DNA of 63,999 nt, filler included, from Candidatus Babelota bacterium (GTDB taxonomy: Bacteria; JAGOBX01): the NCBI GenBank assembly GCA_017999075.1. It is 13 parts of 13 records of this genome, joined end to end, with 100 filler letters (N's around TTAATTAATTAA, not from the genome) between each part and the next. Parts side by side here need not be neighbours in the genome. Positions count along the whole stretch, not along the records: positions 3,235 to 17,792 come from JAGOBX010000036.1; 12 more parts are not named here. The stretch is one strand, 5' to 3'. Of the stretch, positions 1-63,999 are shown piece after piece. A model generated the notes under the pieces. That model did not search any database. It saw nothing but the letters and a program-made list of their open reading frames with translations, and was not told where the DNA came from. The position numbers and the translations under genes were made by a program. Each line of letters opens with the position of its first letter. Position 1 is the first letter of the stretch.

Positions 1-2195
1 AGACAGTGGTAATATGAGTCGTTAAAAATAAGCATAACTGGTTTTTCATTCGGGTTATCAACTTCAAGAGATGTTTCGTCAAAACTCCATTTTATGTTTT
101 TGATTACTGTGTTTATTGATTTTTCTGAAAAATCTGTTATTCCGCAGTTTTTTTCAATTACAACGCAATTCTGATAATCAAAATCATTTTTTATTATTAA
201 ATCAAGAATTTGCGATTTATCTTTTACAATAATTTTGTTTGCAATATAAAATTGAGGTAATACGTTTTCAACGCGCTGTATAAAAGTTTGTTTTCCTAAT
301 TTCTTAATTGTTTCAAGTACTGGAATTTCAATATCAGTGATTACATATTTAACCCCTGCTATTTTTAATAATTGAAAATTATTTTTTAATAGCATGCTTC
401 TGTATTCTGCAAGCCGCCTGCTAATCATAGTATCGTATCCCCAGAACCCGAAAATTCTATATAATGAAGCCAGGTCCTCAGGAATGAAATTCATTAAATT
501 ATAGTAATCCGAAAAGTCATTGTTCAATCCTGAACTTTTTTTTAAATCATAATACATCATACCCCGGTTCCATGAATAAACTCTATAAAAACCGGTATCG
601 TATTCCTTTAAGTATTTAACAGTTTCAGGAACTGTTTCAAAAAATTTTTTATCTATTGCCGGAACATTTCTTTGAAAAAATACGAACAGTTCAGAAATCA
701 ATAATAATATAATCAGGTATTTTTTTATTTGTAAATCGAAGTTGTGAAATAATAATATGAATACAGAAAAATATATTAGAAACATTATAATTCCGGTAGA
801 TTTATATCCTTCGATCAATCTGGAAACTTTGCCGGTAAAATATTCTATATCAACTCGTTTGGGATTAACCGATATTTTTGAAAGCCATCCTGAATTTTCC
901 GGCAATCGGTTTTTTTTTTGAAATTCTCCTGCAATTATTTTATTAAAAGATGTTTTTAATCTGGTTCCTGTTGTAAACATAATTATTGAAAAACCAAAAA
1001 AGAAAACGGTAAACAATAATGTTAAAAATTTAAAACGTTTTGATTTAACAAAGTTGTTTAATAAAATAAAATTGAATCCATACGAAGCGAGAATGCACAT
1101 GAACAATTCGAAAAAAAGTAAAAATCTTGCCGGAGCTCTGAATAGTTTAAATCCCGGAATATAATATAAGATTTTAAATATAGGAGTATTTCCTCCCAAT
1201 CCGAACAATAAGACAATAAACGATAAAACCGTAAATAGTTTAATATTATTTTCAGTTTTCCATAAATATCTTACAGCAATAATTGACAACCATAAAGATA
1301 TAATTCCATAGTATATTGTGAATTCATCGTATCCTTCTTTACCTATGTACGAGTTTTCACAGGGATTTCCTGCAAAATCAGGGTAAACAAGATTTAGTAT
1401 ATTATAAACGGGCATTGATCTCATAACCATAAAATTATAACGGTCGCCCTGTGTTCTTTCAATAGTTTTAGAAAATTCATATGTCGGAAGGATTTGAATT
1501 GCGCTTAACCCTATTCCTATGAAAGTAAAAATAAAAATGAATATAAATATTTTTTTAAGTTCATCAATTTTTTTTTTGTTTTCAAAAATAAAAGATGCAG
1601 TTGAAAAAAGCAGAATAAAAACTATAGTATTAAAAGATGGTTGAGGATGTCCGATCAATAATTGAATAAACAGAATTATTCCTGCAGCCAGGGCAAACAT
1701 CGGGTTGCCGGATTTTTTGTATTTAAAAAAAAATAAAAGAATTAGCGGAATCCAGGATCTCGCTGAAATTATTCCTATGTTAAAATGATGCGCAGTCATA
1801 AATCCGCTGAATCCAAAAGATATGGCTCCGAATAATGAAACGGTTCTATTTAATTTTAATTCCCTTATGAGAAAATAGGTGAAAAGCGTCATTATGAAAA
1901 AATGAAAAATAATTGAAGCTGAATACATATCTGCAGGGTTGAATAAAAACCGGAAAATTAAATAAATCGGATAAAATATTCCTGCCTGGTTTGCCGCAAA
2001 AATGGGAAACCCGCAGAATAAATAAGGATTCCAAGCAGGGAATACCCCTTTTTTTATAAGATGGGTAGAAAATTCCATATAAGGATAAAGCATTAGAGAC
2101 ATATCGTAATAAAAAATTTTAAAGCCTAAAAATACAGGTTTATAAAAAAATACAAGCACTGCCGCAGCAATAAAAAAAATGCTTTTATATTTCAT
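1..2195 (-). CDS. YfhO-family multi-pass membrane protein (GT-C-like), 3' end runs off the window
   Basis: I translated the N-terminus by hand from ATG 2195: MKYKSIFFIAAAVLVFFYKPVF...PAWNPYLFCGFPIFAANQAGIFYP. The WNPY..CG.P motif and hydrophobic segments are typical of YfhO. It is probably missing from the ORF track because no stop is reached. I did not check the frame over the full length. Confidence 0.75.
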   Translation of the reverse strand, partial: MKYKSIFFIAAAVLVFFYKPVFLGFKIFYYDMSLMLYPYMEFSTHLIKKGVFPAWNPYLFCGFPIFAANQAGIFYPIYLIFRFLFNPADMYSASIIFHFFIMTLFTYFLIRELKLNRTVSLFGAISFGFSGFMTAHHFNIGIISARSWIPLILLFFFKYKKSGNPMFALAAGIILFIQLLIGHPQPSFNTIVFILLFSTASFIFENKKKIDELKKIFIFIFIFTFIGIGLSAIQILPTYEFSKTIERTQGDRYNFMVMRSMPVYNILNLVYPDFAGNPCENSYIGKEGYDEFTIYYGIISLWLSIIAVRYLWKTENNIKLFTVLSFIVLLFGLGGNTPIFKILYYIPGFKLFRAPARFLLFFELFMCILASYGFNFILLNNFVKSKRFKFLTLLFTVFFFGFSIIMFTTGTRLKTSFNKIIAGEFQKKNRLPENSGWLSKISVNPKRVDIEYFTGKVSRLIEGYKSTGIIMFLIYFSVFILLFHNFDLQIKKYLIILLLISELFVFFQRNVPAIDKKFFETVPETVKYLKEYDTGFYRVYSWNRGMMYYDLKKSSGLNNDFSDYYNLMNFIPEDLASLYRIFGFWGYDTMISRRLAEYRSMLLKNNFQLLKIAGVKYVITDIEIPVLETIKKLGKQTFIQRVENVLPQFYIANKIIVKDKSQILDLIIKNDFDYQNCVVIEKNCGITDFSEKSINTVIKNIKWSFDETSLEVDNPNEKPVMLIFNDSYYHC

Positions 2196-2215
2196 AATTT
2201 CAATAAACTAATATT

Positions 2216-2953
2216 TTAAAAATATTTTTCGTCGAATTTCCGCTGATGTATTTCGGAATTCAATTTTGTTAGTTCTTCGTTTTTTCTGCAAAAATCAATT
2301 ATTTCGTTTGTTGAGGGTTCTCTGTTTAAATGATTATATAGTTCTGTATAAATTTTACTGACCACTATATAATCTTCTTTAGTATCTACAGTTAACCTTA
2401 CATCATTCCATTGATAATTTATGTTAAAATGCCTGATTTTGTAAATTTTTTCATTTTTATAAAAGTAAGGTGTTACGTGTTCTTTATAATACCATTCAAG
2501 ATTTTCATTATAGAATTCCAATAATTTTTTAGAAACATAAATTTCCGCTCCCAAACCTAAAGGTAATCCTTTAATGCTTGAGTAATCAAGATTATTATCA
2601 ATAGTAAAATCAATAAAATTGTCCAAATAATCAAAAGCAATTAGCGGATTATCACCTGTGATACGCAAACTTAAATCTGAAAAATATTTTTTTTCAGCTT
2701 CTATAAATCTTGATAAAACATTTTCAGCATCTCCCCGAATTACTTTGATTCCTGAATTTTCAGCATATTCAGCTAAAATGTCGTCTTCTTTATTAACAGA
2801 AGTTGCCAATACTATCAGATTTATTTTTTTTGCAAGTTTTAATCGGGAAAATATTACTGTTATCAAAGGTTTTCCATTAAAATCAATTATAGATTTATTT
2901 TTTAAGCGGGTTGAACCCATTCTTGCCTGAACAATTGCTTTTATAAAATACAT
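2216..2953 (-). CDS. spsF: SpsF-like acylneuraminate/sugar cytidylyltransferase
   Basis: IVQARMGSTRL..K, RITGDNP, EHVT and RLTVDT.ED motifs. Confidence 0.85.
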   Translation of the reverse strand: MYFIKAIVQARMGSTRLKNKSIIDFNGKPLITVIFSRLKLAKKINLIVLATSVNKEDDILAEYAENSGIKVIRGDAENVLSRFIEAEKKYFSDLSLRITGDNPLIAFDYLDNFIDFTIDNNLDYSSIKGLPLGLGAEIYVSKKLLEFYNENLEWYYKEHVTPYFYKNEKIYKIRHFNINYQWNDVRLTVDTKEDYIVVSKIYTELYNHLNREPSTNEIIDFCRKNEELTKLNSEIHQRKFDEKYF

Positions 2954-3134
2954 ATTATAAATATACTTCCTTAAAAATTCAAATCAAAATATATAACAGT
3001 AAAACAAATTAAAAGAAAAAATATCAATATTTGAAAAATTAAATTTACAATATAATATAAGGCAAAAAAAACAAATAAATATTTAGATTGAAAATTAAAT
3101 TTAAAAAAATCTTGCAAAATTTGAAAAAAATAAA

Positions 3135-3234
3135 NNNNNNNNNNNNNNNNNNNNNNNNNNNNNNNNNNNNNNNNNNNNTTAATTAATTAANNNNNNNNNN
3201 NNNNNNNNNNNNNNNNNNNNNNNNNNNNNNNNNN
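3135..3234. other. Artificial contig linker (N run + TTAATTAATTAA + N run). It recurs at 17793-17892, 32399-32498, 35617-35716, 38833-38932, 42046-42145, 45257-45356, 48468-48567, 51678-51777, 54878-54977, 58072-58171 and 61264-61363.
   Basis: Identical 100-nt spacer with stops in all six frames; ORFs are cut at each one. Confidence 0.99.
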
Positions 3235-3390
3235 TACAATAATTTTTGAGTTCATTTGGTTAACCTCCTAAATATTTTGACTGGTTGTAACAGTCGCTAT
3301 ATATTTTGCGAGGTTAACCTTTTTTAGTCAACTTTTTTCATTTTCTATAATATAGCAAGCTCTGCGGTTAAAAAAATATTTAATTTATTT

Positions 3391-3417
3391 TGCAACCTTT
3401 CCATAAAAAAACTGTAT
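3391..3417 (+). promoter_or_regulatory. ECF-type promoter motif copy 1 (TGCAAC-N17-GTAT), upstream of clpP-like gene
   Basis: TGCAAC 3391-3396, GTAT 3414-3417; same motif and spacing at five other intergenic sites. Confidence 0.7.
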
Positions 3418-3451
3418 AACAATTACAAAGTCAATTTGAGGAGGTTTTATT

Positions 3452-4003
3452 ATGAGCGGTAAAAATAATGACGAGAACAAAAAAAAAGAACTTGACGGTC
3501 TGCTTTTTTTGAGCGGCGCAGTATCAGCGGAAGGTATTTGCAGAGATATTATTCGATTGAATGTCGAGAACGAAGCGCCTGTGATACAATTGATTATCAA
3601 TTCGCAGGGCGGTTATTGTTCGGAAGGTTTTGCAATTATCGATATTATGGAATGGTCGAAAATTCCTGTATATACTACTGGTATCGGTATGATTGCGTCA
3701 ATGGGTTTATTGATTTTTATGGCCGGCGAAAAAGGTCACAGGGTAATAACTCCGCGCACTTCTATTTTATCGCATAGATATTTTGGCGGCGCGATAGGTA
3801 ATCATTCAAGTTTGATAGCCGCGCGTAAAGAACAGGATTTAATGCATCAAAGGATAATCAATCATTATTTTCAGCATTCAAAAATAACATCTGAAGATGA
3901 ATTGAATAATACGCTGCTGCGCGATGTTGATACTTGGTTGACGCCCGACGAATGTCTTAAATACGGGATTGCTGATAAAATACAGCAGGATATGAAGCGT
4001 TAG
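3452..4003 (+). CDS. ClpP-like serine protease (peptidase S14), divergent accessory copy
   Basis: LIINSQGG, GMIASMG (catalytic Ser), ILSHR (His), RDVDTWLTPDECLKYGIADKI (Asp region); GGAGG RBS. Confidence 0.9.
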   Translation: MSGKNNDENKKKELDGLLFLSGAVSAEGICRDIIRLNVENEAPVIQLIINSQGGYCSEGFAIIDIMEWSKIPVYTTGIGMIASMGLLIFMAGEKGHRVITPRTSILSHRYFGGAIGNHSSLIAARKEQDLMHQRIINHYFQHSKITSEDELNNTLLRDVDTWLTPDECLKYGIADKIQQDMKR

Positions 4004-4012
4004 AAAATAATA

Positions 4013-4245
4013 GCCGATTGACGGATAGGCGGATAGGCGGATAAGCGGATAAGCGGATTGGCGGATAGGCCGATAAGCGGATTGACTAATTTTTAATTAT
4101 TAAAGTTTTGAATGTTTAGTTTTGAGTTTTGAGTGTTGGAAAATTAGTTTATAAAGTTTATAAGGTTCGTAAAGTTTGGAGTTAATAAAATTATTGATTG
4201 ACAACTGATGACTGGCAACTGATGACTGACAACTGATGACTGACT
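4013..4245 (+). repeat. Block of short tandem repeats (8-mer GCGGATA[G/A], 7-mer TTTTGAG, 9-mer AAAGTTTAT, 14-mer CAACTGATGACTG[A/G])
   Basis: Directly visible between the clpP-like stop and the ATPase RBS. Confidence 0.9.
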
Positions 4246-4295
4246 TCGTACTTCGCGCATCGCGCAATAAATTAAATTTTTGGAGGTTATACATT

Positions 4296-6386
4296 ATGGC
4301 AAACAACGATAAACAAAAAGAAAATAATAGCGGGATTATACCAGCCGCGCTGCTTGATTTAATGTCTGAACTTGTGAACAAATATATTGAACGGTGTGAG
4401 TTGTGGCAGGGTCAGCCGCAGAAAATCGAGCAGTTGACTAATTTAAACGAAAGTATAAAAAACATTGAATCGCAGATATTCGCGTTTGATTATCAACCGC
4501 TGAATTATACATTAAATCAGCTTAAATTTTCTGAGGTTGAAAGACGCCTGTTTATTCTGATATTTGTTTTAAAAACAGAAAATTCGCTGATGAAAAAAGC
4601 GAATGAAAAAGTTGAAAAAATCATTAAATCAAGCAGAAATAATTTGACGGCAAATACACTATTATCAATATTATTTGAATCTTATTCTGACAGGATAATC
4701 AACCGCAAACTTTTTTCAACTGAATCATCAATAATAAAAAATAATATTATTACTATGGAATCTAATGCTTATGAAAATATGCCGAACTGGGAAATTGAAA
4801 TGAATACGCGATTTATGAATTATATACTCGGCGATAATAATCTTTATGCGACAACTGATTTTTTGAGTATTGAAGAAAGCCGCGTTTCATTCGATTCCGT
4901 GATAATTGAAGACGCGATAAAAAAAGATATTATTGATGCGCTCGATAACTACGACGAATATCAAAAACGAATCAGCGTTTTGAAAGAAAACGGAGTTTTT
5001 GAATACGGGATCGGTTATACATTTATGTTTTACGGTCAATCAGGCGTAGGCAAGACAATGCTCGCGCACGCAATAGCAAAATATCTAAACAAAAAAATTA
5101 TTACTTACAAATCTAATAAAAATTCTGATAATGTTCCATTCAGAAGACACAGAAATATCGAAGAACAGTTGCCGCGTCTATTTCTTGAAGTTGCGTTGCA
5201 TAACGGTATATTGTTTTTTGACGAATGTTCAGAATTATTCAAGAAAGAAACGCAGGAAAGCAGAGAGCTGCTGATACAACTTGAAAAAAGTAATGTGATT
5301 GTTATTTTCGCGACTAACAATTTAGTTGATTTATCGCCGGCCCTTGAACGCCGGATACTTTTCAAATACAAAATCAAAGCGCCTGATTTGAATAACCGCA
5401 TTAAACTATGGAATCATTTCCTTACAAAAAGCGGGATTACCGGCGTTAAAAAAGAACTTATCGAAAAAATCAGCGCGCGCTATAATATGCCCGGCGGATT
5501 TATCAAGAATGCCGCGCTAAAATATATCAACTCAAAAATCAGCGGCGTCATTAATGGTGCTGAACTTGAAAAAATAACGGAAATATATTACAATCGTTAT
5601 ATTGAGAGTTCGTTTGTATTGAAGCAATCCGATCCCTCGGCATTTGATGAAAAACATTTTGAATCAATAAATGCTGAAATTAAAAACTCGCTTGATAAAA
5701 TTGTAGAAGCCGCGCGAATGCTTTATTCTATTGAAAACATAAATAACTGCAATATGCCGAGTATTAATGTAGTTATCGCAACAGCGGGCGAACATAGCGC
5801 GAATAGATTATCTGAATATATCATTAATAAATTGCAGCGGTCATTTATTAAATTCGGGTTAAACTATAAATCCGACGAAGAATTTGAATCTGATTATAAG
5901 AAAAAATTCATCATCAGTTATTTGCAGGCGGACGCGCTCGAAGATATCCGCGATACGCGGCCTGTTATAGTTTTTGATCAGCTCAAAAAAAATAATGATA
6001 AATATAATGTCCGCGAAGAATATGCGGAATGTCTTAAAAAAATGACGCAGAATGTCGGGATATTGCGGATAATGCTGATATCGCATAAAACAGATAAGGA
6101 TTTATTTGATGATTTTAATCCTGATTTTTTTGTCAGATTCCGCGATGATATTAAGCCCGCTGATACAATCGATAAACTGCTTAAACATAATAATATTCAG
6201 ATTGATTCAGCGCTTAAAACTCAGATTATCGATGATTGCAATAATCCGAAACAGATGCTTAAATTCAAAAAAATTGTTCAACTCTATAAACTGCAGAATC
6301 ATCAGAAAGAACCGCGTAAATTCAACGATTATATTGATATGATGTTTTTCAAAGAATTAGCTTTTGACGCGCCGCTGTTCGGCTGA
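4296..6386 (+). CDS. AAA+ ATPase (about 696 aa) with helical N-terminal region and a probable degenerate second AAA domain
   Basis: Walker A GQSGVGKT, Walker B LFFDE, sensor FATN, Arg finger ALERR, PGGFIKNA. Start moved to ATG 4296 because GGAGG lies at 4282; the track start lies inside the repeats. Confidence 0.88.
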   Translation: MANNDKQKENNSGIIPAALLDLMSELVNKYIERCELWQGQPQKIEQLTNLNESIKNIESQIFAFDYQPLNYTLNQLKFSEVERRLFILIFVLKTENSLMKKANEKVEKIIKSSRNNLTANTLLSILFESYSDRIINRKLFSTESSIIKNNIITMESNAYENMPNWEIEMNTRFMNYILGDNNLYATTDFLSIEESRVSFDSVIIEDAIKKDIIDALDNYDEYQKRISVLKENGVFEYGIGYTFMFYGQSGVGKTMLAHAIAKYLNKKIITYKSNKNSDNVPFRRHRNIEEQLPRLFLEVALHNGILFFDECSELFKKETQESRELLIQLEKSNVIVIFATNNLVDLSPALERRILFKYKIKAPDLNNRIKLWNHFLTKSGITGVKKELIEKISARYNMPGGFIKNAALKYINSKISGVINGAELEKITEIYYNRYIESSFVLKQSDPSAFDEKHFESINAEIKNSLDKIVEAARMLYSIENINNCNMPSINVVIATAGEHSANRLSEYIINKLQRSFIKFGLNYKSDEEFESDYKKKFIISYLQADALEDIRDTRPVIVFDQLKKNNDKYNVREEYAECLKKMTQNVGILRIMLISHKTDKDLFDDFNPDFFVRFRDDIKPADTIDKLLKHNNIQIDSALKTQIIDDCNNPKQMLKFKKIVQLYKLQNHQKEPRKFNDYIDMMFFKELAFDAPLFG

Positions 6387-6394
6387 TAATTTTC

Positions 6395-6443
6395 CGCCGG
6401 ACTACAATTTGATTTTGATTGTCGTCCGGCATTATTTATTTTT
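6395..6443 (+). terminator. Probable intrinsic terminator after the ATPase
   Basis: GCCGGAC-TACAAT...ATTGTC-GTCCGGC stem followed by a T-rich tract. Confidence 0.55.
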
Positions 6444-6713
6444 CGAATTAAATATAGGATTTGATAGAATTTCTTAACACGGATGTAAACAGATTAAACG
6501 GATTTAACGGGTTGTATATTGTAGTCGCGAATTTTAATTCGCATCTTATAACGCCGATATAAAATCGGCGATTACAAAAATACGCTTTATTATGAGAAGT
6601 GTCGATATTTTCAATTATAAGAATAATTTCTACTTTCCGTTTCTGCGTCAAATAACTGAAAATATATATTTTAAGGTAATGCTTAAGTGAACGCTGGCAC
6701 TTGCCATAATAAA

Positions 6714-6770
6714 TGTAGAAAACCCTTTAGGGTTGCTTTAAAAAATAGCAATGCTAAAGCATTTTTTACA
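6714..6770. repeat. Double-hairpin palindromic element, copy 1 (inverted copy at 12155-12210)
   Basis: TGTAGAAAACCCTTTAGGGTTGC...GCAATGCTAAAGCATTTTTTACA. Confidence 0.75.
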
Positions 6771-6795
6771 TTTTATTTACTTATTCGAAAGTCCC

Positions 6796-6883
6796 AATTT
6801 CAAATAACCGCAGGCGCGACCTGTGGCAAAAATAACTTAAGTGACAACCCTGAACAATGTTGAATTTTATATTAATTTGAAAT
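6796..6883 (+). repeat. Direct repeat A, copy 1 (REP-like hairpins)
   Basis: About 88 nt, near-identical to 9159-9246. Confidence 0.9.
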
Positions 6884-7002
6884 CCTATACTTATCAAAAT
6901 CGTTTTTTGAATTTATTTATTGACTGGTGATTTCATCAACGGCTATGTAAAATTTGACGATTTCAGCGTCGTAAATTTTTAAGAAAATCAATATTTCATT
7001 TA

Positions 7003-7057
7003 AAAAAACATCACATATTTTGCAACTGTTTTAGATAATTTGCGTATAATTATTAAA
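7003..7057 (+). promoter_or_regulatory. Direct repeat B, copy 1, containing ECF-type promoter copy 2
   Basis: TGCAAC 7021-7026, CGTAT 7043-7047; 50/55 identical to 9320-9374. Confidence 0.75.
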
Positions 7058-7075
7058 GATTGGAGGTGATAAAAG

Positions 7076-7384
7076 ATGTTTGAGATAGACGCTTATGATT
7101 TATTCGAAATTTTAAAAAAAACTGACAAACACAAGTTTTATCAATTTGAAGGAGATATTTATAAAATTATAAATGAAATCAAAAAAATTTCAATTGACAA
7201 ATATATTACATATAATTGCGTATTGAAAGTTTACATTTCCGAATCATTAAAATTGGCGGAGACTGAAAAAATCGCCGGAGAAATTAATCAATACATTTTA
7301 ATTAATGAATTAATATTTAACGCTGAACATACTAAAAATTTATCCGATAATAATATAAAATTGGAATTGTATTTATTTTACTGA
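7076..7384 (+). CDS. Small protein resembling a stand-alone FtsZ/tubulin C-terminal domain
   Basis: Strong GGAGGTG RBS. EIDAYDLFEILK resembles FtsZ NLDFADVRTVMK, and VLKVYISESLKLAETEKIAGEI...LIFNAEHTKNLSDNNIKLELY resembles GVLMNITGG.NLSL.EV..AA..V...MIFGSVINENL.DEI.VTVI. By-eye pattern match only. Confidence 0.5.
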   Translation: MFEIDAYDLFEILKKTDKHKFYQFEGDIYKIINEIKKISIDKYITYNCVLKVYISESLKLAETEKIAGEINQYILINELIFNAEHTKNLSDNNIKLELYLFY

Positions 7385-7451
7385 TTGATTTTTTTATTTG
7401 GTTAATTTGGTTAATCTATGTTGTAATAAAACAAGGATTGACCGTATTAAC
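7335..7451 (+). repeat. Direct repeat C, copy 1 (includes the last 15 or so codons of the 102-aa ORF)
   Basis: 117 nt, 2 mismatches to 10331-10447. Confidence 0.95.
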
Positions 7452-7580
7452 TATAAAAATATTTTTGACACTAATTGCGCTAATTTTCACAAATTTATAA
7501 TTTAAAATTATGTTTTTAGTTTGATTTATATTGAAGTTTAAAATATATTTTTAAACAAATAATTTTTATAGAGGAAAAAT

Positions 7581-8315
7581 ATGAAACAACAACATTGTCC
7601 GCACGATAGTTGGGCAAACTATTACGATTTTGTTTATGAAACAACATATGGAGTTTTTTACAAAAATATTACTGAGCAATCTTTGAATATTATTGAAAAT
7701 GTTCTGCCGACGGGCAAAATCCTTGATATGGGCGCCGGGACAGGGCGAATGTCAATACCATTATCCAAGAAAGGATACAATATTACAGCAATTGAACGCA
7801 GCGCCAATATGTATAAAATACTAAAACAAAAATCTAAACAAAATAATATTGATATCAATATATTAAATTTGCCTATTCTTGATTACAACGGTTCTGAAAA
7901 TAATATGGTGTTATGTCTTTTTACTGTATTAAATTATATTTTAGACGAAGATGAATTAGAAAAAACTATTTCTATAATAAAAAATTCATTAGTAAATAAT
8001 GGGTATATTTTTTTTGATATAGCAGAAAAAGTATTTTTTAATATACGACAATTAATAAATATTAATCGTGATTATTTACAAAGAAAGGTAATTGTAAACC
8101 CGACGGATGTTAAAGATATTTATTCTTATACAGAAGAATGCGGCGGTATTTTCAATGGTCAGTCATTTAAATATACTGATGAATTTAAAATCAGATATTG
8201 GGAACCTGTCACAGTAATAAACAAATTTATTGATGCGGGCTTTGAAATATTTAGCGATTATTCCGAGCAATTTAAAAATACTGGCTCCGCATATTTTGTA
8301 TTGAAGAAAAAATAA
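7581..8315 (+). CDS. Class I SAM-dependent methyltransferase
   Basis: ILDMGAGTGR motif I; WANYYD N-terminus; NNGYIFFD. Confidence 0.9.
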   Translation: MKQQHCPHDSWANYYDFVYETTYGVFYKNITEQSLNIIENVLPTGKILDMGAGTGRMSIPLSKKGYNITAIERSANMYKILKQKSKQNNIDINILNLPILDYNGSENNMVLCLFTVLNYILDEDELEKTISIIKNSLVNNGYIFFDIAEKVFFNIRQLININRDYLQRKVIVNPTDVKDIYSYTEECGGIFNGQSFKYTDEFKIRYWEPVTVINKFIDAGFEIFSDYSEQFKNTGSAYFVLKKK

Positions 8316-8343
8316 AAATTATTAAAATTATAGGAGTGTCAAA

Positions 8344-9081
8344 ATGCATGGAAAAATTCTTAATTTTTATGAAAGTGTAGTATCTTGTGACAGTAATAAC
8401 AATATTTGCCCAAGAACTGAAAAGAATGATTCGACACCGCCACGCGGTTTTTATAGTCGTGGAGTTCCGAGCAAAATAGATATTATGGTAATCGGTAAAA
8501 ATCCAGGGCATTTGCTTTGTGACGAAAATGGAAATGAGGCACAACTATATGAAAATCACACACCAAGAGAAAAAGCGGAAATTATATTTTATAGCAATAA
8601 TAATAATATTAATATTAATGTTGAATTTAACGACCCATTATCTCAAAAATTTCATATAAATTTATTTAGATATTTAGCTTATTTTTTAGATATTACAGAT
8701 AAATTAAAAACTTATTCTGATTTTAAAAATTCAGAAAATCGGCATCAAATTTCTGAAAACACATTAGAAAAATGTCTTATAACAAATTTAGTTAAATGTC
8801 AGACAATAACGGAAAAAGAAAAACTTAAAGCCCCTACAAAGCAAAATTGTTTAAATAAATTTTTATGTGATGAAATTAGATTTTGGCAACCAAAAGTAAT
8901 TCTTTGTTTAGGTTCTGAAACAGATCCATTTATCAAAAATAAAATCAAAAAAATTAATGATTTAGAAAAATATTCAAATAAATTTGTTCAAGTTAGACAT
9001 CCTTCATATTTTTATGCAAGAAATAAAGAACAACAAGAATTATGTAAAATTAAAAGTCAAATAACTGAAATTCTAAGTTAA
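8344..9081 (+). CDS. Uracil-DNA glycosylase superfamily protein
   Basis: IMVIGKNPG (motif A), ITNLVKC, QPKVILCLG, VRHPS (motif B). Confidence 0.8.
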   Translation: MHGKILNFYESVVSCDSNNNICPRTEKNDSTPPRGFYSRGVPSKIDIMVIGKNPGHLLCDENGNEAQLYENHTPREKAEIIFYSNNNNININVEFNDPLSQKFHINLFRYLAYFLDITDKLKTYSDFKNSENRHQISENTLEKCLITNLVKCQTITEKEKLKAPTKQNCLNKFLCDEIRFWQPKVILCLGSETDPFIKNKIKKINDLEKYSNKFVQVRHPSYFYARNKEQQELCKIKSQITEILS

Positions 9082-9138
9082 TAATTTTTTTATATTAATT
9101 TTTTTAAAGTAATTTATAAATGATATTTAAGAATAATC

Positions 9139-9246
9139 GACAACCGCGAATGCGGTTGAATTTCAAATAACCGCAGGCGCAACCTGTGGCAAAAATAACT
9201 TAATGTGACAACCCTGAACAGGGTTGAATTTATATTAATTTGAAAT
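9139..9246 (+). repeat. Direct repeat A, copy 2, with an extra 5' hairpin
   Basis: CAACCGCGAATGCGGTTG, CCGCAGGCGCAACCTGTGG and CAACCCTGAACAGGGTTG hairpins. Confidence 0.9.
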
Positions 9247-9319
9247 TCGACCCTTATAAATTTTCAAACGCCATAAATGTTTAATGTTTTATAAAATCCA
9301 CATTACTGCACAAAAAATT

Positions 9320-9374
9320 AAAAAACATCCGATATTTTGCAACTGTTTTAAAGAATTTGCGTATCATTATTAAA
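9320..9374 (+). promoter_or_regulatory. Direct repeat B, copy 2, containing ECF-type promoter copy 3
   Basis: TGCAAC 9338-9343, CGTAT 9360-9364. Confidence 0.75.
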
Positions 9375-9405
9375 CCAAGAAAATTATATTACGAGGTGCT
9401 TATAA

Positions 9406-10332
9406 ATGAACGAAAATGTTTCTGATAAAAATGAAGAACACGAGTATCTGCGCATCAATACATTATTACCGGATATAATCAAAAAAATTGAAAATAGGTA
9501 TGTCGAACAAAATCCTATTAATGGCGTGCCTACGGGATTTAGAGCATTAGATGATATGACATCGGGTTTTCAAAATTCCGATTTGATAATAATTGCCTCG
9601 CGTCCGTCTATGGGTAAAACAAGTTTAGCGCTCAATATTGCATATTATGCAGCGCGCGTAGAAAACATTCCGGTTATGATTTTTAGTTTAGAATTAAATT
9701 CTAAAAATCTTATTTTCCGGCTTATTTCAAATGCTGCAATAATTGAGCTTAAAAAAATTATGAACGGTTTATTAAACAATAGTCAATGGGAACGCTTGAT
9801 TGAGGCAAGCGAAATATTATATCAGTGTCCCGTCTATATTGATAACAGCGATAATATCGATATTATTTCAATTATTGATAAAATAAAAAAATTAAAACAG
9901 GAAAAGAATATAGGGTTAGTTATTATTGATTATTTGCAATTAATAAAAGTGGATAATATTGAAGCCGAAAATAATGACCAAGTATTAGCTAAAATTTGCC
10001 GCGCGTTGAAAAACACTGCTGAAATAACTGAAATACCGATTATTGTATTATCGCAGTTAAAAAGACCGCCGGAATCAAGAATTAAACAACCGCCGCTCAT
10101 TGTTGATTTAGATGAATCGGGTATTATCGAAGAAATAGCGGATGTGATATTGTTGATGTTCAATGATAAAAATTATCCGATTTCAAGAGTCAAAGGAATG
10201 ACCGAAATTAATATTGTCAAACACAAAAATGGACCGCGCGGAAAAATATATTTGCATTTTCTTGAAAAATTCTCGAGTTTTGAAAACTATGATAATACTG
10301 ATTATTTCGATGATTACTTGGTGAATCATTAA
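9406..10332 (+). CDS. DnaB-like helicase, C-terminal ATPase domain only
   Basis: GVPTGF..LD.MT.G, ASRPSMGKT, FSLE, IIDYLQL, LSQL.R, DL.ESG.IE..AD, K..NGP.G. It is 308 aa and has no N-terminal domain. Confidence 0.92.
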   Translation: MNENVSDKNEEHEYLRINTLLPDIIKKIENRYVEQNPINGVPTGFRALDDMTSGFQNSDLIIIASRPSMGKTSLALNIAYYAARVENIPVMIFSLELNSKNLIFRLISNAAIIELKKIMNGLLNNSQWERLIEASEILYQCPVYIDNSDNIDIISIIDKIKKLKQEKNIGLVIIDYLQLIKVDNIEAENNDQVLAKICRALKNTAEITEIPIIVLSQLKRPPESRIKQPPLIVDLDESGIIEEIADVILLMFNDKNYPISRVKGMTEINIVKHKNGPRGKIYLHFLEKFSSFENYDNTDYFDDYLVNH

Positions 10333-10447
10333 AATTTATCGGATAATAATATAAAATTGGAATTGTATTTATTTTACTGATTGATTTTTTTATTTGGTTA
10401 ATTTGGTTAATCTGTGTTGTAATAAAACAAGGATTGACCGTATTAAC
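10331..10447 (+). repeat. Direct repeat C, copy 2
   Basis: Begins at the dnaB-like stop codon; 115/117 identical to 7335-7451. Confidence 0.95.
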
Positions 10448-10463
10448 CAAATTATTTGGATAC

Positions 10464-11027
10464 TTAAAAAAACCGAGTAAATATACCCGCCAAAAATCTT
10501 AATGTAAAATTACATTTCTCGAATTGTTTTTCCATTGAATATTCCATCTCGCGCAATCTTTTATTTACGGACGAATAAAAATTAATTTTAAAACTATTGT
10601 CAACAGTAACCGGAAATATAAACAACCGCAATATTTCACGCGCATCAATTTTCTGCTCCAAATATTCGGCAGCGGAATAACCGGACGGCACGCCGTTTTT
10701 ATTATAACCTGCAAATATCAGCGGAATAAAAGCTTCGTTGATATTTTTGTTTTCAATCAATTCATTCCAGTGTTGACCGGGCAAAGCGAACGGAATACCT
10801 AACGCTGGTTTAACCGGATTATAAAACGAATATTCCATCGGCATCAGTTTTTCTTCGTCCTGCATTCTTTTAATAGCAGCATCAACTGATTTTAATAAAT
10901 TGAAAGAAACAAGCGTTTCAGCTATTTCTTTAAAAACGCCGGCTTTATCAGTTGCTTTTAATTCATTAGTATAAAAAACATTAATCTTTTTATGTGCACA
11001 TTTTATTATTGAATATTTTTTTGTCAT
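10464..11027 (-). CDS. Degenerate PTS EIIA (Fru/Ntr-type)-like protein
   Basis: ELKATDKAGVFKEIAETLV...EEKL...GIPFA...AGYNKNGV...RLFIF follows the EIIA pattern (L.A..K..V..ELA.LL...RE.L...AIPHA...GRS.EGI...HLIF). Start moved to ATG 11027 (GAGGA RBS). Confidence 0.5.
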   Translation of the reverse strand: MTKKYSIIKCAHKKINVFYTNELKATDKAGVFKEIAETLVSFNLLKSVDAAIKRMQDEEKLMPMEYSFYNPVKPALGIPFALPGQHWNELIENKNINEAFIPLIFAGYNKNGVPSGYSAAEYLEQKIDAREILRLFIFPVTVDNSFKINFYSSVNKRLREMEYSMEKQFEKCNFTLRFLAGIFTRFF

Positions 11028-11040
11028 TTGAATATTCCTC

Positions 11041-11092
11041 ATAATTCGGAGTATTCGGTGGTTTATTTTTACCACCGAATGTTCCGAATTAT
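11041..11092. repeat. 22-bp inverted repeat between two co-oriented genes
   Basis: ATAATTCGGAGTATTCGGTGGT / ACCACCGAATGTTCCGAATTAT, 20/22 Watson-Crick pairs. Confidence 0.85.
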
Positions 11093-11098
11093 ACCGAT

Positions 11099-11698
11099 TT
11101 ATTGTTTCCGCGTATTTTCTTCGATTGCAATAAACACAGGCACGCAAAGAAAAATTATAAAAAACAAAAGTCCTAAAACAGCCGCTGCCGCAGTATATAA
11201 TTTCTGATCGCCGGCTTCAGCTTTATTTGTCTTTTTTTCTTCAAGCATCTCAAAAAACAGGTTTCTATGAGCATTAAACATATCAGCGGCAGTAATACCT
11301 TTTTTATGCGTTTTTTCATATTCAAGCGCCTGATTAATGAATTTTACTGTTGAACTCAGAAAATCGTTTCTGTGTTCTTCAGGCACGCTTATTAAAATAT
11401 CAAGAACAATATTGTAATTTTCAACGCCAATATTATAATTTTTTATTATCTCTTTTAATCTGTCTGAATATAATTTCTCGACTGATTGGCGTTCGTCAAT
11501 CTGTTTGAAATCAGTTGCATTCTGTTTTTCTTCTTCAAAATAACCTTTGATAGAATCAAATGACGGCATCTGTGTTTTTTTCTCTGCTGTGAAATAACCG
11601 ATTGCTGAAATAAGGATTATCACTAAACTCACAACAATAAAAAAAAGCGATACCATTTTCCCGAAAACAAACAACTTACCATAGATAAACTTAAACAT
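11099..11698 (-). CDS. Hypothetical membrane protein (N- and C-terminal TM helices)
   Basis: Two hydrophobic segments flank a helical loop; AAGGAG RBS before ATG 11698. Confidence 0.75.
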   Translation of the reverse strand: MFKFIYGKLFVFGKMVSLFFIVVSLVIILISAIGYFTAEKKTQMPSFDSIKGYFEEEKQNATDFKQIDERQSVEKLYSDRLKEIIKNYNIGVENYNIVLDILISVPEEHRNDFLSSTVKFINQALEYEKTHKKGITAADMFNAHRNLFFEMLEEKKTNKAEAGDQKLYTAAAAVLGLLFFIIFLCVPVFIAIEENTRKQ

Positions 11699-11742
11699 AA
11701 ATAGACACACTCCTTAAAAAAATTTAATTTACATATCTATAT

Positions 11743-11769
11743 ATACGCGCTTTTCAAAATTTGGTTGCA
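11743..11769 (-). promoter_or_regulatory. ECF-type promoter motif copy 4
   Basis: Minus strand TGCAAC(11769-11764)-N16-CGTAT. Confidence 0.7.
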
Positions 11770-11863
11770 AAAAAAATTTAATTTACAATAATATAGTGCA
11801 GAGTGCAGAGAAAGATTTAAGGATTAGTGATATATAACAAAATCAAATTGACAAAATAATTTT

Positions 11864-12082
11864 AAACCGCATTAGCGGTTTTATGTATATAGCCGCAGGT
11901 TTTTCAAAAACCTGCGGTATAAAAACAAAAAATCAAATCAACCCCAGCGGGGTTGTATGTAAAAAACAACAACGAGTATTTTTTTTACATACCGCTACGC
12001 TGTAGCGGAAATTTAGTTGTTAGTTATTTCCAGCGGTTTTTTCAAACCGCTGGTTACAAACATTAAACACCTCCGGCGTTTG
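11864..12082. repeat. Cluster of REP-like hairpins
   Basis: AAACCGCATTAGCGGTTT, CCGCAGGTTTTTCAAAAACCTGCGG, CAACCCCAGCGGGGTTG, CCGCTACGCTGTAGCGG, CCAGCGGTTTTTTCAAACCGCTGG. Confidence 0.8.
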
Positions 12083-12114
12083 AGAGATTTTGTCAATTTA
12101 TTTTCGTTACATAA

Positions 12115-12244
12115 AACTATTCAGCAGTATAAACGCAGAAACATTGAATTTTATTGTAAAAAACGCTTTAGCGTTGCTATAATAAAAGCAATCCTAAAGG
12201 ATTTTCTACAGTTTTTGCGCTAAAAATTATACTGTTGAACAGTT
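12115..12244. mobile_element. MITE-like element with 18-bp terminal inverted repeats enclosing palindromic element copy 2
   Basis: AACTATTCAGCAGTATAA ... TTATACTGTTGAACAGTT (16/18); internal double hairpin at 12155-12210. Confidence 0.5.
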
Positions 12245-12484
12245 ACATTTTTTTAAAATTAAAATATCTTAATCTTATCCTGTATAATCCTGTTATCCTA
12301 TTAAAATATGATTTTATACTTATTTAAAAAGAATATTCAGTTCAAGAAAAATTTCAACATTGTGTTGTAAAGTTTTAGATGTATAATCGCGAACAATCTG
12401 TCAAAGTAAAATTTGCTTAAATTTATTGGAACAATTTCTGACTGCACTCCCGAGCGCAGAGCGCAGATAATAATATTTATTTTT

Positions 12485-12511
12485 TGCAACCGTTAATTAA
12501 ATTTAGAGTAT
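12485..12511 (+). promoter_or_regulatory. ECF-type promoter motif copy 5
   Basis: TGCAAC 12485-12490, GTAT 12508-12511. Confidence 0.7.
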
Positions 12512-12560
12512 AAATAAGTATATAAGTTAAAAATTTTATTAAGGAAAAGGAAATAGCAAT

Positions 12561-12878
12561 ATGAAAAACATTTCAAATTCTAATAACTTTGATATTGAAA
12601 ATGCAAACGAAATAAACGACTATAAGGTAACAGTAAGAAAATTTACAATCATAAGCGGTGAATCTTTAAATGTCTTTCTCTGTTATGCGAAATGTGAAGA
12701 CAATATTATTGAAAATATAAAAATTATTGAAGATTTATTTGCCGCAAAGAAAAGTTTATATTTCGAAGGACAGATTATATGTCCGGTGTGTAACGAGATA
12801 CTTGATTATAAATATTATGATAGTGGTTATCTTGATGGTTGCTGCAGAACAGAAAACTGTTTAAATTGGAAGGAATAA
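12561..12878 (+). CDS. Small hypothetical protein with C-terminal Cys cluster (probable Zn finger)
   Basis: GQIICPVC...GCCRTENCLNWKE. Confidence 0.65.
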   Translation: MKNISNSNNFDIENANEINDYKVTVRKFTIISGESLNVFLCYAKCEDNIIENIKIIEDLFAAKKSLYFEGQIICPVCNEILDYKYYDSGYLDGCCRTENCLNWKE

Positions 12879-12960
12879 TATGAGTAATGTTTTAATTTTT
12901 TGAAGTTAAACTAAAAGGTATCTCGTATGATATTATTTAGTGTCAGCGCCACTACAAATA

Positions 12961-14127
12961 TCAAATCATTTCTTCTACCAAACTTAAAAATCCTATTGAA
13001 TCATCGCTTAGTTTCATTAATTTTGATTTGTAATCATTTTTTGGAGTTGGCGGTAAGGCATCTAATTTATCTTTTAAAAAAAACATCTCCACTGAATATA
13101 AATAATCAAGAACCCGCGCGTCAATCACGCCGCATTTTTTTAACAAATAATAGCATCTCACACGAATATCAGTGTCTGGATTCAATACCAAATATGAAAT
13201 TTTTTCTATAAGTATTTCTTTTTCATCTCTATCGCCCAATATCAAATTTTTATTTACGCGATCGATTTTTAATATGTTCTCGATAAGTTTTACTTTGTCA
13301 TCTCTTGTGTCTAATACATCAGTTTTATTTACTTTATCGATTGTTAAAATATATTTGTAATAAGTGAACAATAGTTGCGAATGTATCCACATACACAGAT
13401 GATTACCCAAATCAATTTCCGGTTTGCTGTTTAAAAAATTTAAGAGCAGCAATGCATTTTCAAAATCATCATTATTCAGAGATTTTTTTTCAGCGATATC
13501 TGTTGATAGCAGATAATTAAATATTATTGATGTGTAAAACAGTAATTTTGAATACTCTATGCAGCCGTCCCTAAACCCGAAATATATTTTATCATATTCT
13601 TCGGATTTTTCAGAATTATTGTCTTTTACTATCAAATTTAATTTAGGATGTTTAGTTAAATAATCCTCTTTTAATTGCGCGTGATTAAAAAAAATTGATT
13701 TATGACAAAGCATCATTTTCATAAATAACTCGACAAACATTTGCGGGTTCGCGCATACTTCTTTTTTGGAAATATTATGAATATTGTTTATGATATTTTC
13801 ATATTTATTTATATTATGATTATCAAATATTTTCGGAAAACATTTATAAATAAAAGCATAGTTGATACGTGGCGGCAAATATTCCTCGGGAACAGTGAAC
13901 TCTTTTTCTTCTGAAAATGAATATTCGAAAAGTTTTATATGGATGAGATTTTGACAATCAGGTTTACTTAATATTTTTCTATCTGTTTTTTGTAAGAATT
14001 CGAGGAATTCAGCGCAGTTAAGTTCTTTTACATAGTGTGACGCAAATCCGGAATTTATATACGCATCAACCATTTCTTTTTCAATTAACGAAAAATAGGC
14101 AATTTTTGTTGCACAGTAATCACACAT
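12961..14127 (-). CDS. Hypothetical protein (helical, N-terminal CxxC)
   Basis: 388-aa ORF with AAGGA RBS; no family recognised. Confidence 0.7.
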   Translation of the reverse strand: MCDYCATKIAYFSLIEKEMVDAYINSGFASHYVKELNCAEFLEFLQKTDRKILSKPDCQNLIHIKLFEYSFSEEKEFTVPEEYLPPRINYAFIYKCFPKIFDNHNINKYENIINNIHNISKKEVCANPQMFVELFMKMMLCHKSIFFNHAQLKEDYLTKHPKLNLIVKDNNSEKSEEYDKIYFGFRDGCIEYSKLLFYTSIIFNYLLSTDIAEKKSLNNDDFENALLLLNFLNSKPEIDLGNHLCMWIHSQLLFTYYKYILTIDKVNKTDVLDTRDDKVKLIENILKIDRVNKNLILGDRDEKEILIEKISYLVLNPDTDIRVRCYYLLKKCGVIDARVLDYLYSVEMFFLKDKLDALPPTPKNDYKSKLMKLSDDSIGFLSLVEEMI

Positions 14128-14151
14128 TGTTTGTTCCTTTAAATTTTTTTT

Positions 14152-14841
14152 TTAATTTTTTTTATATAATGCGCGCGGTATATCGTGCATACCTTCTTTT
14201 CGATTAAAATCAGAAATTTGGTTGTATCCTTTCCAGCAATCAGTACCTTCAGATACATATAAATAATTCGGTAAATTATTTTTTGCAATTTTATATAATT
14301 CTGAGATGATTTCAGGATTAGGACCTACCAAGCCGTGTTTCTGTAAAACTGTTATTTCAGGTTTTGCGTTGTTTTGCGACCATATAATATTATAGGCGTT
14401 TCTGCCGTCAAAAAATAAATACAACAGACAAATATCTTTTCCGAATATTCTTAAAAAAGATATAAAACCAAGTATATCTGCGTTTTCAATAGATTCCGAA
14501 TATTTGAATTTTATATTTTTGCTTATATTAAAAATATCGGATTTATAAATAGGTTTAGTATCAAGCAATCTGCAACCGGAATATTTTTTGTTAATATGAT
14601 TTATAATTTCGTTGCAGTCAATAGTTTCAAGTGCGCAGTATATATATAGCGGAATATCCGTATTTTCAGCAAACAGCAAAAGCGGATCAATATCGCGGCC
14701 TGCGCCCAAATAAAACAACGAAGGCAATTTTATAAGTTCCTCAATCTTCAATCTTTCTAATCTTTCTTCAGATTTAAAGTCCGGCATTGTTTTTAAACAT
14801 TCTTCAATCTGTAATAAATTTTTTTTCTGTTTTTCTGACAT
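14152..14841 (-). CDS. Hypothetical protein, possible Rossmann/methyltransferase-like fold
   Basis: LFYLGAGRDIDP glycine-rich loop; GAGGA RBS. Confidence 0.6.
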   Translation of the reverse strand: MSEKQKKNLLQIEECLKTMPDFKSEERLERLKIEELIKLPSLFYLGAGRDIDPLLLFAENTDIPLYIYCALETIDCNEIINHINKKYSGCRLLDTKPIYKSDIFNISKNIKFKYSESIENADILGFISFLRIFGKDICLLYLFFDGRNAYNIIWSQNNAKPEITVLQKHGLVGPNPEIISELYKIAKNNLPNYLYVSEGTDCWKGYNQISDFNRKEGMHDIPRALYKKN

Positions 14842-14916
14842 AAAAATGTCCTCCTATTTATTTTTACTATTATATCATATTTTAGTTAAAAAACCAAATC
14901 TATAATTAATTGATAA

Positions 14917-15135
14917 CTAATTACATATATTTTTAGTATTTATGCAAATTGATAAATAACCATTGCTTATCAAATTTTTATTTTTTTTTAACAGCGGATA
15001 ATCCGGTATATTTAATTTCAAATCATTAGCGTAAATCAACTCTTTAATACGCGCTTTAATGTCCTGGATATTTATATAAACAATTTTTTCAGTTATGCGT
15101 TCAATACCGCCGAAATCATCATTTGATATTTTCAA
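14917..15135 (-). CDS. Small hypothetical ORF or gene remnant
   Basis: 72 aa, TTG start with no RBS, directly behind promoter motif copy 6. Confidence 0.3.
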   Translation of the reverse strand: MKISNDDFGGIERITEKIVYINIQDIKARIKELIYANDLKLNIPDYPLLKKNKNLISNGYLSICINTKNICN

Positions 15136-15149
15136 TTTTATATTTGATT

Positions 15150-15176
15150 ATACTATGAAATCAAGGAATGGTTGCA
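15150..15176 (-). promoter_or_regulatory. ECF-type promoter motif copy 6
   Basis: Minus strand TGCAAC(15176-15171)-N17-GTAT(15153-15150). Confidence 0.65.
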
Positions 15177-15225
15177 AAAAATTGATTATTATGAGAGATA
15201 AATTTCAGATAAGTTGGAAGTATTA

Positions 15226-15486
15226 TTATTCGTAATGAGTCCACATACGAATTATTTTAATGGTTTTAATATCTGGCAAAATTTCATAAACCAATCTGTG
15301 TTGAATATTTATTCGCCGCGAATAAGCGCCTGATAAATCACCCATTAATTTTTCAGAATAAGGCGGCTGTTGATAGGGATTGCTTTTAAGTATATCAAGT
15401 AAATATTGCGTTTTATTTTTTAATCCCGCTGATGATATTTTTAGCGCATCTTTTTGAGCTTGTTTGGTATAAACAATATTCCACAT
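15226..15486 (-). CDS. yoeB: Txe/YoeB-family toxin
   Basis: NPYQQPP..EKL.GDLSGAYSRRINIQHRLVY...IIRMWTHYE. Confidence 0.95.
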   Translation of the reverse strand: MWNIVYTKQAQKDALKISSAGLKNKTQYLLDILKSNPYQQPPYSEKLMGDLSGAYSRRINIQHRLVYEILPDIKTIKIIRMWTHYE

Positions 15487-15492
15487 CTCATC

Positions 15493-15732
15493 TTACCATT
15501 TTAATGATTCGGAACATTCGTTAATCGGAGTTTTAAGCCCTTTCTTGATACTTTCGGTCATTCCTGTTATTGATTGCAAATATAAAGTTTCGGATATAGC
15601 CCGCCAGTCCTGCTCTGATAGTAAAACGGCATTTTGTCGGCCTGACAAAAATACGGGTTCATTTATTGTAGATACTTTTTTGATTAATCTGTTAATACTT
15701 GTTTTTGGTTTATTAACATCAACTACTATCAT
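15493..15732 (-). CDS. yefM: Phd/YefM-family antitoxin
   Basis: EPV.L.G..NAVLLSE.DW.AI.ETLYL.SI.GM.ESI..GL.TP; directly upstream of the toxin. Confidence 0.92.
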   Translation of the reverse strand: MIVVDVNKPKTSINRLIKKVSTINEPVFLSGRQNAVLLSEQDWRAISETLYLQSITGMTESIKKGLKTPINECSESLKW

Positions 15733-15787
15733 AATACCCCCCCTTTAATTTGTTATTTAATATACTAATATTTAATAAAAAAACAAG

Positions 15788-17269
15788 TTAAGTTATAGTT
15801 AATGTTTCCAATTCACGCAAAATATGAATAAGCCCTTCAGTATCGAGTTTGCAGTATTCAAGCAGATTTCGGCGTGTTTTATTTTTATCAGCTTCAGCTA
15901 CTTCAGTAAAAGCAATGCGCATATATTCATTTGACGCAAACAGACCATTGGATATTTCCAAACCGGAATATGATTTGCCTGTAAGCGCCGGCAACACTGC
16001 TTTGACAGACGCGCTGCCCTTCTGCGCCGGATGATAATAATGAAAGGAATTGAACGGCGCGAACAAATCAACAAAACGCGGTAAAATACTATTAACCCAA
16101 TTTTTAAATTTAGGATATGCGTGCGCATTTTCTTTTAGCCGCAACTTTTCAAAACTCATATTATACGCCATTATAGATCCTTTATTGCCGATTAATTTAT
16201 ATAATGATTCCATTATTTCAATGCGCGGATCGCCATCGCCAGACGCAAGATATTCAAAATGCTGCGGCGCGCTATTCAACTCATTCACAATATGCAATGA
16301 ATACTGGAATGTAACCTGCACATACGGTTTGATTTTATCAAATAGCGGCACCGCAGTGCTGAATGTCTCGAAATCAAGTATATACAATGGAAATTCTAAT
16401 TTATTCAGAAATTTTTTTAGGGCGGGTTTATCAATATGCGGCTGACAGGTTTGCGCTGTCTGCACTTGTATTTTATGAGTTTTATTCAATTCAACGCTGG
16501 CAGGTATATTAGCAAGTTCAAAAATGCCGTCTCTGATAAATTCATACGCTTTTTTCTTAGCGCGGCGCAACTGAAAAATACTGTAATTCTTGCCTGCATA
16601 TTCATCGCACAATTTAGAATACAGCGGACAATGATATGGGAAAAAACAATGGTCGCCGCATTCGATACGCGGTGTTTTTTTCTGATTCATAATCGTGCTG
16701 AAATCCATTATCATTTTTTCAATTTCAGCCATTATTTCCGCGACTTTTTTTGTAATATCAATTTTTACGAACAGATTATTAATATCAAGTTCGCCGCAGC
16801 GTTCGTAATTTTTATTTATGTGCATTATAAAACATTTGTTGATTTTTATGCCCGCGCCTTCGCAGCAATATCTTTGGAAAGCAACATCAAAAATATGAAT
16901 ATCTTTTACAGCATTAGCGCTTTTGACTTCAATAATATCAAACTTACCTGATTTGACAGGCGCGAGAATATCGTTTCTGGCAAAACCATTTCCAAAGACA
17001 AATCCGGGTTCAAATAATGCTTTACACGAATTCGAAAATTTTTGTGTTTCAGCAATTCCGTTATCAAAACCGTTTTCCCAATTGATTTCTATTCCGTCAG
17101 GAAACATTTGTTTAGCATATTGTCCAACCATCAACCCTTGGTCAAATGCTGATTGTTCGTTTGAATTTTCAGCTAACTGCGCTTTGTCATTGCAGAAATA
17201 CCATAATAATTTCGCGCATTGCGCGCCTTTCAAAAATGTAGTTTTTGTTAGATATTTTTTTGTTATCAT
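15788..17269 (-). CDS. DUF2779-domain protein (PD-(D/E)xK nuclease-like N-terminus, RNase H-like C-terminus)
   Basis: G.QC.K.LW, ARNDIL...IIEVKS, D.AFQ.Y, Cys cluster, LDFET...PY.Q..FQYSLH, LLEYCKLDT. Confidence 0.85.
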   Translation of the reverse strand: MITKKYLTKTTFLKGAQCAKLLWYFCNDKAQLAENSNEQSAFDQGLMVGQYAKQMFPDGIEINWENGFDNGIAETQKFSNSCKALFEPGFVFGNGFARNDILAPVKSGKFDIIEVKSANAVKDIHIFDVAFQRYCCEGAGIKINKCFIMHINKNYERCGELDINNLFVKIDITKKVAEIMAEIEKMIMDFSTIMNQKKTPRIECGDHCFFPYHCPLYSKLCDEYAGKNYSIFQLRRAKKKAYEFIRDGIFELANIPASVELNKTHKIQVQTAQTCQPHIDKPALKKFLNKLEFPLYILDFETFSTAVPLFDKIKPYVQVTFQYSLHIVNELNSAPQHFEYLASGDGDPRIEIMESLYKLIGNKGSIMAYNMSFEKLRLKENAHAYPKFKNWVNSILPRFVDLFAPFNSFHYYHPAQKGSASVKAVLPALTGKSYSGLEISNGLFASNEYMRIAFTEVAEADKNKTRRNLLEYCKLDTEGLIHILRELETLTIT

Positions 17270-17593
17270 AAATCAAAGCATAATACTGTTATACTGCAAT
17301 TACAGATTAAAGTTTGCAGATTATCAGAAAAAATTAATTTTTTCAATTTAATATTATAATTCATTTTTGTTAAATATAATTTCATTTCAGGAAAAATGCG
17401 ATATATTTTTATATTATGATTTCAGTTCCCTCTCTCAACCCTTAAACTTCCTATCCAAGCACCGTGGCATGATTTCTTTTTTGTAACCTGTATTTTAAAA
17501 TCATTGCTCAAAATGCTTTTGACAGCCGCACTTTATATTCACTTTATGACTATATTTTAATATTATTCCACCACCCATTTGATTGATTTAAAT

Positions 17594-17792
17594 TTAAAAA
17601 TAAATACTGTCTGCTATCGAGCTTTTATCTAAATCATCATCTATTAATCTCTGCATATATCGCCGGCTTGAAATAACGCCTGTTTCTAATATCTCAATTA
17701 TCACATACGCCAAATGTCTGTCATAACTGCCAGGCTGAATAATATGCGCTCTGCCTAATGTATTTTCCCATATTCCTGTAACAGTCGGCGAT
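17594..17792 (-). CDS. 3' fragment of a gene, possibly a metallophosphoesterase/5'-nucleotidase-like domain
   Basis: Hand translation ...RAHIIQPGSYDRHLAYVIIEI...SIYF*; cut by linker. Confidence 0.4.
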
Positions 17793-17892
17793 NNNNNNNN
17801 NNNNNNNNNNNNNNNNNNNNNNNNNNNNNNNNNNNNTTAATTAATTAANNNNNNNNNNNNNNNNNNNNNNNNNNNNNNNNNNNNNNNNNNNN

Positions 17893-18408
17893 TAGCGGGT
17901 GTATCACTGCTGCGAAACAAGCAAATATTATAGAAAAAATCAAATATAATAAACTTCTATTAAAATAAAAACTTATTATAAAATAAACGAAGATCAGTGA
18001 CACAAAAAATGAAGAATGATGAAGTACTACGCCGCTTGCTCTTGAATTAATAAAATGAAATGGGAAAAAAATAAGTATTATTGATGAAAATAACCCTAAT
18101 GTTTCTCCACCTAATTTCTTCCCAATTAAAAAAAAACATATTACCATTAAACTGCTTAGCAGAGCATTTACAATTTTTAATGAAACTGCGGAAAAATCCG
18201 ATTTCACAATAAGTTTGTTTAACAAAAAATAATATATTCTGTACAACGCATATTTATTTTTATCTGTCTGTTCTGATTTTAAAGAATATTTTTCAAGCGC
18301 CTGATTTGCCTGATAACATTCTTCCATAGTGAAATTCGGATAATAATTCGAACCATACAATCTGATGAAAAGAGCTGTTAAAATTATTAAAAAAATATAT
18401 TTTTTCAT
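17893..18408 (-). CDS. ArnT/GT39-like membrane glycosyltransferase, N-terminal fragment
   Basis: ALFIRLY..., EE motif, multiple TM segments; cut by linker. Confidence 0.7.
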
Positions 18409-19820
18409 TAAAAAAAAGTTTTTGCGGCTTTTACATATTCAAGTAAATTATTAATTCTTATATTCTTTAAAAGTTTAAAGATAATTTTAGGTCTGAAATA
18501 AAATTGAATATAAGCGTTCATAACTATTTTTTTTATTTCGCTGCCAGTAATTTTTTCAGGAGTCCAGATAGGTTCATTATCAGTAAAATTAGCGTATTGA
18601 GAATATTTTTCCCAATCAAACGGATCAATCTTTTTTTCGTTTATAAGATTATTGTATAATTCACTGCCGGGATATGGAGTGCATATCGAAAATTGCGCTA
18701 TATCCAGATTCAATCTTTTTGCAAATTTTATTGTTTGATAAGACAGTTTTTTTTCTTCACCGGGCAACCCAAGAATAAACAATCCCATAACTTTAATCCC
18801 TGCTTCCTTCGTATATTTTACAGCGGATTCGATTTGTTCAATTGTACAATTTTTATTTATATTATTAAGAAGTTCCTGGACTCCAGATTCTATGCCGTAA
18901 GCTATTTCATAACATCCTGCTTTTTTCATTTCTTTTAATAATGACGGTTCTGCAAGATTAACTCTGCCTTCACAACCCCAGTCAAATTTGAATTTATTTT
19001 CATTTATCATATTGCATATATCAAGAACCCTTTTACGCGATGACATAAACAGGGAATCCATAAAAAAAATAAATTTTGAGTTATATCCGTCCAATAATAT
19101 TTTCAACTCATCTCTTACCCGTTCAACGCTGTGATATCTGATTTTTCCTGATTTATGCACAGTACAGAACGAACATTTATAAGGGCATCCCCTTGAAGTC
19201 ATAATCATTTTATAATACTGGGTGTTTGCATACGGATGAAAATAAAACTGCATTCTGTATTGATTAATAGGTATTAACTCACGCGCAGGCACAGGTATTT
19301 CGTCCAGGTTTTCAAGAACCTCGCGTTTTTCAGTTGTCACAAATTTTCCGGCATCATCAATAAAACTTATTCCTTTTATATCATTCCATTTATTTTTTTG
19401 ATTAAATTTTATTACAATTTCTGAAAATGTAACCTCTCCTTCATCGTGTACAATAATATCCGCAGACTTATTTTTCAGATAATGTTCCGCAAAAATACTC
19501 GGATGAATATTTCCGAGTACAATAAGTATTTCCGGAAATTTCTTTTTAATTAATTTAGTTAAATCTAACGCTATCTTTCCGCCGCTTGTAAGAACAGAAA
19601 ATCCTATTACATCAGGTTTTTCTTTACTGATTTCTTCTATTATGTCTTCCCCTGACAAACCAAAAGAAAATGCATCTGTGATTGATACGTCATAATTATA
19701 TTTCTTTAGATATGATGCGATGTAAAGCAGTCCGAGAGGTTCCTGTTTTGTCACAAAAGCCGCGCCTTTACCGAGAATTTTTGACATTGTATTTGGGCAG
19801 GTATAAAGAATAATTTTCAT
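18408..19820 (-). CDS. B12-binding-domain radical SAM protein
   Basis: PLGLLYIASYL, SRGCPYKCSFC, GIESG, ILGLPGE, TPYPGSEL. Confidence 0.95.
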   Translation of the reverse strand: MKIILYTCPNTMSKILGKGAAFVTKQEPLGLLYIASYLKKYNYDVSITDAFSFGLSGEDIIEEISKEKPDVIGFSVLTSGGKIALDLTKLIKKKFPEILIVLGNIHPSIFAEHYLKNKSADIIVHDEGEVTFSEIVIKFNQKNKWNDIKGISFIDDAGKFVTTEKREVLENLDEIPVPARELIPINQYRMQFYFHPYANTQYYKMIMTSRGCPYKCSFCTVHKSGKIRYHSVERVRDELKILLDGYNSKFIFFMDSLFMSSRKRVLDICNMINENKFKFDWGCEGRVNLAEPSLLKEMKKAGCYEIAYGIESGVQELLNNINKNCTIEQIESAVKYTKEAGIKVMGLFILGLPGEEKKLSYQTIKFAKRLNLDIAQFSICTPYPGSELYNNLINEKKIDPFDWEKYSQYANFTDNEPIWTPEKITGSEIKKIVMNAYIQFYFRPKIIFKLLKNIRINNLLEYVKAAKTFF

Positions 19821-19860
19821 ATAATTTTCAACTATGTTTAAAGATTATAAATTTTTGCGC

Positions 19861-20805
19861 TTAATAATCAAAATTTGTTTTCTGCATTATGCTGTAAGAT
19901 TTATTTTTTTTCAAACTGTAAAATATTCTTATTAATAACTCTGCAAGAAGACCATTAAATATAAATTGTACTCCGAGCAAAATACATACCGCGCTTAATA
20001 AAACAAGCGGATTCCTGTGCATCCAGACACCTTTATAAATTTTATCATATATTGCAACGCTTACTGATAATATTCCTGTTAAAATTATTAAAATACCTAT
20101 TTTACCGAATAAATGCATCGGGTTGGTGTTGTAAGACATTAACAATTTTAATGTAAACAAATCTAATATTACCTTCACAATCCTTGATAATCCGTATTTT
20201 GATTTTCCATAAATACGCGGTCTGTGATTAACAGGCATTTCAATAATTCTGGCTCCTAAAGATTTTGCGTAAACAGGAATAAACCTGTGCATTTCTCCAT
20301 AAATATTTATATTCTTTATAATTTCTCTTTTATAAGCTTTTAAAGTGCAGCCAAAATCATGAATATCTAATCCGCAGATAGATGAAATTATTTTATTGGC
20401 TATTTTAGATGGAATTTTTTTTAATAACGGGTCATTTCTGTTAATGCGCCATCCGCTCACCACATCATAACCGTCATTAATTAATTCTATCATTTTTATT
20501 ATATCTTTAGGATCATTCTGCAGGTCCGCATCAATAAATATTACTATATCTCCTTTAGAATTTTCTACTCCAGCCATCAAAGCTGCAGTCTGTCCGAAAT
20601 TTTTTTTAAACCTTATACTTTTTATTTTTTCGGAAGTTTTGGAAAATTGTTCTATTATCTGATGCGAGTTGTCTATTGAGCCATCATCAACATATATTAT
20701 TTCATAATCTGTATTAATTGATGCAAACACATCAAGCAATTCAGCATTAATATTTTTCAGATTTTCTTCTTCATTATAAACAGGAAGTATTACGCTGATT
20801 TTCAT
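19861..20805 (-). CDS. Family 2 glycosyltransferase (ArnC/DPM1-like)
   Basis: PVYNEE, VDDGS, NFGQTAA, DADLQNDP, GEMHRFIP; two C-terminal TM segments. Confidence 0.95.
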   Translation of the reverse strand: MKISVILPVYNEEENLKNINAELLDVFASINTDYEIIYVDDGSIDNSHQIIEQFSKTSEKIKSIRFKKNFGQTAALMAGVENSKGDIVIFIDADLQNDPKDIIKMIELINDGYDVVSGWRINRNDPLLKKIPSKIANKIISSICGLDIHDFGCTLKAYKREIIKNINIYGEMHRFIPVYAKSLGARIIEMPVNHRPRIYGKSKYGLSRIVKVILDLFTLKLLMSYNTNPMHLFGKIGILIILTGILSVSVAIYDKIYKGVWMHRNPLVLLSAVCILLGVQFIFNGLLAELLIRIFYSLKKNKSYSIMQKTNFDY

Positions 20806-21641
20806 TAATTTGTTTCCCGTATTTTTTTAAAAACATATTCATTATTCCCAAGATTGTTTTTATGTTTTATATTTTCAAGCATAAATTTTTTTTGTTTTAA
20901 AAATTTGAATATTTCTTCTGTGTCCGCATATTCATAAGGGTATCCTCCGATCCAGTCTTTAATATCAACATACCAGGACATTCCCCTGTATTTCTCAGGA
21001 AACTCTCTAATTTTACGTAAAGGATTGTTCAATGTCAGCAAATATAAAAGCATCAGTAATCCCGCAGAAGAAAAATTTAACAGCTGTTTGATAAATCCCG
21101 GAGACGCATTATAAAATTTTTTTTCCAATTCCCAGAATTTTGAGGTACCGAATCTTCCGTCAGAAAATATGCAGAAATCATTAATTTTGTTATATATGGC
21201 TATATAAAATTTCCCGTTTTCCGAAGTTAATGAAGAAGCATTATCTATCGCTTTCCACATATTTCCTGTATGGTGGAGAACTCCCCATGAATAAACAACA
21301 TCAAACTTTCCAAGTTTTTTTACAAATTCGTCGTCAAGAATAGAACCTTCAATAACTTCCCAGTTTGATGGGTTGTTGTATGTGTTGAAAAGCTGTCTAC
21401 AGCATTTAACTGAAAAACTGTCAACATCCAGACTTATAATTTTTTTAGCATTTAATTTATATGCCGCTAAAGAAAACAGCCCTGAACCGCACCCTATATC
21501 TAAAAACGTTTTTCCTTCCAGAGTATCGCATTCAAGCATTTCTTTTAAAGATTCTACAGCTTTGTTTAGTCTTGTTTCATTAAAATATTTGTCTAAAAAA
21601 AATTGCCAGTTTTTACCGAATTCAAATGTATAATCTTTCAT
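20805..21641 (-). CDS. Class I SAM-dependent methyltransferase
   Basis: FEFGKNW, LDIGCGSG, YSWGVLHHTG, DWIGGYPYE. Confidence 0.92.
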   Translation of the reverse strand: MKDYTFEFGKNWQFFLDKYFNETRLNKAVESLKEMLECDTLEGKTFLDIGCGSGLFSLAAYKLNAKKIISLDVDSFSVKCCRQLFNTYNNPSNWEVIEGSILDDEFVKKLGKFDVVYSWGVLHHTGNMWKAIDNASSLTSENGKFYIAIYNKINDFCIFSDGRFGTSKFWELEKKFYNASPGFIKQLLNFSSAGLLMLLYLLTLNNPLRKIREFPEKYRGMSWYVDIKDWIGGYPYEYADTEEIFKFLKQKKFMLENIKHKNNLGNNEYVFKKIRETN

Positions 21642-22372
21642 TTTTTTAATTTAAATACATACCTGAACGGAAATATATTTACAGGTATCCCCGAATAAGA
21701 AATCAATTTAAATTTTTTTGTCAGAATATTCAGCCATTCATCAAAATTCAGATTATGAAGATGCCATTCATCAATAGATATTTTTATTTCATCAAACGAA
21801 TAGGATTTATTTGAAAATATGGATGAAAGTTTTAATTTCATAATAATTTTTTTTATATTTTGAATGTTTTTTTCAATTGGAACAGTAACAACAAAAATTC
21901 CTGATTCTTTTAATAATTTATACGCATTATCAGCAACTTTTTCAGGATCAGGAAGGTGTTCCAGAGCTTCACTGCAAATAATTTTATCAAAATAATTTTT
22001 TTTAAAAAATAAAGTTTGAATATCTCCCTGAACAAATTTAACTTCAGGAGCATTAATTTTTGCTTTTTCCAGAATATATTTTGAAATGTCCGCTCCGAAT
22101 TTATTTTCAGAATTTACTTTGGTTAATATATTCGCGGCTCCGCACCCAAGTTCAAGAACTTTATCAGTTTGTTTTATTTCTAAATATTTTAATATTGATT
22201 TTACTCTTTGTTTTTCTATTATTTTTATAGGTAGAGGGCTTTTTTTATGAAAATTATCAGGAGAATGTTTCCGGATCATATTATCGTTCCACGTTTTAAA
22301 ATCAACATTTTTTTCCGGAATATTTCCCATATTATTTAAAATACATCCTTTAAATTTCGCCGAATAATTCAA
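21638..22372 (-). CDS. Class I SAM-dependent methyltransferase (start may be ATG 22330)
   Basis: VLELGCGA, CSEALEHLPDP. Confidence 0.9.
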   Translation of the reverse strand: MNYSAKFKGCILNNMGNIPEKNVDFKTWNDNMIRKHSPDNFHKKSPLPIKIIEKQRVKSILKYLEIKQTDKVLELGCGAANILTKVNSENKFGADISKYILEKAKINAPEVKFVQGDIQTLFFKKNYFDKIICSEALEHLPDPEKVADNAYKLLKESGIFVVTVPIEKNIQNIKKIIMKLKLSSIFSNKSYSFDEIKISIDEWHLHNLNFDEWLNILTKKFKLISYSGIPVNIFPFRYVFKLKK

Positions 22373-22517
22373 TTTCGATTAACCATTATTTTATAAAATT
22401 AACTTATTGCAATACCGCAATTTTTAATACAAAATATTTTATGAATTAAAGTATATATAATATCATATTCCTTGTCAATTCGATTTTTTTAACGATTTTC
22501 ATTTAAACTTTGACTTT

Positions 22518-23966
22518 TTACTTTTTCCAGAATGCAGGAGAAAAAAATACAAGTATTGTAAAAAGTTCCAAACGGCCTATTATCATAAAAATCGATAAAA
22601 CAAATTTTACCGGAGACGGGAAAAAAGCGAAATTTTCTATTGCTCCGACTTTTGCAAGTCCAGGGCCTATATTCCACAGGGTTGCAGCTACGGCAGATAA
22701 AGATGTTTCAATATCAAAATTGTAAAGAGATACAAACAGGGAACCTATAATAAAAATTATTATAGCAAAAACAAAAAAACCAAGTATTTGAAAAAGAGTA
22801 TGTTTAGGGAATGGCTGTTTTTCAAGTTTCAGGGTTACTACAGCATTCGGATATATTGTTCTGAATAATTGCTGCCATGCAAACTTTAAAAGTATTACTA
22901 TTCGTATAACTTTCATCCCGCCGCCTGTAGAACCTGCGCATCCCCCTATAAACATTAAAACTAAAAATAATATCTTGCAGAACGACGGCCATAAATTGAA
23001 ATCAGCAGTCGCATAACCGGTCGTTGTCAGTATTGAAACAACTTGAAAAAACGCATATCTCGTAGATGATAAAATTGTAGGATAATAATTATTGAAATAT
23101 AAAATTGCTGTCATTGATAAGGTGCTGAATATTATTATAGACATATACGCCTTGAATTCCGTGTCTTTAAAAAAATTCTTAAAATTTCCGTGAATCAAAT
23201 TATAATAAAGAGAAAAATTCATGCCTGCAAAAATCATAAAAAATGTTATTATAACATCTATATATTTGTTATTGAATCCGCCTACGCTTTTATTTAATGT
23301 AGAAAATCCTCCGGTAGCCATTGTTCCGAAAGTATGACACAAAGAATCAAACAGACCCATTCCGCAAATTAATAGCAAAATAATTTCAATACAGGTAAAT
23401 CCAAAATATATATACCATAAATATCTTGCGGTATCAACGGTTTTCGGTTTAATTCCGCTTTTAACAGGACCAGGCGATTCAAAATTCATTAAGTTTCTGC
23501 CTCCTACTCCAAGAAATGGAAATAAAGCTACAAACAAAACTATTATCCCCATCCCTCCGAGCCAGTGAGTGAAACTCCTCCAGAACAATATACCCTTGCC
23601 TATTATTTCTACGTCTTTTATTACTGAAGAACCTGTGGTGGTGAACCCTGATACAGTTTCAAAAAATGCGTCAAAAAAATCAGGAAGTACTCCTGACAGC
23701 ATAAAAGGAAGAGATCCGAATAACCCTGCTATTATCCATCCGAAACCTACAATAAAAAATGCTTCTCTCAATAAAATTTTTCCGGCTATATTATAATTTA
23801 ACCTGAACATTATTATTCCGCTGAATAAACATATAATAATTGAATAAAAAAAAGCTGTTAAATCAGGTTCATCATAATGCCAGCACCACAAAAATGAAGG
23901 CACCATAGCAAACCCAATCAATATGACAAGCAGACCGAATATTTTAAGAATTATTCTCAGATTCAT
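22518..23966 (-). CDS. trkH: Trk potassium uptake membrane protein
   Basis: FETVSGFTTTG, WLGGMGII, ATGGFS, TTTGY, GGCAGSTGGG, NIGPG, GRLE. Confidence 0.97.
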   Translation of the reverse strand: MNLRIILKIFGLLVILIGFAMVPSFLWCWHYDEPDLTAFFYSIIICLFSGIIMFRLNYNIAGKILLREAFFIVGFGWIIAGLFGSLPFMLSGVLPDFFDAFFETVSGFTTTGSSVIKDVEIIGKGILFWRSFTHWLGGMGIIVLFVALFPFLGVGGRNLMNFESPGPVKSGIKPKTVDTARYLWYIYFGFTCIEIILLLICGMGLFDSLCHTFGTMATGGFSTLNKSVGGFNNKYIDVIITFFMIFAGMNFSLYYNLIHGNFKNFFKDTEFKAYMSIIIFSTLSMTAILYFNNYYPTILSSTRYAFFQVVSILTTTGYATADFNLWPSFCKILFLVLMFIGGCAGSTGGGMKVIRIVILLKFAWQQLFRTIYPNAVVTLKLEKQPFPKHTLFQILGFFVFAIIIFIIGSLFVSLYNFDIETSLSAVAATLWNIGPGLAKVGAIENFAFFPSPVKFVLSIFMIIGRLELFTILVFFSPAFWKK

Positions 23967-25303
23967 TTTCTATAAAATATATCCCATATCTCGGACATTC
24001 TGTTTTCCAAAGTTATTATAATTACAATGTCTCCCACAATCAATGAGTCTCCTCCTTTTGGAATAATGACAGTATCTTTTCTGAGTATGGCTCCGATTAA
24101 AGTAGTTTGTGGAAGTTTTGCTTTATATAACGGTTCATTTAAAATATCGCAGTTCTCATTTACTTCAAGTTCTATTATTTTACTTTTTTCATCAGGTAAA
24201 ACCGCTATTGTGCGCATTTTATCTTTCATTAAAAAACTCAAAATTGCACTTGCAGTTATAACCATAGGATTAACAATAGTGTCTATCCCGAGCATTTTGG
24301 CGATTGGAATGTATTCTGTCCTCTGAAGAGTAATTAGAGTTTCTTTAGCTCCTTTATTTTTTGCTAAAACAGCTGAAATAAGATTATCTTCGTCATTTGT
24401 AGTTAATGCTAAAAATGTGTCAATTTCAGAAATATGTTCTGCCAATAAAAAATTCGGATCCAACGCGGAATCGTTTAAAATAACTGTTTTTTCAAGTTCT
24501 TGAGAAAGATATTCGCAACGGCGCCTGTCAGATTCAACTATTTTCAGTTCAAAATTATCTTTTTCCAGAGTATCAGCTAAAGTAAACCCTACGTTGCCGC
24601 CGCCGAATATCATAATCCTTTTACGTTTTATTTCCGTTTCATTAAAGTTTCCGGCAACTTTAAATATTGATTTTGTATCTCCCATTATAAAAACTTTATC
24701 TCCAGGTTCAAAAAAATCATTGCCATTAGGAATAATAATTTTTTCATTCCTATAAATCCCGACTGCAATTACTGAATCTCCAAGATTAAGATTTTTTAAT
24801 GGAATTTTTATAAAACTGCATTCATGCGTAATACTGAATTCTCGCATTAGTATTTTATCTTTGGCGAAAAATTCTATTGAAGCTATTCCCGGAGTTCTGA
24901 CTCGTTTTGCAATTTCTCCGGCAGAAAAATTTTCAGGACAAAATACAAGATCAATACCAAAAAAATCAGAACCTCCTGTTTTTCTTCCCTCAATAAATTC
25001 TTTGTTGCGCACGCGCGCTACGGTTTTTTTTACTCCAAGGTTTTTTGCTGTTAATGCAGATATAAGATTAACTGCGTCATCTGCTGTTACAGATATAAAC
25101 AAATCCGCTTGACTGACATTTGTTTCAGAAAGAAATTGAAGATTAACTGCGTTTCCTATAACTGTCTTAACATCAATTTTATCTTCAATTTCTTTTAACC
25201 TGAATTTATCTGTATCAACAAGCGTTATGTCATTATCCTGTAACGATAACAATTCAGCAAGGTATGACCCTATAAATCCTGCGCCGACTATAAAAATTTT
25301 CAT
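23963..25303 (-). CDS. trkA: Trk system NAD-binding subunit
   Basis: Two RCK domains (GAGFIG; GGGNVG); adjacent to trkH. Confidence 0.96.
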   Translation of the reverse strand: MKIFIVGAGFIGSYLAELLSLQDNDITLVDTDKFRLKEIEDKIDVKTVIGNAVNLQFLSETNVSQADLFISVTADDAVNLISALTAKNLGVKKTVARVRNKEFIEGRKTGGSDFFGIDLVFCPENFSAGEIAKRVRTPGIASIEFFAKDKILMREFSITHECSFIKIPLKNLNLGDSVIAVGIYRNEKIIIPNGNDFFEPGDKVFIMGDTKSIFKVAGNFNETEIKRKRIMIFGGGNVGFTLADTLEKDNFELKIVESDRRRCEYLSQELEKTVILNDSALDPNFLLAEHISEIDTFLALTTNDEDNLISAVLAKNKGAKETLITLQRTEYIPIAKMLGIDTIVNPMVITASAILSFLMKDKMRTIAVLPDEKSKIIELEVNENCDILNEPLYKAKLPQTTLIGAILRKDTVIIPKGGDSLIVGDIVIIITLENRMSEIWDIFYRK

Positions 25304-25307
25304 GTTA

Positions 25308-28300
25308 TTATTTTATTTCTATGTTTCTATTGCTTGAATTAAGTTTATCCCAATCCCCGTCCTGAAGAAATTTGTATTCATAATGACCTGGTTTCAACTG
25401 TATTCTTATGCTCCATTTTCCATTATCTGTTTTTTCAAGTTTATACTGTTCTGTATTCCAGTCATTAAATGAACCTGCTATAGTTACTTTATTTGCAGAC
25501 GGAGCAATAACTTCAAACAGAGTTCCGTTTTGCTGAAGAACTGAAGAATTTGAAGAAACTTTTATTTTTCGATTGTCTTTATTTAGAATATCCCAATCCC
25601 CGTTCTGAAGAAACTTATATTCATATTCACCCGGAGCAAGATCAATATAAACTCTCCATTTACCGTTTTCAGCGCGGGCGAGTTTACAAGCAGAATTGTT
25701 CCATTCATTAAACGAACCTGCTATTGTAACCTCATTTGCGTTTGGCGCTGAAACTTCAAACAATGTTGATTTCGTCAATCCCGACATCGGTTTAACTGTA
25801 ACTGATCTGTTATCTTTATTCAGTTTATCCCAGTCATTATCCTGAATAAATTTATATTCATAAGTCCCTTTTTCAAGTTCTATATCTACAGACCAATTTC
25901 CATTTCCATCGGAATTCATAGGCATATTGTTCATATCCCAATTGTTAAAACTTCCAGCAACATTCATTTTTTTAGCATCAGGCGCAAAAATTTTAAATGA
26001 TTGCCTTACCGGCTGTTTCGAAGCACTTTTTTTATTAAGAAAATTTTTTGAAAATTCAGTATCAGTATTATATAAAACAATAGCAGAACGCGATGCAGCT
26101 CTGACAGAATTCTTTGTGATGTTTGCTTTGACATTATCGCCGTAAAAATTATGTTTATCTGCTGCCATATACCATTGCGATTCAGGAATATTAACAGAAG
26201 TTTCAAATGGATTAGGATTATATATTACAAGACAATTTTCCCATTTATCCGAAGTGCCGCCTTTGTTGATAATAAAAGCTACGCATTTAGACGGCAATTC
26301 ATAATTCAAATCATCATCAAGAAAATATATATTATTTTTTATTTCTTTCCCTGTTTCAAATCTGAATAGAGGATGCTCACTTCTCAATTTTATTAATCCT
26401 TTATAATAATTGGAAACATTCAGATATTTTTCCTTTCTTGTCCAGTCAACCTGATTTACCGCATCTCCTTTATTATACGGATTATCAATAAAATTCTTAC
26501 TCCTCAAAAAATCCTGTCCCACCTGAATAAACGGAATTCCCTGTGATGTCATCAGTATAGCTGCGCCAAGTTTATCCATTTCTATTCTGTCTGCGTCAGA
26601 AATCGACAAATCTCGTTCCGTAGAAATGACAAGTTTATCCCACAATGAATAATTATCGTGGCATTCAATATAATTAATTGTTTCATTTGGTTCTGCGGCA
26701 AAATCAGTTACGCTTGCAATAACTCCTTTTTTTATTCCTTCTACATTATTGCCAGCCTGGATGTAACCTTGCGATGCATCGCTTACTCCTGCTTTTATAG
26801 CGCTTCTGAAATGATCATTGAAACATCCGAATCCTTTATTTTTCTGAGTTCCTTTAACAGTAGCTGCAGGAACGAGCGACGTTCCTCCTGTCCATGGTTC
26901 GCCGTAAACAAGTATATCGGATTTAATTTTTTTTAATTCTTCAACAGCAATTTTCATTGTTTCCAGATCTATCAATCCCATTAAATCAAACCTGAATCCG
27001 TCAATATCGTATTCTTTTACCCAATATTTCAGAGAATCAATAATATATTTTCTTCCCATCAAAGATTCACTGCGAAATTCGTTGCCGCATCCAGAACCAT
27101 TCGAATATCCTCCGTCTTCTCTTACTCTATAATAATAATTAGGAGCAAGTCCGTTAAAACTCACTCTAACCTCAGGGTTTCCTTCTGCTGTATGATTATA
27201 CACTACATCCATAATTACTTTTATCCCTTTTTTATGAAATGCGTCAACCATTTTTTTTGTTTCAATAACTCTTGTTCTATCATCGCGTTTGGTAGAATAA
27301 GCTCCTTCAGGAGAATTAAAATGAAACGGCATATATCCCCAGTTATGTTCATCTTTGTTCTCATCATTATCAAAATCCTGAAACGGCATAATCTGAACTG
27401 CATTCACTCCAATTTCTTCAATATGTGAAAGCATTGTAGAAATGTCTTTATTTTTTGGAAGATACGAAGGATACTCTGTTAATCCTAAATATTTTCCGCG
27501 ATTCTCCACTCCGGAACTCGGATTAATTGAAATTTCTCGAATATGAAGTTGGTATACCACTGCATTAGAAATAGGAAATACTGGAGCTTTCGCGATATTT
27601 ATGTTATCAGGAGCAATTATCAAACATCTGCCCCTCGTAGCAGTATTGCATTTCGAATAAGGGTCCATAACTTCATATTCTTCATTAATAAACACAGAAT
27701 GAAAAGTATAATATTTGTTCGCAAGATTCCCATAAATTTTTACTTCCCAAATACCGTTCCCTATATCAGACATCTTATGTTTTTCCGGAGAACCCCCTTG
27801 AGGCTGTTCATATATATTAACAAATAATTCATTAGCCGTAGGAGCAAATGTCCTGAAAATTGTATAGTTCTCAGAATATGATGCCCCAAGTTCTATATCT
27901 TTATAATAATATGGATCATCTATAATTTTTCCTGCTGTTAAAGGTCCTTCTTTATATCCCGGTATTGAAACATAACCTTCTATTTTGGAAGTAACTGAAA
28001 TCGGATTTTCAAGCATACATTCTATTACTTTTATTTTCCCATTGCTGAATTTGGGAGTAACTGAAACAGTTTTATGAATAGTACCCTGTCTGTCTTTATA
28101 AATAACATCTTCAGATTTAAAATTAATCTGATTCAGACTTTTTGACAAAATAATTGAAAACGATTTTGTGGAATTCATCAATGACTTTACTACTCGAGGA
28201 GAAACATCAGGTTTTGATTCATATACTTTTCTGTCTTCACTTAACAAATAAATATGATTCCCATAATTTTTTATATTAAAAAATCTGTCAGGATCATCTT

Positions 28301-28571
28301 TAAGTTCCCATTCTTTAAAACGAGGCAGCATACCAAAATCATCTGCGTTGCCGTATTCTGTAGGATTTAAAATAAAATAAACTCCAAAATCATCTTTCCC
28401 TGTCTGAGTCAAAGCTCCTGATTTGTTTGTATGAATTCCCCAGACCCATAATGTCCAGTGTTCATAATCACCGTCAGGTCTATGGTAATGAACAGTTATT
28501 TCATTGGAAAAAATAGGAACCGAATAAATGACTACAAATATAAATATTAATAAAAATATAATTCTTTTCAT
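25308..28571 (-). CDS. pulA: Secreted type I pullulanase (GH13) with N-terminal CBM41-like domain and three C-terminal CBM48/AMPK-like repeats
   Basis: Signal peptide, VHYHRPDGDY, NWGY.P, MDVVYNHT, DGFRFDLMG, YGEPW, CHDN; 3x AGSFN.W...YEYKF.Q..DWD.LN..NR. Confidence 0.93.
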   Translation of the reverse strand: MKRIIFLLIFIFVVIYSVPIFSNEITVHYHRPDGDYEHWTLWVWGIHTNKSGALTQTGKDDFGVYFILNPTEYGNADDFGMLPRFKEWELKDDPDRFFNIKNYGNHIYLLSEDRKVYESKPDVSPRVVKSLMNSTKSFSIILSKSLNQINFKSEDVIYKDRQGTIHKTVSVTPKFSNGKIKVIECMLENPISVTSKIEGYVSIPGYKEGPLTAGKIIDDPYYYKDIELGASYSENYTIFRTFAPTANELFVNIYEQPQGGSPEKHKMSDIGNGIWEVKIYGNLANKYYTFHSVFINEEYEVMDPYSKCNTATRGRCLIIAPDNINIAKAPVFPISNAVVYQLHIREISINPSSGVENRGKYLGLTEYPSYLPKNKDISTMLSHIEEIGVNAVQIMPFQDFDNDENKDEHNWGYMPFHFNSPEGAYSTKRDDRTRVIETKKMVDAFHKKGIKVIMDVVYNHTAEGNPEVRVSFNGLAPNYYYRVREDGGYSNGSGCGNEFRSESLMGRKYIIDSLKYWVKEYDIDGFRFDLMGLIDLETMKIAVEELKKIKSDILVYGEPWTGGTSLVPAATVKGTQKNKGFGCFNDHFRSAIKAGVSDASQGYIQAGNNVEGIKKGVIASVTDFAAEPNETINYIECHDNYSLWDKLVISTERDLSISDADRIEMDKLGAAILMTSQGIPFIQVGQDFLRSKNFIDNPYNKGDAVNQVDWTRKEKYLNVSNYYKGLIKLRSEHPLFRFETGKEIKNNIYFLDDDLNYELPSKCVAFIINKGGTSDKWENCLVIYNPNPFETSVNIPESQWYMAADKHNFYGDNVKANITKNSVRAASRSAIVLYNTDTEFSKNFLNKKSASKQPVRQSFKIFAPDAKKMNVAGSFNNWDMNNMPMNSDGNGNWSVDIELEKGTYEYKFIQDNDWDKLNKDNRSVTVKPMSGLTKSTLFEVSAPNANEVTIAGSFNEWNNSACKLARAENGKWRVYIDLAPGEYEYKFLQNGDWDILNKDNRKIKVSSNSSVLQQNGTLFEVIAPSANKVTIAGSFNDWNTEQYKLEKTDNGKWSIRIQLKPGHYEYKFLQDGDWDKLNSSNRNIEIK

Positions 28572-28926
28572 AAAAATCCTCCTAACTTTTATTATTGTTA
28601 ACTTATTTTTTTATCACTCAACTCATAAATATACCTTATCTTTACTTTAGTATACTTTATTTTAAACAATTAAATAAATTGACAATCAAAATAAATTATA
28701 CTGAAATTTTTCATGCTGTCAATGTATTTTGAACATAGTTTTTAATATAAATGTTTCCAAATGGCGGTTCTGCAATTTTTTACAAAATTTATATATTGAT
28801 TATGAATAAATCAATTTTATAAAAACAAATATAATTACATTTCCATGACATTTCCAAATATATAAAATTAAAATTATCTTAACCGAATGAAAAACAACAA
28901 ATTAAGTAAATTTACTATCAAAAAAC

Positions 28927-28955
28927 TTGACAAAACAAAAAAAATATGATAAATT
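28927..28955 (+). promoter_or_regulatory. Sigma70-type promoter candidate (distal)
   Basis: TTGACA-17-TAAATT with an extended TG. Confidence 0.5.
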
Positions 28956-29519
28956 TAGGAAAACAAGGAAAAAAGGGATATAAAAGAAAATAATCCCTTG
29001 CCTAAAAAGTTTTATTCGGCTTTTGCCGAAATCTATATACCTTAATTCATAATAAAATAAATTTATGGATTATTTGTATCGGATTTTTCAGTTGTTATTT
29101 GACATCGGGATTTTTAAAAATAATTAAATAATTCAATTCTCTCATATTTTTATAATTTACTATTACAAAATTATAATTTATATAATATTAACCATAAAAA
29201 AACACCGTTAAAATTTTAACTTTTTAAGAATTTTTAAGAAGTAAGCATTTTTTCGTGCGTTGTTAAGTTTAGTTTAAATAACTTTCCGACTAAATCTTAC
29301 CGGAGGTGGTAGATTTATGAGGGTTTTAGTTTATAAAATAAAAAAAATATGCACTGAAATATTGCATGTTTAATTTTTCTTGATTTTTTTTGATGGTTTT
29401 AAAACTTGATTTATTGATAATATTAATCAATAAATTCTAAATGTTGGGGTTTAGCAGGTTAAAATAATCAAATTTTTTCAGATTAAAATTTTCTAATCTT
29501 TTGTCGGAAAGAAAAAAAC

Positions 29520-29548
29520 TTGACATAATTTTTAGATTTTGCTATAAT
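29520..29548 (+). promoter_or_regulatory. Consensus sigma70 promoter of the porin gene
   Basis: TTGACA-17-TATAAT. Confidence 0.85.
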
Positions 29549-29753
29549 AGTTGAATTATTTTATTATTGTGAAATTAATAAAAATAAGATAACAACGAAA
29601 ATACAATACAATCGGAGGTGATGTTAATCATTTTTTTGTGTAAAATAATTTTGTTAAGTAATGACTTGACTTAACAGAATTTTATTAAAAAAATTCGACA
29701 AAAATCGAATTTTTAATTTTTATGGCTTACTCAAAGTAAGGAGGAAATTTCAA

Positions 29754-31061
29754 ATGAGAAAGTTAATATTATTTATGTTGGTTGTGTTAATCGCATTACC
29801 TGCTTATGCTGGACTTGATTTAAAAGATCTGAAACTTAACGGTCATTACAGATTAAGAGGTTATTATGTTCAAAATGATGATTCTCTTAGTACAATTAAT
29901 GATTTGAACAGGTTTTACAGACAGAGAATCTGGTTAGGAACAGAAGCAAATGTAGCTGAAAACGTATTATTCAATGTTACTTTAGAATTGGAAAAAGAAT
30001 GGGGAAAATCAAATACAACTCCAGCTTCTCCTACAGCAACTTTAGTTTCAGGATATGTTAAATTTTCAAAATTGTTTGACAAAGAATTAGCATTGACTAT
30101 CGGACGTCAGGCATATCAGTTAAACAAAAATAATTTCGTTGTTTGGGATTCAGCAAACGGTCTTGACGGTATGAGATTAAACTATGTAGCAAGTGATTGG
30201 GAAATGGATGTATTGTATCTGAAAGTTGCCGAACCAGGTAATGTATCTACCACAACTTCTACATATTTAGCTGATACTACAACTGGGGTTGTTACAAAAA
30301 CAGATGTTACTACAACTGTGTCTGGCGATCTAAATGATGTTGAATTTTACGGAGTTGTAGGAAACTACAAAGGCTTCAAAGGTCACAAACTTCAGGGATA
30401 TGTTTTATTTGACAGAAATGGAAATGCTAATAACGAATCAAATTTAAAACGTTATATCGGTATACGCGGCGAAGGAGATATCCAGGCAGTTGAAGGATTA
30501 TCTTATATTGCAGAATATATCAACCTCGGCGGAGATAATGGCGCTGTTAATGAAATTGATTACAAAGGTTCTTTAATTTATTTAAGCGGAGCTTATATGT
30601 TTAAAGATATGAAATCTTTAAAACTTGTTGCTGATTATTTGGTTGCTTCAGGCGATAATGATAATACTAACAATAAAGAAAAAGCATTTCAGTTTTCATC
30701 TTTCTCACAAAATGCTGGTACTGTAAATCTTGAAGGAAACTTCAATTTCGACAATGGAATGGACGCATACTTTTTTCAAAGAGGAACTTATTCAAATTTA
30801 AGAGCTCTTGGTATCGGTTTATCATTCAAACCTGCTGACAAATGGTTTGTAGGTACTAAATATTCTGTGTTAAAACAGGATAAAGTTGCTGCAGGCGCTG
30901 ACAAAAAACTTGGTAACAACTTTGACTTATGCGCAAAATATGATTTAGGAAAAAATTATTGCGTAACTGCTGGTTACTCAATGTTTGATCCTAAAGAAAA
31001 TTATGTAGCTAACGGCGAAAAAACTGAAGTTTTAGCAGCAGAATTCAGAATTAACTTCTAA
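29754..31061 (+). CDS. Outer-membrane beta-barrel porin (alginate-export-like)
   Basis: Signal peptide, G.YRLR, QR.WL, IGRQ, DG.RL, amphipathic strands, terminal Phe; AAGGAGG RBS. Confidence 0.8.
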   Translation: MRKLILFMLVVLIALPAYAGLDLKDLKLNGHYRLRGYYVQNDDSLSTINDLNRFYRQRIWLGTEANVAENVLFNVTLELEKEWGKSNTTPASPTATLVSGYVKFSKLFDKELALTIGRQAYQLNKNNFVVWDSANGLDGMRLNYVASDWEMDVLYLKVAEPGNVSTTTSTYLADTTTGVVTKTDVTTTVSGDLNDVEFYGVVGNYKGFKGHKLQGYVLFDRNGNANNESNLKRYIGIRGEGDIQAVEGLSYIAEYINLGGDNGAVNEIDYKGSLIYLSGAYMFKDMKSLKLVADYLVASGDNDNTNNKEKAFQFSSFSQNAGTVNLEGNFNFDNGMDAYFFQRGTYSNLRALGIGLSFKPADKWFVGTKYSVLKQDKVAAGADKKLGNNFDLCAKYDLGKNYCVTAGYSMFDPKENYVANGEKTEVLAAEFRINF

Positions 31062-31132
31062 TTCTAAAACGAGAATTTCAATTGAAACTTATAGACTTTA
31101 AAAGTTTTTTAAAGTTAATTAAGTAATTTTTT

Positions 31133-31180
31133 GGGGATTTGTTCGAGCTTGAAAAAGCCGGACAAATCCCCTTTTTTTTT
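31133..31180 (+). terminator. Intrinsic terminator
   Basis: GGGGATTTGTTCG...CGGACAAATCCCC followed by T9. Confidence 0.88.
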
Positions 31181-31403
31181 GTAATAAAATCCGTACTTCC
31201 CATATAATATACTTTGTTCAAAAAACAATTATATTGCTGAATTTTTAAAATTACCCTCTATAACAATAATAAACATAATCAATGTCCGTGTTTTATATTT
31301 ACAACGCAAATAAAAAAATATAAACAAATAAGTAAAAAAAATTAAAATAAGCAGATAGAAGTCTGAAAAATAAAAATTATTTATTAGAAATTTTAAAAAA
31401 ATC

Positions 31404-31432
31404 TTGACAAACTATTATTCTTTAAATATAAT
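31404..31432 (+). promoter_or_regulatory. Consensus sigma70 promoter of tRNA-Cys
   Basis: TTGACA-17-TATAAT. Confidence 0.85.
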
Positions 31433-31497
31433 AAGAAAGAACAAATAAAAATCCTTGATTTTTCAAGGTAATAAAAAAAATCTATAATCAAATTTCT

Positions 31498-31571
31498 GGC
31501 GACGTCGCCAAGCGGTAAGGCAGAGGTCTGCAAAATCTCCACCACCGGTTCAAATCCGGTCGTCGCCTCCA
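31498..31571 (+). tRNA. tRNA-Cys (GCA)
   Basis: GGCGACG/CGTCGCC acceptor stem, anticodon loop CTGCAAA, GGTTCAAATCC T-arm, encoded CCA. Confidence 0.98.
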
Positions 31572-32143
31572 TTCTAATTACCGGTCTAAAGCATTATTTA
31601 TCAGTATGTTTTTTAAGTATATCTTGAAAGAATAATCTGTTTTCTGTTTTCAATAATTTACTCAGTTTTACCTAGTTTTACTTGAATTTTGGTACAACAC
31701 TTTTCAATTCACTAGTTTCAGGTTTGTTCCACATACAAAACACACTCCTTAAAAATAGATTTAATAAAAACATTTTGCCTATGAGCAGACACTAGCAGAA
31801 TTACAAAAGCAGAGTAAAAACGCAGTGACTTCCAAATTTAATGTTCACCTCCAGTGTTTTGGAAATCGTAAAAGGAAAGAAAATTAGTAGCAGAAATAAA
31901 AAAAGCCGCCCAAGCTTTTTACGGCTCGAACGGCTTATTATTGATTTAATACAGGCAGACGCCGGTACCTCGTAACTTCATAAATTCCGGATATACCGCT
32001 AATAGGGATCTATGCATAAAATTTTCAAAAAAATGGTCTATTATGGAATTTTTTCTGTTTTGCAAACATTAAGATTGAAAAAAAGTAGAGTTTATGATAT
32101 AATTCAATTTTTAATGTTAGCGATTGCAAATTATTAAAATTCT

Positions 32144-32398
32144 ATGAAAATAAAAAGAATATTTATCAGCAGCGTTCAAAAGGAATTTAGCGATGAACGA
32201 ATTGCCTTGAGAGATTACATAACAGGCGATCCGTTAATGAGAAAGTTCTTTGAACCCTTTATATTCGAAGACATTCCGGCTAAAGAAAGACCTGCTGATA
32301 ATGTTTATATTGATGAAGTTAAAAACTGCGATATTTATGTTGGCCTGTTCGGCAATGAATATGGTTTTGAAGATAAATATGGAATTTCTCCGACACAT
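32144..32398 (+). CDS. DUF4062-domain protein, N-terminal fragment
   Basis: RIFISSVQKEF..ER, FIFED.PA, CDIYVGLFG.EYG; cut by linker. Confidence 0.85.
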
Positions 32399-32498
32399 NN
32401 NNNNNNNNNNNNNNNNNNNNNNNNNNNNNNNNNNNNNNNNNNTTAATTAATTAANNNNNNNNNNNNNNNNNNNNNNNNNNNNNNNNNNNNNNNNNNNN

Positions 32499-32587
32499 AT
32501 TTCACCCTGCCCCGGCAACCCTGTAGTTTCTGTGTCGAAAACTATAATTTTATTTAACGACCACTTTTTTTTTTGCTTTTCGGTCAT
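32499..32587 (-). CDS. DnaQ-like 3'-5' exonuclease, N-terminal fragment
   Basis: Hand translation MTEKQKKKWSLNKIIVFDTETTGLPGQGE (ExoI motif). Confidence 0.75.
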
Positions 32588-32675
32588 GTAATGCTCCGGT
32601 AATTTTTTGATTTAATAAAAAATTAATTTGTTGAAAAAAATGAAATAAATAAAAGTATTTTTCTCAAAATATTTT

Positions 32676-33482
32676 TCAGTTCGGTATCCCTGTAAAATCA
32701 GGAACCAGTAATTTGAGTAATTTGTTTATTTCATCCGTTGATATAGAATTTTCTTTAGAATTTTCTTTTATAAAATCAAGAGCTCCCCAGATTTTTCCAA
32801 CATAAACAAGTTTGTCATCAACGTTAAAGATTGTAACTTCGACAAATTTATTGGCAAAAATTATAACTGATTTAATTAATTCTTCCGGGATATTAATTTT
32901 ATTTATTTTTAAAAAATCTTTTAAAACTTTACAATGATACTCATTTTGCGATACAGGGTTTGAAACATAATTTTTTTCTATACCTTTATTAGGAGTATCT
33001 TTTATCTGCAAAACATCTTTATCCAATGCCGAACCCTCTATTTTGCCTTTATAATTTTTGGTTTCAATAACAAATATACCTTTTGTAGAAATAAGCAAAT
33101 GGTCAATTTGTGATTTTTGCATTCCTGTGCCTGAAATATTGCAATCGTTGAGAATATAGTAGTCATCGGATAATTTTTTTTGTAAATTATTAAGAACAAA
33201 ATTTTCTCCTTTTTTACCATATTTCATTTTATTGACATCATCGTCATTGTCTATTTTTTTAAATTTTTGACCGAATCCGACAAAAACCAAAAATGCTCCT
33301 GCTATTATCAAAGCATAATTGTCAAAATTTTTAATTGTAAAATAAAGGATTATTCCTATAACGATTAAAACTGCGCCTGTTATCATTAAAATAGGACTTA
33401 ATTTTGACAATAACCTGCTTTCTTTTTTTAATAAATCGGATTGAGTTTTAAGAGTACCTTCTTTTGTTAAAACAATTGCCAT
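32676..33482 (-). CDS. Membrane-anchored NERD-domain nuclease-like protein
   Basis: Two TM segments, G..GE, QIDHLL...GIFVIETKNYKG, NP..QN. Confidence 0.9.
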   Translation of the reverse strand: MAIVLTKEGTLKTQSDLLKKESRLLSKLSPILMITGAVLIVIGIILYFTIKNFDNYALIIAGAFLVFVGFGQKFKKIDNDDDVNKMKYGKKGENFVLNNLQKKLSDDYYILNDCNISGTGMQKSQIDHLLISTKGIFVIETKNYKGKIEGSALDKDVLQIKDTPNKGIEKNYVSNPVSQNEYHCKVLKDFLKINKINIPEELIKSVIIFANKFVEVTIFNVDDKLVYVGKIWGALDFIKENSKENSISTDEINKLLKLLVPDFTGIPN

Positions 33483-33505
33483 TTAATGCTCTCCATTAGT
33501 ATTGA

Positions 33506-34030
33506 TTAATTCGCAGATCCTGAAGCTGCAGAAGGAGTGAACACTCTTGTTCCGAGTTCATTGTCCAGCATAAATATACCGCTTCCTTTTTCTTCGCCGA
33601 GAAGTTTTAATTTTTGAACTACAGCATCTACAGATGATTCTTCCTCTACTTGCTCATTGACAAACCATTGTAAAAAACTGTTAGCAGCAAAATCTTTTTC
33701 TTCGAGTGATAATGCTACCAGGTTATTTATGCTTTCTGATATAAAATTTTCATGTTTATATGCTGCTTCAAAAGCATCTAATATAGATTTCCAATCTATC
33801 TGAGGCGCTTCAATTGCTTTTAACTCTACTTTTCCGCCGCGTTCTATTATGAAATCAAAAAATTTCATAGAATGAAGAAGTTCTTCCTGAACCTGAACGC
33901 GCATCCAATTAGCAAATCCTTTTAAATTTTTGTTTTCAAAATATGCAGCCATTGAAAGATAAAGATATGACGAAAAATATTCTTTATTCACTTGTTCATT
34001 TAAAGCTTTTTCCATTTTTTTACTAATCAT
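33506..34030 (-). CDS. ftnA: Non-heme ferritin
   Basis: LNEQ.N.E..S.YLYLSM, EE..H, FLQWFV.EQVEEE. Confidence 0.96.
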   Translation of the reverse strand: MISKKMEKALNEQVNKEYFSSYLYLSMAAYFENKNLKGFANWMRVQVQEELLHSMKFFDFIIERGGKVELKAIEAPQIDWKSILDAFEAAYKHENFISESINNLVALSLEEKDFAANSFLQWFVNEQVEEESSVDAVVQKLKLLGEEKGSGIFMLDNELGTRVFTPSAASGSAN

Positions 34031-34069
34031 AATATGTCTCCTGAATAATATTAAAATATTATAATATTT

Positions 34070-34444
34070 TTAATTTTTCCACAATCCATGAAGATTACAA
34101 TAAGAGCGTACAGTAAATTCATCTGCATTTATACAGAATTGAGCTTCAGGCGAATCTCCTGGTTTGAAAAACTTTTTGTTAATTCTGCTGCCATGAATAA
34201 CTTCTATCCATTCTATATAATGTTTTTCTTCCATAGGATGTGATACACTGCCTACTTTCACCCAAATGCCTTTTTCATTTTTTTCCACTACCGGAATATG
34301 TTTTTCTTTTGAAGCGTCAACAGTATTTTCTTTTTGTAAAGTCATAGGTTTTCCGCAGCATACAAGTGAACCTCCGCCTGTAGTTACAACTTCCACAATG
34401 TTTCCGCATAATTCACATTTATAAACTTCATTGATTTTAGCCAT
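34070..34444 (-). CDS. dfx: Desulfoferrodoxin (superoxide reductase)
   Basis: YKCELCGN...[27 protein letters not shown]. Confidence 0.96.
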
Positions 34445-34645
34445 ACCAAACACCTCCAGGTTATTTTTTCCTATTCAATTGAACAGGAATACTGCATTAT
34501 TTTTTGCAGTGTTTTTATTAAAAAATATTTTAATGATAAGGTTTTATAGCCATACATATATATGAATTATTATTTTATAGAATATACTTTTATTTTCTGA
34601 ATTGTCAAATAAAAAATTATATTAATGATTTTAAAATTTTTGTAT

Positions 34646-35616
34646 TCAGGAACCTATAACACGTTTTTCATAAATATAAATGAATGATAAAAATAATGCT
34701 GTTATAACAGGACCGAAAATCAATCCGGTTATTCCAAATAAATAAACTCCCCCTATCAATCCAAATAAAAAAATAAGAGGATGCGGTTTAATTCCTGATG
34801 ATAATTTATTCATAATTTTTTCCCGGATTATATTTTCTAATAGACTGATTGACACACACCATATTATAAAAAAAATCATGGAATAAATTTTGTTTTGAAC
34901 AAATAAAATTATGGATGCAGGGAGCCATATAATAGAAGCTCCTGCAATAGGAAGCAAACATAATATTGACATAATAAGCGCCCATACAAAATAATGCCAG
35001 TTAAAAAAAATGAAAGGGATTGCTGTTAAGAAACCTTGAAATACAGCGGATAATAATGTTCCCACAATTGCAGATTTAGAACATTCTTTAAATTCTTTTA
35101 TTAAAAAAATTTTATCTTCATAATTCATTGGACTAAGTTTTTTTATGCGCTCAACAATATTAACACCATCTGATAGAAAATAATATAAAATTAAAAGCAT
35201 AAAAAAATAATCAATAAAAAAATCTCCTGTTTTAATTATAACAGTCAATCCGAGTTTAGAGATGTTTTTGGCAAAAGAAGATACGATTACAGAAATTTTT
35301 GTTTCTATATCATATTTTGAAATAAATTCATTTATTGACAGATGGGTTGAAAATTTTTGTTCAATTATATTCAGAAAATTTCTAAAATAATTTTGGATTT
35401 CAGTTTTATTTATAGTTGTAGACAAATCCATAAGCTCATAGGTTAATTGAGAAAAAATCATATACAACATAAAAATTGATATGAGAAAAAAAAACAGTAA
35501 TGTTAAAAAAGAAGAAATACAGTTTATTGAATCTGGCTTAAACTTGAAAAATAATTTTTTGTTTATAAATGAAAGAAAATAATCGAATTTTAGTTTTACA
35601 GGATATATTATTACTG
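34646..35616 (-). CDS. AI-2E family transporter, 5'-truncated
   Basis: YYFL.DG, LP..GA.IIW.P, HPL..LFG.IGG..LFG..GLIFGP. Confidence 0.85.
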
Positions 35617-35726
35617 NNNNNNNNNNNNNNNNNNNNNNNNNNNNNNNNNNNNNNNNNNNNTTAATTAATTAANNNNNNNNNNNNNNNNNNNNNNNNNNNN
35701 NNNNNNNNNNNNNNNNTTTTTTTTTT

Positions 35727-35792
35727 CAAGCCAGAGACGGCATACGATTTCTTGTTCGGTCTCGGTGGCTCGGAAATGGGTATAAGAGACAG
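35727..35792 (+). other. Error-rich Illumina Nextera P7 adapter / mosaic-end read-through (artefact)
   Basis: Resembles CAAGCAGAAGACGGCATACGAGAT-index-GTCTCGTGGGCTCGGAGATGTGTATAAGAGACAG, at a contig start. Confidence 0.9.
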
Positions 35793-35795
35793 ATT

Positions 35796-37205
35796 TTGTT
35801 TGGCGCGTTTAACTTATTGAAAAACGAGTCATTATCATCAGCTGATTTAGGAGTAGTTACTGAACTGTCCGGTCTTACAGAATTGAGGAATAACGATACT
35901 CTTGAATGGTCAAAACTTGAATCAGGAGACCAAATAATATCAGGAGGATTGTTCGTAACTTATAAGAAATCAAAAGTTTCTTTTAAAACTGACAGAAACC
36001 TAATCATTAAAGCCGGAGAAAACACTGTATTTCTATTGGTTATTAAAGACGGGGAATACATCTGCAAACTTATTTCAGGATTTTTGCAGATTGAAAATAT
36101 AGAAAAGAAAAAGTTTACGATATTAACCACTTTATCTACGGTATTCATATTGGATTCGGTTAAAACAGAAATTTTCGCATCAGCTAATTTAAATTTAGTC
36201 AATAATTACGATAATACTGTTTTAATAAAGGATAACGGGAAATTAATCGATTATAAATTGCTGAATAAATCATCCTGTTTAATAATGGAAAACGGCGAAA
36301 ACAAAATATTCAATTCGCCGTTGACAATAAAAAACGCTCTTGAATTAGGTATATTGAATTCTAAAAATGTTTCAATTTCAGAAAAAAAAAATATAAAGAT
36401 TGACGTTAAATTCAATGATTTGGATTTAAAACCTTCAAAAAATAATTCTTTTGAATTTAAAATTATTACAGATAAAACTAATATTGTGATCGTTAATAAT
36501 ATGACTTTAAAATCACAGACTGGAATTTTTAACGCTCAGCTTTTTTTAAATGAAGGTAAAAATAATATTTCAATAAAAGTAATATCTCCAAATTCTCTTG
36601 AAACTTTTAATTATGATTTTATAAAAATATTTGATTCTACCCCTCCGAAACTTATTGTTACAAGAATGAATCTTGACTCTAATAATAAATTAATAATAGA
36701 AGGATTAACAGAACCTGGGGCATTGGTAAAATTGGGGAATATACCTATATCTGTAAATAATGACGGGAGTTTCAGAACTGTTTTTTCAAATTTTTCTATG
36801 TTTTCCGGAAATATTTCGCCTGAAATAAAAGCAGAAGATGAAGCCGGAAATATAAACATTTACAAAAGTAATGTTTCAGAATTAAATGATATGTCGCCTC
36901 CAGTTATAGTTTCAGTTCAGATACAGCCTGCTTCAGCTAAGAAAAATGATATGATAACTGTTTTAATTTCAGCTTCGGATAATACTGCGTTATCTCCAGG
37001 ATGTTCTATTAAAGTAAAATTGCCGTCCGGAAATATACTTTTAAAAACTTTAAGATTACAAACTAAAAATCAGTATTCAGGCAATCTGTCCGGCTCTTTT
37101 TCTAATTCTGAAGGAATTTATAAAATTGAAGAAATTATTTTGAATGATATATATAATAATTCAAAAATTTATTATACTAATTATGAGTATTTAATAACAA
37201 ATTAA
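35796..37205 (+). CDS. FecR-like domain plus Ig-like domains, 5'-truncated
   Basis: W..L..GD.I..G...T...S...GENT pattern, L..G.N.I, D.TPP, G.TEPGA, A.D.AGN. Confidence 0.6.
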   Translation: MFGAFNLLKNESLSSADLGVVTELSGLTELRNNDTLEWSKLESGDQIISGGLFVTYKKSKVSFKTDRNLIIKAGENTVFLLVIKDGEYICKLISGFLQIENIEKKKFTILTTLSTVFILDSVKTEIFASANLNLVNNYDNTVLIKDNGKLIDYKLLNKSSCLIMENGENKIFNSPLTIKNALELGILNSKNVSISEKKNIKIDVKFNDLDLKPSKNNSFEFKIITDKTNIVIVNNMTLKSQTGIFNAQLFLNEGKNNISIKVISPNSLETFNYDFIKIFDSTPPKLIVTRMNLDSNNKLIIEGLTEPGALVKLGNIPISVNNDGSFRTVFSNFSMFSGNISPEIKAEDEAGNINIYKSNVSELNDMSPPVIVSVQIQPASAKKNDMITVLISASDNTALSPGCSIKVKLPSGNILLKTLRLQTKNQYSGNLSGSFSNSEGIYKIEEIILNDIYNNSKIYYTNYEYLITN

Positions 37206-37208
37206 ACT

Positions 37209-38249
37209 ATGTTGCCTGATTTATACGAATACAGCGGAGTAATACATATACATACCGAATGTTCTTTTGACACTTCTGGAGATTTGAAGTCTTTAGTTGA
37301 AGCTGCAGATAAGACTAAACCTGATTTTTGTCTGATTACAGATCATAATTCGATAGAATTTATTAAAAAATATGGGGAACATGTTATAAACGGGTGTTCA
37401 TATATATGCGGGGAAGAAATTACACCGCCAAACCTTTTGCATCATTTAATGGCTTTGAATATAAAAGATAATATAAATCCTGATAATAACCCTCAAATAA
37501 ATATTGATAACGTTAATAAGCAGAATGGAATATCCATTTTATGTCATCCTCATATTCCTGAAAAAACTTTGTTTTTGTTTAAAGATGTTTCATGGAAAAA
37601 TTGGGATGTTGAGGGTTTTACAGGAATAGAACTTTGGTCATATATGCTTGAATGGACTTCACAGATAAATTTGACTAATTTTATTTTATATATGCTGTTT
37701 CCGCATTGGGTTGTTAACGAACCTGATGAAGATTTGACTTACAAATGGGATCAAATAAATAAAACCAGAAAATGCGTATGTATAGGCGGAGTAGATGCCC
37801 ATGTAAAAAAAATTATTCCTTACGGATTTAATAAAGTTTTCAGGTATGATTTTTTATTTAATACAATACGCACAAATATTTTTACAAAGATTCCTATGAC
37901 AGATTCAATTGAAACAAATAAAAATATAATTTATGACGCTATAAGAAACGGCAACAGCTTTATAAGCAATTATGAAATCAGCGACAGCCGCGGGTTCAGA
38001 TTTTTTGCGGTATCAAATAAAACGATTTATTCTGTCGGCGATACCATAATTTATGAAAATCAGCAAATCGTATTTTCTATTGTAACTTCAGTAAAATGCG
38101 AAATCAACCTTTTCCGCAATGGAGAAATTATAGCTCGTATAATTGATACCGAACTTGATTATATGGTAAATCAGAAAGGAAACTACAGAGTAGAAACTGT
38201 TCTGGCCCGCAGAAAATGGATTATAACCAATAATATTTATGTGAAATGA
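37209..38249 (+). CDS. PHP-domain metallohydrolase
   Basis: HIHT..S.D, ITDHN, GEE, CHP, GGVDAH. Confidence 0.88.
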   Translation: MLPDLYEYSGVIHIHTECSFDTSGDLKSLVEAADKTKPDFCLITDHNSIEFIKKYGEHVINGCSYICGEEITPPNLLHHLMALNIKDNINPDNNPQINIDNVNKQNGISILCHPHIPEKTLFLFKDVSWKNWDVEGFTGIELWSYMLEWTSQINLTNFILYMLFPHWVVNEPDEDLTYKWDQINKTRKCVCIGGVDAHVKKIIPYGFNKVFRYDFLFNTIRTNIFTKIPMTDSIETNKNIIYDAIRNGNSFISNYEISDSRGFRFFAVSNKTIYSVGDTIIYENQQIVFSIVTSVKCEINLFRNGEIIARIIDTELDYMVNQKGNYRVETVLARRKWIITNNIYVK

Positions 38250-38310
38250 CACGGGGTTAAGGAAAAAGCCACTTTAATATAATGTTTTATTCATTTATTT
38301 TGTTTATTGT

Positions 38311-38832
38311 ATGCAGAAATTTATATCTATTTTTTTAATTACATTTATTTTATTTGTAAAAGCATTGTATTCAGAGCAAATTATAACTGCCGATGAACCG
38401 GAACTTTTTATCGGTTCTCCTGATAATGAATTATTTTTTGCAGGAACAAATAATATTGAGAGTTCAGGAGTTTGCGCGTTTGTTTCAAATGCTGAAGGAT
38501 TTAATAATATTTACCTTCGTAAAAAAAACGAGGGACTTGGTTTTATAACTGTAAAATTAACATCAAATCCGTATTCTGATAACAGTGATCCTGTTTTTTC
38601 ATATGATGGTACAGTTCTTGCTTTTACTACAAACCGGACTGATGCCGGAGGAAATATAGAGTTAATTAAGTTTGATACTAACTACAATATAATTTCACGT
38701 AATGAGATTATTCTCAATGAAACAATAGAATTTATGCCTGTTTTTAGTTCGGATGGAAACTTTTTATTTTTCTGCCAAAAAGATAAAAAAAGTATTTCTG
38801 TAACAGAAACTAAAATAAAAAAAATAAATCTT
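38311..38832 (+). CDS. Secreted TolB/PD40-repeat protein, fragment
   Basis: Signal peptide; PVFSYDG..LAF.TNR, PVFSSDG. Confidence 0.75.
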
Positions 38833-39035
38833 NNNNNNNNNNNNNNNNNNNNNNNNNNNNNNNNNNNNNNNNNNNNTTAATTAATTAANNNNNNNNNNNN
38901 NNNNNNNNNNNNNNNNNNNNNNNNNNNNNNNNGATATTCTGTTTATAATTTTTTTTTTCAATGCTGCAACAACAGAAATTTTCAAATCCTGAGGCATCTT
39001 TATAAAAAGATTTTCCTGATAATTATTATTTTTCA

Positions 39036-40214
39036 TTATTTCAAAGTTATAGTCAAGAGCATGATATCATCTTCAAATTCTTCAGATTCCCGTATTTCAG
39101 AAAGTTTTTTATATAATTTTAAAAAATCAAAACTGTTGTTTGTTTTTTTTTGTTCCGAAACATAATTAATAAATTTGTTCATATCAAAAAAATTTTCGTT
39201 GCCGGAATTGGAATTCAATTCTATTATTCCATCAGAATATAAGAATAACGATTCATTTTTTTTAAGTTCAATATTATTGGTAGCATAAGTTGTATCTGAA
39301 ATCCCAAGTAAAGTCTGGTTTAAATCAATAGTTTTAACATTTCCTTCTAAATCCACTATAAACGGATACGGATGTCCCGCGTTTGTATATTCAATAGTAT
39401 TATTATCTTTATCTATTACAAGGCAGCATGCCGTAGGATATACATTTATATTCAGAGCCATAAAATTTTTATTAACAAGAGTCATTATTTCTCCGCTTGA
39501 TTTTTCTTTTTGAAATGCCTGAAACGTTAATGCTTTAAATGAACTCAATAGAAGCGCAGACGGAATACCATGTCCGGGCATATCTGCAATCATAACTGCA
39601 AATTTATTTCCTGATTTAAATTTATATCCTTCTATATAATCTCCACCTATTTGAGAAGAAAATTTCCTGTTAAATTCTATTTCATAATTCCCGAATTTAC
39701 ATTCAATCTGCGGAGTTATTTTCATTTGAAGTTCCTGGGCGAGTTCAAGTTCATAATTCATTTTCTTATTAAATTCGGACAAAAGCTTATTTTGTTCAAG
39801 CAGTTTATCCAAGTACAATTTATTTTTTTTTCTAAGAACAACAACTTCAGCAACCTTGTTTATTACGTTCAGGAGGCCTTCTTTCTGAATAGGTTTTGTT
39901 ATATAATCGTAAGCTCCGAGTTTCAAACTTGACAACACGTCATCAAACTGAGCAGATGCAGAAATCATTATAAAAACAGTATCTGTCAAAATTTGTTTTA
40001 CATCTTTAAGCAAATCTATTCCGCTTAAAACAGGCATCCATATATCTGAACATACAATATCAGGTTTAGCTGAAATAATTTCTTTTTTAGCTTCAATCGG
40101 ATCATTGAATACAGTAATATCTGAGAAACCGTCTTTTGACAAAATCAATTTAACAAGAATAGTTATAGTCGGTTCATCATCGACAATAAATATTTTTAAT
40201 GTTTTATATTCCAT
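39036..40214 (-). CDS. Response regulator-SpoIIE/PP2C phosphatase (RsbU/RsbP-like)
   Basis: VDDE, D..MP..SG, KP; GGDY, AD..GHG, NAGHP, YSDGIIE, DD. Confidence 0.93.
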   Translation of the reverse strand: MEYKTLKIFIVDDEPTITILVKLILSKDGFSDITVFNDPIEAKKEIISAKPDIVCSDIWMPVLSGIDLLKDVKQILTDTVFIMISASAQFDDVLSSLKLGAYDYITKPIQKEGLLNVINKVAEVVVLRKKNKLYLDKLLEQNKLLSEFNKKMNYELELAQELQMKITPQIECKFGNYEIEFNRKFSSQIGGDYIEGYKFKSGNKFAVMIADMPGHGIPSALLLSSFKALTFQAFQKEKSSGEIMTLVNKNFMALNINVYPTACCLVIDKDNNTIEYTNAGHPYPFIVDLEGNVKTIDLNQTLLGISDTTYATNNIELKKNESLFLYSDGIIELNSNSGNENFFDMNKFINYVSEQKKTNNSFDFLKLYKKLSEIRESEEFEDDIMLLTITLK

Positions 40215-40320
40215 ATTTTTTCAAAAAAAATAATTTAGAATTGTAAGTTTAAATTTAATTTAATTCTTATAAATTAAAAACTTAACATTTTCAATATTAA
40301 TTTCAAATTTTATAATCAAT

Positions 40321-41433
40321 TCATTTAACAGGTATATCCACTACAAACCTAACATATTCATCCTGTTTGCTTTCACACATTATTGAACCACCAAGAATTT
40401 TCATAATTTCTTTAGAATTATACAATCCTAGTCCTGTTCCTTTCTGTTTCAATGTTATATTATTTCTCAAACGCCCGAATTTATTGAACAACTGCTGTAT
40501 TTCATCCGTGCGTAATCCTGCGCTTGAATTCTGTATTTCAAAATATAATTTATCTCCTGAAGAAAAAATATTATAAATTATTTCCCCTTTTTCATCACTA
40601 TATTTTATTGCGTTACTGAACAAATTATTCAATACAACTTTTAACAATTCAGGATCTGAATTTATAATATAGTTATCTTTCAAGCTATTGTCCTTAGCGC
40701 TGACTTTTTTCTTATTTTTCTGAAGTAATATCTGAATATTGGCCAATATCGGCATTAAAACTTCATTAACAAAATTGGTTTCTCTGCAATCTTTAATTAT
40801 TTCACCTTTTTCAAGTTTCGACAAATTCAGATAGCGTTCTATCATAGACTGGATATAAGCGGCATTTCTATCCATTATATCTATAAGTTTTTGCTGATCA
40901 GACGAGAATTGCCCTACAATTCCGTTTTTTAAAGTTTCTGCTGCGCCAAGTATTGAAGTCAATGGATTTTTCAATTCATGAGATATAAAGCCGAGCATTT
41001 CCATATAATGTCTGTTTTTCTGTTCCAATCTGTTTAACGCGTCGCGCAGCCTGAGCATTACTTTAACGCGGGAGACAAGTTCAAGAGGGTCAAACGGTTT
41101 AAGCAAATAGTCGTCTGCTCCGATATCAAGACCTTTTGCTTTACTTTTTATATCAAGAAATTTTGAAGTCAAAAACATTACAGGTATATGTTTAGTAGTC
41201 TCTCTATTTTTCAATTCTTCACACACCTGAAAGCCATCAATTCCAGGAGGCATATAAATATCCAATATAATCATATCAGGCTGTTCTTTTTCGGCAATTT
41301 CAATACCGTCTCTTCCATTGTTAGCGCTTAATATTTCAATATTCAATTTTTTAAATATTACCGATATTGTATAAATAACATCATGCTGATCATCTACAAT
41401 CAACACTTTTTGTTTTGTATCTTCATTCTTCAT
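40321..41433 (-). CDS. Hybrid receiver-histidine kinase
   Basis: REC domain, SHELKNPL, NLFSNAIKY, GTGLGL. Confidence 0.94.
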   Translation of the reverse strand: MKNEDTKQKVLIVDDQHDVIYTISVIFKKLNIEILSANNGRDGIEIAEKEQPDMIILDIYMPPGIDGFQVCEELKNRETTKHIPVMFLTSKFLDIKSKAKGLDIGADDYLLKPFDPLELVSRVKVMLRLRDALNRLEQKNRHYMEMLGFISHELKNPLTSILGAAETLKNGIVGQFSSDQQKLIDIMDRNAAYIQSMIERYLNLSKLEKGEIIKDCRETNFVNEVLMPILANIQILLQKNKKKVSAKDNSLKDNYIINSDPELLKVVLNNLFSNAIKYSDEKGEIIYNIFSSGDKLYFEIQNSSAGLRTDEIQQLFNKFGRLRNNITLKQKGTGLGLYNSKEIMKILGGSIMCESKQDEYVRFVVDIPVK

Positions 41434-42045
41434 CCGAATAATCTCCTTTTTCGTTTAAAACAGAATTTTCATTTGAATTCCATCCAAAATTTTCTTCTTC
41501 AGCTTCTTCTTTTTCCTGAGGAATAGTAAAAGTAAAAGTTGTTAAACTGTTAGGTTTACTTTCACACCATATTTTTCCTTTTAATTTTTCGATTATTTCA
41601 CGAGTTACAAACAATCCCAAACCTGTTCCTGGAATCTTGCCTTTTACAGAATCCAAGCGTTCAAATTTTTCGAAAACAGTTTTCAATTTATCTTCAGGAA
41701 TGCCGTCTCCAAAATTGGAAACGCTGCATTTTATCTGATTATCAATAACTTTAATATTATACATTATTTCAGTATTCGGATACCCGTATTTAATAGCATT
41801 GCTGAACAAATTGTTAAATACAACCAATATTAATTGAGGATCAGTGGAAGTTATTACGCTGTCATCATTGGCACCCAATCCTTTGACAAGCTTCATTCCT
41901 TTTTCCTGCGCCACACGCGACAAATCCATTATTATCGGAACTATTATATCATTCACTAATTCCATACGCCTGTATTCAACAGTCATTTCACCTTTTTCAA
42001 TTTTAGACAATCCCAAAAATTTTTCAATCATATTTTTCTGATTTT
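41423..42045 (-). CDS. Sensor histidine kinase, C-terminal HATPase fragment
   Basis: NLFSNAIKY, G.GIP, FEKF, GTGLGL; cut by linker. Confidence 0.9.
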
Positions 42046-42145
42046 NNNNNNNNNNNNNNNNNNNNNNNNNNNNNNNNNNNNNNNNNNNNTTAATTAATTA
42101 ANNNNNNNNNNNNNNNNNNNNNNNNNNNNNNNNNNNNNNNNNNNN

Positions 42146-44469
42146 TTATTATTATCAGAATTGAAATAAAAATAAAGACCTTTATCTTTGTTTTCTCTGA
42201 ATATATTGTTATAAAATGTATTATTTGATACAGAAGTGCTTGTATGTCCCCCATAATTCATATTCCAGCGCATATAGCATCCGGAAATATAATTATAATA
42301 TATATCATTTTCCATATACAGTCCGGCAATAACGTTTGAATCAAGTTTACAATCAGTCAGATTATTATATGATGATGAAAATTTTAAAAACACTCCTGAA
42401 TAATTATTTCTGAATTCGCTGTTTCTTGTATTGCTGTAATTTGAGTATGTTAAATAAAATCCGTGAGATGAACAATCTTTTATTCTTATATTTTCAATAG
42501 TAGATGTGTCAGAATATCCGATATACAAACCAGTATATGCTCCTGTAATGCAAAGATTCTTTATTGTAATATAATCCCGGTTGTTAACGTAAATCCCATA
42601 AAGATTTACAACGTTCGAGTCTCCAGGAGGATCAATTATTGTCAAACTCGAATCTGCGCCGATTATCGCTATGTTATCAGTATCAATCACTATTGTTTCA
42701 GAATAAGTCCCTGAAGCAATATTTATCGTATCTCCTGCTGTCAGCAATCCTATTCCATTAGCTCCAATAATATTTTTAATATATTTTTTCGGAAAAGACG
42801 GAGTTAATCCGCTGTTAGAAGTATCTCCAGTTGATATATTAACGTACCAATTATTAGGTACAGATGTGTTTACAATAGTAAAAGTTTGTTCTGCTGACCA
42901 TTGTGAATTCATCATTCCCGCATCAACAGATTGAATAGCATAATAATAAGTTCCTGGAGATAATTTGTTTGGAGATATTATAGCTGATGTCCCATTCTGT
43001 ACATTTCCAGTAAAAGTGCTGCTTATTGAATCATTGGAATCAGTGTCAGCAGCCATAATTTGACATCCGTTAGAAACATTTCCAATACGAAGATTGTATG
43101 TCATTGCCGATGCTGGTGTAGTGTCGCCGGCAACATAATTCCATTGTAAATTCACGGTGTCTGATATTTCAAAAACCATTCCTTCTGGAGTAATGAATGA
43201 TGGTGTGGCAGGTCTTGAATTTATAAAACCATTACCGTCGTTCCTGTAAATAATTAAACGTCTGTTTATTGAATCCCAGCCTGAAACCGCTAAATCAAGA
43301 TCTCCGTCATTATCATAATCTCCCCAGGCTATTGATGAGAAACCTACTCCTGCATTTGACCCCATTGGTTCTGCTGCATTACTAAAACTCGAACCTCCGT
43401 CATTTCTGAAAATTATTAATCTGTATAACCCGTTATATCCTGAAACCGCTAAATCCAAATCTCCGTCATTGTCATAATCTCCCCAGCATATCGAAGAATT
43501 ATACAATCCGGCGTTTACTCCTATTGGTTCTGCTGCATTTGTAAAACTTGAACCTCCGTCATTACGAAAAATTATTAATCGTTTATTTGTTCCTCCATCC
43601 TGGCCTGAAACAGCTAAATCAAGATCCCCGTCATTATCATAGTCTCCCCAGGCTATTGAAGAATAATACACTCCTTCATTTATTCCCATCGGTTCAGCTG
43701 CATTTGTAAAACTGTTGTTTCCGTTATTACGGAAAATTATCAACCTTTTGTTTGAGGCTCCATCCTGTCCTGAAGCCGCTAAATCCAAGTCTCCGTCATT
43801 GTCATAATCGCCCCAGGCTATTGATGAATACCATAGTCCTGCATTTGTTCCCATTGGTTCCGACGCATTTACAAAAGTTCCGCTGCCGTCATTACGAAAA
43901 ATTATCAAACGCTTATTTGCAGCTCCATCTAAGCCTGATACTGCTATATCTAAATCTCCGTCATTATCATAATCTCCAAAATCTATAGAACTGCTTCGAA
44001 CCCCTGAATTAATTCCCATTGGTTCCGCTATATTTGTATAAGTGCTGTCACTATTATTCCTGAAAATAATAAAACGTTTATTTGTTCCGCCATCCTGCCC
44101 TGAAACTGCTATGTCCAAATCTCCATCATTATCATAATCCCCGCAGTCAACTGATATCTGCCAGCCTCCATTTCCAATACCTGAATTTACGCCCATTGGC
44201 TCGTCTGCTATAGAAAAATTTCCGTTATTGTTGTTTCTAAAAATTATAAATCTCGAATTTGTTCCTGTATCCTCTCCAGTAACTAATAAATCCAGGTTTC
44301 CATCATTATCCAAATCACACCAGCATATTGATGAAGTTTGAACACCTAAATTATTGCCCATTGGTTCTGTAGCATTAGTCCAACCTGCATAAATAAAGTC
44401 ATAAAATGACATTACTGATAATATCGTTATTATAAATAAAGATACAATTTTATAAAAAAGTTTCTGCAT
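42146..44469 (-). CDS. Secreted FG-GAP/VCBS beta-propeller plus parallel beta-helix protein, 3'-truncated
   Basis: Signal peptide; seven repeats of about 55 aa (GDYDNDGDLDLAVSG); GTYSETI and NosD-like repeats. Confidence 0.88.
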
Positions 44470-44711
44470 TTTCCTATAAATAATATTACTTTAGTATATT
44501 TTTAAATAATACTTAGCAATTTGTATTCCAAAAATAATGAAATGTTTTAAAAATTTTATAATAATATTATATTATTTTCAAGTACTTAATTAATTATTTT
44601 TTTTCTTTTTTTTTAGTCAAGTGTTTTATTTGTGTTTTTTTCAAATATGTGTAAAAAAATCACAATTTTGTATTGTATTTTTTTCAATAATTATATAAAA
44701 ATATATTTGTT

Positions 44712-45256
44712 ATGACACAATATGGAATTTTTATAGAAGAAAATGATAAACTTTATCTCAATTTAATTCTCGAAAAAATTTACGAGAATACCAAATATGA
44801 TTTTCGAAATTATCGGGAATCTACGCTTTTCAGAAGAATTTCACGCAGATTATATAACTCTTCATCTATAAATTTTGAGCAATATTACAATTATTTAGAT
44901 CTTCATTCAAACGAATATGCTAATTTGATAAAAGATTTAACAATAAATGTAACAGAATTTTTTAGAGATATTGAATACTGGAATTCGTTTACTTCTAACC
45001 ATATTGTGCAAATAATTAAAAATTCAGTATCTGAAAGAAAAAATTCAATAAATATATGGAGCGCAGGATGCGCTTCAGGCGAAGAGGCTTATTCTGCAGC
45101 AATTTTGTTTTATGATTTTATTAAAACAAATAACATTCCTTTGCACATTAAGGTTACAGGTACTGATATTTCCTCAGATCACCTGGAAACAGCAGAATCA
45201 GGAATTTATAATTGCGATAAAATTATATCCGGTTTTTTTCCTGAATACGAAAAAAA
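44712..45256 (+). CDS. cheR: CheR-type methyltransferase, fragment
   Basis: DF..Y..STL.RRI.RR, TINVTEFFRD, WSAGCASGEEAYS, GTDIS. Confidence 0.9.
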
Positions 45257-45356
45257 NNNNNNNNNNNNNNNNNNNNNNNNNNNNNNNNNNNNNNNNNNNN
45301 TTAATTAATTAANNNNNNNNNNNNNNNNNNNNNNNNNNNNNNNNNNNNNNNNNNNN

Positions 45357-48300
45357 ATGTAATACCGTTATTTATTTCCGACCAATCAGATTTAAACAAC
45401 TTATAATTTGTACCGTTATATATCGCAGCGCAAAGTTCCCATGCATTATCGGTAGTTGTCTGACATTCCATAAAATCAGGAAGCCATACCTGACCTCCTG
45501 AAACAAAATCTATTGCAAAATAAATATCAAGATAATTCTGTTCTGAATTAATCCCAAGTTCATACAAATCAATTCTGAAATAATAATTGTTTACCCCTTC
45601 TCTTGAATACAACGCTACAATATCTCTGCAATCGTCATAACCATCTTCAAGCCTATACTGATCTTGACAATTATCCAATGCCCTTACATCCGCATATTTC
45701 CAGTCAAGAAAGTCTCCATCGATAATCCTGTCTTCAAGAACTACGTTAATTGAGCGCGGAACAGCATAAACTTCTGCAGATTTCAAACTTTCATTCCCAG
45801 AAATATCAACAGCAGAAATTTTATAGTAATATTCAGTTCCATTTGTTAAATTCAAATCATTATAAAATACTGAATAAATATAAGAAGAATTTATTTTTAT
45901 AAATTCTCCAGATGTTTTACGGTAAATATTGTATCCTATTATATCAGTATCCGAACCTGCACTCCACTTCAAAGAAACAGTCCTATCTCCTGACTGCGCA
46001 GAAAAATTTTCAGGATACGATGGAGCAATCATATCTACAATACCTGTTCTGACAGGCATATAATTTACTTTACCGACACCAGCATTGTCAGATGAATCAT
46101 ATATTTTTGATTCTATATTTGCTATTACGGTTGTTCCCCACCAGTTATTTACAGCATCAACAATCCCCGAATTATTATTTTCCACAGAATAACCCGAATT
46201 ATTAAAAATATTATTAAAATTAATTCTCGGATTAAGCGAACTTCCGTAAATTCTTATTCCTGTAGTATTATGGGTGATATCGCAATAAGATACAGCAGCA
46301 TTATGATTTTTTATTAAAACACCTGTAGAATTTTTATAAACAGTATTTTTAAATAACTTAGCTGAATTCTGCAATTCAAATCCTACTGACGCATATTCAA
46401 TAATTAAATTATTCAAAGTATCAGAAATAGAACCTGCTGCTACAATGCCCTGCCAATCTCCAGATTGAGGAGTCCCTGAATTTGAAGTAAACAGAACGCT
46501 GCCTCCAGAAATTATCCCGGCATTCTGGCACAATATAATTTCTATTTTTGAAGAATTGAATCCTAAATTATTATTGTCAACCAAATTTACTTGACATATT
46601 ACTCCTGGTTCAATTGTAAGTTTAATCCCCGTATCAATAATTAAATCTCCATCAATTATATACGGGCTGTGTAATAAATCCCATGTTGTATTTGTTGAAA
46701 TTCTTCCATTTTTATTCGGAGAAACCGGAACAGCTGAAATAAAATTAGACGCTTCGCTTTCAATTCCTGTAATGCTGACTGATTTAACATAATAATTATA
46801 TGAATTATTATTTACAGCTCCGGTATCTATGTAAGCATTACCTGATTGAATATAGGCAATTTTAATACCGTTTCTATAAATATTAACTCCTGTAATATCT
46901 GGCGTTCGCTGAATAGTCCAATTGAGAGAAACCTGATTGTTTCCGGAAGTTGCAGTTAATGACGAAGGAACAGAGGGAAGGGAAGTATACAGGGAAGATT
47001 CCCACGATGTTTTCACAACCATTTTATTTAATCCCTGATCCAAAATCGTCAAAATTCTGTTATTATCAGGATATACTCCGAAATCTTTTTCCCAATTAGC
47101 ATTAGTCGGAACAGCTTTAATGAATTTATATTGAAGATTCATCGAAGGCAATAATTGTAATGTAATATAATATAACGAATCGCCATAATAATTCAGTTCA
47201 TTCGAACTCGGCGACCAGGACGGAGTCAACGAATCTCCCGCTATTCTTACATAATTAAACCCGGATTGCGTCTGCATATTTATTATAAACATAACGTCTA
47301 TCAAACCTACTGGCATCAGCCTTATCTCCTGATTCACTGAACTTTCCACTCCGCGTGAAGAAACTGTTTTTACTGTGAATGCATAAATAGTTCCGTTGGT
47401 AAGCGGAACTCTGTTTATATCATTGATTGTAAACGAATTGGTTGTTATTGTATCACTATTTACTTTTACAAGAACTCCACCTGACTGAAGATTATAAACA
47501 TTAAAACCTGAATATTGGCCTGACGGCACTGTCCAGGTTAATGTCAACATTCTGTTTCCAGCCGTTCCATTTAACCCAGTTGGCGGATTAGGAGGGTGGA
47601 CTTCCAAGACTAAAGCGCTTGTTTCATTTGAATATAAGCTTAAATTAGAAGGAATAGCATTGTCAAATGCTTTCAAAACATAATAATATATATGACCGGC
47701 AGCAACATTAGTATCTGTAAAAGACGACACATTAGAATCAGTAATATTTTTTATCAAAACATAATTTGACCCGCTTGTTTGAGTACGGTAAATTTTATAT
47801 CCTGATAAGTCAGTTTCAAGATTTTTTGACCAGTTTAAAACAATTTGTTCAACCTGTCCTGAAGCGCAAAGGTTTTTTGGAGCTAACGGAGCTATTATAT
47901 CAACAAGCGCAGGTTTTCCTGAAACAACAGCAGATGAATCGCTTTCATTTTGAGGACTCCAGTTGTCAACCGCTTTCACTATAAAATAATAATTTGTTCC
48001 GTTCATCAATCCCGTTATTCTATAAAAATTTTGAGTTATCAAATTCCCATTAATTTTAATATAGTCTCCATCAGTCGATAAACTTCTATAAACGTTATAT
48101 CCCGCTAAATCCAATTCCGTATTGGCGTTCCACTTTAAATCAATATAACCATTACCTGCCGTAATAGTAACATTACCAGGAATAGCCGGAGGATCAGTAT
48201 CTGTAGGTAAGGAAGTTATCGGAATTATATCTTCTCCAGCCCATGAATTGTCATCATAATGAAAAATAAAATTTATCTGTGTAACCTTATTTATTCCATT

Positions 48301-48467
48301 AAAAGGTCCAGTAACTATTTTCTTATTTGGATCAAGAACTGTTTCAACCGATTTCCCATCTGAATAAGCAACAGTTCCCTGCGGCCAGTAATTTTGTGAC
48401 GGAAGATTCCAGCCATTAGTCCCCCAGTGCAGCTTACCTGCTTTAGAACCTGTAATGGTTATAGTAT
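45357..48467 (-). CDS. Internal fragment of a large secreted multi-FN3 / CBM / beta-helix protein
   Basis: Repeated L.W...D..GY.IYR...YYY...AVD FN3 modules and a CBM20-like YKF...WE...NR module; the frame appears to extend to both contig edges. Confidence 0.8.
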
Positions 48468-48706
48468 NNNNNNNNNNNNNNNNNNNNNNNNNNNNNNNNN
48501 NNNNNNNNNNNTTAATTAATTAANNNNNNNNNNNNNNNNNNNNNNNNNNNNNNNNNNNNNNNNNNNNAAATAATATAACTATTACGATTAAAAAAATATA
48601 TTTTGTTTTTTTCACAATAAATTCCTCCTGAAAGAGAACTGATTATCGATAAGAAATTGTTTTAAAAAATGTTTATTATTCATCGTATAATATAATCCGT
48701 AATTTA

Positions 48707-51553
48707 TTAAAAATTATATTTTACTTCAAGTTTATAGTTGTTTTCTATGTATTCGCTTGTAGTCTGCGGTTTATAATGTTCATCAGTATATTGATATTTC
48801 GCAAATAACGACAAATCAGCATTGTATTTATAAGAAATTGTCAGAGAAACTTTGTCGCTGTATTTATTTTCGTGACCTGATGTTGAAGGATCAGAAAATT
48901 TTTTAAAATTATAAGTGTATTTAAAATTATTAGAAATGTTTTTGAATTTATAAGTTGTTTCTGCGCTTAATTGAACATCCTTGTATGTATAAGCATCTAC
49001 AGAAGGATAATAATATTTATGTTCGAGCTGCCATGCTAATTTCAAAGGTAAAAATTTTAATAATGAGTTGTCGGCTGCAAGACCATAAAATTTTTTCTTT
49101 TCATCGGTTCTCTGGTCAGGATTAGAAGCGTTTGATTCATCGTGTTTATAATCCCTGTTATAATTGAAAACGAATTTAGTTGAAATAGGATTAATCGAAA
49201 AATTCAGAATATGATCAAATATTTTTTCGGTTTTATCAGAACATTCGTTTGAACACCATTCAGATTCAAGCTGATACGAAGCTTCGTACGCTATACCTAA
49301 AGGAAAAAGCGTTTTAAGAGTTGTTTTGCTTGTAAATCCTGTTTTAGACGGGAATAACCCATTAAGATTATTTTTCCATTTTTCATATTTGAAATCAGTA
49401 GCGTTTATATGAAATTTTTTTTCTTCTTTTTTAGTATGTCTGATAGAATATGTAATAGTTCTTTTTCCACCTTCACTTCCCTGATCCCCGCCTTCTACAT
49501 ACCAGTCTCCGGAAATAGTTTTAATTTTAATATTAACATCCAAATCATTTGATTTATTCCATTTTCCGACAAATTTTAAAAATGATTTTTCAAAAAATGA
49601 ACCAAAGTTCGAAGAAAGAAATTTGTAATTTAATTCGGTTTGAAATGAATTATCTTTTACAGAACGGGTTTCGTTTGTAATATCATAATCAATATAGGAA
49701 ACTCCGTATTCATATAAAAACTTAAGATTTTTCATTAACTGGTATGTCATATCAAAACCGTATGACGTATTCCGTTTCGGCTGAATAGAAGCAGAATCAA
49801 TTAAAGCTGAGTTTTCATCTTCAGCAGTATGAACTACTGAAAGACCTAAATCCATTTTCTTCAATGGATTTGTTCTATAATTTAATGCAAACGTATATTG
49901 TAAATACTGACCGCTTTCAACCTGGCCTTCATTTTTTTCTTTTTGCTGATTAACATTGATTGACTCCTTGGTAACGCCTGAAGCAAATGTAATTAAATTA
50001 TTTGCAAAATATTTTTTTTCTGCTTTTGAATTATAAAACATTTCTGAAACTGAAGTTTTTTCATCGAAGATATCGGTTTTCCCCCTTTTTTTATTAATTA
50101 AATTGTCAAGTTTTATTTCTGTACCGAATCCGTACTCAACAGAAGGATGTTTAACCAGATCTGCAAAATTTCTTGCTGAAAATTTTCCTAGAGAAAGTTT
50201 AATATCATTGTTAGAAATACTTGATTTGAATTCATCGAGCGCTACCCCATCCCAATGATTTCTAAAATATTTAACACTGCTTTGAAGTGTGTAATCCCCG
50301 ATTTTATTTTGGTAGCTTAAATTAAAATCGTAGTTTGCACCAGGTACAGGATTAGTCTGGGCGGTGCTTGACCGTTTATCTTTAACTTCATAAGTGGTGG
50401 TGGTATTAAATTTTGATTTTGTGTATGATTTTGATTGGGTTTCTCTTTCAAGTTTTCTTGCTTCAATATCAAGCTGTCTCTGATTATGTAAAGCTATAAG
50501 CGAAGATATTTTTGAAATAGTTATAGGTAATGGATTAATTTTTCCGAATTCTTGTGCAATAATTTGCTGGGACATATATCCTTTAACATTATTTTCTATA
50601 TTGGCCAGTATTTGTTCAGGTGGATTATTTTTCAATTCAGGATTTTTTTTGAAAAATTTCAGCATATATTCTTCGGATTTTTCTTTTTTGCCTGACAATT
50701 GATAAGAAATACCTGTCAATCCTTCAATATTGATAGAATAAAATTCGTTTTCAGAATTTTGATTTTTATGTAATAATGTTAATGCTCCGGAATAGTTTTT
50801 TAAATTAATTAAATTTATTGATTTTAATAAATCAATTTTATCATTATCTAAATTTAAAGTTTGATTGGATAAATCATATTTTTTATATTTTGATAAAATC
50901 ATCGACAATAAAAGTTTTATATTTATATCCTGATAATTCAAAGCAATGACGCGTTTTGATTTATCTACAAATTCATTTTCATTATCAGTTATAAAATCAC
51001 ATATTGCCGATGTCTTTATAATTGAATTATGAAACGGATTTAACTTTAAAGCGTCGTTAAGGTAATTTGATGCTTTTTCATATTTTTTCTGTTTGATATA
51101 AATTAATGCAATATTGTATTTTGACGGGTAATGATCAGGATTTTCTTTTAAATAACGTGTATAATACTCCAAAGCAAGTTCATAATTACCTGAATTAAAA
51201 TTAAAATTACCAGCATCAAACATTGAATCTTTTTTGATTATTTTTAATTTTGCTCCTGCTTTGATTTTTGTAATAACAAGAGGATTGACTTTTGCTATAG
51301 ATTGTTCTGCTTCAGTTTGAATAATATTAAAAAAACCGATTTTTGAATTGTTTTCATACAAATATACTACAACTCCAGGCAGAACATTATCCTTTAATCC
51401 GACATTTAATATTATATCGTTTGAATTTTCAATATAATTTATAACTTGAATTTCTATTTCTTCTGATTCAGCACCTGATGATGCGGCATAAATCTGATTA
51501 TTAAGCATAAGTAAAAAAAGGAATATAATAATTGTAAAAAATTTGTGTTTCAT
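48707..51553 (-). CDS. Secreted TPR-repeat protein with C-terminal beta-barrel-like region
   Basis: Signal peptide, TPR motifs (GNY..A..YY...L..NP), amphipathic strands, terminal YNF. Confidence 0.7.
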   Translation of the reverse strand: MKHKFFTIIIFLFLLMLNNQIYAASSGAESEEIEIQVINYIENSNDIILNVGLKDNVLPGVVVYLYENNSKIGFFNIIQTEAEQSIAKVNPLVITKIKAGAKLKIIKKDSMFDAGNFNFNSGNYELALEYYTRYLKENPDHYPSKYNIALIYIKQKKYEKASNYLNDALKLNPFHNSIIKTSAICDFITDNENEFVDKSKRVIALNYQDINIKLLLSMILSKYKKYDLSNQTLNLDNDKIDLLKSINLINLKNYSGALTLLHKNQNSENEFYSINIEGLTGISYQLSGKKEKSEEYMLKFFKKNPELKNNPPEQILANIENNVKGYMSQQIIAQEFGKINPLPITISKISSLIALHNQRQLDIEARKLERETQSKSYTKSKFNTTTTYEVKDKRSSTAQTNPVPGANYDFNLSYQNKIGDYTLQSSVKYFRNHWDGVALDEFKSSISNNDIKLSLGKFSARNFADLVKHPSVEYGFGTEIKLDNLINKKRGKTDIFDEKTSVSEMFYNSKAEKKYFANNLITFASGVTKESINVNQQKEKNEGQVESGQYLQYTFALNYRTNPLKKMDLGLSVVHTAEDENSALIDSASIQPKRNTSYGFDMTYQLMKNLKFLYEYGVSYIDYDITNETRSVKDNSFQTELNYKFLSSNFGSFFEKSFLKFVGKWNKSNDLDVNIKIKTISGDWYVEGGDQGSEGGKRTITYSIRHTKKEEKKFHINATDFKYEKWKNNLNGLFPSKTGFTSKTTLKTLFPLGIAYEASYQLESEWCSNECSDKTEKIFDHILNFSINPISTKFVFNYNRDYKHDESNASNPDQRTDEKKKFYGLAADNSLLKFLPLKLAWQLEHKYYYPSVDAYTYKDVQLSAETTYKFKNISNNFKYTYNFKKFSDPSTSGHENKYSDKVSLTISYKYNADLSLFAKYQYTDEHYKPQTTSEYIENNYKLEVKYNF

Positions 51554-51937
51554 AATATATTTTTATCCTCAAAATTTTTTTAAATCTATTATGGTATAAG
51601 TATATTTTCAAATACAAATATATCAATAGTAATTTTATAAAAATAATGAAAAAAATTATAGAAAAAAATATATTGTANNNNNNNNNNNNNNNNNNNNNNN
51701 NNNNNNNNNNNNNNNNNNNNNTTAATTAATTAANNNNNNNNNNNNNNNNNNNNNNNNNNNNNNNNNNNNNNNNNNNNTCATAACTCCTCCTTGAAAACTA
51801 TAGTTAATTAATTAGTATAAAAAAATAAATTAAAATATCAAGAAAATAAAATTTTTTGTTTTTGACTTAAAAATAAATACAATGTAAAATAAATTGCAAA
51901 ATTAGACTTAAAAAAATATATTTTTTTGAGGCAAAAA

Positions 51938-54877
51938 ATGAAAAAAAATGCAATTTTTTTTATATTTTTTTTGATACCTGTTTTTTTATTTGCAGAAAAT
52001 TACACTATAATTTTTCAAGGGAAATTAACCGAATCAACTGGGACAAGAGTTTCAGGAATATTTCCTGTAATATTTTCAATGTATTCTTCCGAATTTGGAG
52101 GACAGGCGCTTTGGACAGAAACTCATAATAATATTAATTTTGAAAATGGAATTTTTACTGCAGAACTCGGAAGTATAAATTCAATAGGAAATTTGCAGTT
52201 AGATAGAGTTTATTATATTGGAATAAATGTAAATAATTCAGGAGAACTTCAGCCGCGTACCAAGATAAATTATAATATGTTTTCTATAAAATCAGTTTAT
52301 GCAGATACAGCTTCTGCTGCTAATTATCTTAATGTAAATGCCGTAAGTCTTGGTTCTTTAACAATAATTGATACTCTGACAGTTAATGATTTATTTGTTG
52401 TGAAAAAAGACGGCAAGATTGGAATAAATACTTTAACTCCTTCAGAACAATTAGAAGTTTCGGGGAAAATTAAAGCAACTTATTTTATGGGTGATGGTTC
52501 GCAGCTTACCAATGTTCAATATAATTCTTTGACAGGCGATGCAATCAGCGGAAGCGAAGTTAGAAATTTATTAAACACTATCCGGAACGATTCAATAGCA
52601 ACTGCTATAACGTTTACAAAAATTGAAGGGGATACAATCACTAAATCAGAAGTCAATAGCAGATTATTGGTTGTAAGCAGCGATACCACTTTACTGAATA
52701 ACCGGATATCATATTTGGAAAGTGATTCAATATATAAACAAGCTAAACTTGTGAATTACGGATTGAGAATTTTGGATTTGGAATCGGATTCAACAGCTAA
52801 AAGTTATTCGGTAAACAATTTAACATCAAATTTGACGAGTTTGACAAACAATAAAGCTGACAGCATTCATCAGCATGAAATAAGTCATATATCGGATTCT
52901 ATACCTTATGTCAGATTGAGCGGAACACCGTATATTCCAGACACATCATTATATTTATTGAAAACAGATACAGGTATTTTTGCGTTGAAAAATCAAATTG
53001 GAATTGATACTGCTTCAGCAGATTTGCGGTATTTATCATTATCTGCAGATACTATGGCGGCAGACTGGCTGAAAGTTTTGAACAAACCCGTTAATTTATC
53101 ATACTTTGTGAATGACAGCGGGTTTATAACATCTGCAGGGGCAGGCATATCACAGGATAGCGGAGATAACAGGTATATTAGAAAAACAGATATCATATCG
53201 TCTGATTCAGTAAGCGGTTTAACATCAAGTCTGACGAGTTTGACAAACAATAAAGCTGACAGCATTCATCAGCATGGAATCAGTCATATATCGGATTCTA
53301 TACCTTATGTCAGACTAAGCGGAACACCATATATTCCTGATACATCATTATATTTATTGAAAACAGACACTGGTGTTTTCGCATTGAAAAATCAAATTGG
53401 AATTGATACTGGTTCAGCAGATTTGCGTTATTTATCATTATCTGCAGATACTATGACAGCAGACTGGCTGAAGGTTTTGAATAAGCCTATTAATTTGTCA
53501 TCATTTGTGAATGACAGCGGATTTATAACATCTGCAGGAGCAGGCATATCGCAGGATAGCGGAGATAACAGATATATTAGAAAAACAGATATCATATCAT
53601 CTGATTCAGTAAGCGGTTTAACATCAAGTCTGACGAATTTGACAAACAATAAAGCTGACAGCGTTCATCAGCATGGAATCAGTCATATATCGGATTCTAT
53701 ACCTTATGTCAGATTGAGCGGAACACCATATATTCCTGATACATCATTATATTTATTGAAAACAGACACTGGTGTTTTCGCATTGAAAAATCAGATTGGA
53801 ATTGATACTGGTTCAGCAGATTTGCGTTATTTATCATTATCTGCAGATACTATGACAGCAGACTGGCTGAAGGTTTTGAATAAGCCTATTAATTTGTCAT
53901 CATTTGTGAATGACAGCGGATTTATAACATCTGCAGGAGCAGGCATATCGCAGGATAGCGGAGATAACAGGTATCGTTTACGCAGCGATACAATTATAGC
54001 TGACAGTATTGGTTACGGGAATGTGAATAATACAGAATTGAATTATCTTGACGGAGTTACTTCTTCGCTCCAGACTCAATTGAATTTAAAATTATCATCA
54101 GTGCCTGACAGTTATTTGAAAAATTTTCAGGAAGATACTATGCCATTCAGATTTAATATGAAAGGATTATTTTTTGCTGATACAATTTACGGAAATACAA
54201 TGACTATTTCTAATACTGTTTATGCTGCTTCGTTTTTCGGTAATGGTTCAGGATTGACAGGAATAAATGCAAGTAAATTTTCTGGATCTGCAGGAGACAG
54301 CATATATATAACAGGAACCAAATTAGGTATTGGAGTCATGTCTCCAACAGACAGCTTGCATGTTAAGGGTTCTGCAGGATTTTATACTCAGGATAATTCA
54401 GGAACTATGGTTTTTGCACCAAACGGAAATCTGAGCATAGGCAGAATTTCTTCTGAAACTGCAGGAGCAGGCATAATAGGGCCGATATTACATGTCGGAG
54501 ACAACGGTAATGGAATAATAAGAACGGGGCAGATTATTATACAAAGTACAACATCAGATATGTGGTCAATGATTTACGGAAACTACGATTTTAATTTAAG
54601 GCGATGGAATAGCTCATCATGGGATCAATATTTTATTATTAAATCTTCTGGAAACGTAGGGATAGGCACTAATTCTCCTTCTGATAGCCTGCAGGTTAAA
54701 GGTTCAATAAAAGCAGAAACATTAACAATTACAAAAATAATTTATAGTGATACAATTACAGCAAATAAATTTATCGGGGACGGTTCGGGATTGACAGGTA
54801 TCACTGCTTCGGCCTCAGATTCTGTATGGACAATCAGCGGCAATAATATTTCCCGAGATACAGGGACAGTGCTAATC
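51938..54877 (+). CDS. Secreted fibrous/adhesin-like protein with tail-fibre-like repeats, 3'-truncated
   Basis: Signal peptide, FQGKL...LW.ETH...NG.F...LG N-domain, G.IGI.T..P...L.V.G and F.GDGS.LT motifs. Confidence 0.8.
52819..53975 (+). repeat. Three tandem 399-bp (133-aa) intragenic repeats, the third incomplete
   Basis: AATAAAGCTGACAGC at 52850, 53249 and 53648. Confidence 0.95.
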
Positions 54878-54977
54878 NNNNNNNNNNNNNNNNNNNNNNN
54901 NNNNNNNNNNNNNNNNNNNNNTTAATTAATTAANNNNNNNNNNNNNNNNNNNNNNNNNNNNNNNNNNNNNNNNNNNN

Positions 54978-55997
54978 ATTATATGCATACGGTTATTGTC
55001 AACATTAAGAGGAGTATTAATTTCACAGGTTGACCGGCCATTATATGCTTTAGTATATATTTTCTACTTTTTATATATTTTTTTCATTTTATTTTTCTCA
55101 TATAAATCTATTAAATCAAAAAATAATATTTCTCATTTTATAAAATTTCTTGTTTTTTTTTCAGCAGCATACTGTTGCTACAGCTTATCTTCGATTTTTA
55201 TTTCTGGAAACCGTTTTTTACATACTCTTTATATATTTGATAATCAATATATTCCGGCAGAAAACGCTGTTTTTTTTATTCCTTTATTCTTTTTTTTCTA
55301 TGGAATTATGTTTCAAGAAAAAAAGATATCAGCTAAAATATGGTATGTATTTCTGTTATGCCTGGTTGAAGGTTGCATTATTTTTTCATATAGCAGGTCA
55401 GGATATATAATTTTTGGGTGTCTTCTTATATTTTTTTCTTTATTACAAAGAAAATTCATTAATATTATTTTATCATTATTGTTTATTATTATTTTGATTA
55501 ATGTTATTTCTAATAATACCGGCATTAAAAATTATATTGAAAAAACTTTTCATGGGAAAACAGAGTTTATAATTCCTTCATTATCCGACTCCGAAAAAAC
55601 AATAAAACTTGATGACTCCACTGCGGCCAAAATCTCCAAATACGAAAATATATTAAGTTATTGGAAAGAATACCCTATTTTCGGGCTTGGAGTAACAGGT
55701 GCAGGATTTGTCGAATCTCAATTTTTCCTGATTCTCGGCGAAACAGGTATAATGGGAATACTTGGGTATTCTTTATTTTTCGGATATTTTTTTAAGATGA
55801 CTTCAAGACTTAAAAAAAAATGTGCAGACACTGAATTCTATGGAATAATATCAGGATACAGGTATTGCCTCATTTCCATTATTGCACTTGGATTTTTAAT
55901 AAATGTATTTTATTTCAATGTTATATCTATAATTTTCGGCGTTTTAAGCGGAATAATTTTTAGAATAAAATTTATTGCGGAGGCAAATAAAATATGA
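54978..55997 (+). CDS. O-antigen ligase/Wzy-like membrane protein, 5'-truncated
   Basis: SYSRSG, YPIFGLG..G, ESQFF.ILGETG..G. Confidence 0.8.
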   Translation: MICIRLLSTLRGVLISQVDRPLYALVYIFYFLYIFFILFFSYKSIKSKNNISHFIKFLVFFSAAYCCYSLSSIFISGNRFLHTLYIFDNQYIPAENAVFFIPLFFFFYGIMFQEKKISAKIWYVFLLCLVEGCIIFSYSRSGYIIFGCLLIFFSLLQRKFINIILSLLFIIILINVISNNTGIKNYIEKTFHGKTEFIIPSLSDSEKTIKLDDSTAAKISKYENILSYWKEYPIFGLGVTGAGFVESQFFLILGETGIMGILGYSLFFGYFFKMTSRLKKKCADTEFYGIISGYRYCLISIIALGFLINVFYFNVISIIFGVLSGIIFRIKFIAEANKI

Positions 55998-56971
55998 AAT
56001 CATTTTTACAATGTCCTGAATGTGAAACCTATTTTGAAAATAATTTTACCGAATGTCAAAAATGTCCTGGATGCGGTTCTGAAATTTGTCAAAATGCTCA
56101 AAATATTGCAGAACTTAAACAAAAATTTTACAAAAAATATAAAGGAATTAATTTTTTCGCAATAGGTATAGTTGTAGCAATAACTTTAATTGTTTGGGGC
56201 GCAGCCTTGCTATACACATCTATGCAGACAAAATTATTTGAATCAACCGCAAAAATAGAAATAACTATAAATAATTTTCCGTTCAACAATGAAAAAGAAC
56301 AAAAAATTTTTAAAAAAGCTTTTTCAACAATTTCTAATGATTTAATATTAAACAGAAAAAATATGATGTCAGCTTTAAATAAATTAAATGTTCTCGAAAA
56401 AAATTCCGATGAAAATCGTATTAATGAAATAATATCTAAAACCCTTAACAGATTAACAATTTATAACGATTGTTTTAATGTCAGTGATATTCCTGAAACA
56501 TATTTAATTTGTACTTCGAATATATCAATAGTCTCTTCAGAACCTCTAAAAGCATCTAATATTATAAACGCTATTTTAGATGAATCAATATCAGATACTG
56601 AATATTTCAAAAATCAGATAATTAGTTTTATAACAAATAATTTGAAAAAATCACATTTATATTATACTGGCTATACTGAATTCTATGCTTCTGAAATTCA
56701 AAAAACAAAAAAAATGGAAAAAGATAAAACAATTTTACAAAATAATATCAATACACTTGAACTCGAATATAAAAACTATTACAAACTTATGAAAGAATAT
56801 GAATATTATATAGGCAGATTGCAGAACCTGAATATTCAATTCAATTCTGTACCTTCAGTCACACCTAAAAAACCTATATATCCTAATGTGCGCCAGTCTT
56901 CTCTGGCAGGACTTGTAATGGGTTTAATTTTAGGTATATTGGTTTCTTATTTTGCAGTTAAAAACAAATAA
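55994..56971 (+). CDS. Wzz/polysaccharide co-polymerase-like protein with N-terminal Zn ribbon
   Basis: CPEC...CPGC, TM, FESTAKI, coiled coil, P.KPIYP plus glycine-rich TM. Confidence 0.7.
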   Translation: MKSFLQCPECETYFENNFTECQKCPGCGSEICQNAQNIAELKQKFYKKYKGINFFAIGIVVAITLIVWGAALLYTSMQTKLFESTAKIEITINNFPFNNEKEQKIFKKAFSTISNDLILNRKNMMSALNKLNVLEKNSDENRINEIISKTLNRLTIYNDCFNVSDIPETYLICTSNISIVSSEPLKASNIINAILDESISDTEYFKNQIISFITNNLKKSHLYYTGYTEFYASEIQKTKKMEKDKTILQNNINTLELEYKNYYKLMKEYEYYIGRLQNLNIQFNSVPSVTPKKPIYPNVRQSSLAGLVMGLILGILVSYFAVKNK

Positions 56972-57013
56972 AAGGAATGTTTCCAAATGGCGGTTTTATC
57001 AGTATGTCGGGTA

Positions 57014-57502
57014 TCAGTATACTACCGCAGGAAAGTTTGATACAGTCAGACGCAGAATAGATTCTGCGCCTAAATCCTCGTATGCAAGGATTCTCGATTT
57101 TATTATATATTTTGAAAGAAGCGCGGCAAATCCTCCGAACGTAACAAAATATATAGATTTATTTTTGATTTTATCAAGGGTTTCCTTCGATAATTGCCCC
57201 TTGCCTATAAATCCGGTAACTCCTTGTTCTGACATAAAAGGAATATATTTTTCCATTCTTGAACTGGTGGTGGGACCTATTGAGCCTATTACTTTGCCTG
57301 GACGAGCCGGAGAAGGACCTGCAAAAAATATTATTTGATTTTTTAGCATGATTTCAGAAATTCCGCCTGATTTTACCGAATCAAAAATTCTTTTGTGCGC
57401 TTGATCCCTGGCAACTATTATATCCCCTGATATTTCAACAAAATCACCTGATTTATATTTATGTATCAAATCTATTGATAACGGCAAAACAACTTTTTTC
57501 AT
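57014..57502 (-). CDS. Fe-S fumarate/tartrate hydratase beta subunit
   Basis: ARDQAH, GPTTSSRM, IGKG, GG.AAL, DLG.E. Confidence 0.93.
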   Translation of the reverse strand: MKKVVLPLSIDLIHKYKSGDFVEISGDIIVARDQAHKRIFDSVKSGGISEIMLKNQIIFFAGPSPARPGKVIGSIGPTTSSRMEKYIPFMSEQGVTGFIGKGQLSKETLDKIKNKSIYFVTFGGFAALLSKYIIKSRILAYEDLGAESILRLTVSNFPAVVY

Positions 57503-57507
57503 ATTTT

Positions 57508-58071
57508 TTATATTTCCAATCTGCCGATTCTTACTGCATTGCACGATACGCTCAATGCAACAGGAAGCATCGCAATATGAACAGGAAGAAACTTAATATT
57601 AGCTTTAACAACAGTATCTCCTATTCCTAATCCCTGCATACCTATTTTAAGTTTATTCGTTTCTTTAATTATTTTTTTTGATAACAGTAATGCTCTGCGG
57701 CTTTTATCTGCAAATTCATCTATCAAAATTTTTTTTGACATCATTAAACAGTAATCCACTGTCCCTCCTATGCAAATCCCCAGTTTATATGGAGGGCAAG
57801 CTTTACTGCCGATTGATTTTATTGATTCTGTTATATATTTTATTATTTGAGTTTCATCTGCTGTAGGTTCGAAACATTTTAATCCGGTAACATTTTCACT
57901 TCCGCCGCCTTTCGGTAAAAACCATATTTTCAACTTATTTCCTTCTACAATTTCTGTATAAACAAATGCAGGCGTGTTATCACCGGAATTCTTATTTCTC
58001 AACAATGGGTCTGTTACCATTGATTTTCGTAAATATCCTTCCTTATATCCTATTGATACTCCTTCCTGAAC
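57508..58071 (-). CDS. Fe-S fumarate/tartrate hydratase alpha subunit, 5'-truncated
   Basis: N.GDNTPA, PKGGGSEN, ACPP, G.QGLG, HIA.LPV...C. Confidence 0.93.
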   Translation of the reverse strand, partial: VQEGVSIGYKEGYLRKSMVTDPLLRNKNSGDNTPAFVYTEIVEGNKLKIWFLPKGGGSENVTGLKCFEPTADETQIIKYITESIKSIGSKACPPYKLGICIGGTVDYCLMMSKKILIDEFADKSRRALLLSKKIIKETNKLKIGMQGLGIGDTVVKANIKFLPVHIAMLPVALSVSCNAVRIGRLEI

Positions 58072-58171
58072 NNNNNNNNNNNNNNNNNNNNNNNNNNNNN
58101 NNNNNNNNNNNNNNNTTAATTAATTAANNNNNNNNNNNNNNNNNNNNNNNNNNNNNNNNNNNNNNNNNNNN

Positions 58172-58622
58172 GTTCTACATTATCCATATTTCTAAAATTC
58201 CCGTGCTGTATGTCATATGCATGTGCAGGAACAGCCATATCTTCAACCAAATGTGTCATTAGTCCGAAATAATAATAAGCATCTTCATCATTTGAAGAAA
58301 ATTTAAAATTTTTATATTTATCAAATCCTTTTTCCCAATGAACTTTAATCGCACCATCATTTTTTTTTCCATCTTCACCGTTGTTGTCAATATAATCGTT
58401 ATGTGCACTTGCATCATCAGTTGAGCCGTCTGTCCAAGCACAAATATCATTTCCAAATCGTGTTGTAATATCAGGATATTCGATCGCTGTTATTAATTTT
58501 TTTGCTTCATCAGAAAGATAATAATGAGTTGAACCAAATGGTGGTACACTCCACCATGAATAAATAGGACTAACTAATTTTAAGAACAAAAAGAAAAATA
58601 TCATATATTTTTTTTGATTCAT
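58172..58622 (-). CDS. Secreted Zn-dependent phospholipase C / P1-nuclease-fold protein, fragment
   Basis: Signal peptide then W...TH; HLVEDMAVPAH, H, D..E metal ligands; start moved to ATG 58622 (GGAG RBS). Confidence 0.75.
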
Positions 58623-58647
58623 TTTGAATAACTCCGTTACAAAAAAA

Positions 58648-59868
58648 TTAATCAAACCATAAATGACCTTGAATTTTGTATGTCTTTGCATTCTGTTTAT
58701 GCCTTTCTTCTTTTCCATTAAAATCATACTCAATGTCTGAAAGAACAGATAACGAATAGTAAGCTTCTTCTCGAACAAGAATTGATTTATCTGATAATGC
58801 TTTTTCCAAGAAAGGTATAAATTCTTTGAATTTTAAAAAACCCATTGCATGTGCAGATGTTAGTCTAACAATTGATTCTTTATCGTTAAGAAGTTTTACT
58901 AATTCATCAGTAAAAGTATAATTCATTTTTATATGCTTAGCTTTATAGTTTTCACATAATTTTTTAATGGCAGTTATAGCTTGAATTCGAACGTATTTAT
59001 CATTATTATTAGTAAGTTCAACGATATCCTCTTTAGTAATTGCATCGGTAATTCTTATAAATGCCATAGCGGCAGATTCGCGAATTTTTTCATCATCGTG
59101 ATTAAGTAATTCTTTTATATATTGCTTTGCTTTAGGATTTTTAATATTATGAAGTTGTTTTGATAGATTTTTATATTCCTTTTTATTTTTATGATGTTTT
59201 ATCTTATCAACGAGGGACTTAGTTTCCTCAATGCCTAATCCGCCATAATTAATATTTTCACCTTTATACGCTCTATTTTTTAATTCAGTCTTTTGTCCAA
59301 TTTCATCAATTTCTATAAGTGCATCTGACGCATTTCGTTTTAAGGACTCGACATTAAGATATTCTTTTAATATAGGGATAGCCTTTTTACTTTTAAATTT
59401 TCCAAGTTTATCCATAATAATTATCAAACATCTATAACGTTTTTTATTTTCAACTGTCCAAAAATATTTATTGTTTACATTATCTCCTTGTTTAATATTC
59501 TCAATTTCATTTTCTAATAGTTCTATCAAAACTTTATCACATTCCGAGTCTGAAATTGTGGAAATTGACTTTATTGCAGCTTCTAATAAATCAACATCAC
59601 ATTTTTCTCCTCTTTTTAAAAATATATTTTCCCGCATTTCTGCTAAATCACTTGCATCATTAACTGTTAATTCAGACAATTCTTTAATAAGTTTATATCT
59701 TTCTATGTCTTCTTTATCTTTAACATAAATTTTTTGAAGCAACGATTTTATTTTTTTATCAGTCCTACCGTTTAAGGTATCTTTTTTATTTTGTGCAAGC
59801 AAGGAATAAATAACTAAAATACTGCTACTTAATATACAAACCAATATAATAAATAATTTTTTTCTCAT
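58648..59868 (-). CDS. HEAT/PBS-lyase repeat protein with N-terminal signal or anchor
   Basis: AIP.L...L, LL...D..IR..AA, L.D....VR..A repeats. Confidence 0.85.
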   Translation of the reverse strand: MRKKLFIILVCILSSSILVIYSLLAQNKKDTLNGRTDKKIKSLLQKIYVKDKEDIERYKLIKELSELTVNDASDLAEMRENIFLKRGEKCDVDLLEAAIKSISTISDSECDKVLIELLENEIENIKQGDNVNNKYFWTVENKKRYRCLIIIMDKLGKFKSKKAIPILKEYLNVESLKRNASDALIEIDEIGQKTELKNRAYKGENINYGGLGIEETKSLVDKIKHHKNKKEYKNLSKQLHNIKNPKAKQYIKELLNHDDEKIRESAAMAFIRITDAITKEDIVELTNNNDKYVRIQAITAIKKLCENYKAKHIKMNYTFTDELVKLLNDKESIVRLTSAHAMGFLKFKEFIPFLEKALSDKSILVREEAYYSLSVLSDIEYDFNGKEERHKQNAKTYKIQGHLWFD

Positions 59869-60143
59869 AATTTCATCATCTCCTAAAATAAATTTTACTC
59901 ACAAAAATAAACTAACACAGCCGCGCAAAAGCGCAACGCAGACCATCGGCAAAACGCCGATTTTCGCCGGATTCCAAACAAAATTCAGACAAAAGCCCTT
60001 TTACTTTGAATTTTAATACAATTTACCTTACCTTGAATGAAACGGAAAACTTTGGGGAAAGTTTTGAAGTTGATTGTCATTATATTTTCCGTCTTCTTAG
60101 CGTCGGGTCTTCCCGATTCCCGATTATTTAAAATATGATTCAA

Positions 60144-61263
60144 TTAAATCACCAACCTTTGTAAATTTTCAAATAGTAAGGCAGCTTCCAAATACGCCCA
60201 CTTGCTTTCCCAACTCAGTTTTTTTAAATAATCCGGTTCGTCAAAATTAATTTCGCCTGTCCAGATTTCCTGATATGATGCACCGACATTGATTGAAACA
60301 TTTTTTGATGCGCCGGCAGGTAGTTCTATTTCAATGGTCGGCTTTGAAACCTTTTCGCTAAAATTCAATATCAATTCAAAATTTGTCCCGCACCACAATG
60401 GTTTTGAATCGTCCATCATCCCGTCGTCCGTCCAGCCAGTATATTTAGCCGGATCCTTATCCTTCTTTTTTTCCCCACCGCTTTTATTAAGAAAACGCTC
60501 CATTACTTTTTTATATTTATTTGCCAGAATACTGTACGGAGTTATTCTTTCCTCCTCGTCGTCCACCCAGACACCTTCGTATTTCTTCCCGCCAGGTCCT
60601 TTTATTTTCGCGCTTTTCAAATACGGCGGATGATTCACTGCGTCGTGATAGTATTTCAATAATCCGGCTGAATAATTAATCGCGACATCTATTAAGCTGA
60701 CGCCATTGTTTTTTTTCTCCATATATATTTTACACAGCCCGCCGATTGTGTTCGGAATTGTTGGATTTGACGGACCGTATGTTGAGAATAAATCGTTCCT
60801 TATTTTATATGGATTTGCCTGGTCTATGTTTTCAAGATAATAATAATTGTCCCACTGCGATGACGCGCCGGCGTCTGTGCATTCCCACCAGTCGCTCGTA
60901 TATGATGATAATAAAATAGGATAATAATTTCCCACACCTGCTATCCGCCAATATAATTTGCCGCTTGTGCCGCTTGAACCGCTGAAAACATACTTTAATT
61001 TGTCCCCGAACATTTCTTTAAGCTCGCCGCTTGCGCTCGGCCTTCCCAACCTCAAATAATTAAAATCCGCCTGAAATGACGATGCAGTGTATGTCTTTTC
61101 TGCTAATCGTTTATGATATTCTTCAAGTGACGATTCCTGCTTTGGCGATGTTCCGTAACCTTGTATCTTACCGACTACAGCGGGAATACGTACATATTCT
61201 TCATAATCATCGGGACCAGTGAATGGCAAATGCATATCATTCTGCACATGCGCAGGCACCAAC
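60144..61263 (-). CDS. Second phospholipase C-like protein, 5'-truncated, with C-terminal Ig-like region
   Basis: VPAHVQNDMH...DDYEEY at the contig edge mirrors VPAHAYDIQH...DNVE; L.FSE.V Ig-like motif. Confidence 0.6.
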
Positions 61264-61513
61264 NNNNNNNNNNNNNNNNNNNNNNNNNNNNNNNNNNNNN
61301 NNNNNNNTTAATTAATTAANNNNNNNNNNNNNNNNNNNNNNNNNNNNNNNNNNNNNNNNNNNNAAATAAACAGCCAATAATTCGGATTAGAAGTTTTTAG
61401 GGGTAACCATAAATTCTATAAGAAAAATAAGATTCAATTATTATATTTTCAAAAATTTCTAAAAATTTTACCAAACAAAAGCATTAAATTTTTTACGGAG
61501 TAAAAATATTTTT

Positions 61514-63076
61514 ATGAAAAAAATTAATCTTAAAAATTTTTTTATAATTAATTTAACAATAATGATTCTGCTGTTAATATCATTTACAGCATGTTCAAAA
61601 GACGAACAGCAGATCGATGTTCAACAGAATCATAATCAACCTCAGGAGATAAAAACCGCTGATCTGTCTATTATTCATTTCAATGATTTTCATGCAGCAT
61701 TCAGAACCATAGGCAAATCAGACGAGCAGGATTTACCAAAATGGGGGGGCGCCGGAGTTTTAGGCGGATATATAAAAAATTTCAGAAGCGCAAATGAAAA
61801 TACCTTAATATTCTTTTCAGGCGATATGATACAAAAAACACCTCTTGAAGAAGTTTCTAAAGCAGAATCGCTTATTGACATTTTTAATATTTTAAAGCCT
61901 GATGCAGCCACGTTGGGAAATCATGAATTTGATTACGGCAGAGAGCATCTTGAAACTTTATTGAAAAAAATAAAATATCCTGTAGTATCAGCAAACATTT
62001 TTGACGCTGAAACCGGAAAATCACTTGTTCCGGAATATTGCATCATATCAACAAAAAACAATGTTAAAATATTAGTAATCGGACTTTATCCGGTGTCAGG
62101 AAAAAAATACGCAGAAAAAGATTTTAATGTAAAAATCAAAGAACCGCTTGATATAGTAAAAAAAATAGCAAGGCAAAAAGATGCTGAAGTCGATTTAACC
62201 GTAATATTGTCTCATCTTGGAATTGGCGATGATATAGAATTATCAAATAGCCTTTCAAAAAATTCAGAAGTTGATTTAATAATCGGCGGTCATTCACATA
62301 CTTTGATAGAAAAAATAGATAATGAACTTCCTGTGCCTGTAGTTCAGGCTTACTGCAACGGATATTATCTTGGACAACTAAATATAACTGCTGATTTAAC
62401 AAATAACAAAATCACTAAACTGGATTATAAAATAATACCTACATATCAAAAAAACATCGAACCCGATGCCCAAATCGAAGAAATTGTCAAAACTGATATG
62501 GAAAAAATTCCGGAATTATTTAAAACAATAGCAAAAACAGAAAAACCGTTAGGCAACGAATCAAGAACAGGAGAAACAAATATCGGAAATTTTTCAGTTG
62601 ATGTTTTATCAGATATTTTTAAGACAGACCTGGCTTTTATGAACTCTAAAAGCATAAGAAGTTCAATTTCTGGTCCTGAAATCTGCGCCAATGACATTAT
62701 AGAAGCTTTTCCTTTTGAAGGAGGGCTTTACAAAGTCAAAATCACCGGCGAAAATATAATTAAAATGATTGAATATTATTACAATAAGAAAAAAGACAGA
62801 CAATTATTTGTTCCTTATAATTTATTCTACAGATATTCAGAAAACAACAGCGGCAACATTGAGGTTACAGAAATTTTATTCAAAGGAAAAGAATTAAAAC
62901 CTTCCAAACAATATACAGCTGTAACAGATGAACGCACTGCTGAAGAATTTGAAAGATATTACGATGCTGAAAACATGGGAAAAATCGCAGAAAACTTATC
63001 TGATGAATATATAAAATATTTAAAAAAAATAAAAGTATATAAACCTTATAAACCAGGACGATTCGAAAAAAACTGA
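61514..63076 (+). CDS. Bifunctional metallophosphatase/5'-nucleotidase lipoprotein
   Basis: Lipobox FTAC, HFNDFH, GD, GNHEFD, SHLG, GGHSH, PF.G. Confidence 0.93.
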   Translation: MKKINLKNFFIINLTIMILLLISFTACSKDEQQIDVQQNHNQPQEIKTADLSIIHFNDFHAAFRTIGKSDEQDLPKWGGAGVLGGYIKNFRSANENTLIFFSGDMIQKTPLEEVSKAESLIDIFNILKPDAATLGNHEFDYGREHLETLLKKIKYPVVSANIFDAETGKSLVPEYCIISTKNNVKILVIGLYPVSGKKYAEKDFNVKIKEPLDIVKKIARQKDAEVDLTVILSHLGIGDDIELSNSLSKNSEVDLIIGGHSHTLIEKIDNELPVPVVQAYCNGYYLGQLNITADLTNNKITKLDYKIIPTYQKNIEPDAQIEEIVKTDMEKIPELFKTIAKTEKPLGNESRTGETNIGNFSVDVLSDIFKTDLAFMNSKSIRSSISGPEICANDIIEAFPFEGGLYKVKITGENIIKMIEYYYNKKKDRQLFVPYNLFYRYSENNSGNIEVTEILFKGKELKPSKQYTAVTDERTAEEFERYYDAENMGKIAENLSDEYIKYLKKIKVYKPYKPGRFEKN

Positions 63077-63999
63077 TGAGAATACTCGGAATAGAAACTT
63101 CATGTGACGAAACTTCTGCATCAATAGTAGAAAACGGAAAAAAAATTATCAGTACAATAGTGTCTTCTCAAACTGATATCCACAGCAAATACGGAGGAGT
63201 TGTTCCTGAAATAGCAGCAAGAAAACATGCTGAACTGCTGCTTCCGATCATTGATTCAGCGATTAAAGAAGCAAACATGAATCTTTCAGATATCGACGCT
63301 GTCGCAGTAACTTCAGAACCGGGATTAATCGGAGCGCTTTTAGTAGGAGTAAGCGCAGCTAAAGCTCTTGCTTATTCTCTGAAAAAAACATTGATACCTG
63401 TCAATCACATACTTGCGCATTTATATTCAGCTAATCTCGAATTTGAAATAGAATACCCTGTTATAGGGTTAATTATATCAGGCGGACATACATTGCTTGT
63501 CAAATCAGAATCATATGAATGTTTTGACATATTAGGTTCAACGCTTGACGATGCAGTAGGCGAATCTTTTGATAAAGTCGCAAAAATGCTTAATATAGGT
63601 TATCCCGGAGGACCGATTATAGAAAAACTGGCTCAAACAGGTTCACACGAAAAAATAATTTTTCCGAAACCTATGATAAATGAAAAAAATTTTAATTTCA
63701 GTTTCAGCGGTTTAAAAACTTCAGTTTTATATTATATAAAAAACAATGAAAAAAATTTTATTCCTAATGATGTATGCGCTTCTTTTCAAAAATCAGTTTT
63801 TGATGTATTGCTGACTAAAACATTACGCGCTGCTGAAGAATTTAAAATTTCTAATATTATCGTAGGCGGCGGAGTTGCAGCAAATAAAACATTAAAAAAA
63901 CTTTTCGAAACGGAATTTTCCAAACTTGGTAAAAAAGTCTATTTTCCTTCTATTCAATTATGTACCGACAATGCAGCTATGGTTGCCGGAGTTTCATAT
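63076..63999 (+). CDS. tsaD: tRNA N6-threonylcarbamoyltransferase, runs off the window
   Basis: Hand translation MRILGIETSCDETSAS...GGVVPE.A.R.H, PGL.GAL.VG, HILAH, SGGHT, TLDDAVGE.FDK, CTDNAAM. Confidence 0.97.
   Translation, partial: MRILGIETSCDETSASIVENGKKIISTIVSSQTDIHSKYGGVVPEIAARKHAELLLPIIDSAIKEANMNLSDIDAVAVTSEPGLIGALLVGVSAAKALAYSLKKTLIPVNHILAHLYSANLEFEIEYPVIGLIISGGHTLLVKSESYECFDILGSTLDDAVGESFDKVAKMLNIGYPGGPIIEKLAQTGSHEKIIFPKPMINEKNFNFSFSGLKTSVLYYIKNNEKNFIPNDVCASFQKSVFDVLLTKTLRAAEEFKISNIIVGGGVAANKTLKKLFETEFSKLGKKVYFPSIQLCTDNAAMVAGVSY

Follow-up and report, generated by a model that had tools for sequence, protein, structure and literature searches.

A candidate accessory regulon with a shared ECF-type promoter motif and domain-sized relatives of core proteins in an uncultured wastewater bacterium

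Six gene units on a single contig of an uncultured wastewater bacterium (draft genome of 3.83 Mb) are preceded by copies of the same promoter motif and are likely co-regulated, since this promoter type is both real and rare. As the initial annotation had claimed, several of the products turned out to be related to core proteins that form oligomers but to be shortened or altered, among them a DnaB protein reduced to its C-terminal domain and, by predicted fold, a C-terminal domain of FtsZ. With a probability of roughly 0.45, we consider this contig to be part of a strain-specific accessory regulon that is gated by a sigma factor and a protease and that serves defence or dormancy.

RESULTS

A rare promoter motif is shared by six units

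The window, by which we mean the whole stretch of 63,999 nucleotides that was analysed, consists of joined contigs, as is evident from runs of N with the linker TTAATTAATTAA at positions 3135-3235 and 17793-17893. All features of the finding lie on one contig of 14,558 bp, C70 (window positions 3235-17792), which makes up 0.38% of the genome (Table 1). This stretch was present in none of the RNA runs searched. The initial annotation had noted one promoter-like motif before six units, and this was borne out: the motif could be sharpened to TGCAAC-N17-GTATAA, is rare genome-wide and has six copies on C70, distributed over both strands and each ahead of a gene unit. The sequence TTTTGCAAC occurs 59 times in the genome, six times on C70. 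The exact N17 pattern gave 13 matches in the genome, compared with 0 for the reversed control pattern, and 11 of these 13 were on only three contigs (six on C70, three on C277 and two on C434). Spacings of N16-17 gave 18 matches, whereas other spacings gave 1 to 6, and the three nearest genomes contained 0, 1 and 2 exact matches. An alignment of the 11 promoter-like sites revealed that information is restricted to the -35 and -10 blocks. The layout is that of an ECF promoter, with AAC in the -35 block (TGCAAC), a CGT-type -10 block (nGTATAA; CGTA in 7 of the 11 sites) and a fixed spacing; AAC in -35 and CGT(A) in -10 are the consensus features given in the accessible part of a published analysis (PMC5758882). 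A ribosome binding site (RBS) and a start codon follow within 41-62 nt in five of the six copies on C70, and each gene individually has an RBS at a normal distance.

Table 1. Features of contig C70, given in window coordinates
Feature	Coordinates	Strand	Remarks
Promoter P1	3391..3419	+	TGCAAC-N17-GTATAA; start codon of ClpP-like gene 32 nt downstream
ClpP-like peptidase, 183 aa	3452..4003	+	PF00574, 114 bits (cut-off, 20.2)
Spacer	4004..4295	.	Tandem 8-mers at 4004-4090, 14-mers at 4195-4242
AAA ATPase, 696 aa	4296..6386	+	PF00004, PF22977 (WHD)
Promoter P2	7021..7049	+	Inside 55-nt stretch 91% identical to P3 and C277 copy
102-aa orphan	7076..7384	+	Predicted FtsZ C-terminal-domain fold
SAM-dependent methyltransferase, 244 aa	7581..8315	+	PADLOC mad2, E 1.5e-14; without own motif
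UDG-superfamily protein, 245 aa	8344..9081	+	PF03167, 33.9 bits, above cut-off; family-4 UDG models weak
Promoter P3	9338..9366	+	TGCAAC-N17-GTATAA
DnaB linker helix and C-terminal RecA-type domain, 308 aa	9406..10332	+	PF03796, 265 bits
187-aa orphan, second in P4 unit	10464..11027	-	Residues 22-65 resemble N-terminal part of PTS EIIA type 2
Membrane protein, first in P4 unit	11099..11710	-	Two hydrophobic stretches
Promoter P4	11741..11769	-	TGCAAC-N17-GTATAA
Promoter P5	12485..12513	+	TGCAAC-N17-GTATAA
105-aa protein with Cys pairs, after P5	12561..12878	+	No family match
P6 unit	12961..15135	-	Small ORF, 14917-15135; 229-aa ORF, 14152-14841; 388-aa ORF, 12961-14127
Promoter P6	15148..15176	-	TGCAAC-N17-GTATAA
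YefM antitoxin and YoeB toxin	15226..15732	-	YefM, 15493-15732; YoeB, 15226-15486; adjacent, antitoxin first
DUF2779 protein, 493 aa	15788..17269	-	PF11074, 138.5 bits; Cas4-like nuclease N-terminal part

An ECF sigma factor and a TPR-CHAT protease are encoded behind the same motif

On C277, a copy of the motif at positions 3835-3863 lies about 60 nt upstream of the start (position 3922) of a gene for an ECF sigma-fusion, the end of which overlaps the start of a gene for a TPR-CHAT protease. The sigma factor scored 71.1 bits with TIGR02937 (cut-off, 42.9), has sigma regions 2 and 4 only (matches to PF04542 and PF08281) and carries an extra C-terminal part of about 250 aa. None of the seven other sigma70-family genes above the cut-off is on a motif-bearing contig. 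Since ECF sigma factors usually drive their own genes, the C277 sigma factor is likely to be the regulator that reads the motif, the link being by position only. A CHAT gene follows the sigma-fusion gene in three of the four cases examined (C277, C50 and the unrelated genome G017); no CHAT gene was called in the fourth, in genome G016. The His and Cys motifs of the CHAT domain are recognisable by eye. C277 further encodes a PDC-S11 defence candidate behind the motif (E 2e-26), a SAM-lyase-like protein and Doc.

The ClpP-like peptidase and the AAA ATPase form one constrained unit

A ClpP-like protease together with an AAA+ ATPase had been proposed among the products, and the family matches confirmed this (PF00574; PF00004 plus WHD). 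The peptidase had been listed with truncated or altered copies of core proteins, but catalytically it is not truncated: Ser (in ASMG), His (in LSHR) and Asp of the triad are retained and align with those of the host ClpP. The protein is not an orthologue of the housekeeping ClpP, as judged from its identity of only 31% to both host copies, the absence of about 13 N-terminal (axial) residues and scores below the NCBIfam equivalog cut-offs (81 versus 308.6 bits for TIGR00493). Relatives are a paralogue on C204 (73% at the amino acid level) and a copy in genome G001 (80%), with an omega of about 0.05 to 0.11. The length of the spacer that follows differs between samples, and in G001 a gene for DnaA domain III is found at its position. 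The ATPase probably starts with the ATG at 4296 behind GGAGG, the longest ORF beginning at 4236. A winged-helix domain at its N-terminus is followed by a classical AAA core and by a C-terminal part of about 300 aa; its omega is about 0.16 to 0.20. Sister ClpP-like/AAA operons come with DnaA domain III, a piece of PolC and a piece of FlhA, and each of the three such operons in the genus has core-protein pieces inside or beside it. For the peptidase, the ATPase and the DnaB-like protein, pN is far below pS, and these genes are thus not decaying. In line with this, 19 of the 26 coding variants found in other samples are synonymous.

A 102-aa orphan is predicted to have the fold of the FtsZ C-terminal domain

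The FtsZ-like character ascribed to the 102-aa protein was upheld by fold and not by sequence. An AF2 model built from the single sequence had a pLDDT of 76.7, was confident in two of five models only and has the topology short helix, then strand-helix-strand-helix-strand-strand. The top Foldseek matches of this model were FtsZ (E 3e-5; TM, 0.66-0.74), and VIA aligned it to FtsZ with a Z of 10.0 and an rmsd of 3.6 over 100 residues. When VIA was run widely against 48,161 chains, only two reached a Z of at least 8, both of them FtsZ; FtsZ scored 9.2 in this search, and Rid/YjgF folds scored 6 to 7.3. By fold only, the FtsZ C-terminal domain is the best-matching solved fold for the predicted model. 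There was no Pfam match, including PF12327, even at E 10, BLASTP found nothing, and comparisons with FtsZ C-domain profiles were not significant (hhalign, E 0.12; hmmsearch, 5.8 bits). Among 5.8 billion proteins, the search for homologues retrieved the protein itself alone. The N-terminal GTP-binding domain of FtsZ is missing. In a run of another study, the gene had two synonymous and two non-synonymous changes, and neither stops nor frameshifts were seen across other samples.

A DnaB ring domain has lost near-invariant residues

The predicted absence of the N-terminal domain from the DnaB-like protein was confirmed: it matches PF03796 and lacks PF00772, which in this genome is present on two other contigs only (C460 and C116). 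The ORF begins at host position 151 with no remnant of an N-domain upstream, and TIGR00665 matches at positions 141-434, below the cut-off. Walker A and B are kept (GKT, IIDYLQL), DLRESG has become DLDESG, and IEQDAD has become IEEIAD; in an alignment of 10 sequences, this protein alone deviates at R236, Q243, D244, R190, Q192 and E193. The Arg of DLRESG is presumably the arginine finger of DnaB. A C-terminal fragment of E. coli DnaB forms hexamers that have ATPase and lack helicase activity. The nearest relatives are the full-length DnaB proteins of the same lineage (51% identity), and the gene has remained open across 308 codons at 49% amino acid divergence (pN 0.31 versus pS 0.70). Two full-length copies each of ftsZ, dnaB and clpP were confirmed elsewhere in the genome. 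In the same-genus genome, searches for the motif (zero matches), the C277 sigma-fusion, the 102-aa gene and the DnaB-like gene were negative, and recurrence of the set behind the motif in other genomes, which the initial annotation had looked to, was not seen.

The remaining cargo includes apparently ordinary island genes and proteins without a family

The second protein of the P4 unit had been described as EIIA-like without the phospho-His; for an EIIA-like character, the searches gave faint leads that agree with one another and are confined to residues 22-65, the absence of His being a by-eye reading of GIPFALPG. PF00359 gave 13.8 bits (cut-off, 27), a custom profile of 25 EIIA sequences gave 16.6 bits (5.0 or less in 300 shuffles), and hhalign gave a probability of 65% for residues 22-65 only, with the His loop not alignable. 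The Atlas score of 0.77 is a lead only, and the AF2 model was unusable (pLDDT 36). The membrane protein ahead of it, for which the likely start is an ATG located 15 nt downstream of the beginning of the annotated ORF, is a weak relative of a 314-aa protein encoded after one of the motif copies on C434. None of the three ORFs of the P6 unit belongs to a recognised family; the 388-aa ORF gave weak helical-repeat leads only. YefM-YoeB, the UDG-superfamily protein and the DUF2779 protein are present as annotated, all above Pfam or NCBIfam cut-offs (for YefM-YoeB, TIGR02116, 85.7 versus 51.8 bits, and PF02604, 30.1 versus 29.8 bits), and look like ordinary island genes; the DUF2779 protein also matched PADLOC Cas4 (E 1.5e-5) and has a homolog in G001 at 70% nucleotide identity. 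The SAM-dependent methyltransferase is absent from the initial annotation.

DISCUSSION

In the regulon that we propose, the C277 sigma factor would read the motif, and the CHAT protease would free or activate the sigma factor upon a signal such as infection or stress. DdvA-DdvS and the Craspase-Csx30-RpoE module are precedents for such gating. All motif-bearing units on the three separate contigs C70, C277 and C434 would then be switched on together. The cargo is a mixture: ordinary island genes (for YefM-YoeB, the methyltransferase, the UDG-fold enzyme and the Cas4-like nuclease and, on C277, for PDC-S11, the SAM-lyase-like protein and Doc) occur with domain-sized look-alikes of the cell's own core machines, namely the FtsZ C-domain-like protein, the DnaB ring domain with its linker helix, which lacks both the N-domain that binds primase and the Arg of DLRESG, and the dedicated pair of IetA-like ATPase and ClpP-like peptidase. 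The most likely outcome would be a fast stop of division and replication, reversible or suicidal: the look-alikes would enter native assemblies and spoil them, and the AAA/ClpP-like pair would degrade native assemblies or restrain the look-alikes. The IetA/IteA-like ATPase and the PDC-S11 gene behind the motif count in favour of a defence flavour. More doubtful is the far-reaching version in which the sigma factor, under control of the protease, turns on immunity or dormancy effectors of a new kind, consisting of separately encoded, domain-sized copies of FtsZ and DnaB (DnaA, PolC and FlhA at the sister loci) that work with a dedicated classical-AAA/ClpP-like protease; if it were true, the look-alikes could be poison subunits, adaptors that drag native machines into the protease or phage baits. 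Taken together, the shared motif, most products and the cut-down relatives put forward by the initial annotation stood, and the genes are not decaying, whereas the EIIA assignment is weak, FtsZ-C is a matter of fold only, the set was not seen to recur elsewhere, and the ClpP-like protein is not truncated in its catalytic residues.

It is unlikely that C70, C277 and C434 belong to a plasmid, an integrative element or a phage-like element with its own sigma factor and motif programme, in which the DnaB-like, ClpP-like and AAA proteins would serve replication or maintenance and the toxin-antitoxin pairs, methyltransferase and SAM-lyase would serve addiction or anti-restriction. The region is indeed missing from the same-genus genome, an IS110 transposase adjoins two motifs on C434, there are two toxin-antitoxin pairs and a SAM-lyase-like gene, the contigs of other samples are interrupted at several points of the island, and PHROG matches were obtained for the ClpP-like peptidase (head maturation protease, E 4e-30) and the DnaB-like protein (phrog_243, a DnaB-like profile of 273 positions). 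However, the three contigs carry no integrase, relaxase, replication initiator, capsid, terminase or tail gene, viral_contigs contained no relative of the ATPase or the sigma factor, and none of the 16 phage and 167 plasmid records sharing the AAA core had a full-length match to the ATPase. Moreover, the GC content of C70 (30.7%) is close to that of the genome (30.2%), its hairpin repeats are common to many contigs of the sister genome, and the closest relative of the DnaB-like protein is the DnaB of the host lineage; without the Arg and the N-domain, this protein is also a poor candidate for a replicative helicase.

Quite improbable is a guard function in which harmless look-alikes imitate the surfaces of FtsZ, DnaB, DnaA, PolC and FlhA that are attacked by phage take-over proteins, so that the latter are soaked up or, after binding, are either handed over to the protease pair and destroyed or used as an alarm. 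Such baits would fit the core-protein pieces at all three operons of the genus and the descent of the DnaB-like protein from host DnaB, and FtsZ bound by a phage protein triggers a bacterial immune protein, according to the accessible part of the report (PMC13423816). Nevertheless, a phage partner is known for none of the look-alikes, a bait has no need to lose the conserved Arg and other near-invariant DnaB positions, an inducible ECF promoter is superfluous for a constitutively useful bait, and nothing links the winged-helix domain of the ATPase to the look-alikes. We give least credence to the absence of any joint function, i.e., to a promoter-bearing repeat duplicated in a variable, fragment-collecting region with the look-alikes as recombination leftovers: P2, P3 and one C277 copy do lie in stretches of 55-63 nt that are about 90% identical, the 102-aa gene and the DnaB-like gene have common up- and downstream flanks (90-98% identical), and the 102-aa and 187-aa proteins are orphans, but the remaining eight sites share the two promoter blocks only, the DnaB-like frame is open under constraint, the ClpP-like peptidase and the ATPase are strongly constrained, variants elsewhere are mostly silent, the 102-aa gene is intact and each gene has its own RBS.

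The sigma factor- and protease-gated regulon that we favour has precedents. In Myxococcus xanthus, according to the accessible part of the report (PMC11506125), the ECF sigma factor DdvS and the TPR-CHAT-bearing anti-sigma factor DdvA control a CBASS/CRISPR defence island. As described there, both cases have an ECF sigma factor tied to a TPR-CHAT module, a narrow distribution and sigma-dependent promoters that switch on an accessory island (P1-P4 there, eleven here). DdvA is a single-pass membrane anti-sigma factor that has a zinc-binding, sigma-binding domain in the cytoplasm and its TPR-CHAT in the periplasm, and the DdvS cargo is CBASS plus type III-B CRISPR, whereas here the cargo is a protease pair with core-protein look-alikes. 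A DdvA-type anti-sigma factor was ruled out: the sigma-fusions have no hydrophobic segment, and TPR-CHAT is encoded separately, as a 900-aa protein with hydrophobic windows within the CHAT domain only.

In the type III-E CRISPR Craspase, gRAMP together with the TPR-CHAT protein Csx29 cuts Csx30 while this is in complex with RpoE, a sigma factor (PMC9729208, as far as accessible), and this module, so described, shares with C277 the adjoining sigma and TPR-CHAT genes and a protease-released transcription response. Type III-E names were indeed the best specific NCBIfam hits on C277 (sigma factor, E 3e-11; Csx29, E 1e-10), but membership was rejected, both scores being far below the cut-off (43.7 versus 100 bits and 41.2 versus 300 bits). 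No RAMP protein (PF03787) was matched in this 87%-complete genome, neither csx30 nor csx31 was recognised, and the C277 sigma factor instead bears its own C-terminal extension. As in the anti-phage system IetAS/IteA (PADLOC and NCBIfam names), an ATPase and a protease form a two-gene unit. IetS is a subtilisin-type protease; here, the partner is ClpP-like, the protease gene comes first and the ATPase is about twice as long. The ATPase matched the IetA/IteA models over about 240 residues (E 4e-14 and 2e-15) but far below the cut-off (NF042959, 56.8 versus 510 bits), and with its ClpP-like partner it was rejected as a member.

A strain-specific genomic island with its own ECF sigma factor and targets, a self-contained regulon, is known from Streptomyces coelicolor (bioRxiv 10.1101/247056); organism and cargo differ, and the accessible part of that description mentions neither a protease gate nor look-alike proteins. 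Our literature search brought up no case in nature of an FtsZ C-domain encoded on its own, or of a DnaB ring domain without the Arg, that is put to such a use. Small proteins or fragments that engage a core polymer or ring and stop the machine are represented by the C-terminal fragment of E. coli DnaB and by SulA and MciZ, which block FtsZ by capping or sequestration (titles of PDB entries 1ofu and 4u39), although none of the known inhibitors of FtsZ has a fold that derives from FtsZ itself.

A rare promoter shared by three contigs

The genes under study all lie on one contig, C70 (14,558 bp), which is flanked by runs of N's carrying the TTAATTAATTAA linker with its six-frame stop. The window strings separate contigs into one pseudomolecule, so genes across these runs are not neighbours of the island. 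The source genome, G000, is a draft assembly of 594 contigs that total 3.83 Mb, with a completeness of 87% and a contamination of 2.6%. The standard bacterial code applies on C70; genetic code 4 was rejected, as only wrong-frame ORFs became longer under it. No overlap was found between the ends of the contig, and a search of C70 against Rfam, intergenic hairpin arrays included, returned no family. DNA of C70 is present in wastewater and digester metagenome runs of four studies, and no RNA run was among the runs listed for it.

The initial annotation had described a promoter-like motif in front of six transcription units, and this motif was confirmed: 59 copies of TTTTGCAAC were counted on the two strands of G000, six of them on C70 (Table). 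With the refined pattern TGCAAC-N17-GTAT[AC][ACT], we found 13 matches in G000 and none for the reversed pattern used as the control. The same two blocks spaced by 16 to 17 nt gave 18 matches, against 1 to 6 at other spacings. Eleven of the 13 matches are promoter-like (six on C70, three on contig C277 and two on contig C434); the remaining matches lie on C191 and C497 and have no T-rich lead-in. When the 11 sites were aligned, information was found only in TTTTGCAAC and gcGTATAA. The copies at window 7021, window 9338 and C277 3800 are duplicates, since they share ~90% identity over 55 to 63 nt, and the remaining promoter-like sites have only the two blocks in common. A ribosome-binding site and a start codon follow 41 to 62 nt downstream of five of the six C70 sites. 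According to PMC5758882, the marks of ECF sigma promoters are AAC in the -35 element together with CGT(A) in the -10 element, and autoregulation is usual among ECF sigmas; CGTA is present in 7 of the 11 promoter-like sites. G000 has eleven copies of this rare ECF-type promoter. We rejected the alternatives of a Bacteroidota-type and a plain sigma-70 promoter because taking TTGCAA as the -35 element would leave a spacer of 19 nt, and a generic promoter scan did not have the C70 motif sites among the sites listed. The same-genus genome G001 (97% complete) had no match to the refined pattern and five to the control, and the next nearest genomes, G002 and G003, had one and two matches.

Table. Coordinates and content of the features on C70 (window positions) and on related contigs (contig positions)
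Feature	Position	Content
C70	3235-17792	Whole contig
N-runs with linker	3135-3235; 17793-17893
Unit P1	3391	ClpP-like peptidase, 183 aa (PF00574, 114 bits), then AAA ATPase
P1 spacer	4004-4295	292 bp; tandem 8-mers (GGCGGATA-like, ~ten units) and 14-mers (three units)
P1 AAA ATPase	ATG at 4296	696 aa, winged-helix N-domain
Unit P2	7021	102-aa orphan, then SAM-methyltransferase and UDG-superfamily protein without motif of their own
102-aa orphan	7076-7384
Unit P3	9338	DnaB_C, 308 aa
DnaB_C	9406-10332
98% repeat	7335-7451; 10331-10447	Last 50 nt of 102-aa gene plus hairpin; second copy directly after dnaB_C stop
Unit P4	11769(-)	Membrane protein, then 187-aa orphan
187-aa orphan	10464-11027(-)
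Unit P5	12485	105-aa Cys-rich protein, no family
Unit P6	15176(-)	Small ORF, then 229-aa and 388-aa proteins, all without family
Upstream of P6		YefM-YoeB; DUF2779 protein with Cas4-like N-terminal part
GC-rich hairpin arrays	6700-6900; 9130-9260; 11860-12220	Short, intergenic
Hairpin unit	9131-9255	~80% identical copies on five G001 contigs
C277 motif copy	3835-3863	Precedes sigma-fusion gene
C277 sigma-fusion		445 aa; sigma regions 2 and 4, ~250-aa extension
C277 TPR-CHAT gene	5252-7954	900 aa; start overlapped by end of sigma-fusion gene
C277 second motif copy		Opposite direction, to 357-aa gene; PADLOC defence candidate PDC-S11, E 2e-26
C277 motif copy and genes	276-1122; 1451-2076	Small ORF and SAM-lyase-like gene (PF23780), adjoined by Doc toxin with MazE-type antitoxin
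C434		IS110-family transposase, then two motif copies preceding 314-aa protein (weakly related to P4 membrane protein); further on, DUF7663 protein and 260-aa protein
G001 C74 operon	1377-6908	142-aa membrane protein with FlhA-loop piece, ClpP-like, DnaA domain III, AAA, 113-aa ORF, DUF6745 protein
G000 C204 operon	3671-9387	Family-A exonuclease/polymerase (621 aa), 363-aa protein, ClpP-like, AAA
G001 C54	6219-7768	DUF2779 homolog in two overlapping ORFs (141 and 382 aa), possible frameshift

A candidate regulator behind the motif

The sigma-fusion on C277, an ECF sigma factor with an extension, scored 71 bits against TIGR02937 (cut-off, 42.9) and is the only one of the eight sigma70-family genes of G000 above this cut-off that lies on a motif-bearing contig. 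This candidate regulator, encoded together with a TPR-CHAT protein behind a motif copy of its own, strengthens the idea of co-regulation. On C50, a paralog of the sigma-fusion (31% identity) also precedes a CHAT gene, and a distant relative of 418 aa in the unrelated genome G017 (contig C56) is followed by a TPR-CHAT gene; the pairing is thus not confined to the source lineage. A divergent AAA_2 ATPase gene lies alongside the G017 pair. In a fourth case, in genome G016, the next ORF is without family. Hydrophobic segments were sought in the sigma-fusions and not found, and both CHAT proteins have His and Cys motifs, as seen by eye. The best specific NCBIfam names were the type III-E CRISPR sigma (E 3e-11) and Csx29 (E 1e-10), both far below the cut-offs, and a search for a RAMP protein in G000 (87% complete) found none. 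Scans with the sigma-fusion returned only generic Bacillota ECF sigmas (27 to 29%) from genome contigs and no match from viral contigs.

In its regulatory layout, the island varies a known scheme in which a sigma factor is paired with a TPR-CHAT protease. Protease-gated sigma factors have precedents in DdvA-DdvS (PMC11506125) and Craspase-Csx30-RpoE (PMC9729208). The C277 sigma would read the motif and, by analogy with these precedents, the TPR-CHAT protease would gate that sigma. Such pairs are known from two defence settings, yet little is known of the targets that they switch on; here, eleven near-identical promoters show the presumed targets directly.

A DnaB derivative without N-terminal domain

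Unit P3 had been annotated as a DnaB without its N-terminal domain, and this holds: DnaB_C aligns with TIGR00665 from position 141 to the end (307.7 bits; cut-off, 385), and no remnant of the N-domain was found upstream. Its start corresponds to residue 151 of the host DnaB, so that the linker helix and the RecA-type domain are retained. Full-length dnaB is indeed present elsewhere in G000, in two genes. Among 7,574 relatives (E 1e-10 or better), the nearest were the lineage's own full-length DnaB proteins (51%), followed by one at 46% and the rest at 39 to 45%. Walker A and B are retained. In a 10-sequence alignment, DnaB_C alone deviates at the near-invariant positions R236 (DLRESG to DLDESG), Q243 and D244 (IEQDAD to IEEIAD), R190, Q192, E193 and others; the Arg of DLRESG (R236) is presumably the arginine finger. 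Neutral decay, which would have spoken against a functional set, was not borne out: pN was 0.31 and pS 0.70 against the host DnaB, and the resulting omega of ~0.19 is rough because synonymous sites are saturated. A third DnaB of G001 was rejected as the ortholog; it has full length, still carries the Arg and shows an identity of only 33 to 36%. Besides the 98% repeat behind them, the 102-aa gene and dnaB_C have matching upstream flanks. Both genes share one promoter-terminator frame, as if the one had been exchanged for the other in a copied cassette.

A predicted FtsZ C-terminal fold

The 102-aa orphan had been called FtsZ-C-terminal-like, a call that is supported by the predicted fold but not by sequence comparison. 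Five single-sequence AF2 models had pLDDT values of 76.7, 70.9, 43.0, 40.5 and 39.9. With the best model, all but one (TubZ) of the Foldseek matches listed from the PDB were FtsZ, the top match having E 3.1e-5 and TM 0.66 to 0.74. VIA-align placed residues 2 to 102 of the model on residues 218 to 327 of Thermotoga maritima FtsZ (Z 10.0, rmsd 3.6, 100 residues), and 50 of the 50 matches listed were FtsZ. In an independent wide search of 48,161 chains, Z was at least 8 for only two, both FtsZ (9.2 and 8.9), followed by CetZ2 (7.8), a Rid/YjgF protein (7.3) and TubZ (6.8). On the side of sequence, a search of 5.8 billion proteins with lengths of 56 to 179 residues found no relatives, no Pfam match was obtained even at E 10, and BLASTP against both host FtsZ proteins gave no match. 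Comparison with 28 FtsZ C-domains by hhalign gave E 0.12, and hmmsearch with FtsZ C-domains gave 5.8 bits, with model positions 57 to 105 of 112 on orphan residues 48 to 96, the last third of the domain. The N-terminus, EIDAYDL, may by eye resemble the host FtsZ T7-loop motif NVDFADV. A complex prediction of the orphan with host FtsZ residues 24 to 335 scored 0.01 and speaks neither for nor against binding. Two contigs from one run of another study jointly cover the gene with four changes (two silent, E3D and F21V), and no stop or indel was among the variants listed. G000 (C90 and C545), G001 and G002 have two FtsZ genes each, of ~393 and ~322 aa, the shorter without the C-terminal tail.

A ClpP-like/AAA pair beside core-machine pieces

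In the ClpP-like peptidase, Ser, His and Asp align with those of the host ClpP, ~13 N-terminal residues are missing, and identity to the two housekeeping ClpP copies is 31%. The nearest named models for the AAA ATPase were those of the anti-phage ATPase IetA/IteA (E 4e-14 and 2e-15, below cut-off). Amino acid identities of the ClpP-like/AAA pair are 73%/45% to a paralogous pair on C204 of G000 and 80%/56% to the copy in G001, and constraint is strong (omega ~0.05 to 0.2, with dS saturated). A metagenome scan with the AAA alignment returned only the sister genome's contig, a viral contig scan gave no match, and tblastn against phage and plasmid records gave core-only matches. In the G001 operon, residues 7 to 64 of the 142-aa protein match a conserved FlhA loop (50% over 40 aa), and DnaA domain III stands alone as a 235-aa protein (TIGR00362 positions 101 to 319 of 437, E 9e-66). 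On C204, residues 78 to 150 of the 363-aa protein match the PolC zinc-finger region (NF001688, E 1.5e-12). The gene orders thus show the protease pair with pieces or variants of core machines as neighbours in each of the genus's three operons (G001, C204 and C70). The motif is absent at C204 and at the G001 operon. If paired, a classical AAA ATPase and a ClpP-type peptidase would make an undescribed architecture of an ATP-dependent protease.

The spacer between the two P1 genes is shorter or replaced in another study's contigs, and in G001 its position is taken by the DnaA-domain-III gene. Three further paralogs of the C204 polymerase lie on C330, C205 and C458 of G000, and two of them look split. 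A weak phmmer match of the G001 113-aa ORF to V-ATPase subunit E (E 0.014) was discarded.

Possible role and mobility of the island

The earlier observation was largely confirmed. The cargo includes a constrained N-domain-less DnaB lacking the Arg, a predicted FtsZ-C-like fold and the ClpP-like/AAA pair. We infer that the look-alikes among them, domain-sized relatives of the cell's own machines, would interact with native FtsZ polymers and DnaB rings. A putative dominant-negative or decoy role is plausible, and roles as poison, adaptor or bait are inseparable by sequence. As the initial annotation had recognised no described system, so we found none of this make-up in open-access papers and preprints; the cargo may be something new. 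If the look-alikes truly spoil or guard FtsZ and DnaB, they would provide a simple, evolvable way to stop the cell from within by reuse of its own parts and, if true, a ready natural set of inhibitors of division and replication.

The island could also be a mobile element, since the motif, the sigma-fusion, the 102-aa gene and DnaB_C were not found in G001 to G003, contigs of other samples break at several island positions, and C434 carries the IS110 transposase and C277 the Doc/antitoxin and SAM-lyase-like genes. However, no integrase, relaxase, initiator or virion genes were found on C70, C277 or C434, the GC content of C70 matches that of G000 (30.7% versus 30.2%), DnaB_C is derived from the lineage's own DnaB, and the hairpin repeats also occur on five contigs of G001. 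The island is best described as a variable chromosomal island, possibly element-borne.

The 187-aa orphan and the remaining genes

For the 187-aa orphan, annotated as an EIIA-like protein lacking the phospho-His, a full HMMER scan of 1.8 billion representatives found no relative. Pfam PTS EIIA type 2 gave E 0.06 (13.8 bits; cut-off, 27), and the ten best matches of an Atlas feature search were all PTS EIIA type 2 (score 0.77, rated a lead only). A profile of 25 stand-alone EIIA proteins from related genomes gave 16.6 bits, against at most 5.0 in 300 shuffles, and hhalign gave a probability of 65% over residues 22 to 65, the alignment ending before the His loop. These weak leads agree in pointing to PTS EIIA type 2; in our own reading, GIPFALPG would stand where G-x-A-x-P-H is expected. 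The AF2 model was unusable (pLDDT 36), and phmmer of the 187-aa and 229-aa proteins against PDB sequences gave chance-level matches only. Weak phmmer matches of the 187-aa protein to a radical-SAM protein (E 0.011) and of the 388-aa protein to a CNNM transporter (E 6e-4) were discarded. An Atlas search with the 388-aa protein gave weak helical-repeat leads (0.76).

Follow-up and report, generated by a model that had tools for sequence, protein, structure and literature searches.

The attC sites of integrons carry the boxes RYYYAAC/GTTRRRY. Mosaic palindromic repeats of the REP/BIME type and MITEs bearing promoters or terminators (e.g. Correia elements) are well-known bacterial repeats, and insertion of e14 or phage 21 at icd reportedly duplicates the 3' end of the target gene. 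A further system relevant to the locus described here is that of type III-E CRISPR loci, in which an ECF sigma factor is controlled by a TPR-CHAT protease (CASP-sigma/Csx29/Csx30); the excerpted text of PMC10028731 gives just three strong motif matches in the locus, and the full biological consequence is, in its authors' words, unknown.

Our locus lies on a 14.6-kb metagenomic contig, C70, which occupies positions 3235-17792 of the window (the whole stretch of 63,999 nt analysed, consisting of MAG contigs strung together with N spacers) and carries the finding in full. The source assembly, G000, is a MAG of 594 contigs and 3.8 Mb. The original prediction was that of a duplicated expression scaffold with a swapped cargo gene, i.e. 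three repeats, A, B and C, framing two unrelated ORFs. All three repeats are indeed present on C70 at the positions given below, and the repeat alignments and ORF coordinates bear out that A, B, an ORF and C follow one another in this order in both units, with an ORF of 102 aa at 7076-7384 in the first and an unrelated ORF of 308 aa at 9406-10332 in the second. The block between the two copies of C includes, on the plus strand, genes for a SAM-dependent methyltransferase (7581-8315; Pfam Methyltransf_25, 3.3e-11) and a UDG-superfamily protein (8344-9081; Pfam UDG, 4.1e-8).

The two framed genes

The first gene, orf102 (7076-7384, plus strand, with the ribosome-binding site GGAGGTG 8 nt upstream), encodes a stand-alone protein resembling the C-terminal domain of FtsZ. 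It is a real gene, having one homologue (P0122) that matches it over the full length at 35% identity and an FtsZ C-terminal-domain fold. That fold is characterised by the succession H8-S7-H9-S8-H10-S9-S10, and the AF2 model, obtained from the single sequence (pLDDT 76.7), agrees with it in structure searches. Foldseek returned 64 matches at E <= 1e-3, the best of which are all FtsZ/TubZ (E from 3e-5, TMq 0.55-0.74), and an independent VIA search retrieved FtsZ with Z 9.2 and 8.9, the next, unrelated fold (Rid) reaching Z 7.3. The label "FtsZ-C-like" originally given to the gene is thus justified by the fold matches. At the sequence level, Pfam FtsZ_C was not matched at E <= 0.01, and hhalign against the genome's own FtsZs gave E 0.092, with the register as expected. 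FtsZ and tubulin carry an acidic pair in the T7 loop, D-x-x-D, located before H8. The residues D5 and D8 of orf102 are invariant in the two family members; in a MAFFT alignment, which has no statistical support, they fall on the VDxxD of the two FtsZs encoded by the genome itself.

The second gene, dnaB-C (9406-10332, plus strand), was correctly named, as it matches Pfam DnaB_C at 8.5e-79. It covers what in the host's own DnaB (P0004) are residues 151-451, with 51% identity through the last residue of the latter, and has four extra codons (LVNH) before its TAA stop. The N-terminal domain is missing: the ORF opens at the position matching residue 151 of that protein, and it gave no match to PF00772. 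What is kept is the C-terminal RecA-like domain together with its Walker A and Walker B motifs (G70, K71 and D175 fall in invariant columns). Nevertheless, the 95 near-invariant columns (at least 93% conserved in 29 relatives, sampled from 120 listed) include 23 at which the protein deviates, R236D, Q243E and D244I being among the changes; leave-one-out controls deviate at 0-9 columns. The Arg of DLRESG is the arginine finger of DnaB, and it is among the near-invariant core residues not kept in dnaB-C. Being 49% diverged from its nearest relative, the gene is no fresh capture from this host.

Repeat A, repeat B and the defence island

The copies of repeat A (6796-6883 and 9159-9246) differ at five of 89 aligned columns, and at ten of 103 when extended to 6796-6897 and 9159-9260. 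They are differently truncated copies of a genus-wide intergenic repeat of about 250-350 nt, composed of GC-rich palindromic units. With an nhmmer model built solely from copies of a same-genus genome (G001), A1 spans 6796-6978 (C70:3562-3744, plus strand) and comprises units 2-6, of which units 3-4 are degraded, but not unit 1, whereas A2 spans 9131-9256 (C70:5897-6022, plus strand) and keeps units 1-3 plus one half of unit 4, but not units 5-6; the two copies miss opposite ends of the family consensus. The fold z-score of A2 is -7.2. G001 itself harbours at least seven dispersed copies, 77-83% identical to A, which align across six hairpins and are located between unrelated genes; five of these seven are mutually 86-95% alike, and the two with loop insertions score lower. 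Like REP/BIME repeats and MITEs, A is multi-copy and intergenic, consists of GC-rich palindromic units, has nested insertions in a loop and adjoins promoters here, on their upstream side. Unlike these elements, it has no identified terminal inverted repeats or target duplications, only two copies, A1 and A2, exist in G000 against at least seven in G001, and B lies outside the element. Y1_Tnp genes number one in G000, seven in G001 and three in G002.

Repeat B (7003-7057 and 9320-9374, plus strand, 50 of 55 positions identical) is a promoter module, with the core TTTGCAAC-N17-GTATAAT at 7019-7050 in B1 and TTTGCAAC-N17-GTATCAT at 9336-9367 in B2. The class TTTGCAAC-N17-GTATAAT reads as a -35 element TGCAAC, N16 and a -10 element CGTATA, which is ECF-like; among the genome's ordinary promoters the peak is at TTGACA, and the spacer measures 16-17 nt. 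Allowing at most one mismatch, we found ten sites in the genome, on C70 (five), C277 (three) and C434 (two), and none with the reversed control; spacings other than N17 give 0-2 sites. The numbers of sites versus control obtained with a second tool were 10 versus 0 in G000, 1 versus 1 in G001, 0 versus 1 in G002 and 0 versus 0 in G003. Together with one site with two mismatches, the class has 11 members, all facing an ORF, in nine cases within 85 nt. Besides B1 and B2, those on C70 are located at 3389-3420 (plus strand, 31 nt upstream of a ClpP-like gene followed by an AAA-ATPase gene), at 12483-12514 (plus strand, upstream of a 105-aa ORF), at 15147-15178 (minus strand, an exact match in the motif scan) and, with the two mismatches, at 11740-11771 (minus strand, upstream of a minus-strand pair of 203-aa and 227-aa ORFs). 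C70 has no physical link to C277 or C434 in the assembly. The hallmarks of ECF (group IV) promoters, as given in the excerpted text of PMC8103513, are AAC in the -35 and CGT in the -10 element; here AAC, as part of GCAAC, occurs at all 11 sites, and the -10 element has GT at all 11 and CGT at seven, the latter being absent from the other four. The class heads practically every transcription unit of the defence island distributed across C70, C277 and C434. The module B3 on C277 is closer to B2 (56/63 identities) than either is to B1 (52/63 for B1-B2, 51/63 for B1-B3), and the likeness of B1 to B2 and B3 stops 7 nt past the -10 element, at about the expected transcription start.

An ECF-type sigma gene (C277:3922-5259) has one of the class sites 57 nt upstream and is followed by a TPR-CHAT protease gene. 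The sigma factor, of 445 aa, contains Sigma70_r2 and r4_2 and a C-terminal extension of about 250 aa, and among four genomes of the phylum it was found in G000 alone. Its position and the motif type suggest that the B-class promoters may be read by this sigma factor of the island itself. The arrangement resembles CASP-sigma/Csx29, as far as the excerpts of PMC10028731 describe it, in that an ECF-type sigma gene adjoins a TPR-CHAT gene in a defence context and motif sites occur in promoters of neighbouring defence genes, one of them preceding the sigma gene itself. The likeness concerns genes and motif sites, Cas7-11, Csx30 and Csx31 being outside the comparison, and the present sigma factor differs by its 445-aa length with the C-terminal extension and by a larger predicted regulon (11 sites) limited to the island.

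Repeat C and a proposed joined block

Repeat C (7335-7451 and 10331-10447, plus strand) is identical at 115 of 117 positions and has no further copies in the assembly. It was predicted to hold the last codons of orf102 and to recur at the stop of the dnaB-like gene, which is indeed the case: C1 begins within orf102 and includes its last 16 codons and stop, while C2 begins inside the TAA that ends the 308-aa ORF, carrying the orf102 3' end as a relic that stays in frame after that stop. This tail is native to the 102-aa family, as the sole homologue, P0122, aligns through it. A long imperfect hairpin is complete at C2 (10392-10452), whereas at C1 (7396-7455) the repeat boundary deprives it of its outermost pairs. 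With 2/117 differences versus 15/158 for A and B together (Fisher p 0.0096), C is the younger duplication. The DnaB homology ends at 10317, 13 nt before C2, at the last residue of the host DnaB. The 14-mer GAATCATTAAAATT, reported earlier as common to orf102 (7241-7254) and the second unit (10323-10336, plus strand), was found at both places; in the latter it starts 5 nt past the end of the DnaB homology and runs into C2, which suggests that unit 2 formerly held more of orf102 than C alone. It occurs five times in the 3.8-Mb assembly (both strands), and pairwise the match is not significant (BLAST E 0.083; another exact 14-mer is common to both units). What makes it notable is its place, exactly at the C2 junction.

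With about even confidence, we interpret A as a member of a repeat family, B as a member of a promoter class and C as a scar, each with a history of its own, C1 and C2 flanking a joined block of 2.9 kb. This block (the methyltransferase and UDG-like genes, A2, B2 and the truncated dnaB) would have joined the orf102 3' end, with C1 and C2 left as direct repeats, through a single crossover via the 117-nt homology or a replication-based rearrangement; it is such a direction and mechanism, as well as any function of C, that we infer. The native left flank is found at C1 (the body of orf102) and the native right flank at C2 (the bases completing the hairpin), so deleting 7452-10447 would restore a single unit of orf102, hairpin and downstream sequence. 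As with e14 and phage 21 at icd, direct repeats with the 3' end of a coding gene, here 115/117 identical and with a tail native to orf102, flank a foreign-looking block, orf102 is intact and a pseudo-3' end lies at the far side. The differences are that the 2.9-kb block is without an integrase, that no att core is defined and that no empty site was observed. Pfam revealed no recombinase in the block, positions 7452-10330 encoding only the methyltransferase, the UDG-like protein and dnaB-C; the contigs of the sequencing runs showed no empty site, circle or excision junction, nor any joint of one repeat to the other such as the originally suggested excision or amplification of the methyltransferase-UDG unit would leave, although as 31-mer contigs they cannot phase a 117-nt repeat; and the locus is absent from G001-G003.

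The original prediction survives insofar as recombination put 50 nt of the coding 3' end of orf102, together with the hairpin, behind the dnaB-like gene. The notion of a reusable promoter/3' frame does not, as A is genus-wide, B is one of 11 island sites, B2 is nearer to B3 than to B1, and C is younger. The search for more B...C frames with other cargo, proposed along with it, found none: there is no third C, and the patterns of B and C had no matches in the metagenome_contigs and genome_contigs collections. The two look-alike frames do exist, but they are made up of a genus-wide hairpin repeat, the island's special promoter and a recent 117-base duplication, and so do not amount to a dedicated gene-swapping cassette.

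A possible, though doubtful, alternative is that an ancestral cassette A-B-orf102-C was copied locally and that the downstream copy had its orf102 swapped, from the start to codon 86, for a 5'-truncated dnaB fragment. The replaced part would run from the transcription start, and the 14-mer and the last 16 codons would be relics. Such a history would account for the collinearity of A, B, ORF and C in both units and for the assembly's only two copies of A and only two of C being found here; A1 and A2 precede B1 and B2 by 161-207 nt, a coincidence if A were a family member and nothing else, and this speaks for an A-B-...-C ancestor common to both units. The frame is preserved in the orf102 relic, with the 14-mer 5 nt past the end of the DnaB homology, and the pattern of relics is one that an orf102 copy would show after losing 86 nt internally between two AAAATT sites. 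C1 of run X3 has both C2-type letters, and B1 has one B2-type letter there. These letters are compatible with common descent or with gene conversion. Cassette duplication is, however, at odds with A and B being about five times more diverged than C, with the closeness of B2 to B3, on another contig, rather than to B1, and with the 49% divergence of dnaB-C; moreover, the truncation of A1 and A2 at opposite ends demands extra deletions, and the hairpin is complete at C2 only, even though it is unit 1 to which the coding part natively belongs.

The copies of C differ at only two positions, and as these are separated by 73 nt, short k-mers are unable to phase this 117-nt repeat. Another joining across C is possible, which would give orf102-C-downstream and, in addition, a circle or tandem of 2,996 bp. 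It is improbable that the whole locus is an artefact of strain variants or repeats misjoined in the MAG; the source does have 594 contigs, and C is beyond short-k-mer phasing, but the repeat copies are non-identical, contigs of runs X1 and X2 match all flank-to-repeat junctions, including that of dnaB-C into C2, piece by piece with 0 deviating letters, the two junctions of C with a right flank also occur in run X3 from a different study, and a mis-join would at most exchange the right flanks of C, not make the repeats. Dedicated gene exchange, with B and C as the recombination or expression boundaries of integron-like mobile cassettes, is highly improbable: as in integron cassettes, the genes are unrelated and each unit closes with a long imperfect hairpin at the gene 3' end, and on C277 B accompanies a third gene, unlike the other two, but the hairpin has two copies only, C is found nowhere else in the genome, neither collection matched the B/C patterns, C70 lacks an integrase or recombinase, each gene has its own promoter, unlike in integron cassettes, and attC boxes were not seen by eye in the hairpin, the last three points being the grounds on which we rejected an integron cassette/attC identity.

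Implications for the defence island

Alongside the scar interpretation stands a speculative and rather unlikely functional reading, namely that the sigma/TPR-CHAT switch, on contigs where no CRISPR part was seen, drives an infection-induced island regulon of 11 near-identical promoters, in which the FtsZ and DnaB half-proteins impose an abortive-infection growth arrest. With a putative T7-loop acidic pair kept, orf102 could cap FtsZ filaments. The dnaB-C protein, which has its ATP-binding motifs but lacks both the primase-binding N-domain and the conserved Arg of DLRESG, could act as a poison of the replicative hexamer. If this were true, two unrelated genes would look same-framed because of their common promoter.

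Seen as a gene-swapping scaffold, the locus offers little out of the ordinary, its components being one family of repeats, one of promoters and a single rearrangement scar. The two cargo genes resemble FtsZ and DnaB in truncated and diverged form, and they lend themselves to cheap dominant-negative tests on division and replication. The part deserving attention is the promoter class, a sharp ECF-type motif that is restricted to some 28 kb of the defence island and which, located next to a sigma and TPR-CHAT pair, may represent a testable regulon under an island sigma factor linked to a protease.

Two copies of a composite frame

The order repeat A, repeat B, ORF, repeat C does occur twice, as the original prediction had it, once at 6796-7451 around a 102-aa ORF (orf102, 7076-7384) and once at 9159-10447 around a 308-aa ORF (dnaB-C, 9406-10332). 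The copies of A differ at 5 of 89 columns (10 of 103 when the repeat is extended), those of B are identical at 50 of 55 positions and those of C at 115 of 117. Three elements make up this frame: a dispersed repeat (A), a predicted island-wide promoter of the ECF type (B) and one young duplication of 117 nt (C). A dedicated system for exchanging cassettes is not supported.

The source of the window is a metagenome-assembled genome (3.83 Mb in 594 contigs, 87% complete), and the window is not one molecule, its contigs being joined by N spacers bearing ttaattaattaa (at 3136-3234 and 17793-17892, then at intervals of about 3.2 kb from 32380 on); a "35-copy 134-nt repeat" returned by the repeat search corresponds to these spacers and not to biology. 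Both frames lie wholly within one contig, C70 (3235-17792), whose ends show no terminal overlap with any other contig of the assembly. From its gene content, C70 looks like an island of defence or conflict genes: it encodes a ClpP-like protease, an IetA-like AAA ATPase, orf102, a SAM methyltransferase, a UDG-superfamily protein (without a match among phages or plasmids), the 308-aa DnaB_C protein, several orphan ORFs, a RelE/YoeB-like toxin and a DUF2779/Cas4-like nuclease. The ClpP-like protease gene and, 3' of it, the gene for the ATPase (716 aa) occupy 3452-6386. The ATPase is similar to IetA (4e-14), a component of the defence system IetAS; the partner of IetA in that system is a subtilase, whereas in C70 the partner of the ATPase is ClpP-like.

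The intergenic DNA of C70 is a patchwork of hairpin modules, some of which also match another genome of the phylum (G002), and a two-hairpin module is present in inverted orientation at 6714-6770 and, on the opposite strand, 12155-12210 (57 nt, 86% identity). At a hairpin at 6519-6575, fold-back joints with a few extra letters are seen in contigs of two sequencing runs (X1 and X4), which suggests sequence variants, or invertible or palindromic DNA. On other contigs, tandem repeats with periods of 165 and 399 nt (43279-44384 and 52806-53903) are probably coding repeats. At the gathering score, Rfam yielded no family in the window except tRNA.

Repeats A and C and the history of the frame

A DNA search of 41 genomes found at least seven matches of about 125-140 nt (77-83% identity) in the same-genus genome G001, all on the A region; in G001 these copies lie between unrelated genes. 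Their alignment shows a family with six or more GC-rich hairpins, the second of which has nested hairpin insertions in its loop. Similarity among the G001 copies is 86-95% for five of the seven and lower for the two that have loop insertions, so that the A1-A2 identity of 90-94% is nothing special for the family. In two G001 copies (L020 and L022) the insertions in this loop are further GC-rich hairpins, and a like continuation is seen at loose contig ends at 9177 in runs X1, X2 and X4. Loose metagenome contig ends at 6959 and 9177 bear G001-type continuations of A, so other A copies exist in the community. Neither the repeats nor the G001 copies of A matched any Rfam family, the sub-threshold matches being due to chance.

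As originally proposed, repeat C holds the 3' codons of orf102 and recurs at the dnaB-like stop: C1 starts within orf102 and includes its last 16 codons, C2 starts inside the TAA, and the relic orf102 codons in C2 are in frame with the stop of the 308-aa ORF. Only these two copies occur in the assembly. The hairpin of C2 is complete (10392-10452, fold z-score -5.6) and that of C1 has lost its outer pairs where the repeat ends; with the orf102 tail native at C1 and the hairpin whole only at C2, the native left flank is thus at C1 and the native right flank at C2. New junctions lie at 7451|7452 and 10330|10331, and the block between them carries the methyltransferase and the UDG-like gene together with A2, B2 and dnaB-C. 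The C duplication marks a rearrangement at the orf102 3' end.

We give about an even chance to the insertion of this block, which we favour over the duplication of a whole cassette followed by replacement of its cargo. Such a duplication, which we consider possible but rather unlikely, would fit the fact that A1 and A2, the only A copies that profile searches found in the assembly, sit together here, and also the presence at the C2 junction of a 14-mer shared with orf102 (7241-7254 and 10323-10336; five occurrences in the genome). The 14-mer starts 5 nt past the end of the DnaB homology, which hints that more orf102-derived sequence may once have been there. Four observations speak against a duplicated cassette and for block insertion. 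C is younger than A and B (2 differences in 117 positions against 15 in 158; Fisher p 0.0096); B2 is nearer to a third copy of B on another contig, B3 (56/63 identical), than to B1 (52/63); A1 and A2 are truncated at opposite ends, A2 having unit 1 of the repeat and ending in unit 4, A1 lacking unit 1 and running on through units 5-6; and the native flanks of C are divided between its two copies.

The assembly check by run contigs came out in part: both X1, likely the source sample, and X2 have contigs that cover each junction between flank and repeat with no other letters, but the 31-mer contigs cannot phase C. No deletion junction or circle joining repeat copies was present among the run contigs, which break inside the repeats; their sole joint (7398 to 8595, X1) has no more than 25 letters at one end and does not link copies of a repeat. 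In X3, a run from another study, C1 has the C2-type letter at both differing positions (7345 C>G, 7418 A>G), B1 has one B2-type letter (7013 A>C) and orf102 has five changes, three of which we read as synonymous. The X3 contigs cover the flanks of dnaB-C but leave out the larger part of its body (9361-9783 and 9925-10347), a hole that is no evidence of absence. The further B...C frames envisaged in the original prediction did not emerge from exact-pattern scans, which would miss diverged copies: the B pattern had no match in metagenome or genome contigs, and the C hairpin pattern none in metagenome contigs.

The proteins encoded within the frames

No Pfam, PHROG or PADLOC match was obtained for orf102, a word-based search returned the query alone, and its profile found nothing in viral contigs. 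HMMER, run exhaustively over 1.84 billion representatives, revealed a single homologue, P0122 (106 aa, encoded on a 4,677-nt contig), 35% identical over residues 2-101. Since this alignment is ungapped through residue 101, the orf102 gene and its C-encoded tail are real. With the single-sequence AF2 model (pLDDT 76.7), Foldseek gave 64 matches at E <= 1e-3, FtsZ at the top, to FtsZ/TubZ C-terminal domains; in VIA (48,161 chains) FtsZ again came first (Z 9.2 and 8.9, the latter placing model residues 5-102 on FtsZ 207-312), followed by Rid-family folds (Z 7.3). The model thus predicts an FtsZ/TubZ C-terminal-domain fold, with weak support from sequence. A sequence comparison with solved structures returned nothing relevant; the invariant residues D5 and D8 may correspond to the VDxxD motif of this genome's own FtsZ proteins, with which they align, and an acidic pair of this type has a functional role in FtsZ. 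A protein atlas gave only leads: small hypothetical proteins, and one cluster (score 0.89) with FtsZ_C in 22% of its members. The only non-self match of the profile in four genomes of the phylum (G003, E 3.3e-4) lies in a 419-aa ORF that we take, by eye, to be an EPSP synthase, and we regard it as spurious. The genome also has a second, shorter FtsZ (L028, C545:15207-15494), a 322-aa paralogue that shares 52% identity with the FtsZ of 393 aa encoded on C90.

The dnaB-C protein contains the Pfam domain DnaB_C alone (8.5e-79), and its best relative among those listed is the 451-aa host DnaB on contig C460, with which it shares 51% identity between residue 151 and the C-terminus of the host protein; past the end of this homology it continues with LVNH and the stop. 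In an alignment with 29 relatives picked from 120 listed, it deviates at 23 of the 95 columns that are at least 93% conserved, including R236D in DLRESG, against 0-9 columns in leave-one-out controls. With so many near-invariant columns changed and Walker A and B kept, dnaB-C is an old, remodelled half-helicase and not a fresh pseudogene. A search of genome contigs for loci related to dnaB-C returned none, and PADLOC found nothing for orf102 or dnaB-C except a weak mad8 match.

The predicted promoter class and the sigma/TPR-CHAT locus

B3 is located on contig C277, upstream of a 357-aa protein matching the candidate defence family PDC-S11 (2e-26). Similarity among the three B copies stops 7 nt past the -10 element, approximately at the predicted transcription start, so the conserved unit is the putative promoter itself. 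Its generalised core, TTTGCAAC-N17-GTATAAT, with at most one mismatch has 10 sites in 3.8 Mb, confined to C70 (5), C277 (3) and C434 (2), against none for the reversed motif and 0-2 for spacings of 14-16 and 18-20. With two mismatches the signal is lost (47 sites, 26 in the control), save for one extra site on C70. A second search, motif against control, gave 10 and 0 in this genome, 1 and 1 in G001, 0 and 1 in G002, and 0 and 0 in G003. Each of the 11 sites faces an ORF, which in nine cases is no more than 85 nt away. Ordinary promoters of this genome have TTGACA and a spacer of 16-17 nt. When the motif is written as TGCAAC-N16-CGTATA, 11/11 sites have AAC and 7/11 have CGT, and AAC and CGT are hallmarks of ECF promoters as described in PMC8103513. 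The sites may thus represent an island-wide promoter class of the ECF type.

A 160-nt overlap joins C434 and C277, which therefore form one 13.4-kb stretch, with genes for an IS110 transposase, DUF7663, a SAM-lyase-like and a PDC-S11-like protein, Fic/Doc, an ECF-type sigma factor and, directly 3' of the latter, a 900-aa TPR-CHAT protein; the sigma and TPR-CHAT genes together span C277:3922-7954 (L031). The sigma factor (445 aa) has a long C-terminal extension with extra HTH-like stretches and, among the four genomes of the phylum, was found in this one only; a word-based search for relatives, which says little, returned the query alone. Divergent promoters of the class stand back to back at C277:3771-3864, and a class site 57 nt 5' of the sigma gene is as expected if the sigma factor were autoregulated. 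A paralogue (L045, C50:12502-13692) is 31% identical over residues 24-404, and C50 has no class promoter with at most one mismatch. In type III-E CRISPR loci, as described in PMC10028731, a TPR-CHAT protease adjoins an ECF sigma factor whose motif occurs in promoters of the locus; C277 likewise pairs an ECF-type sigma factor with a TPR-CHAT protein and has the class motif before the sigma gene. The most interesting by-product of the analysis is a promoter class linked to a sigma/TPR-CHAT locus, together with its two half-protein outputs, whose functions, like that of the class, are inferred.
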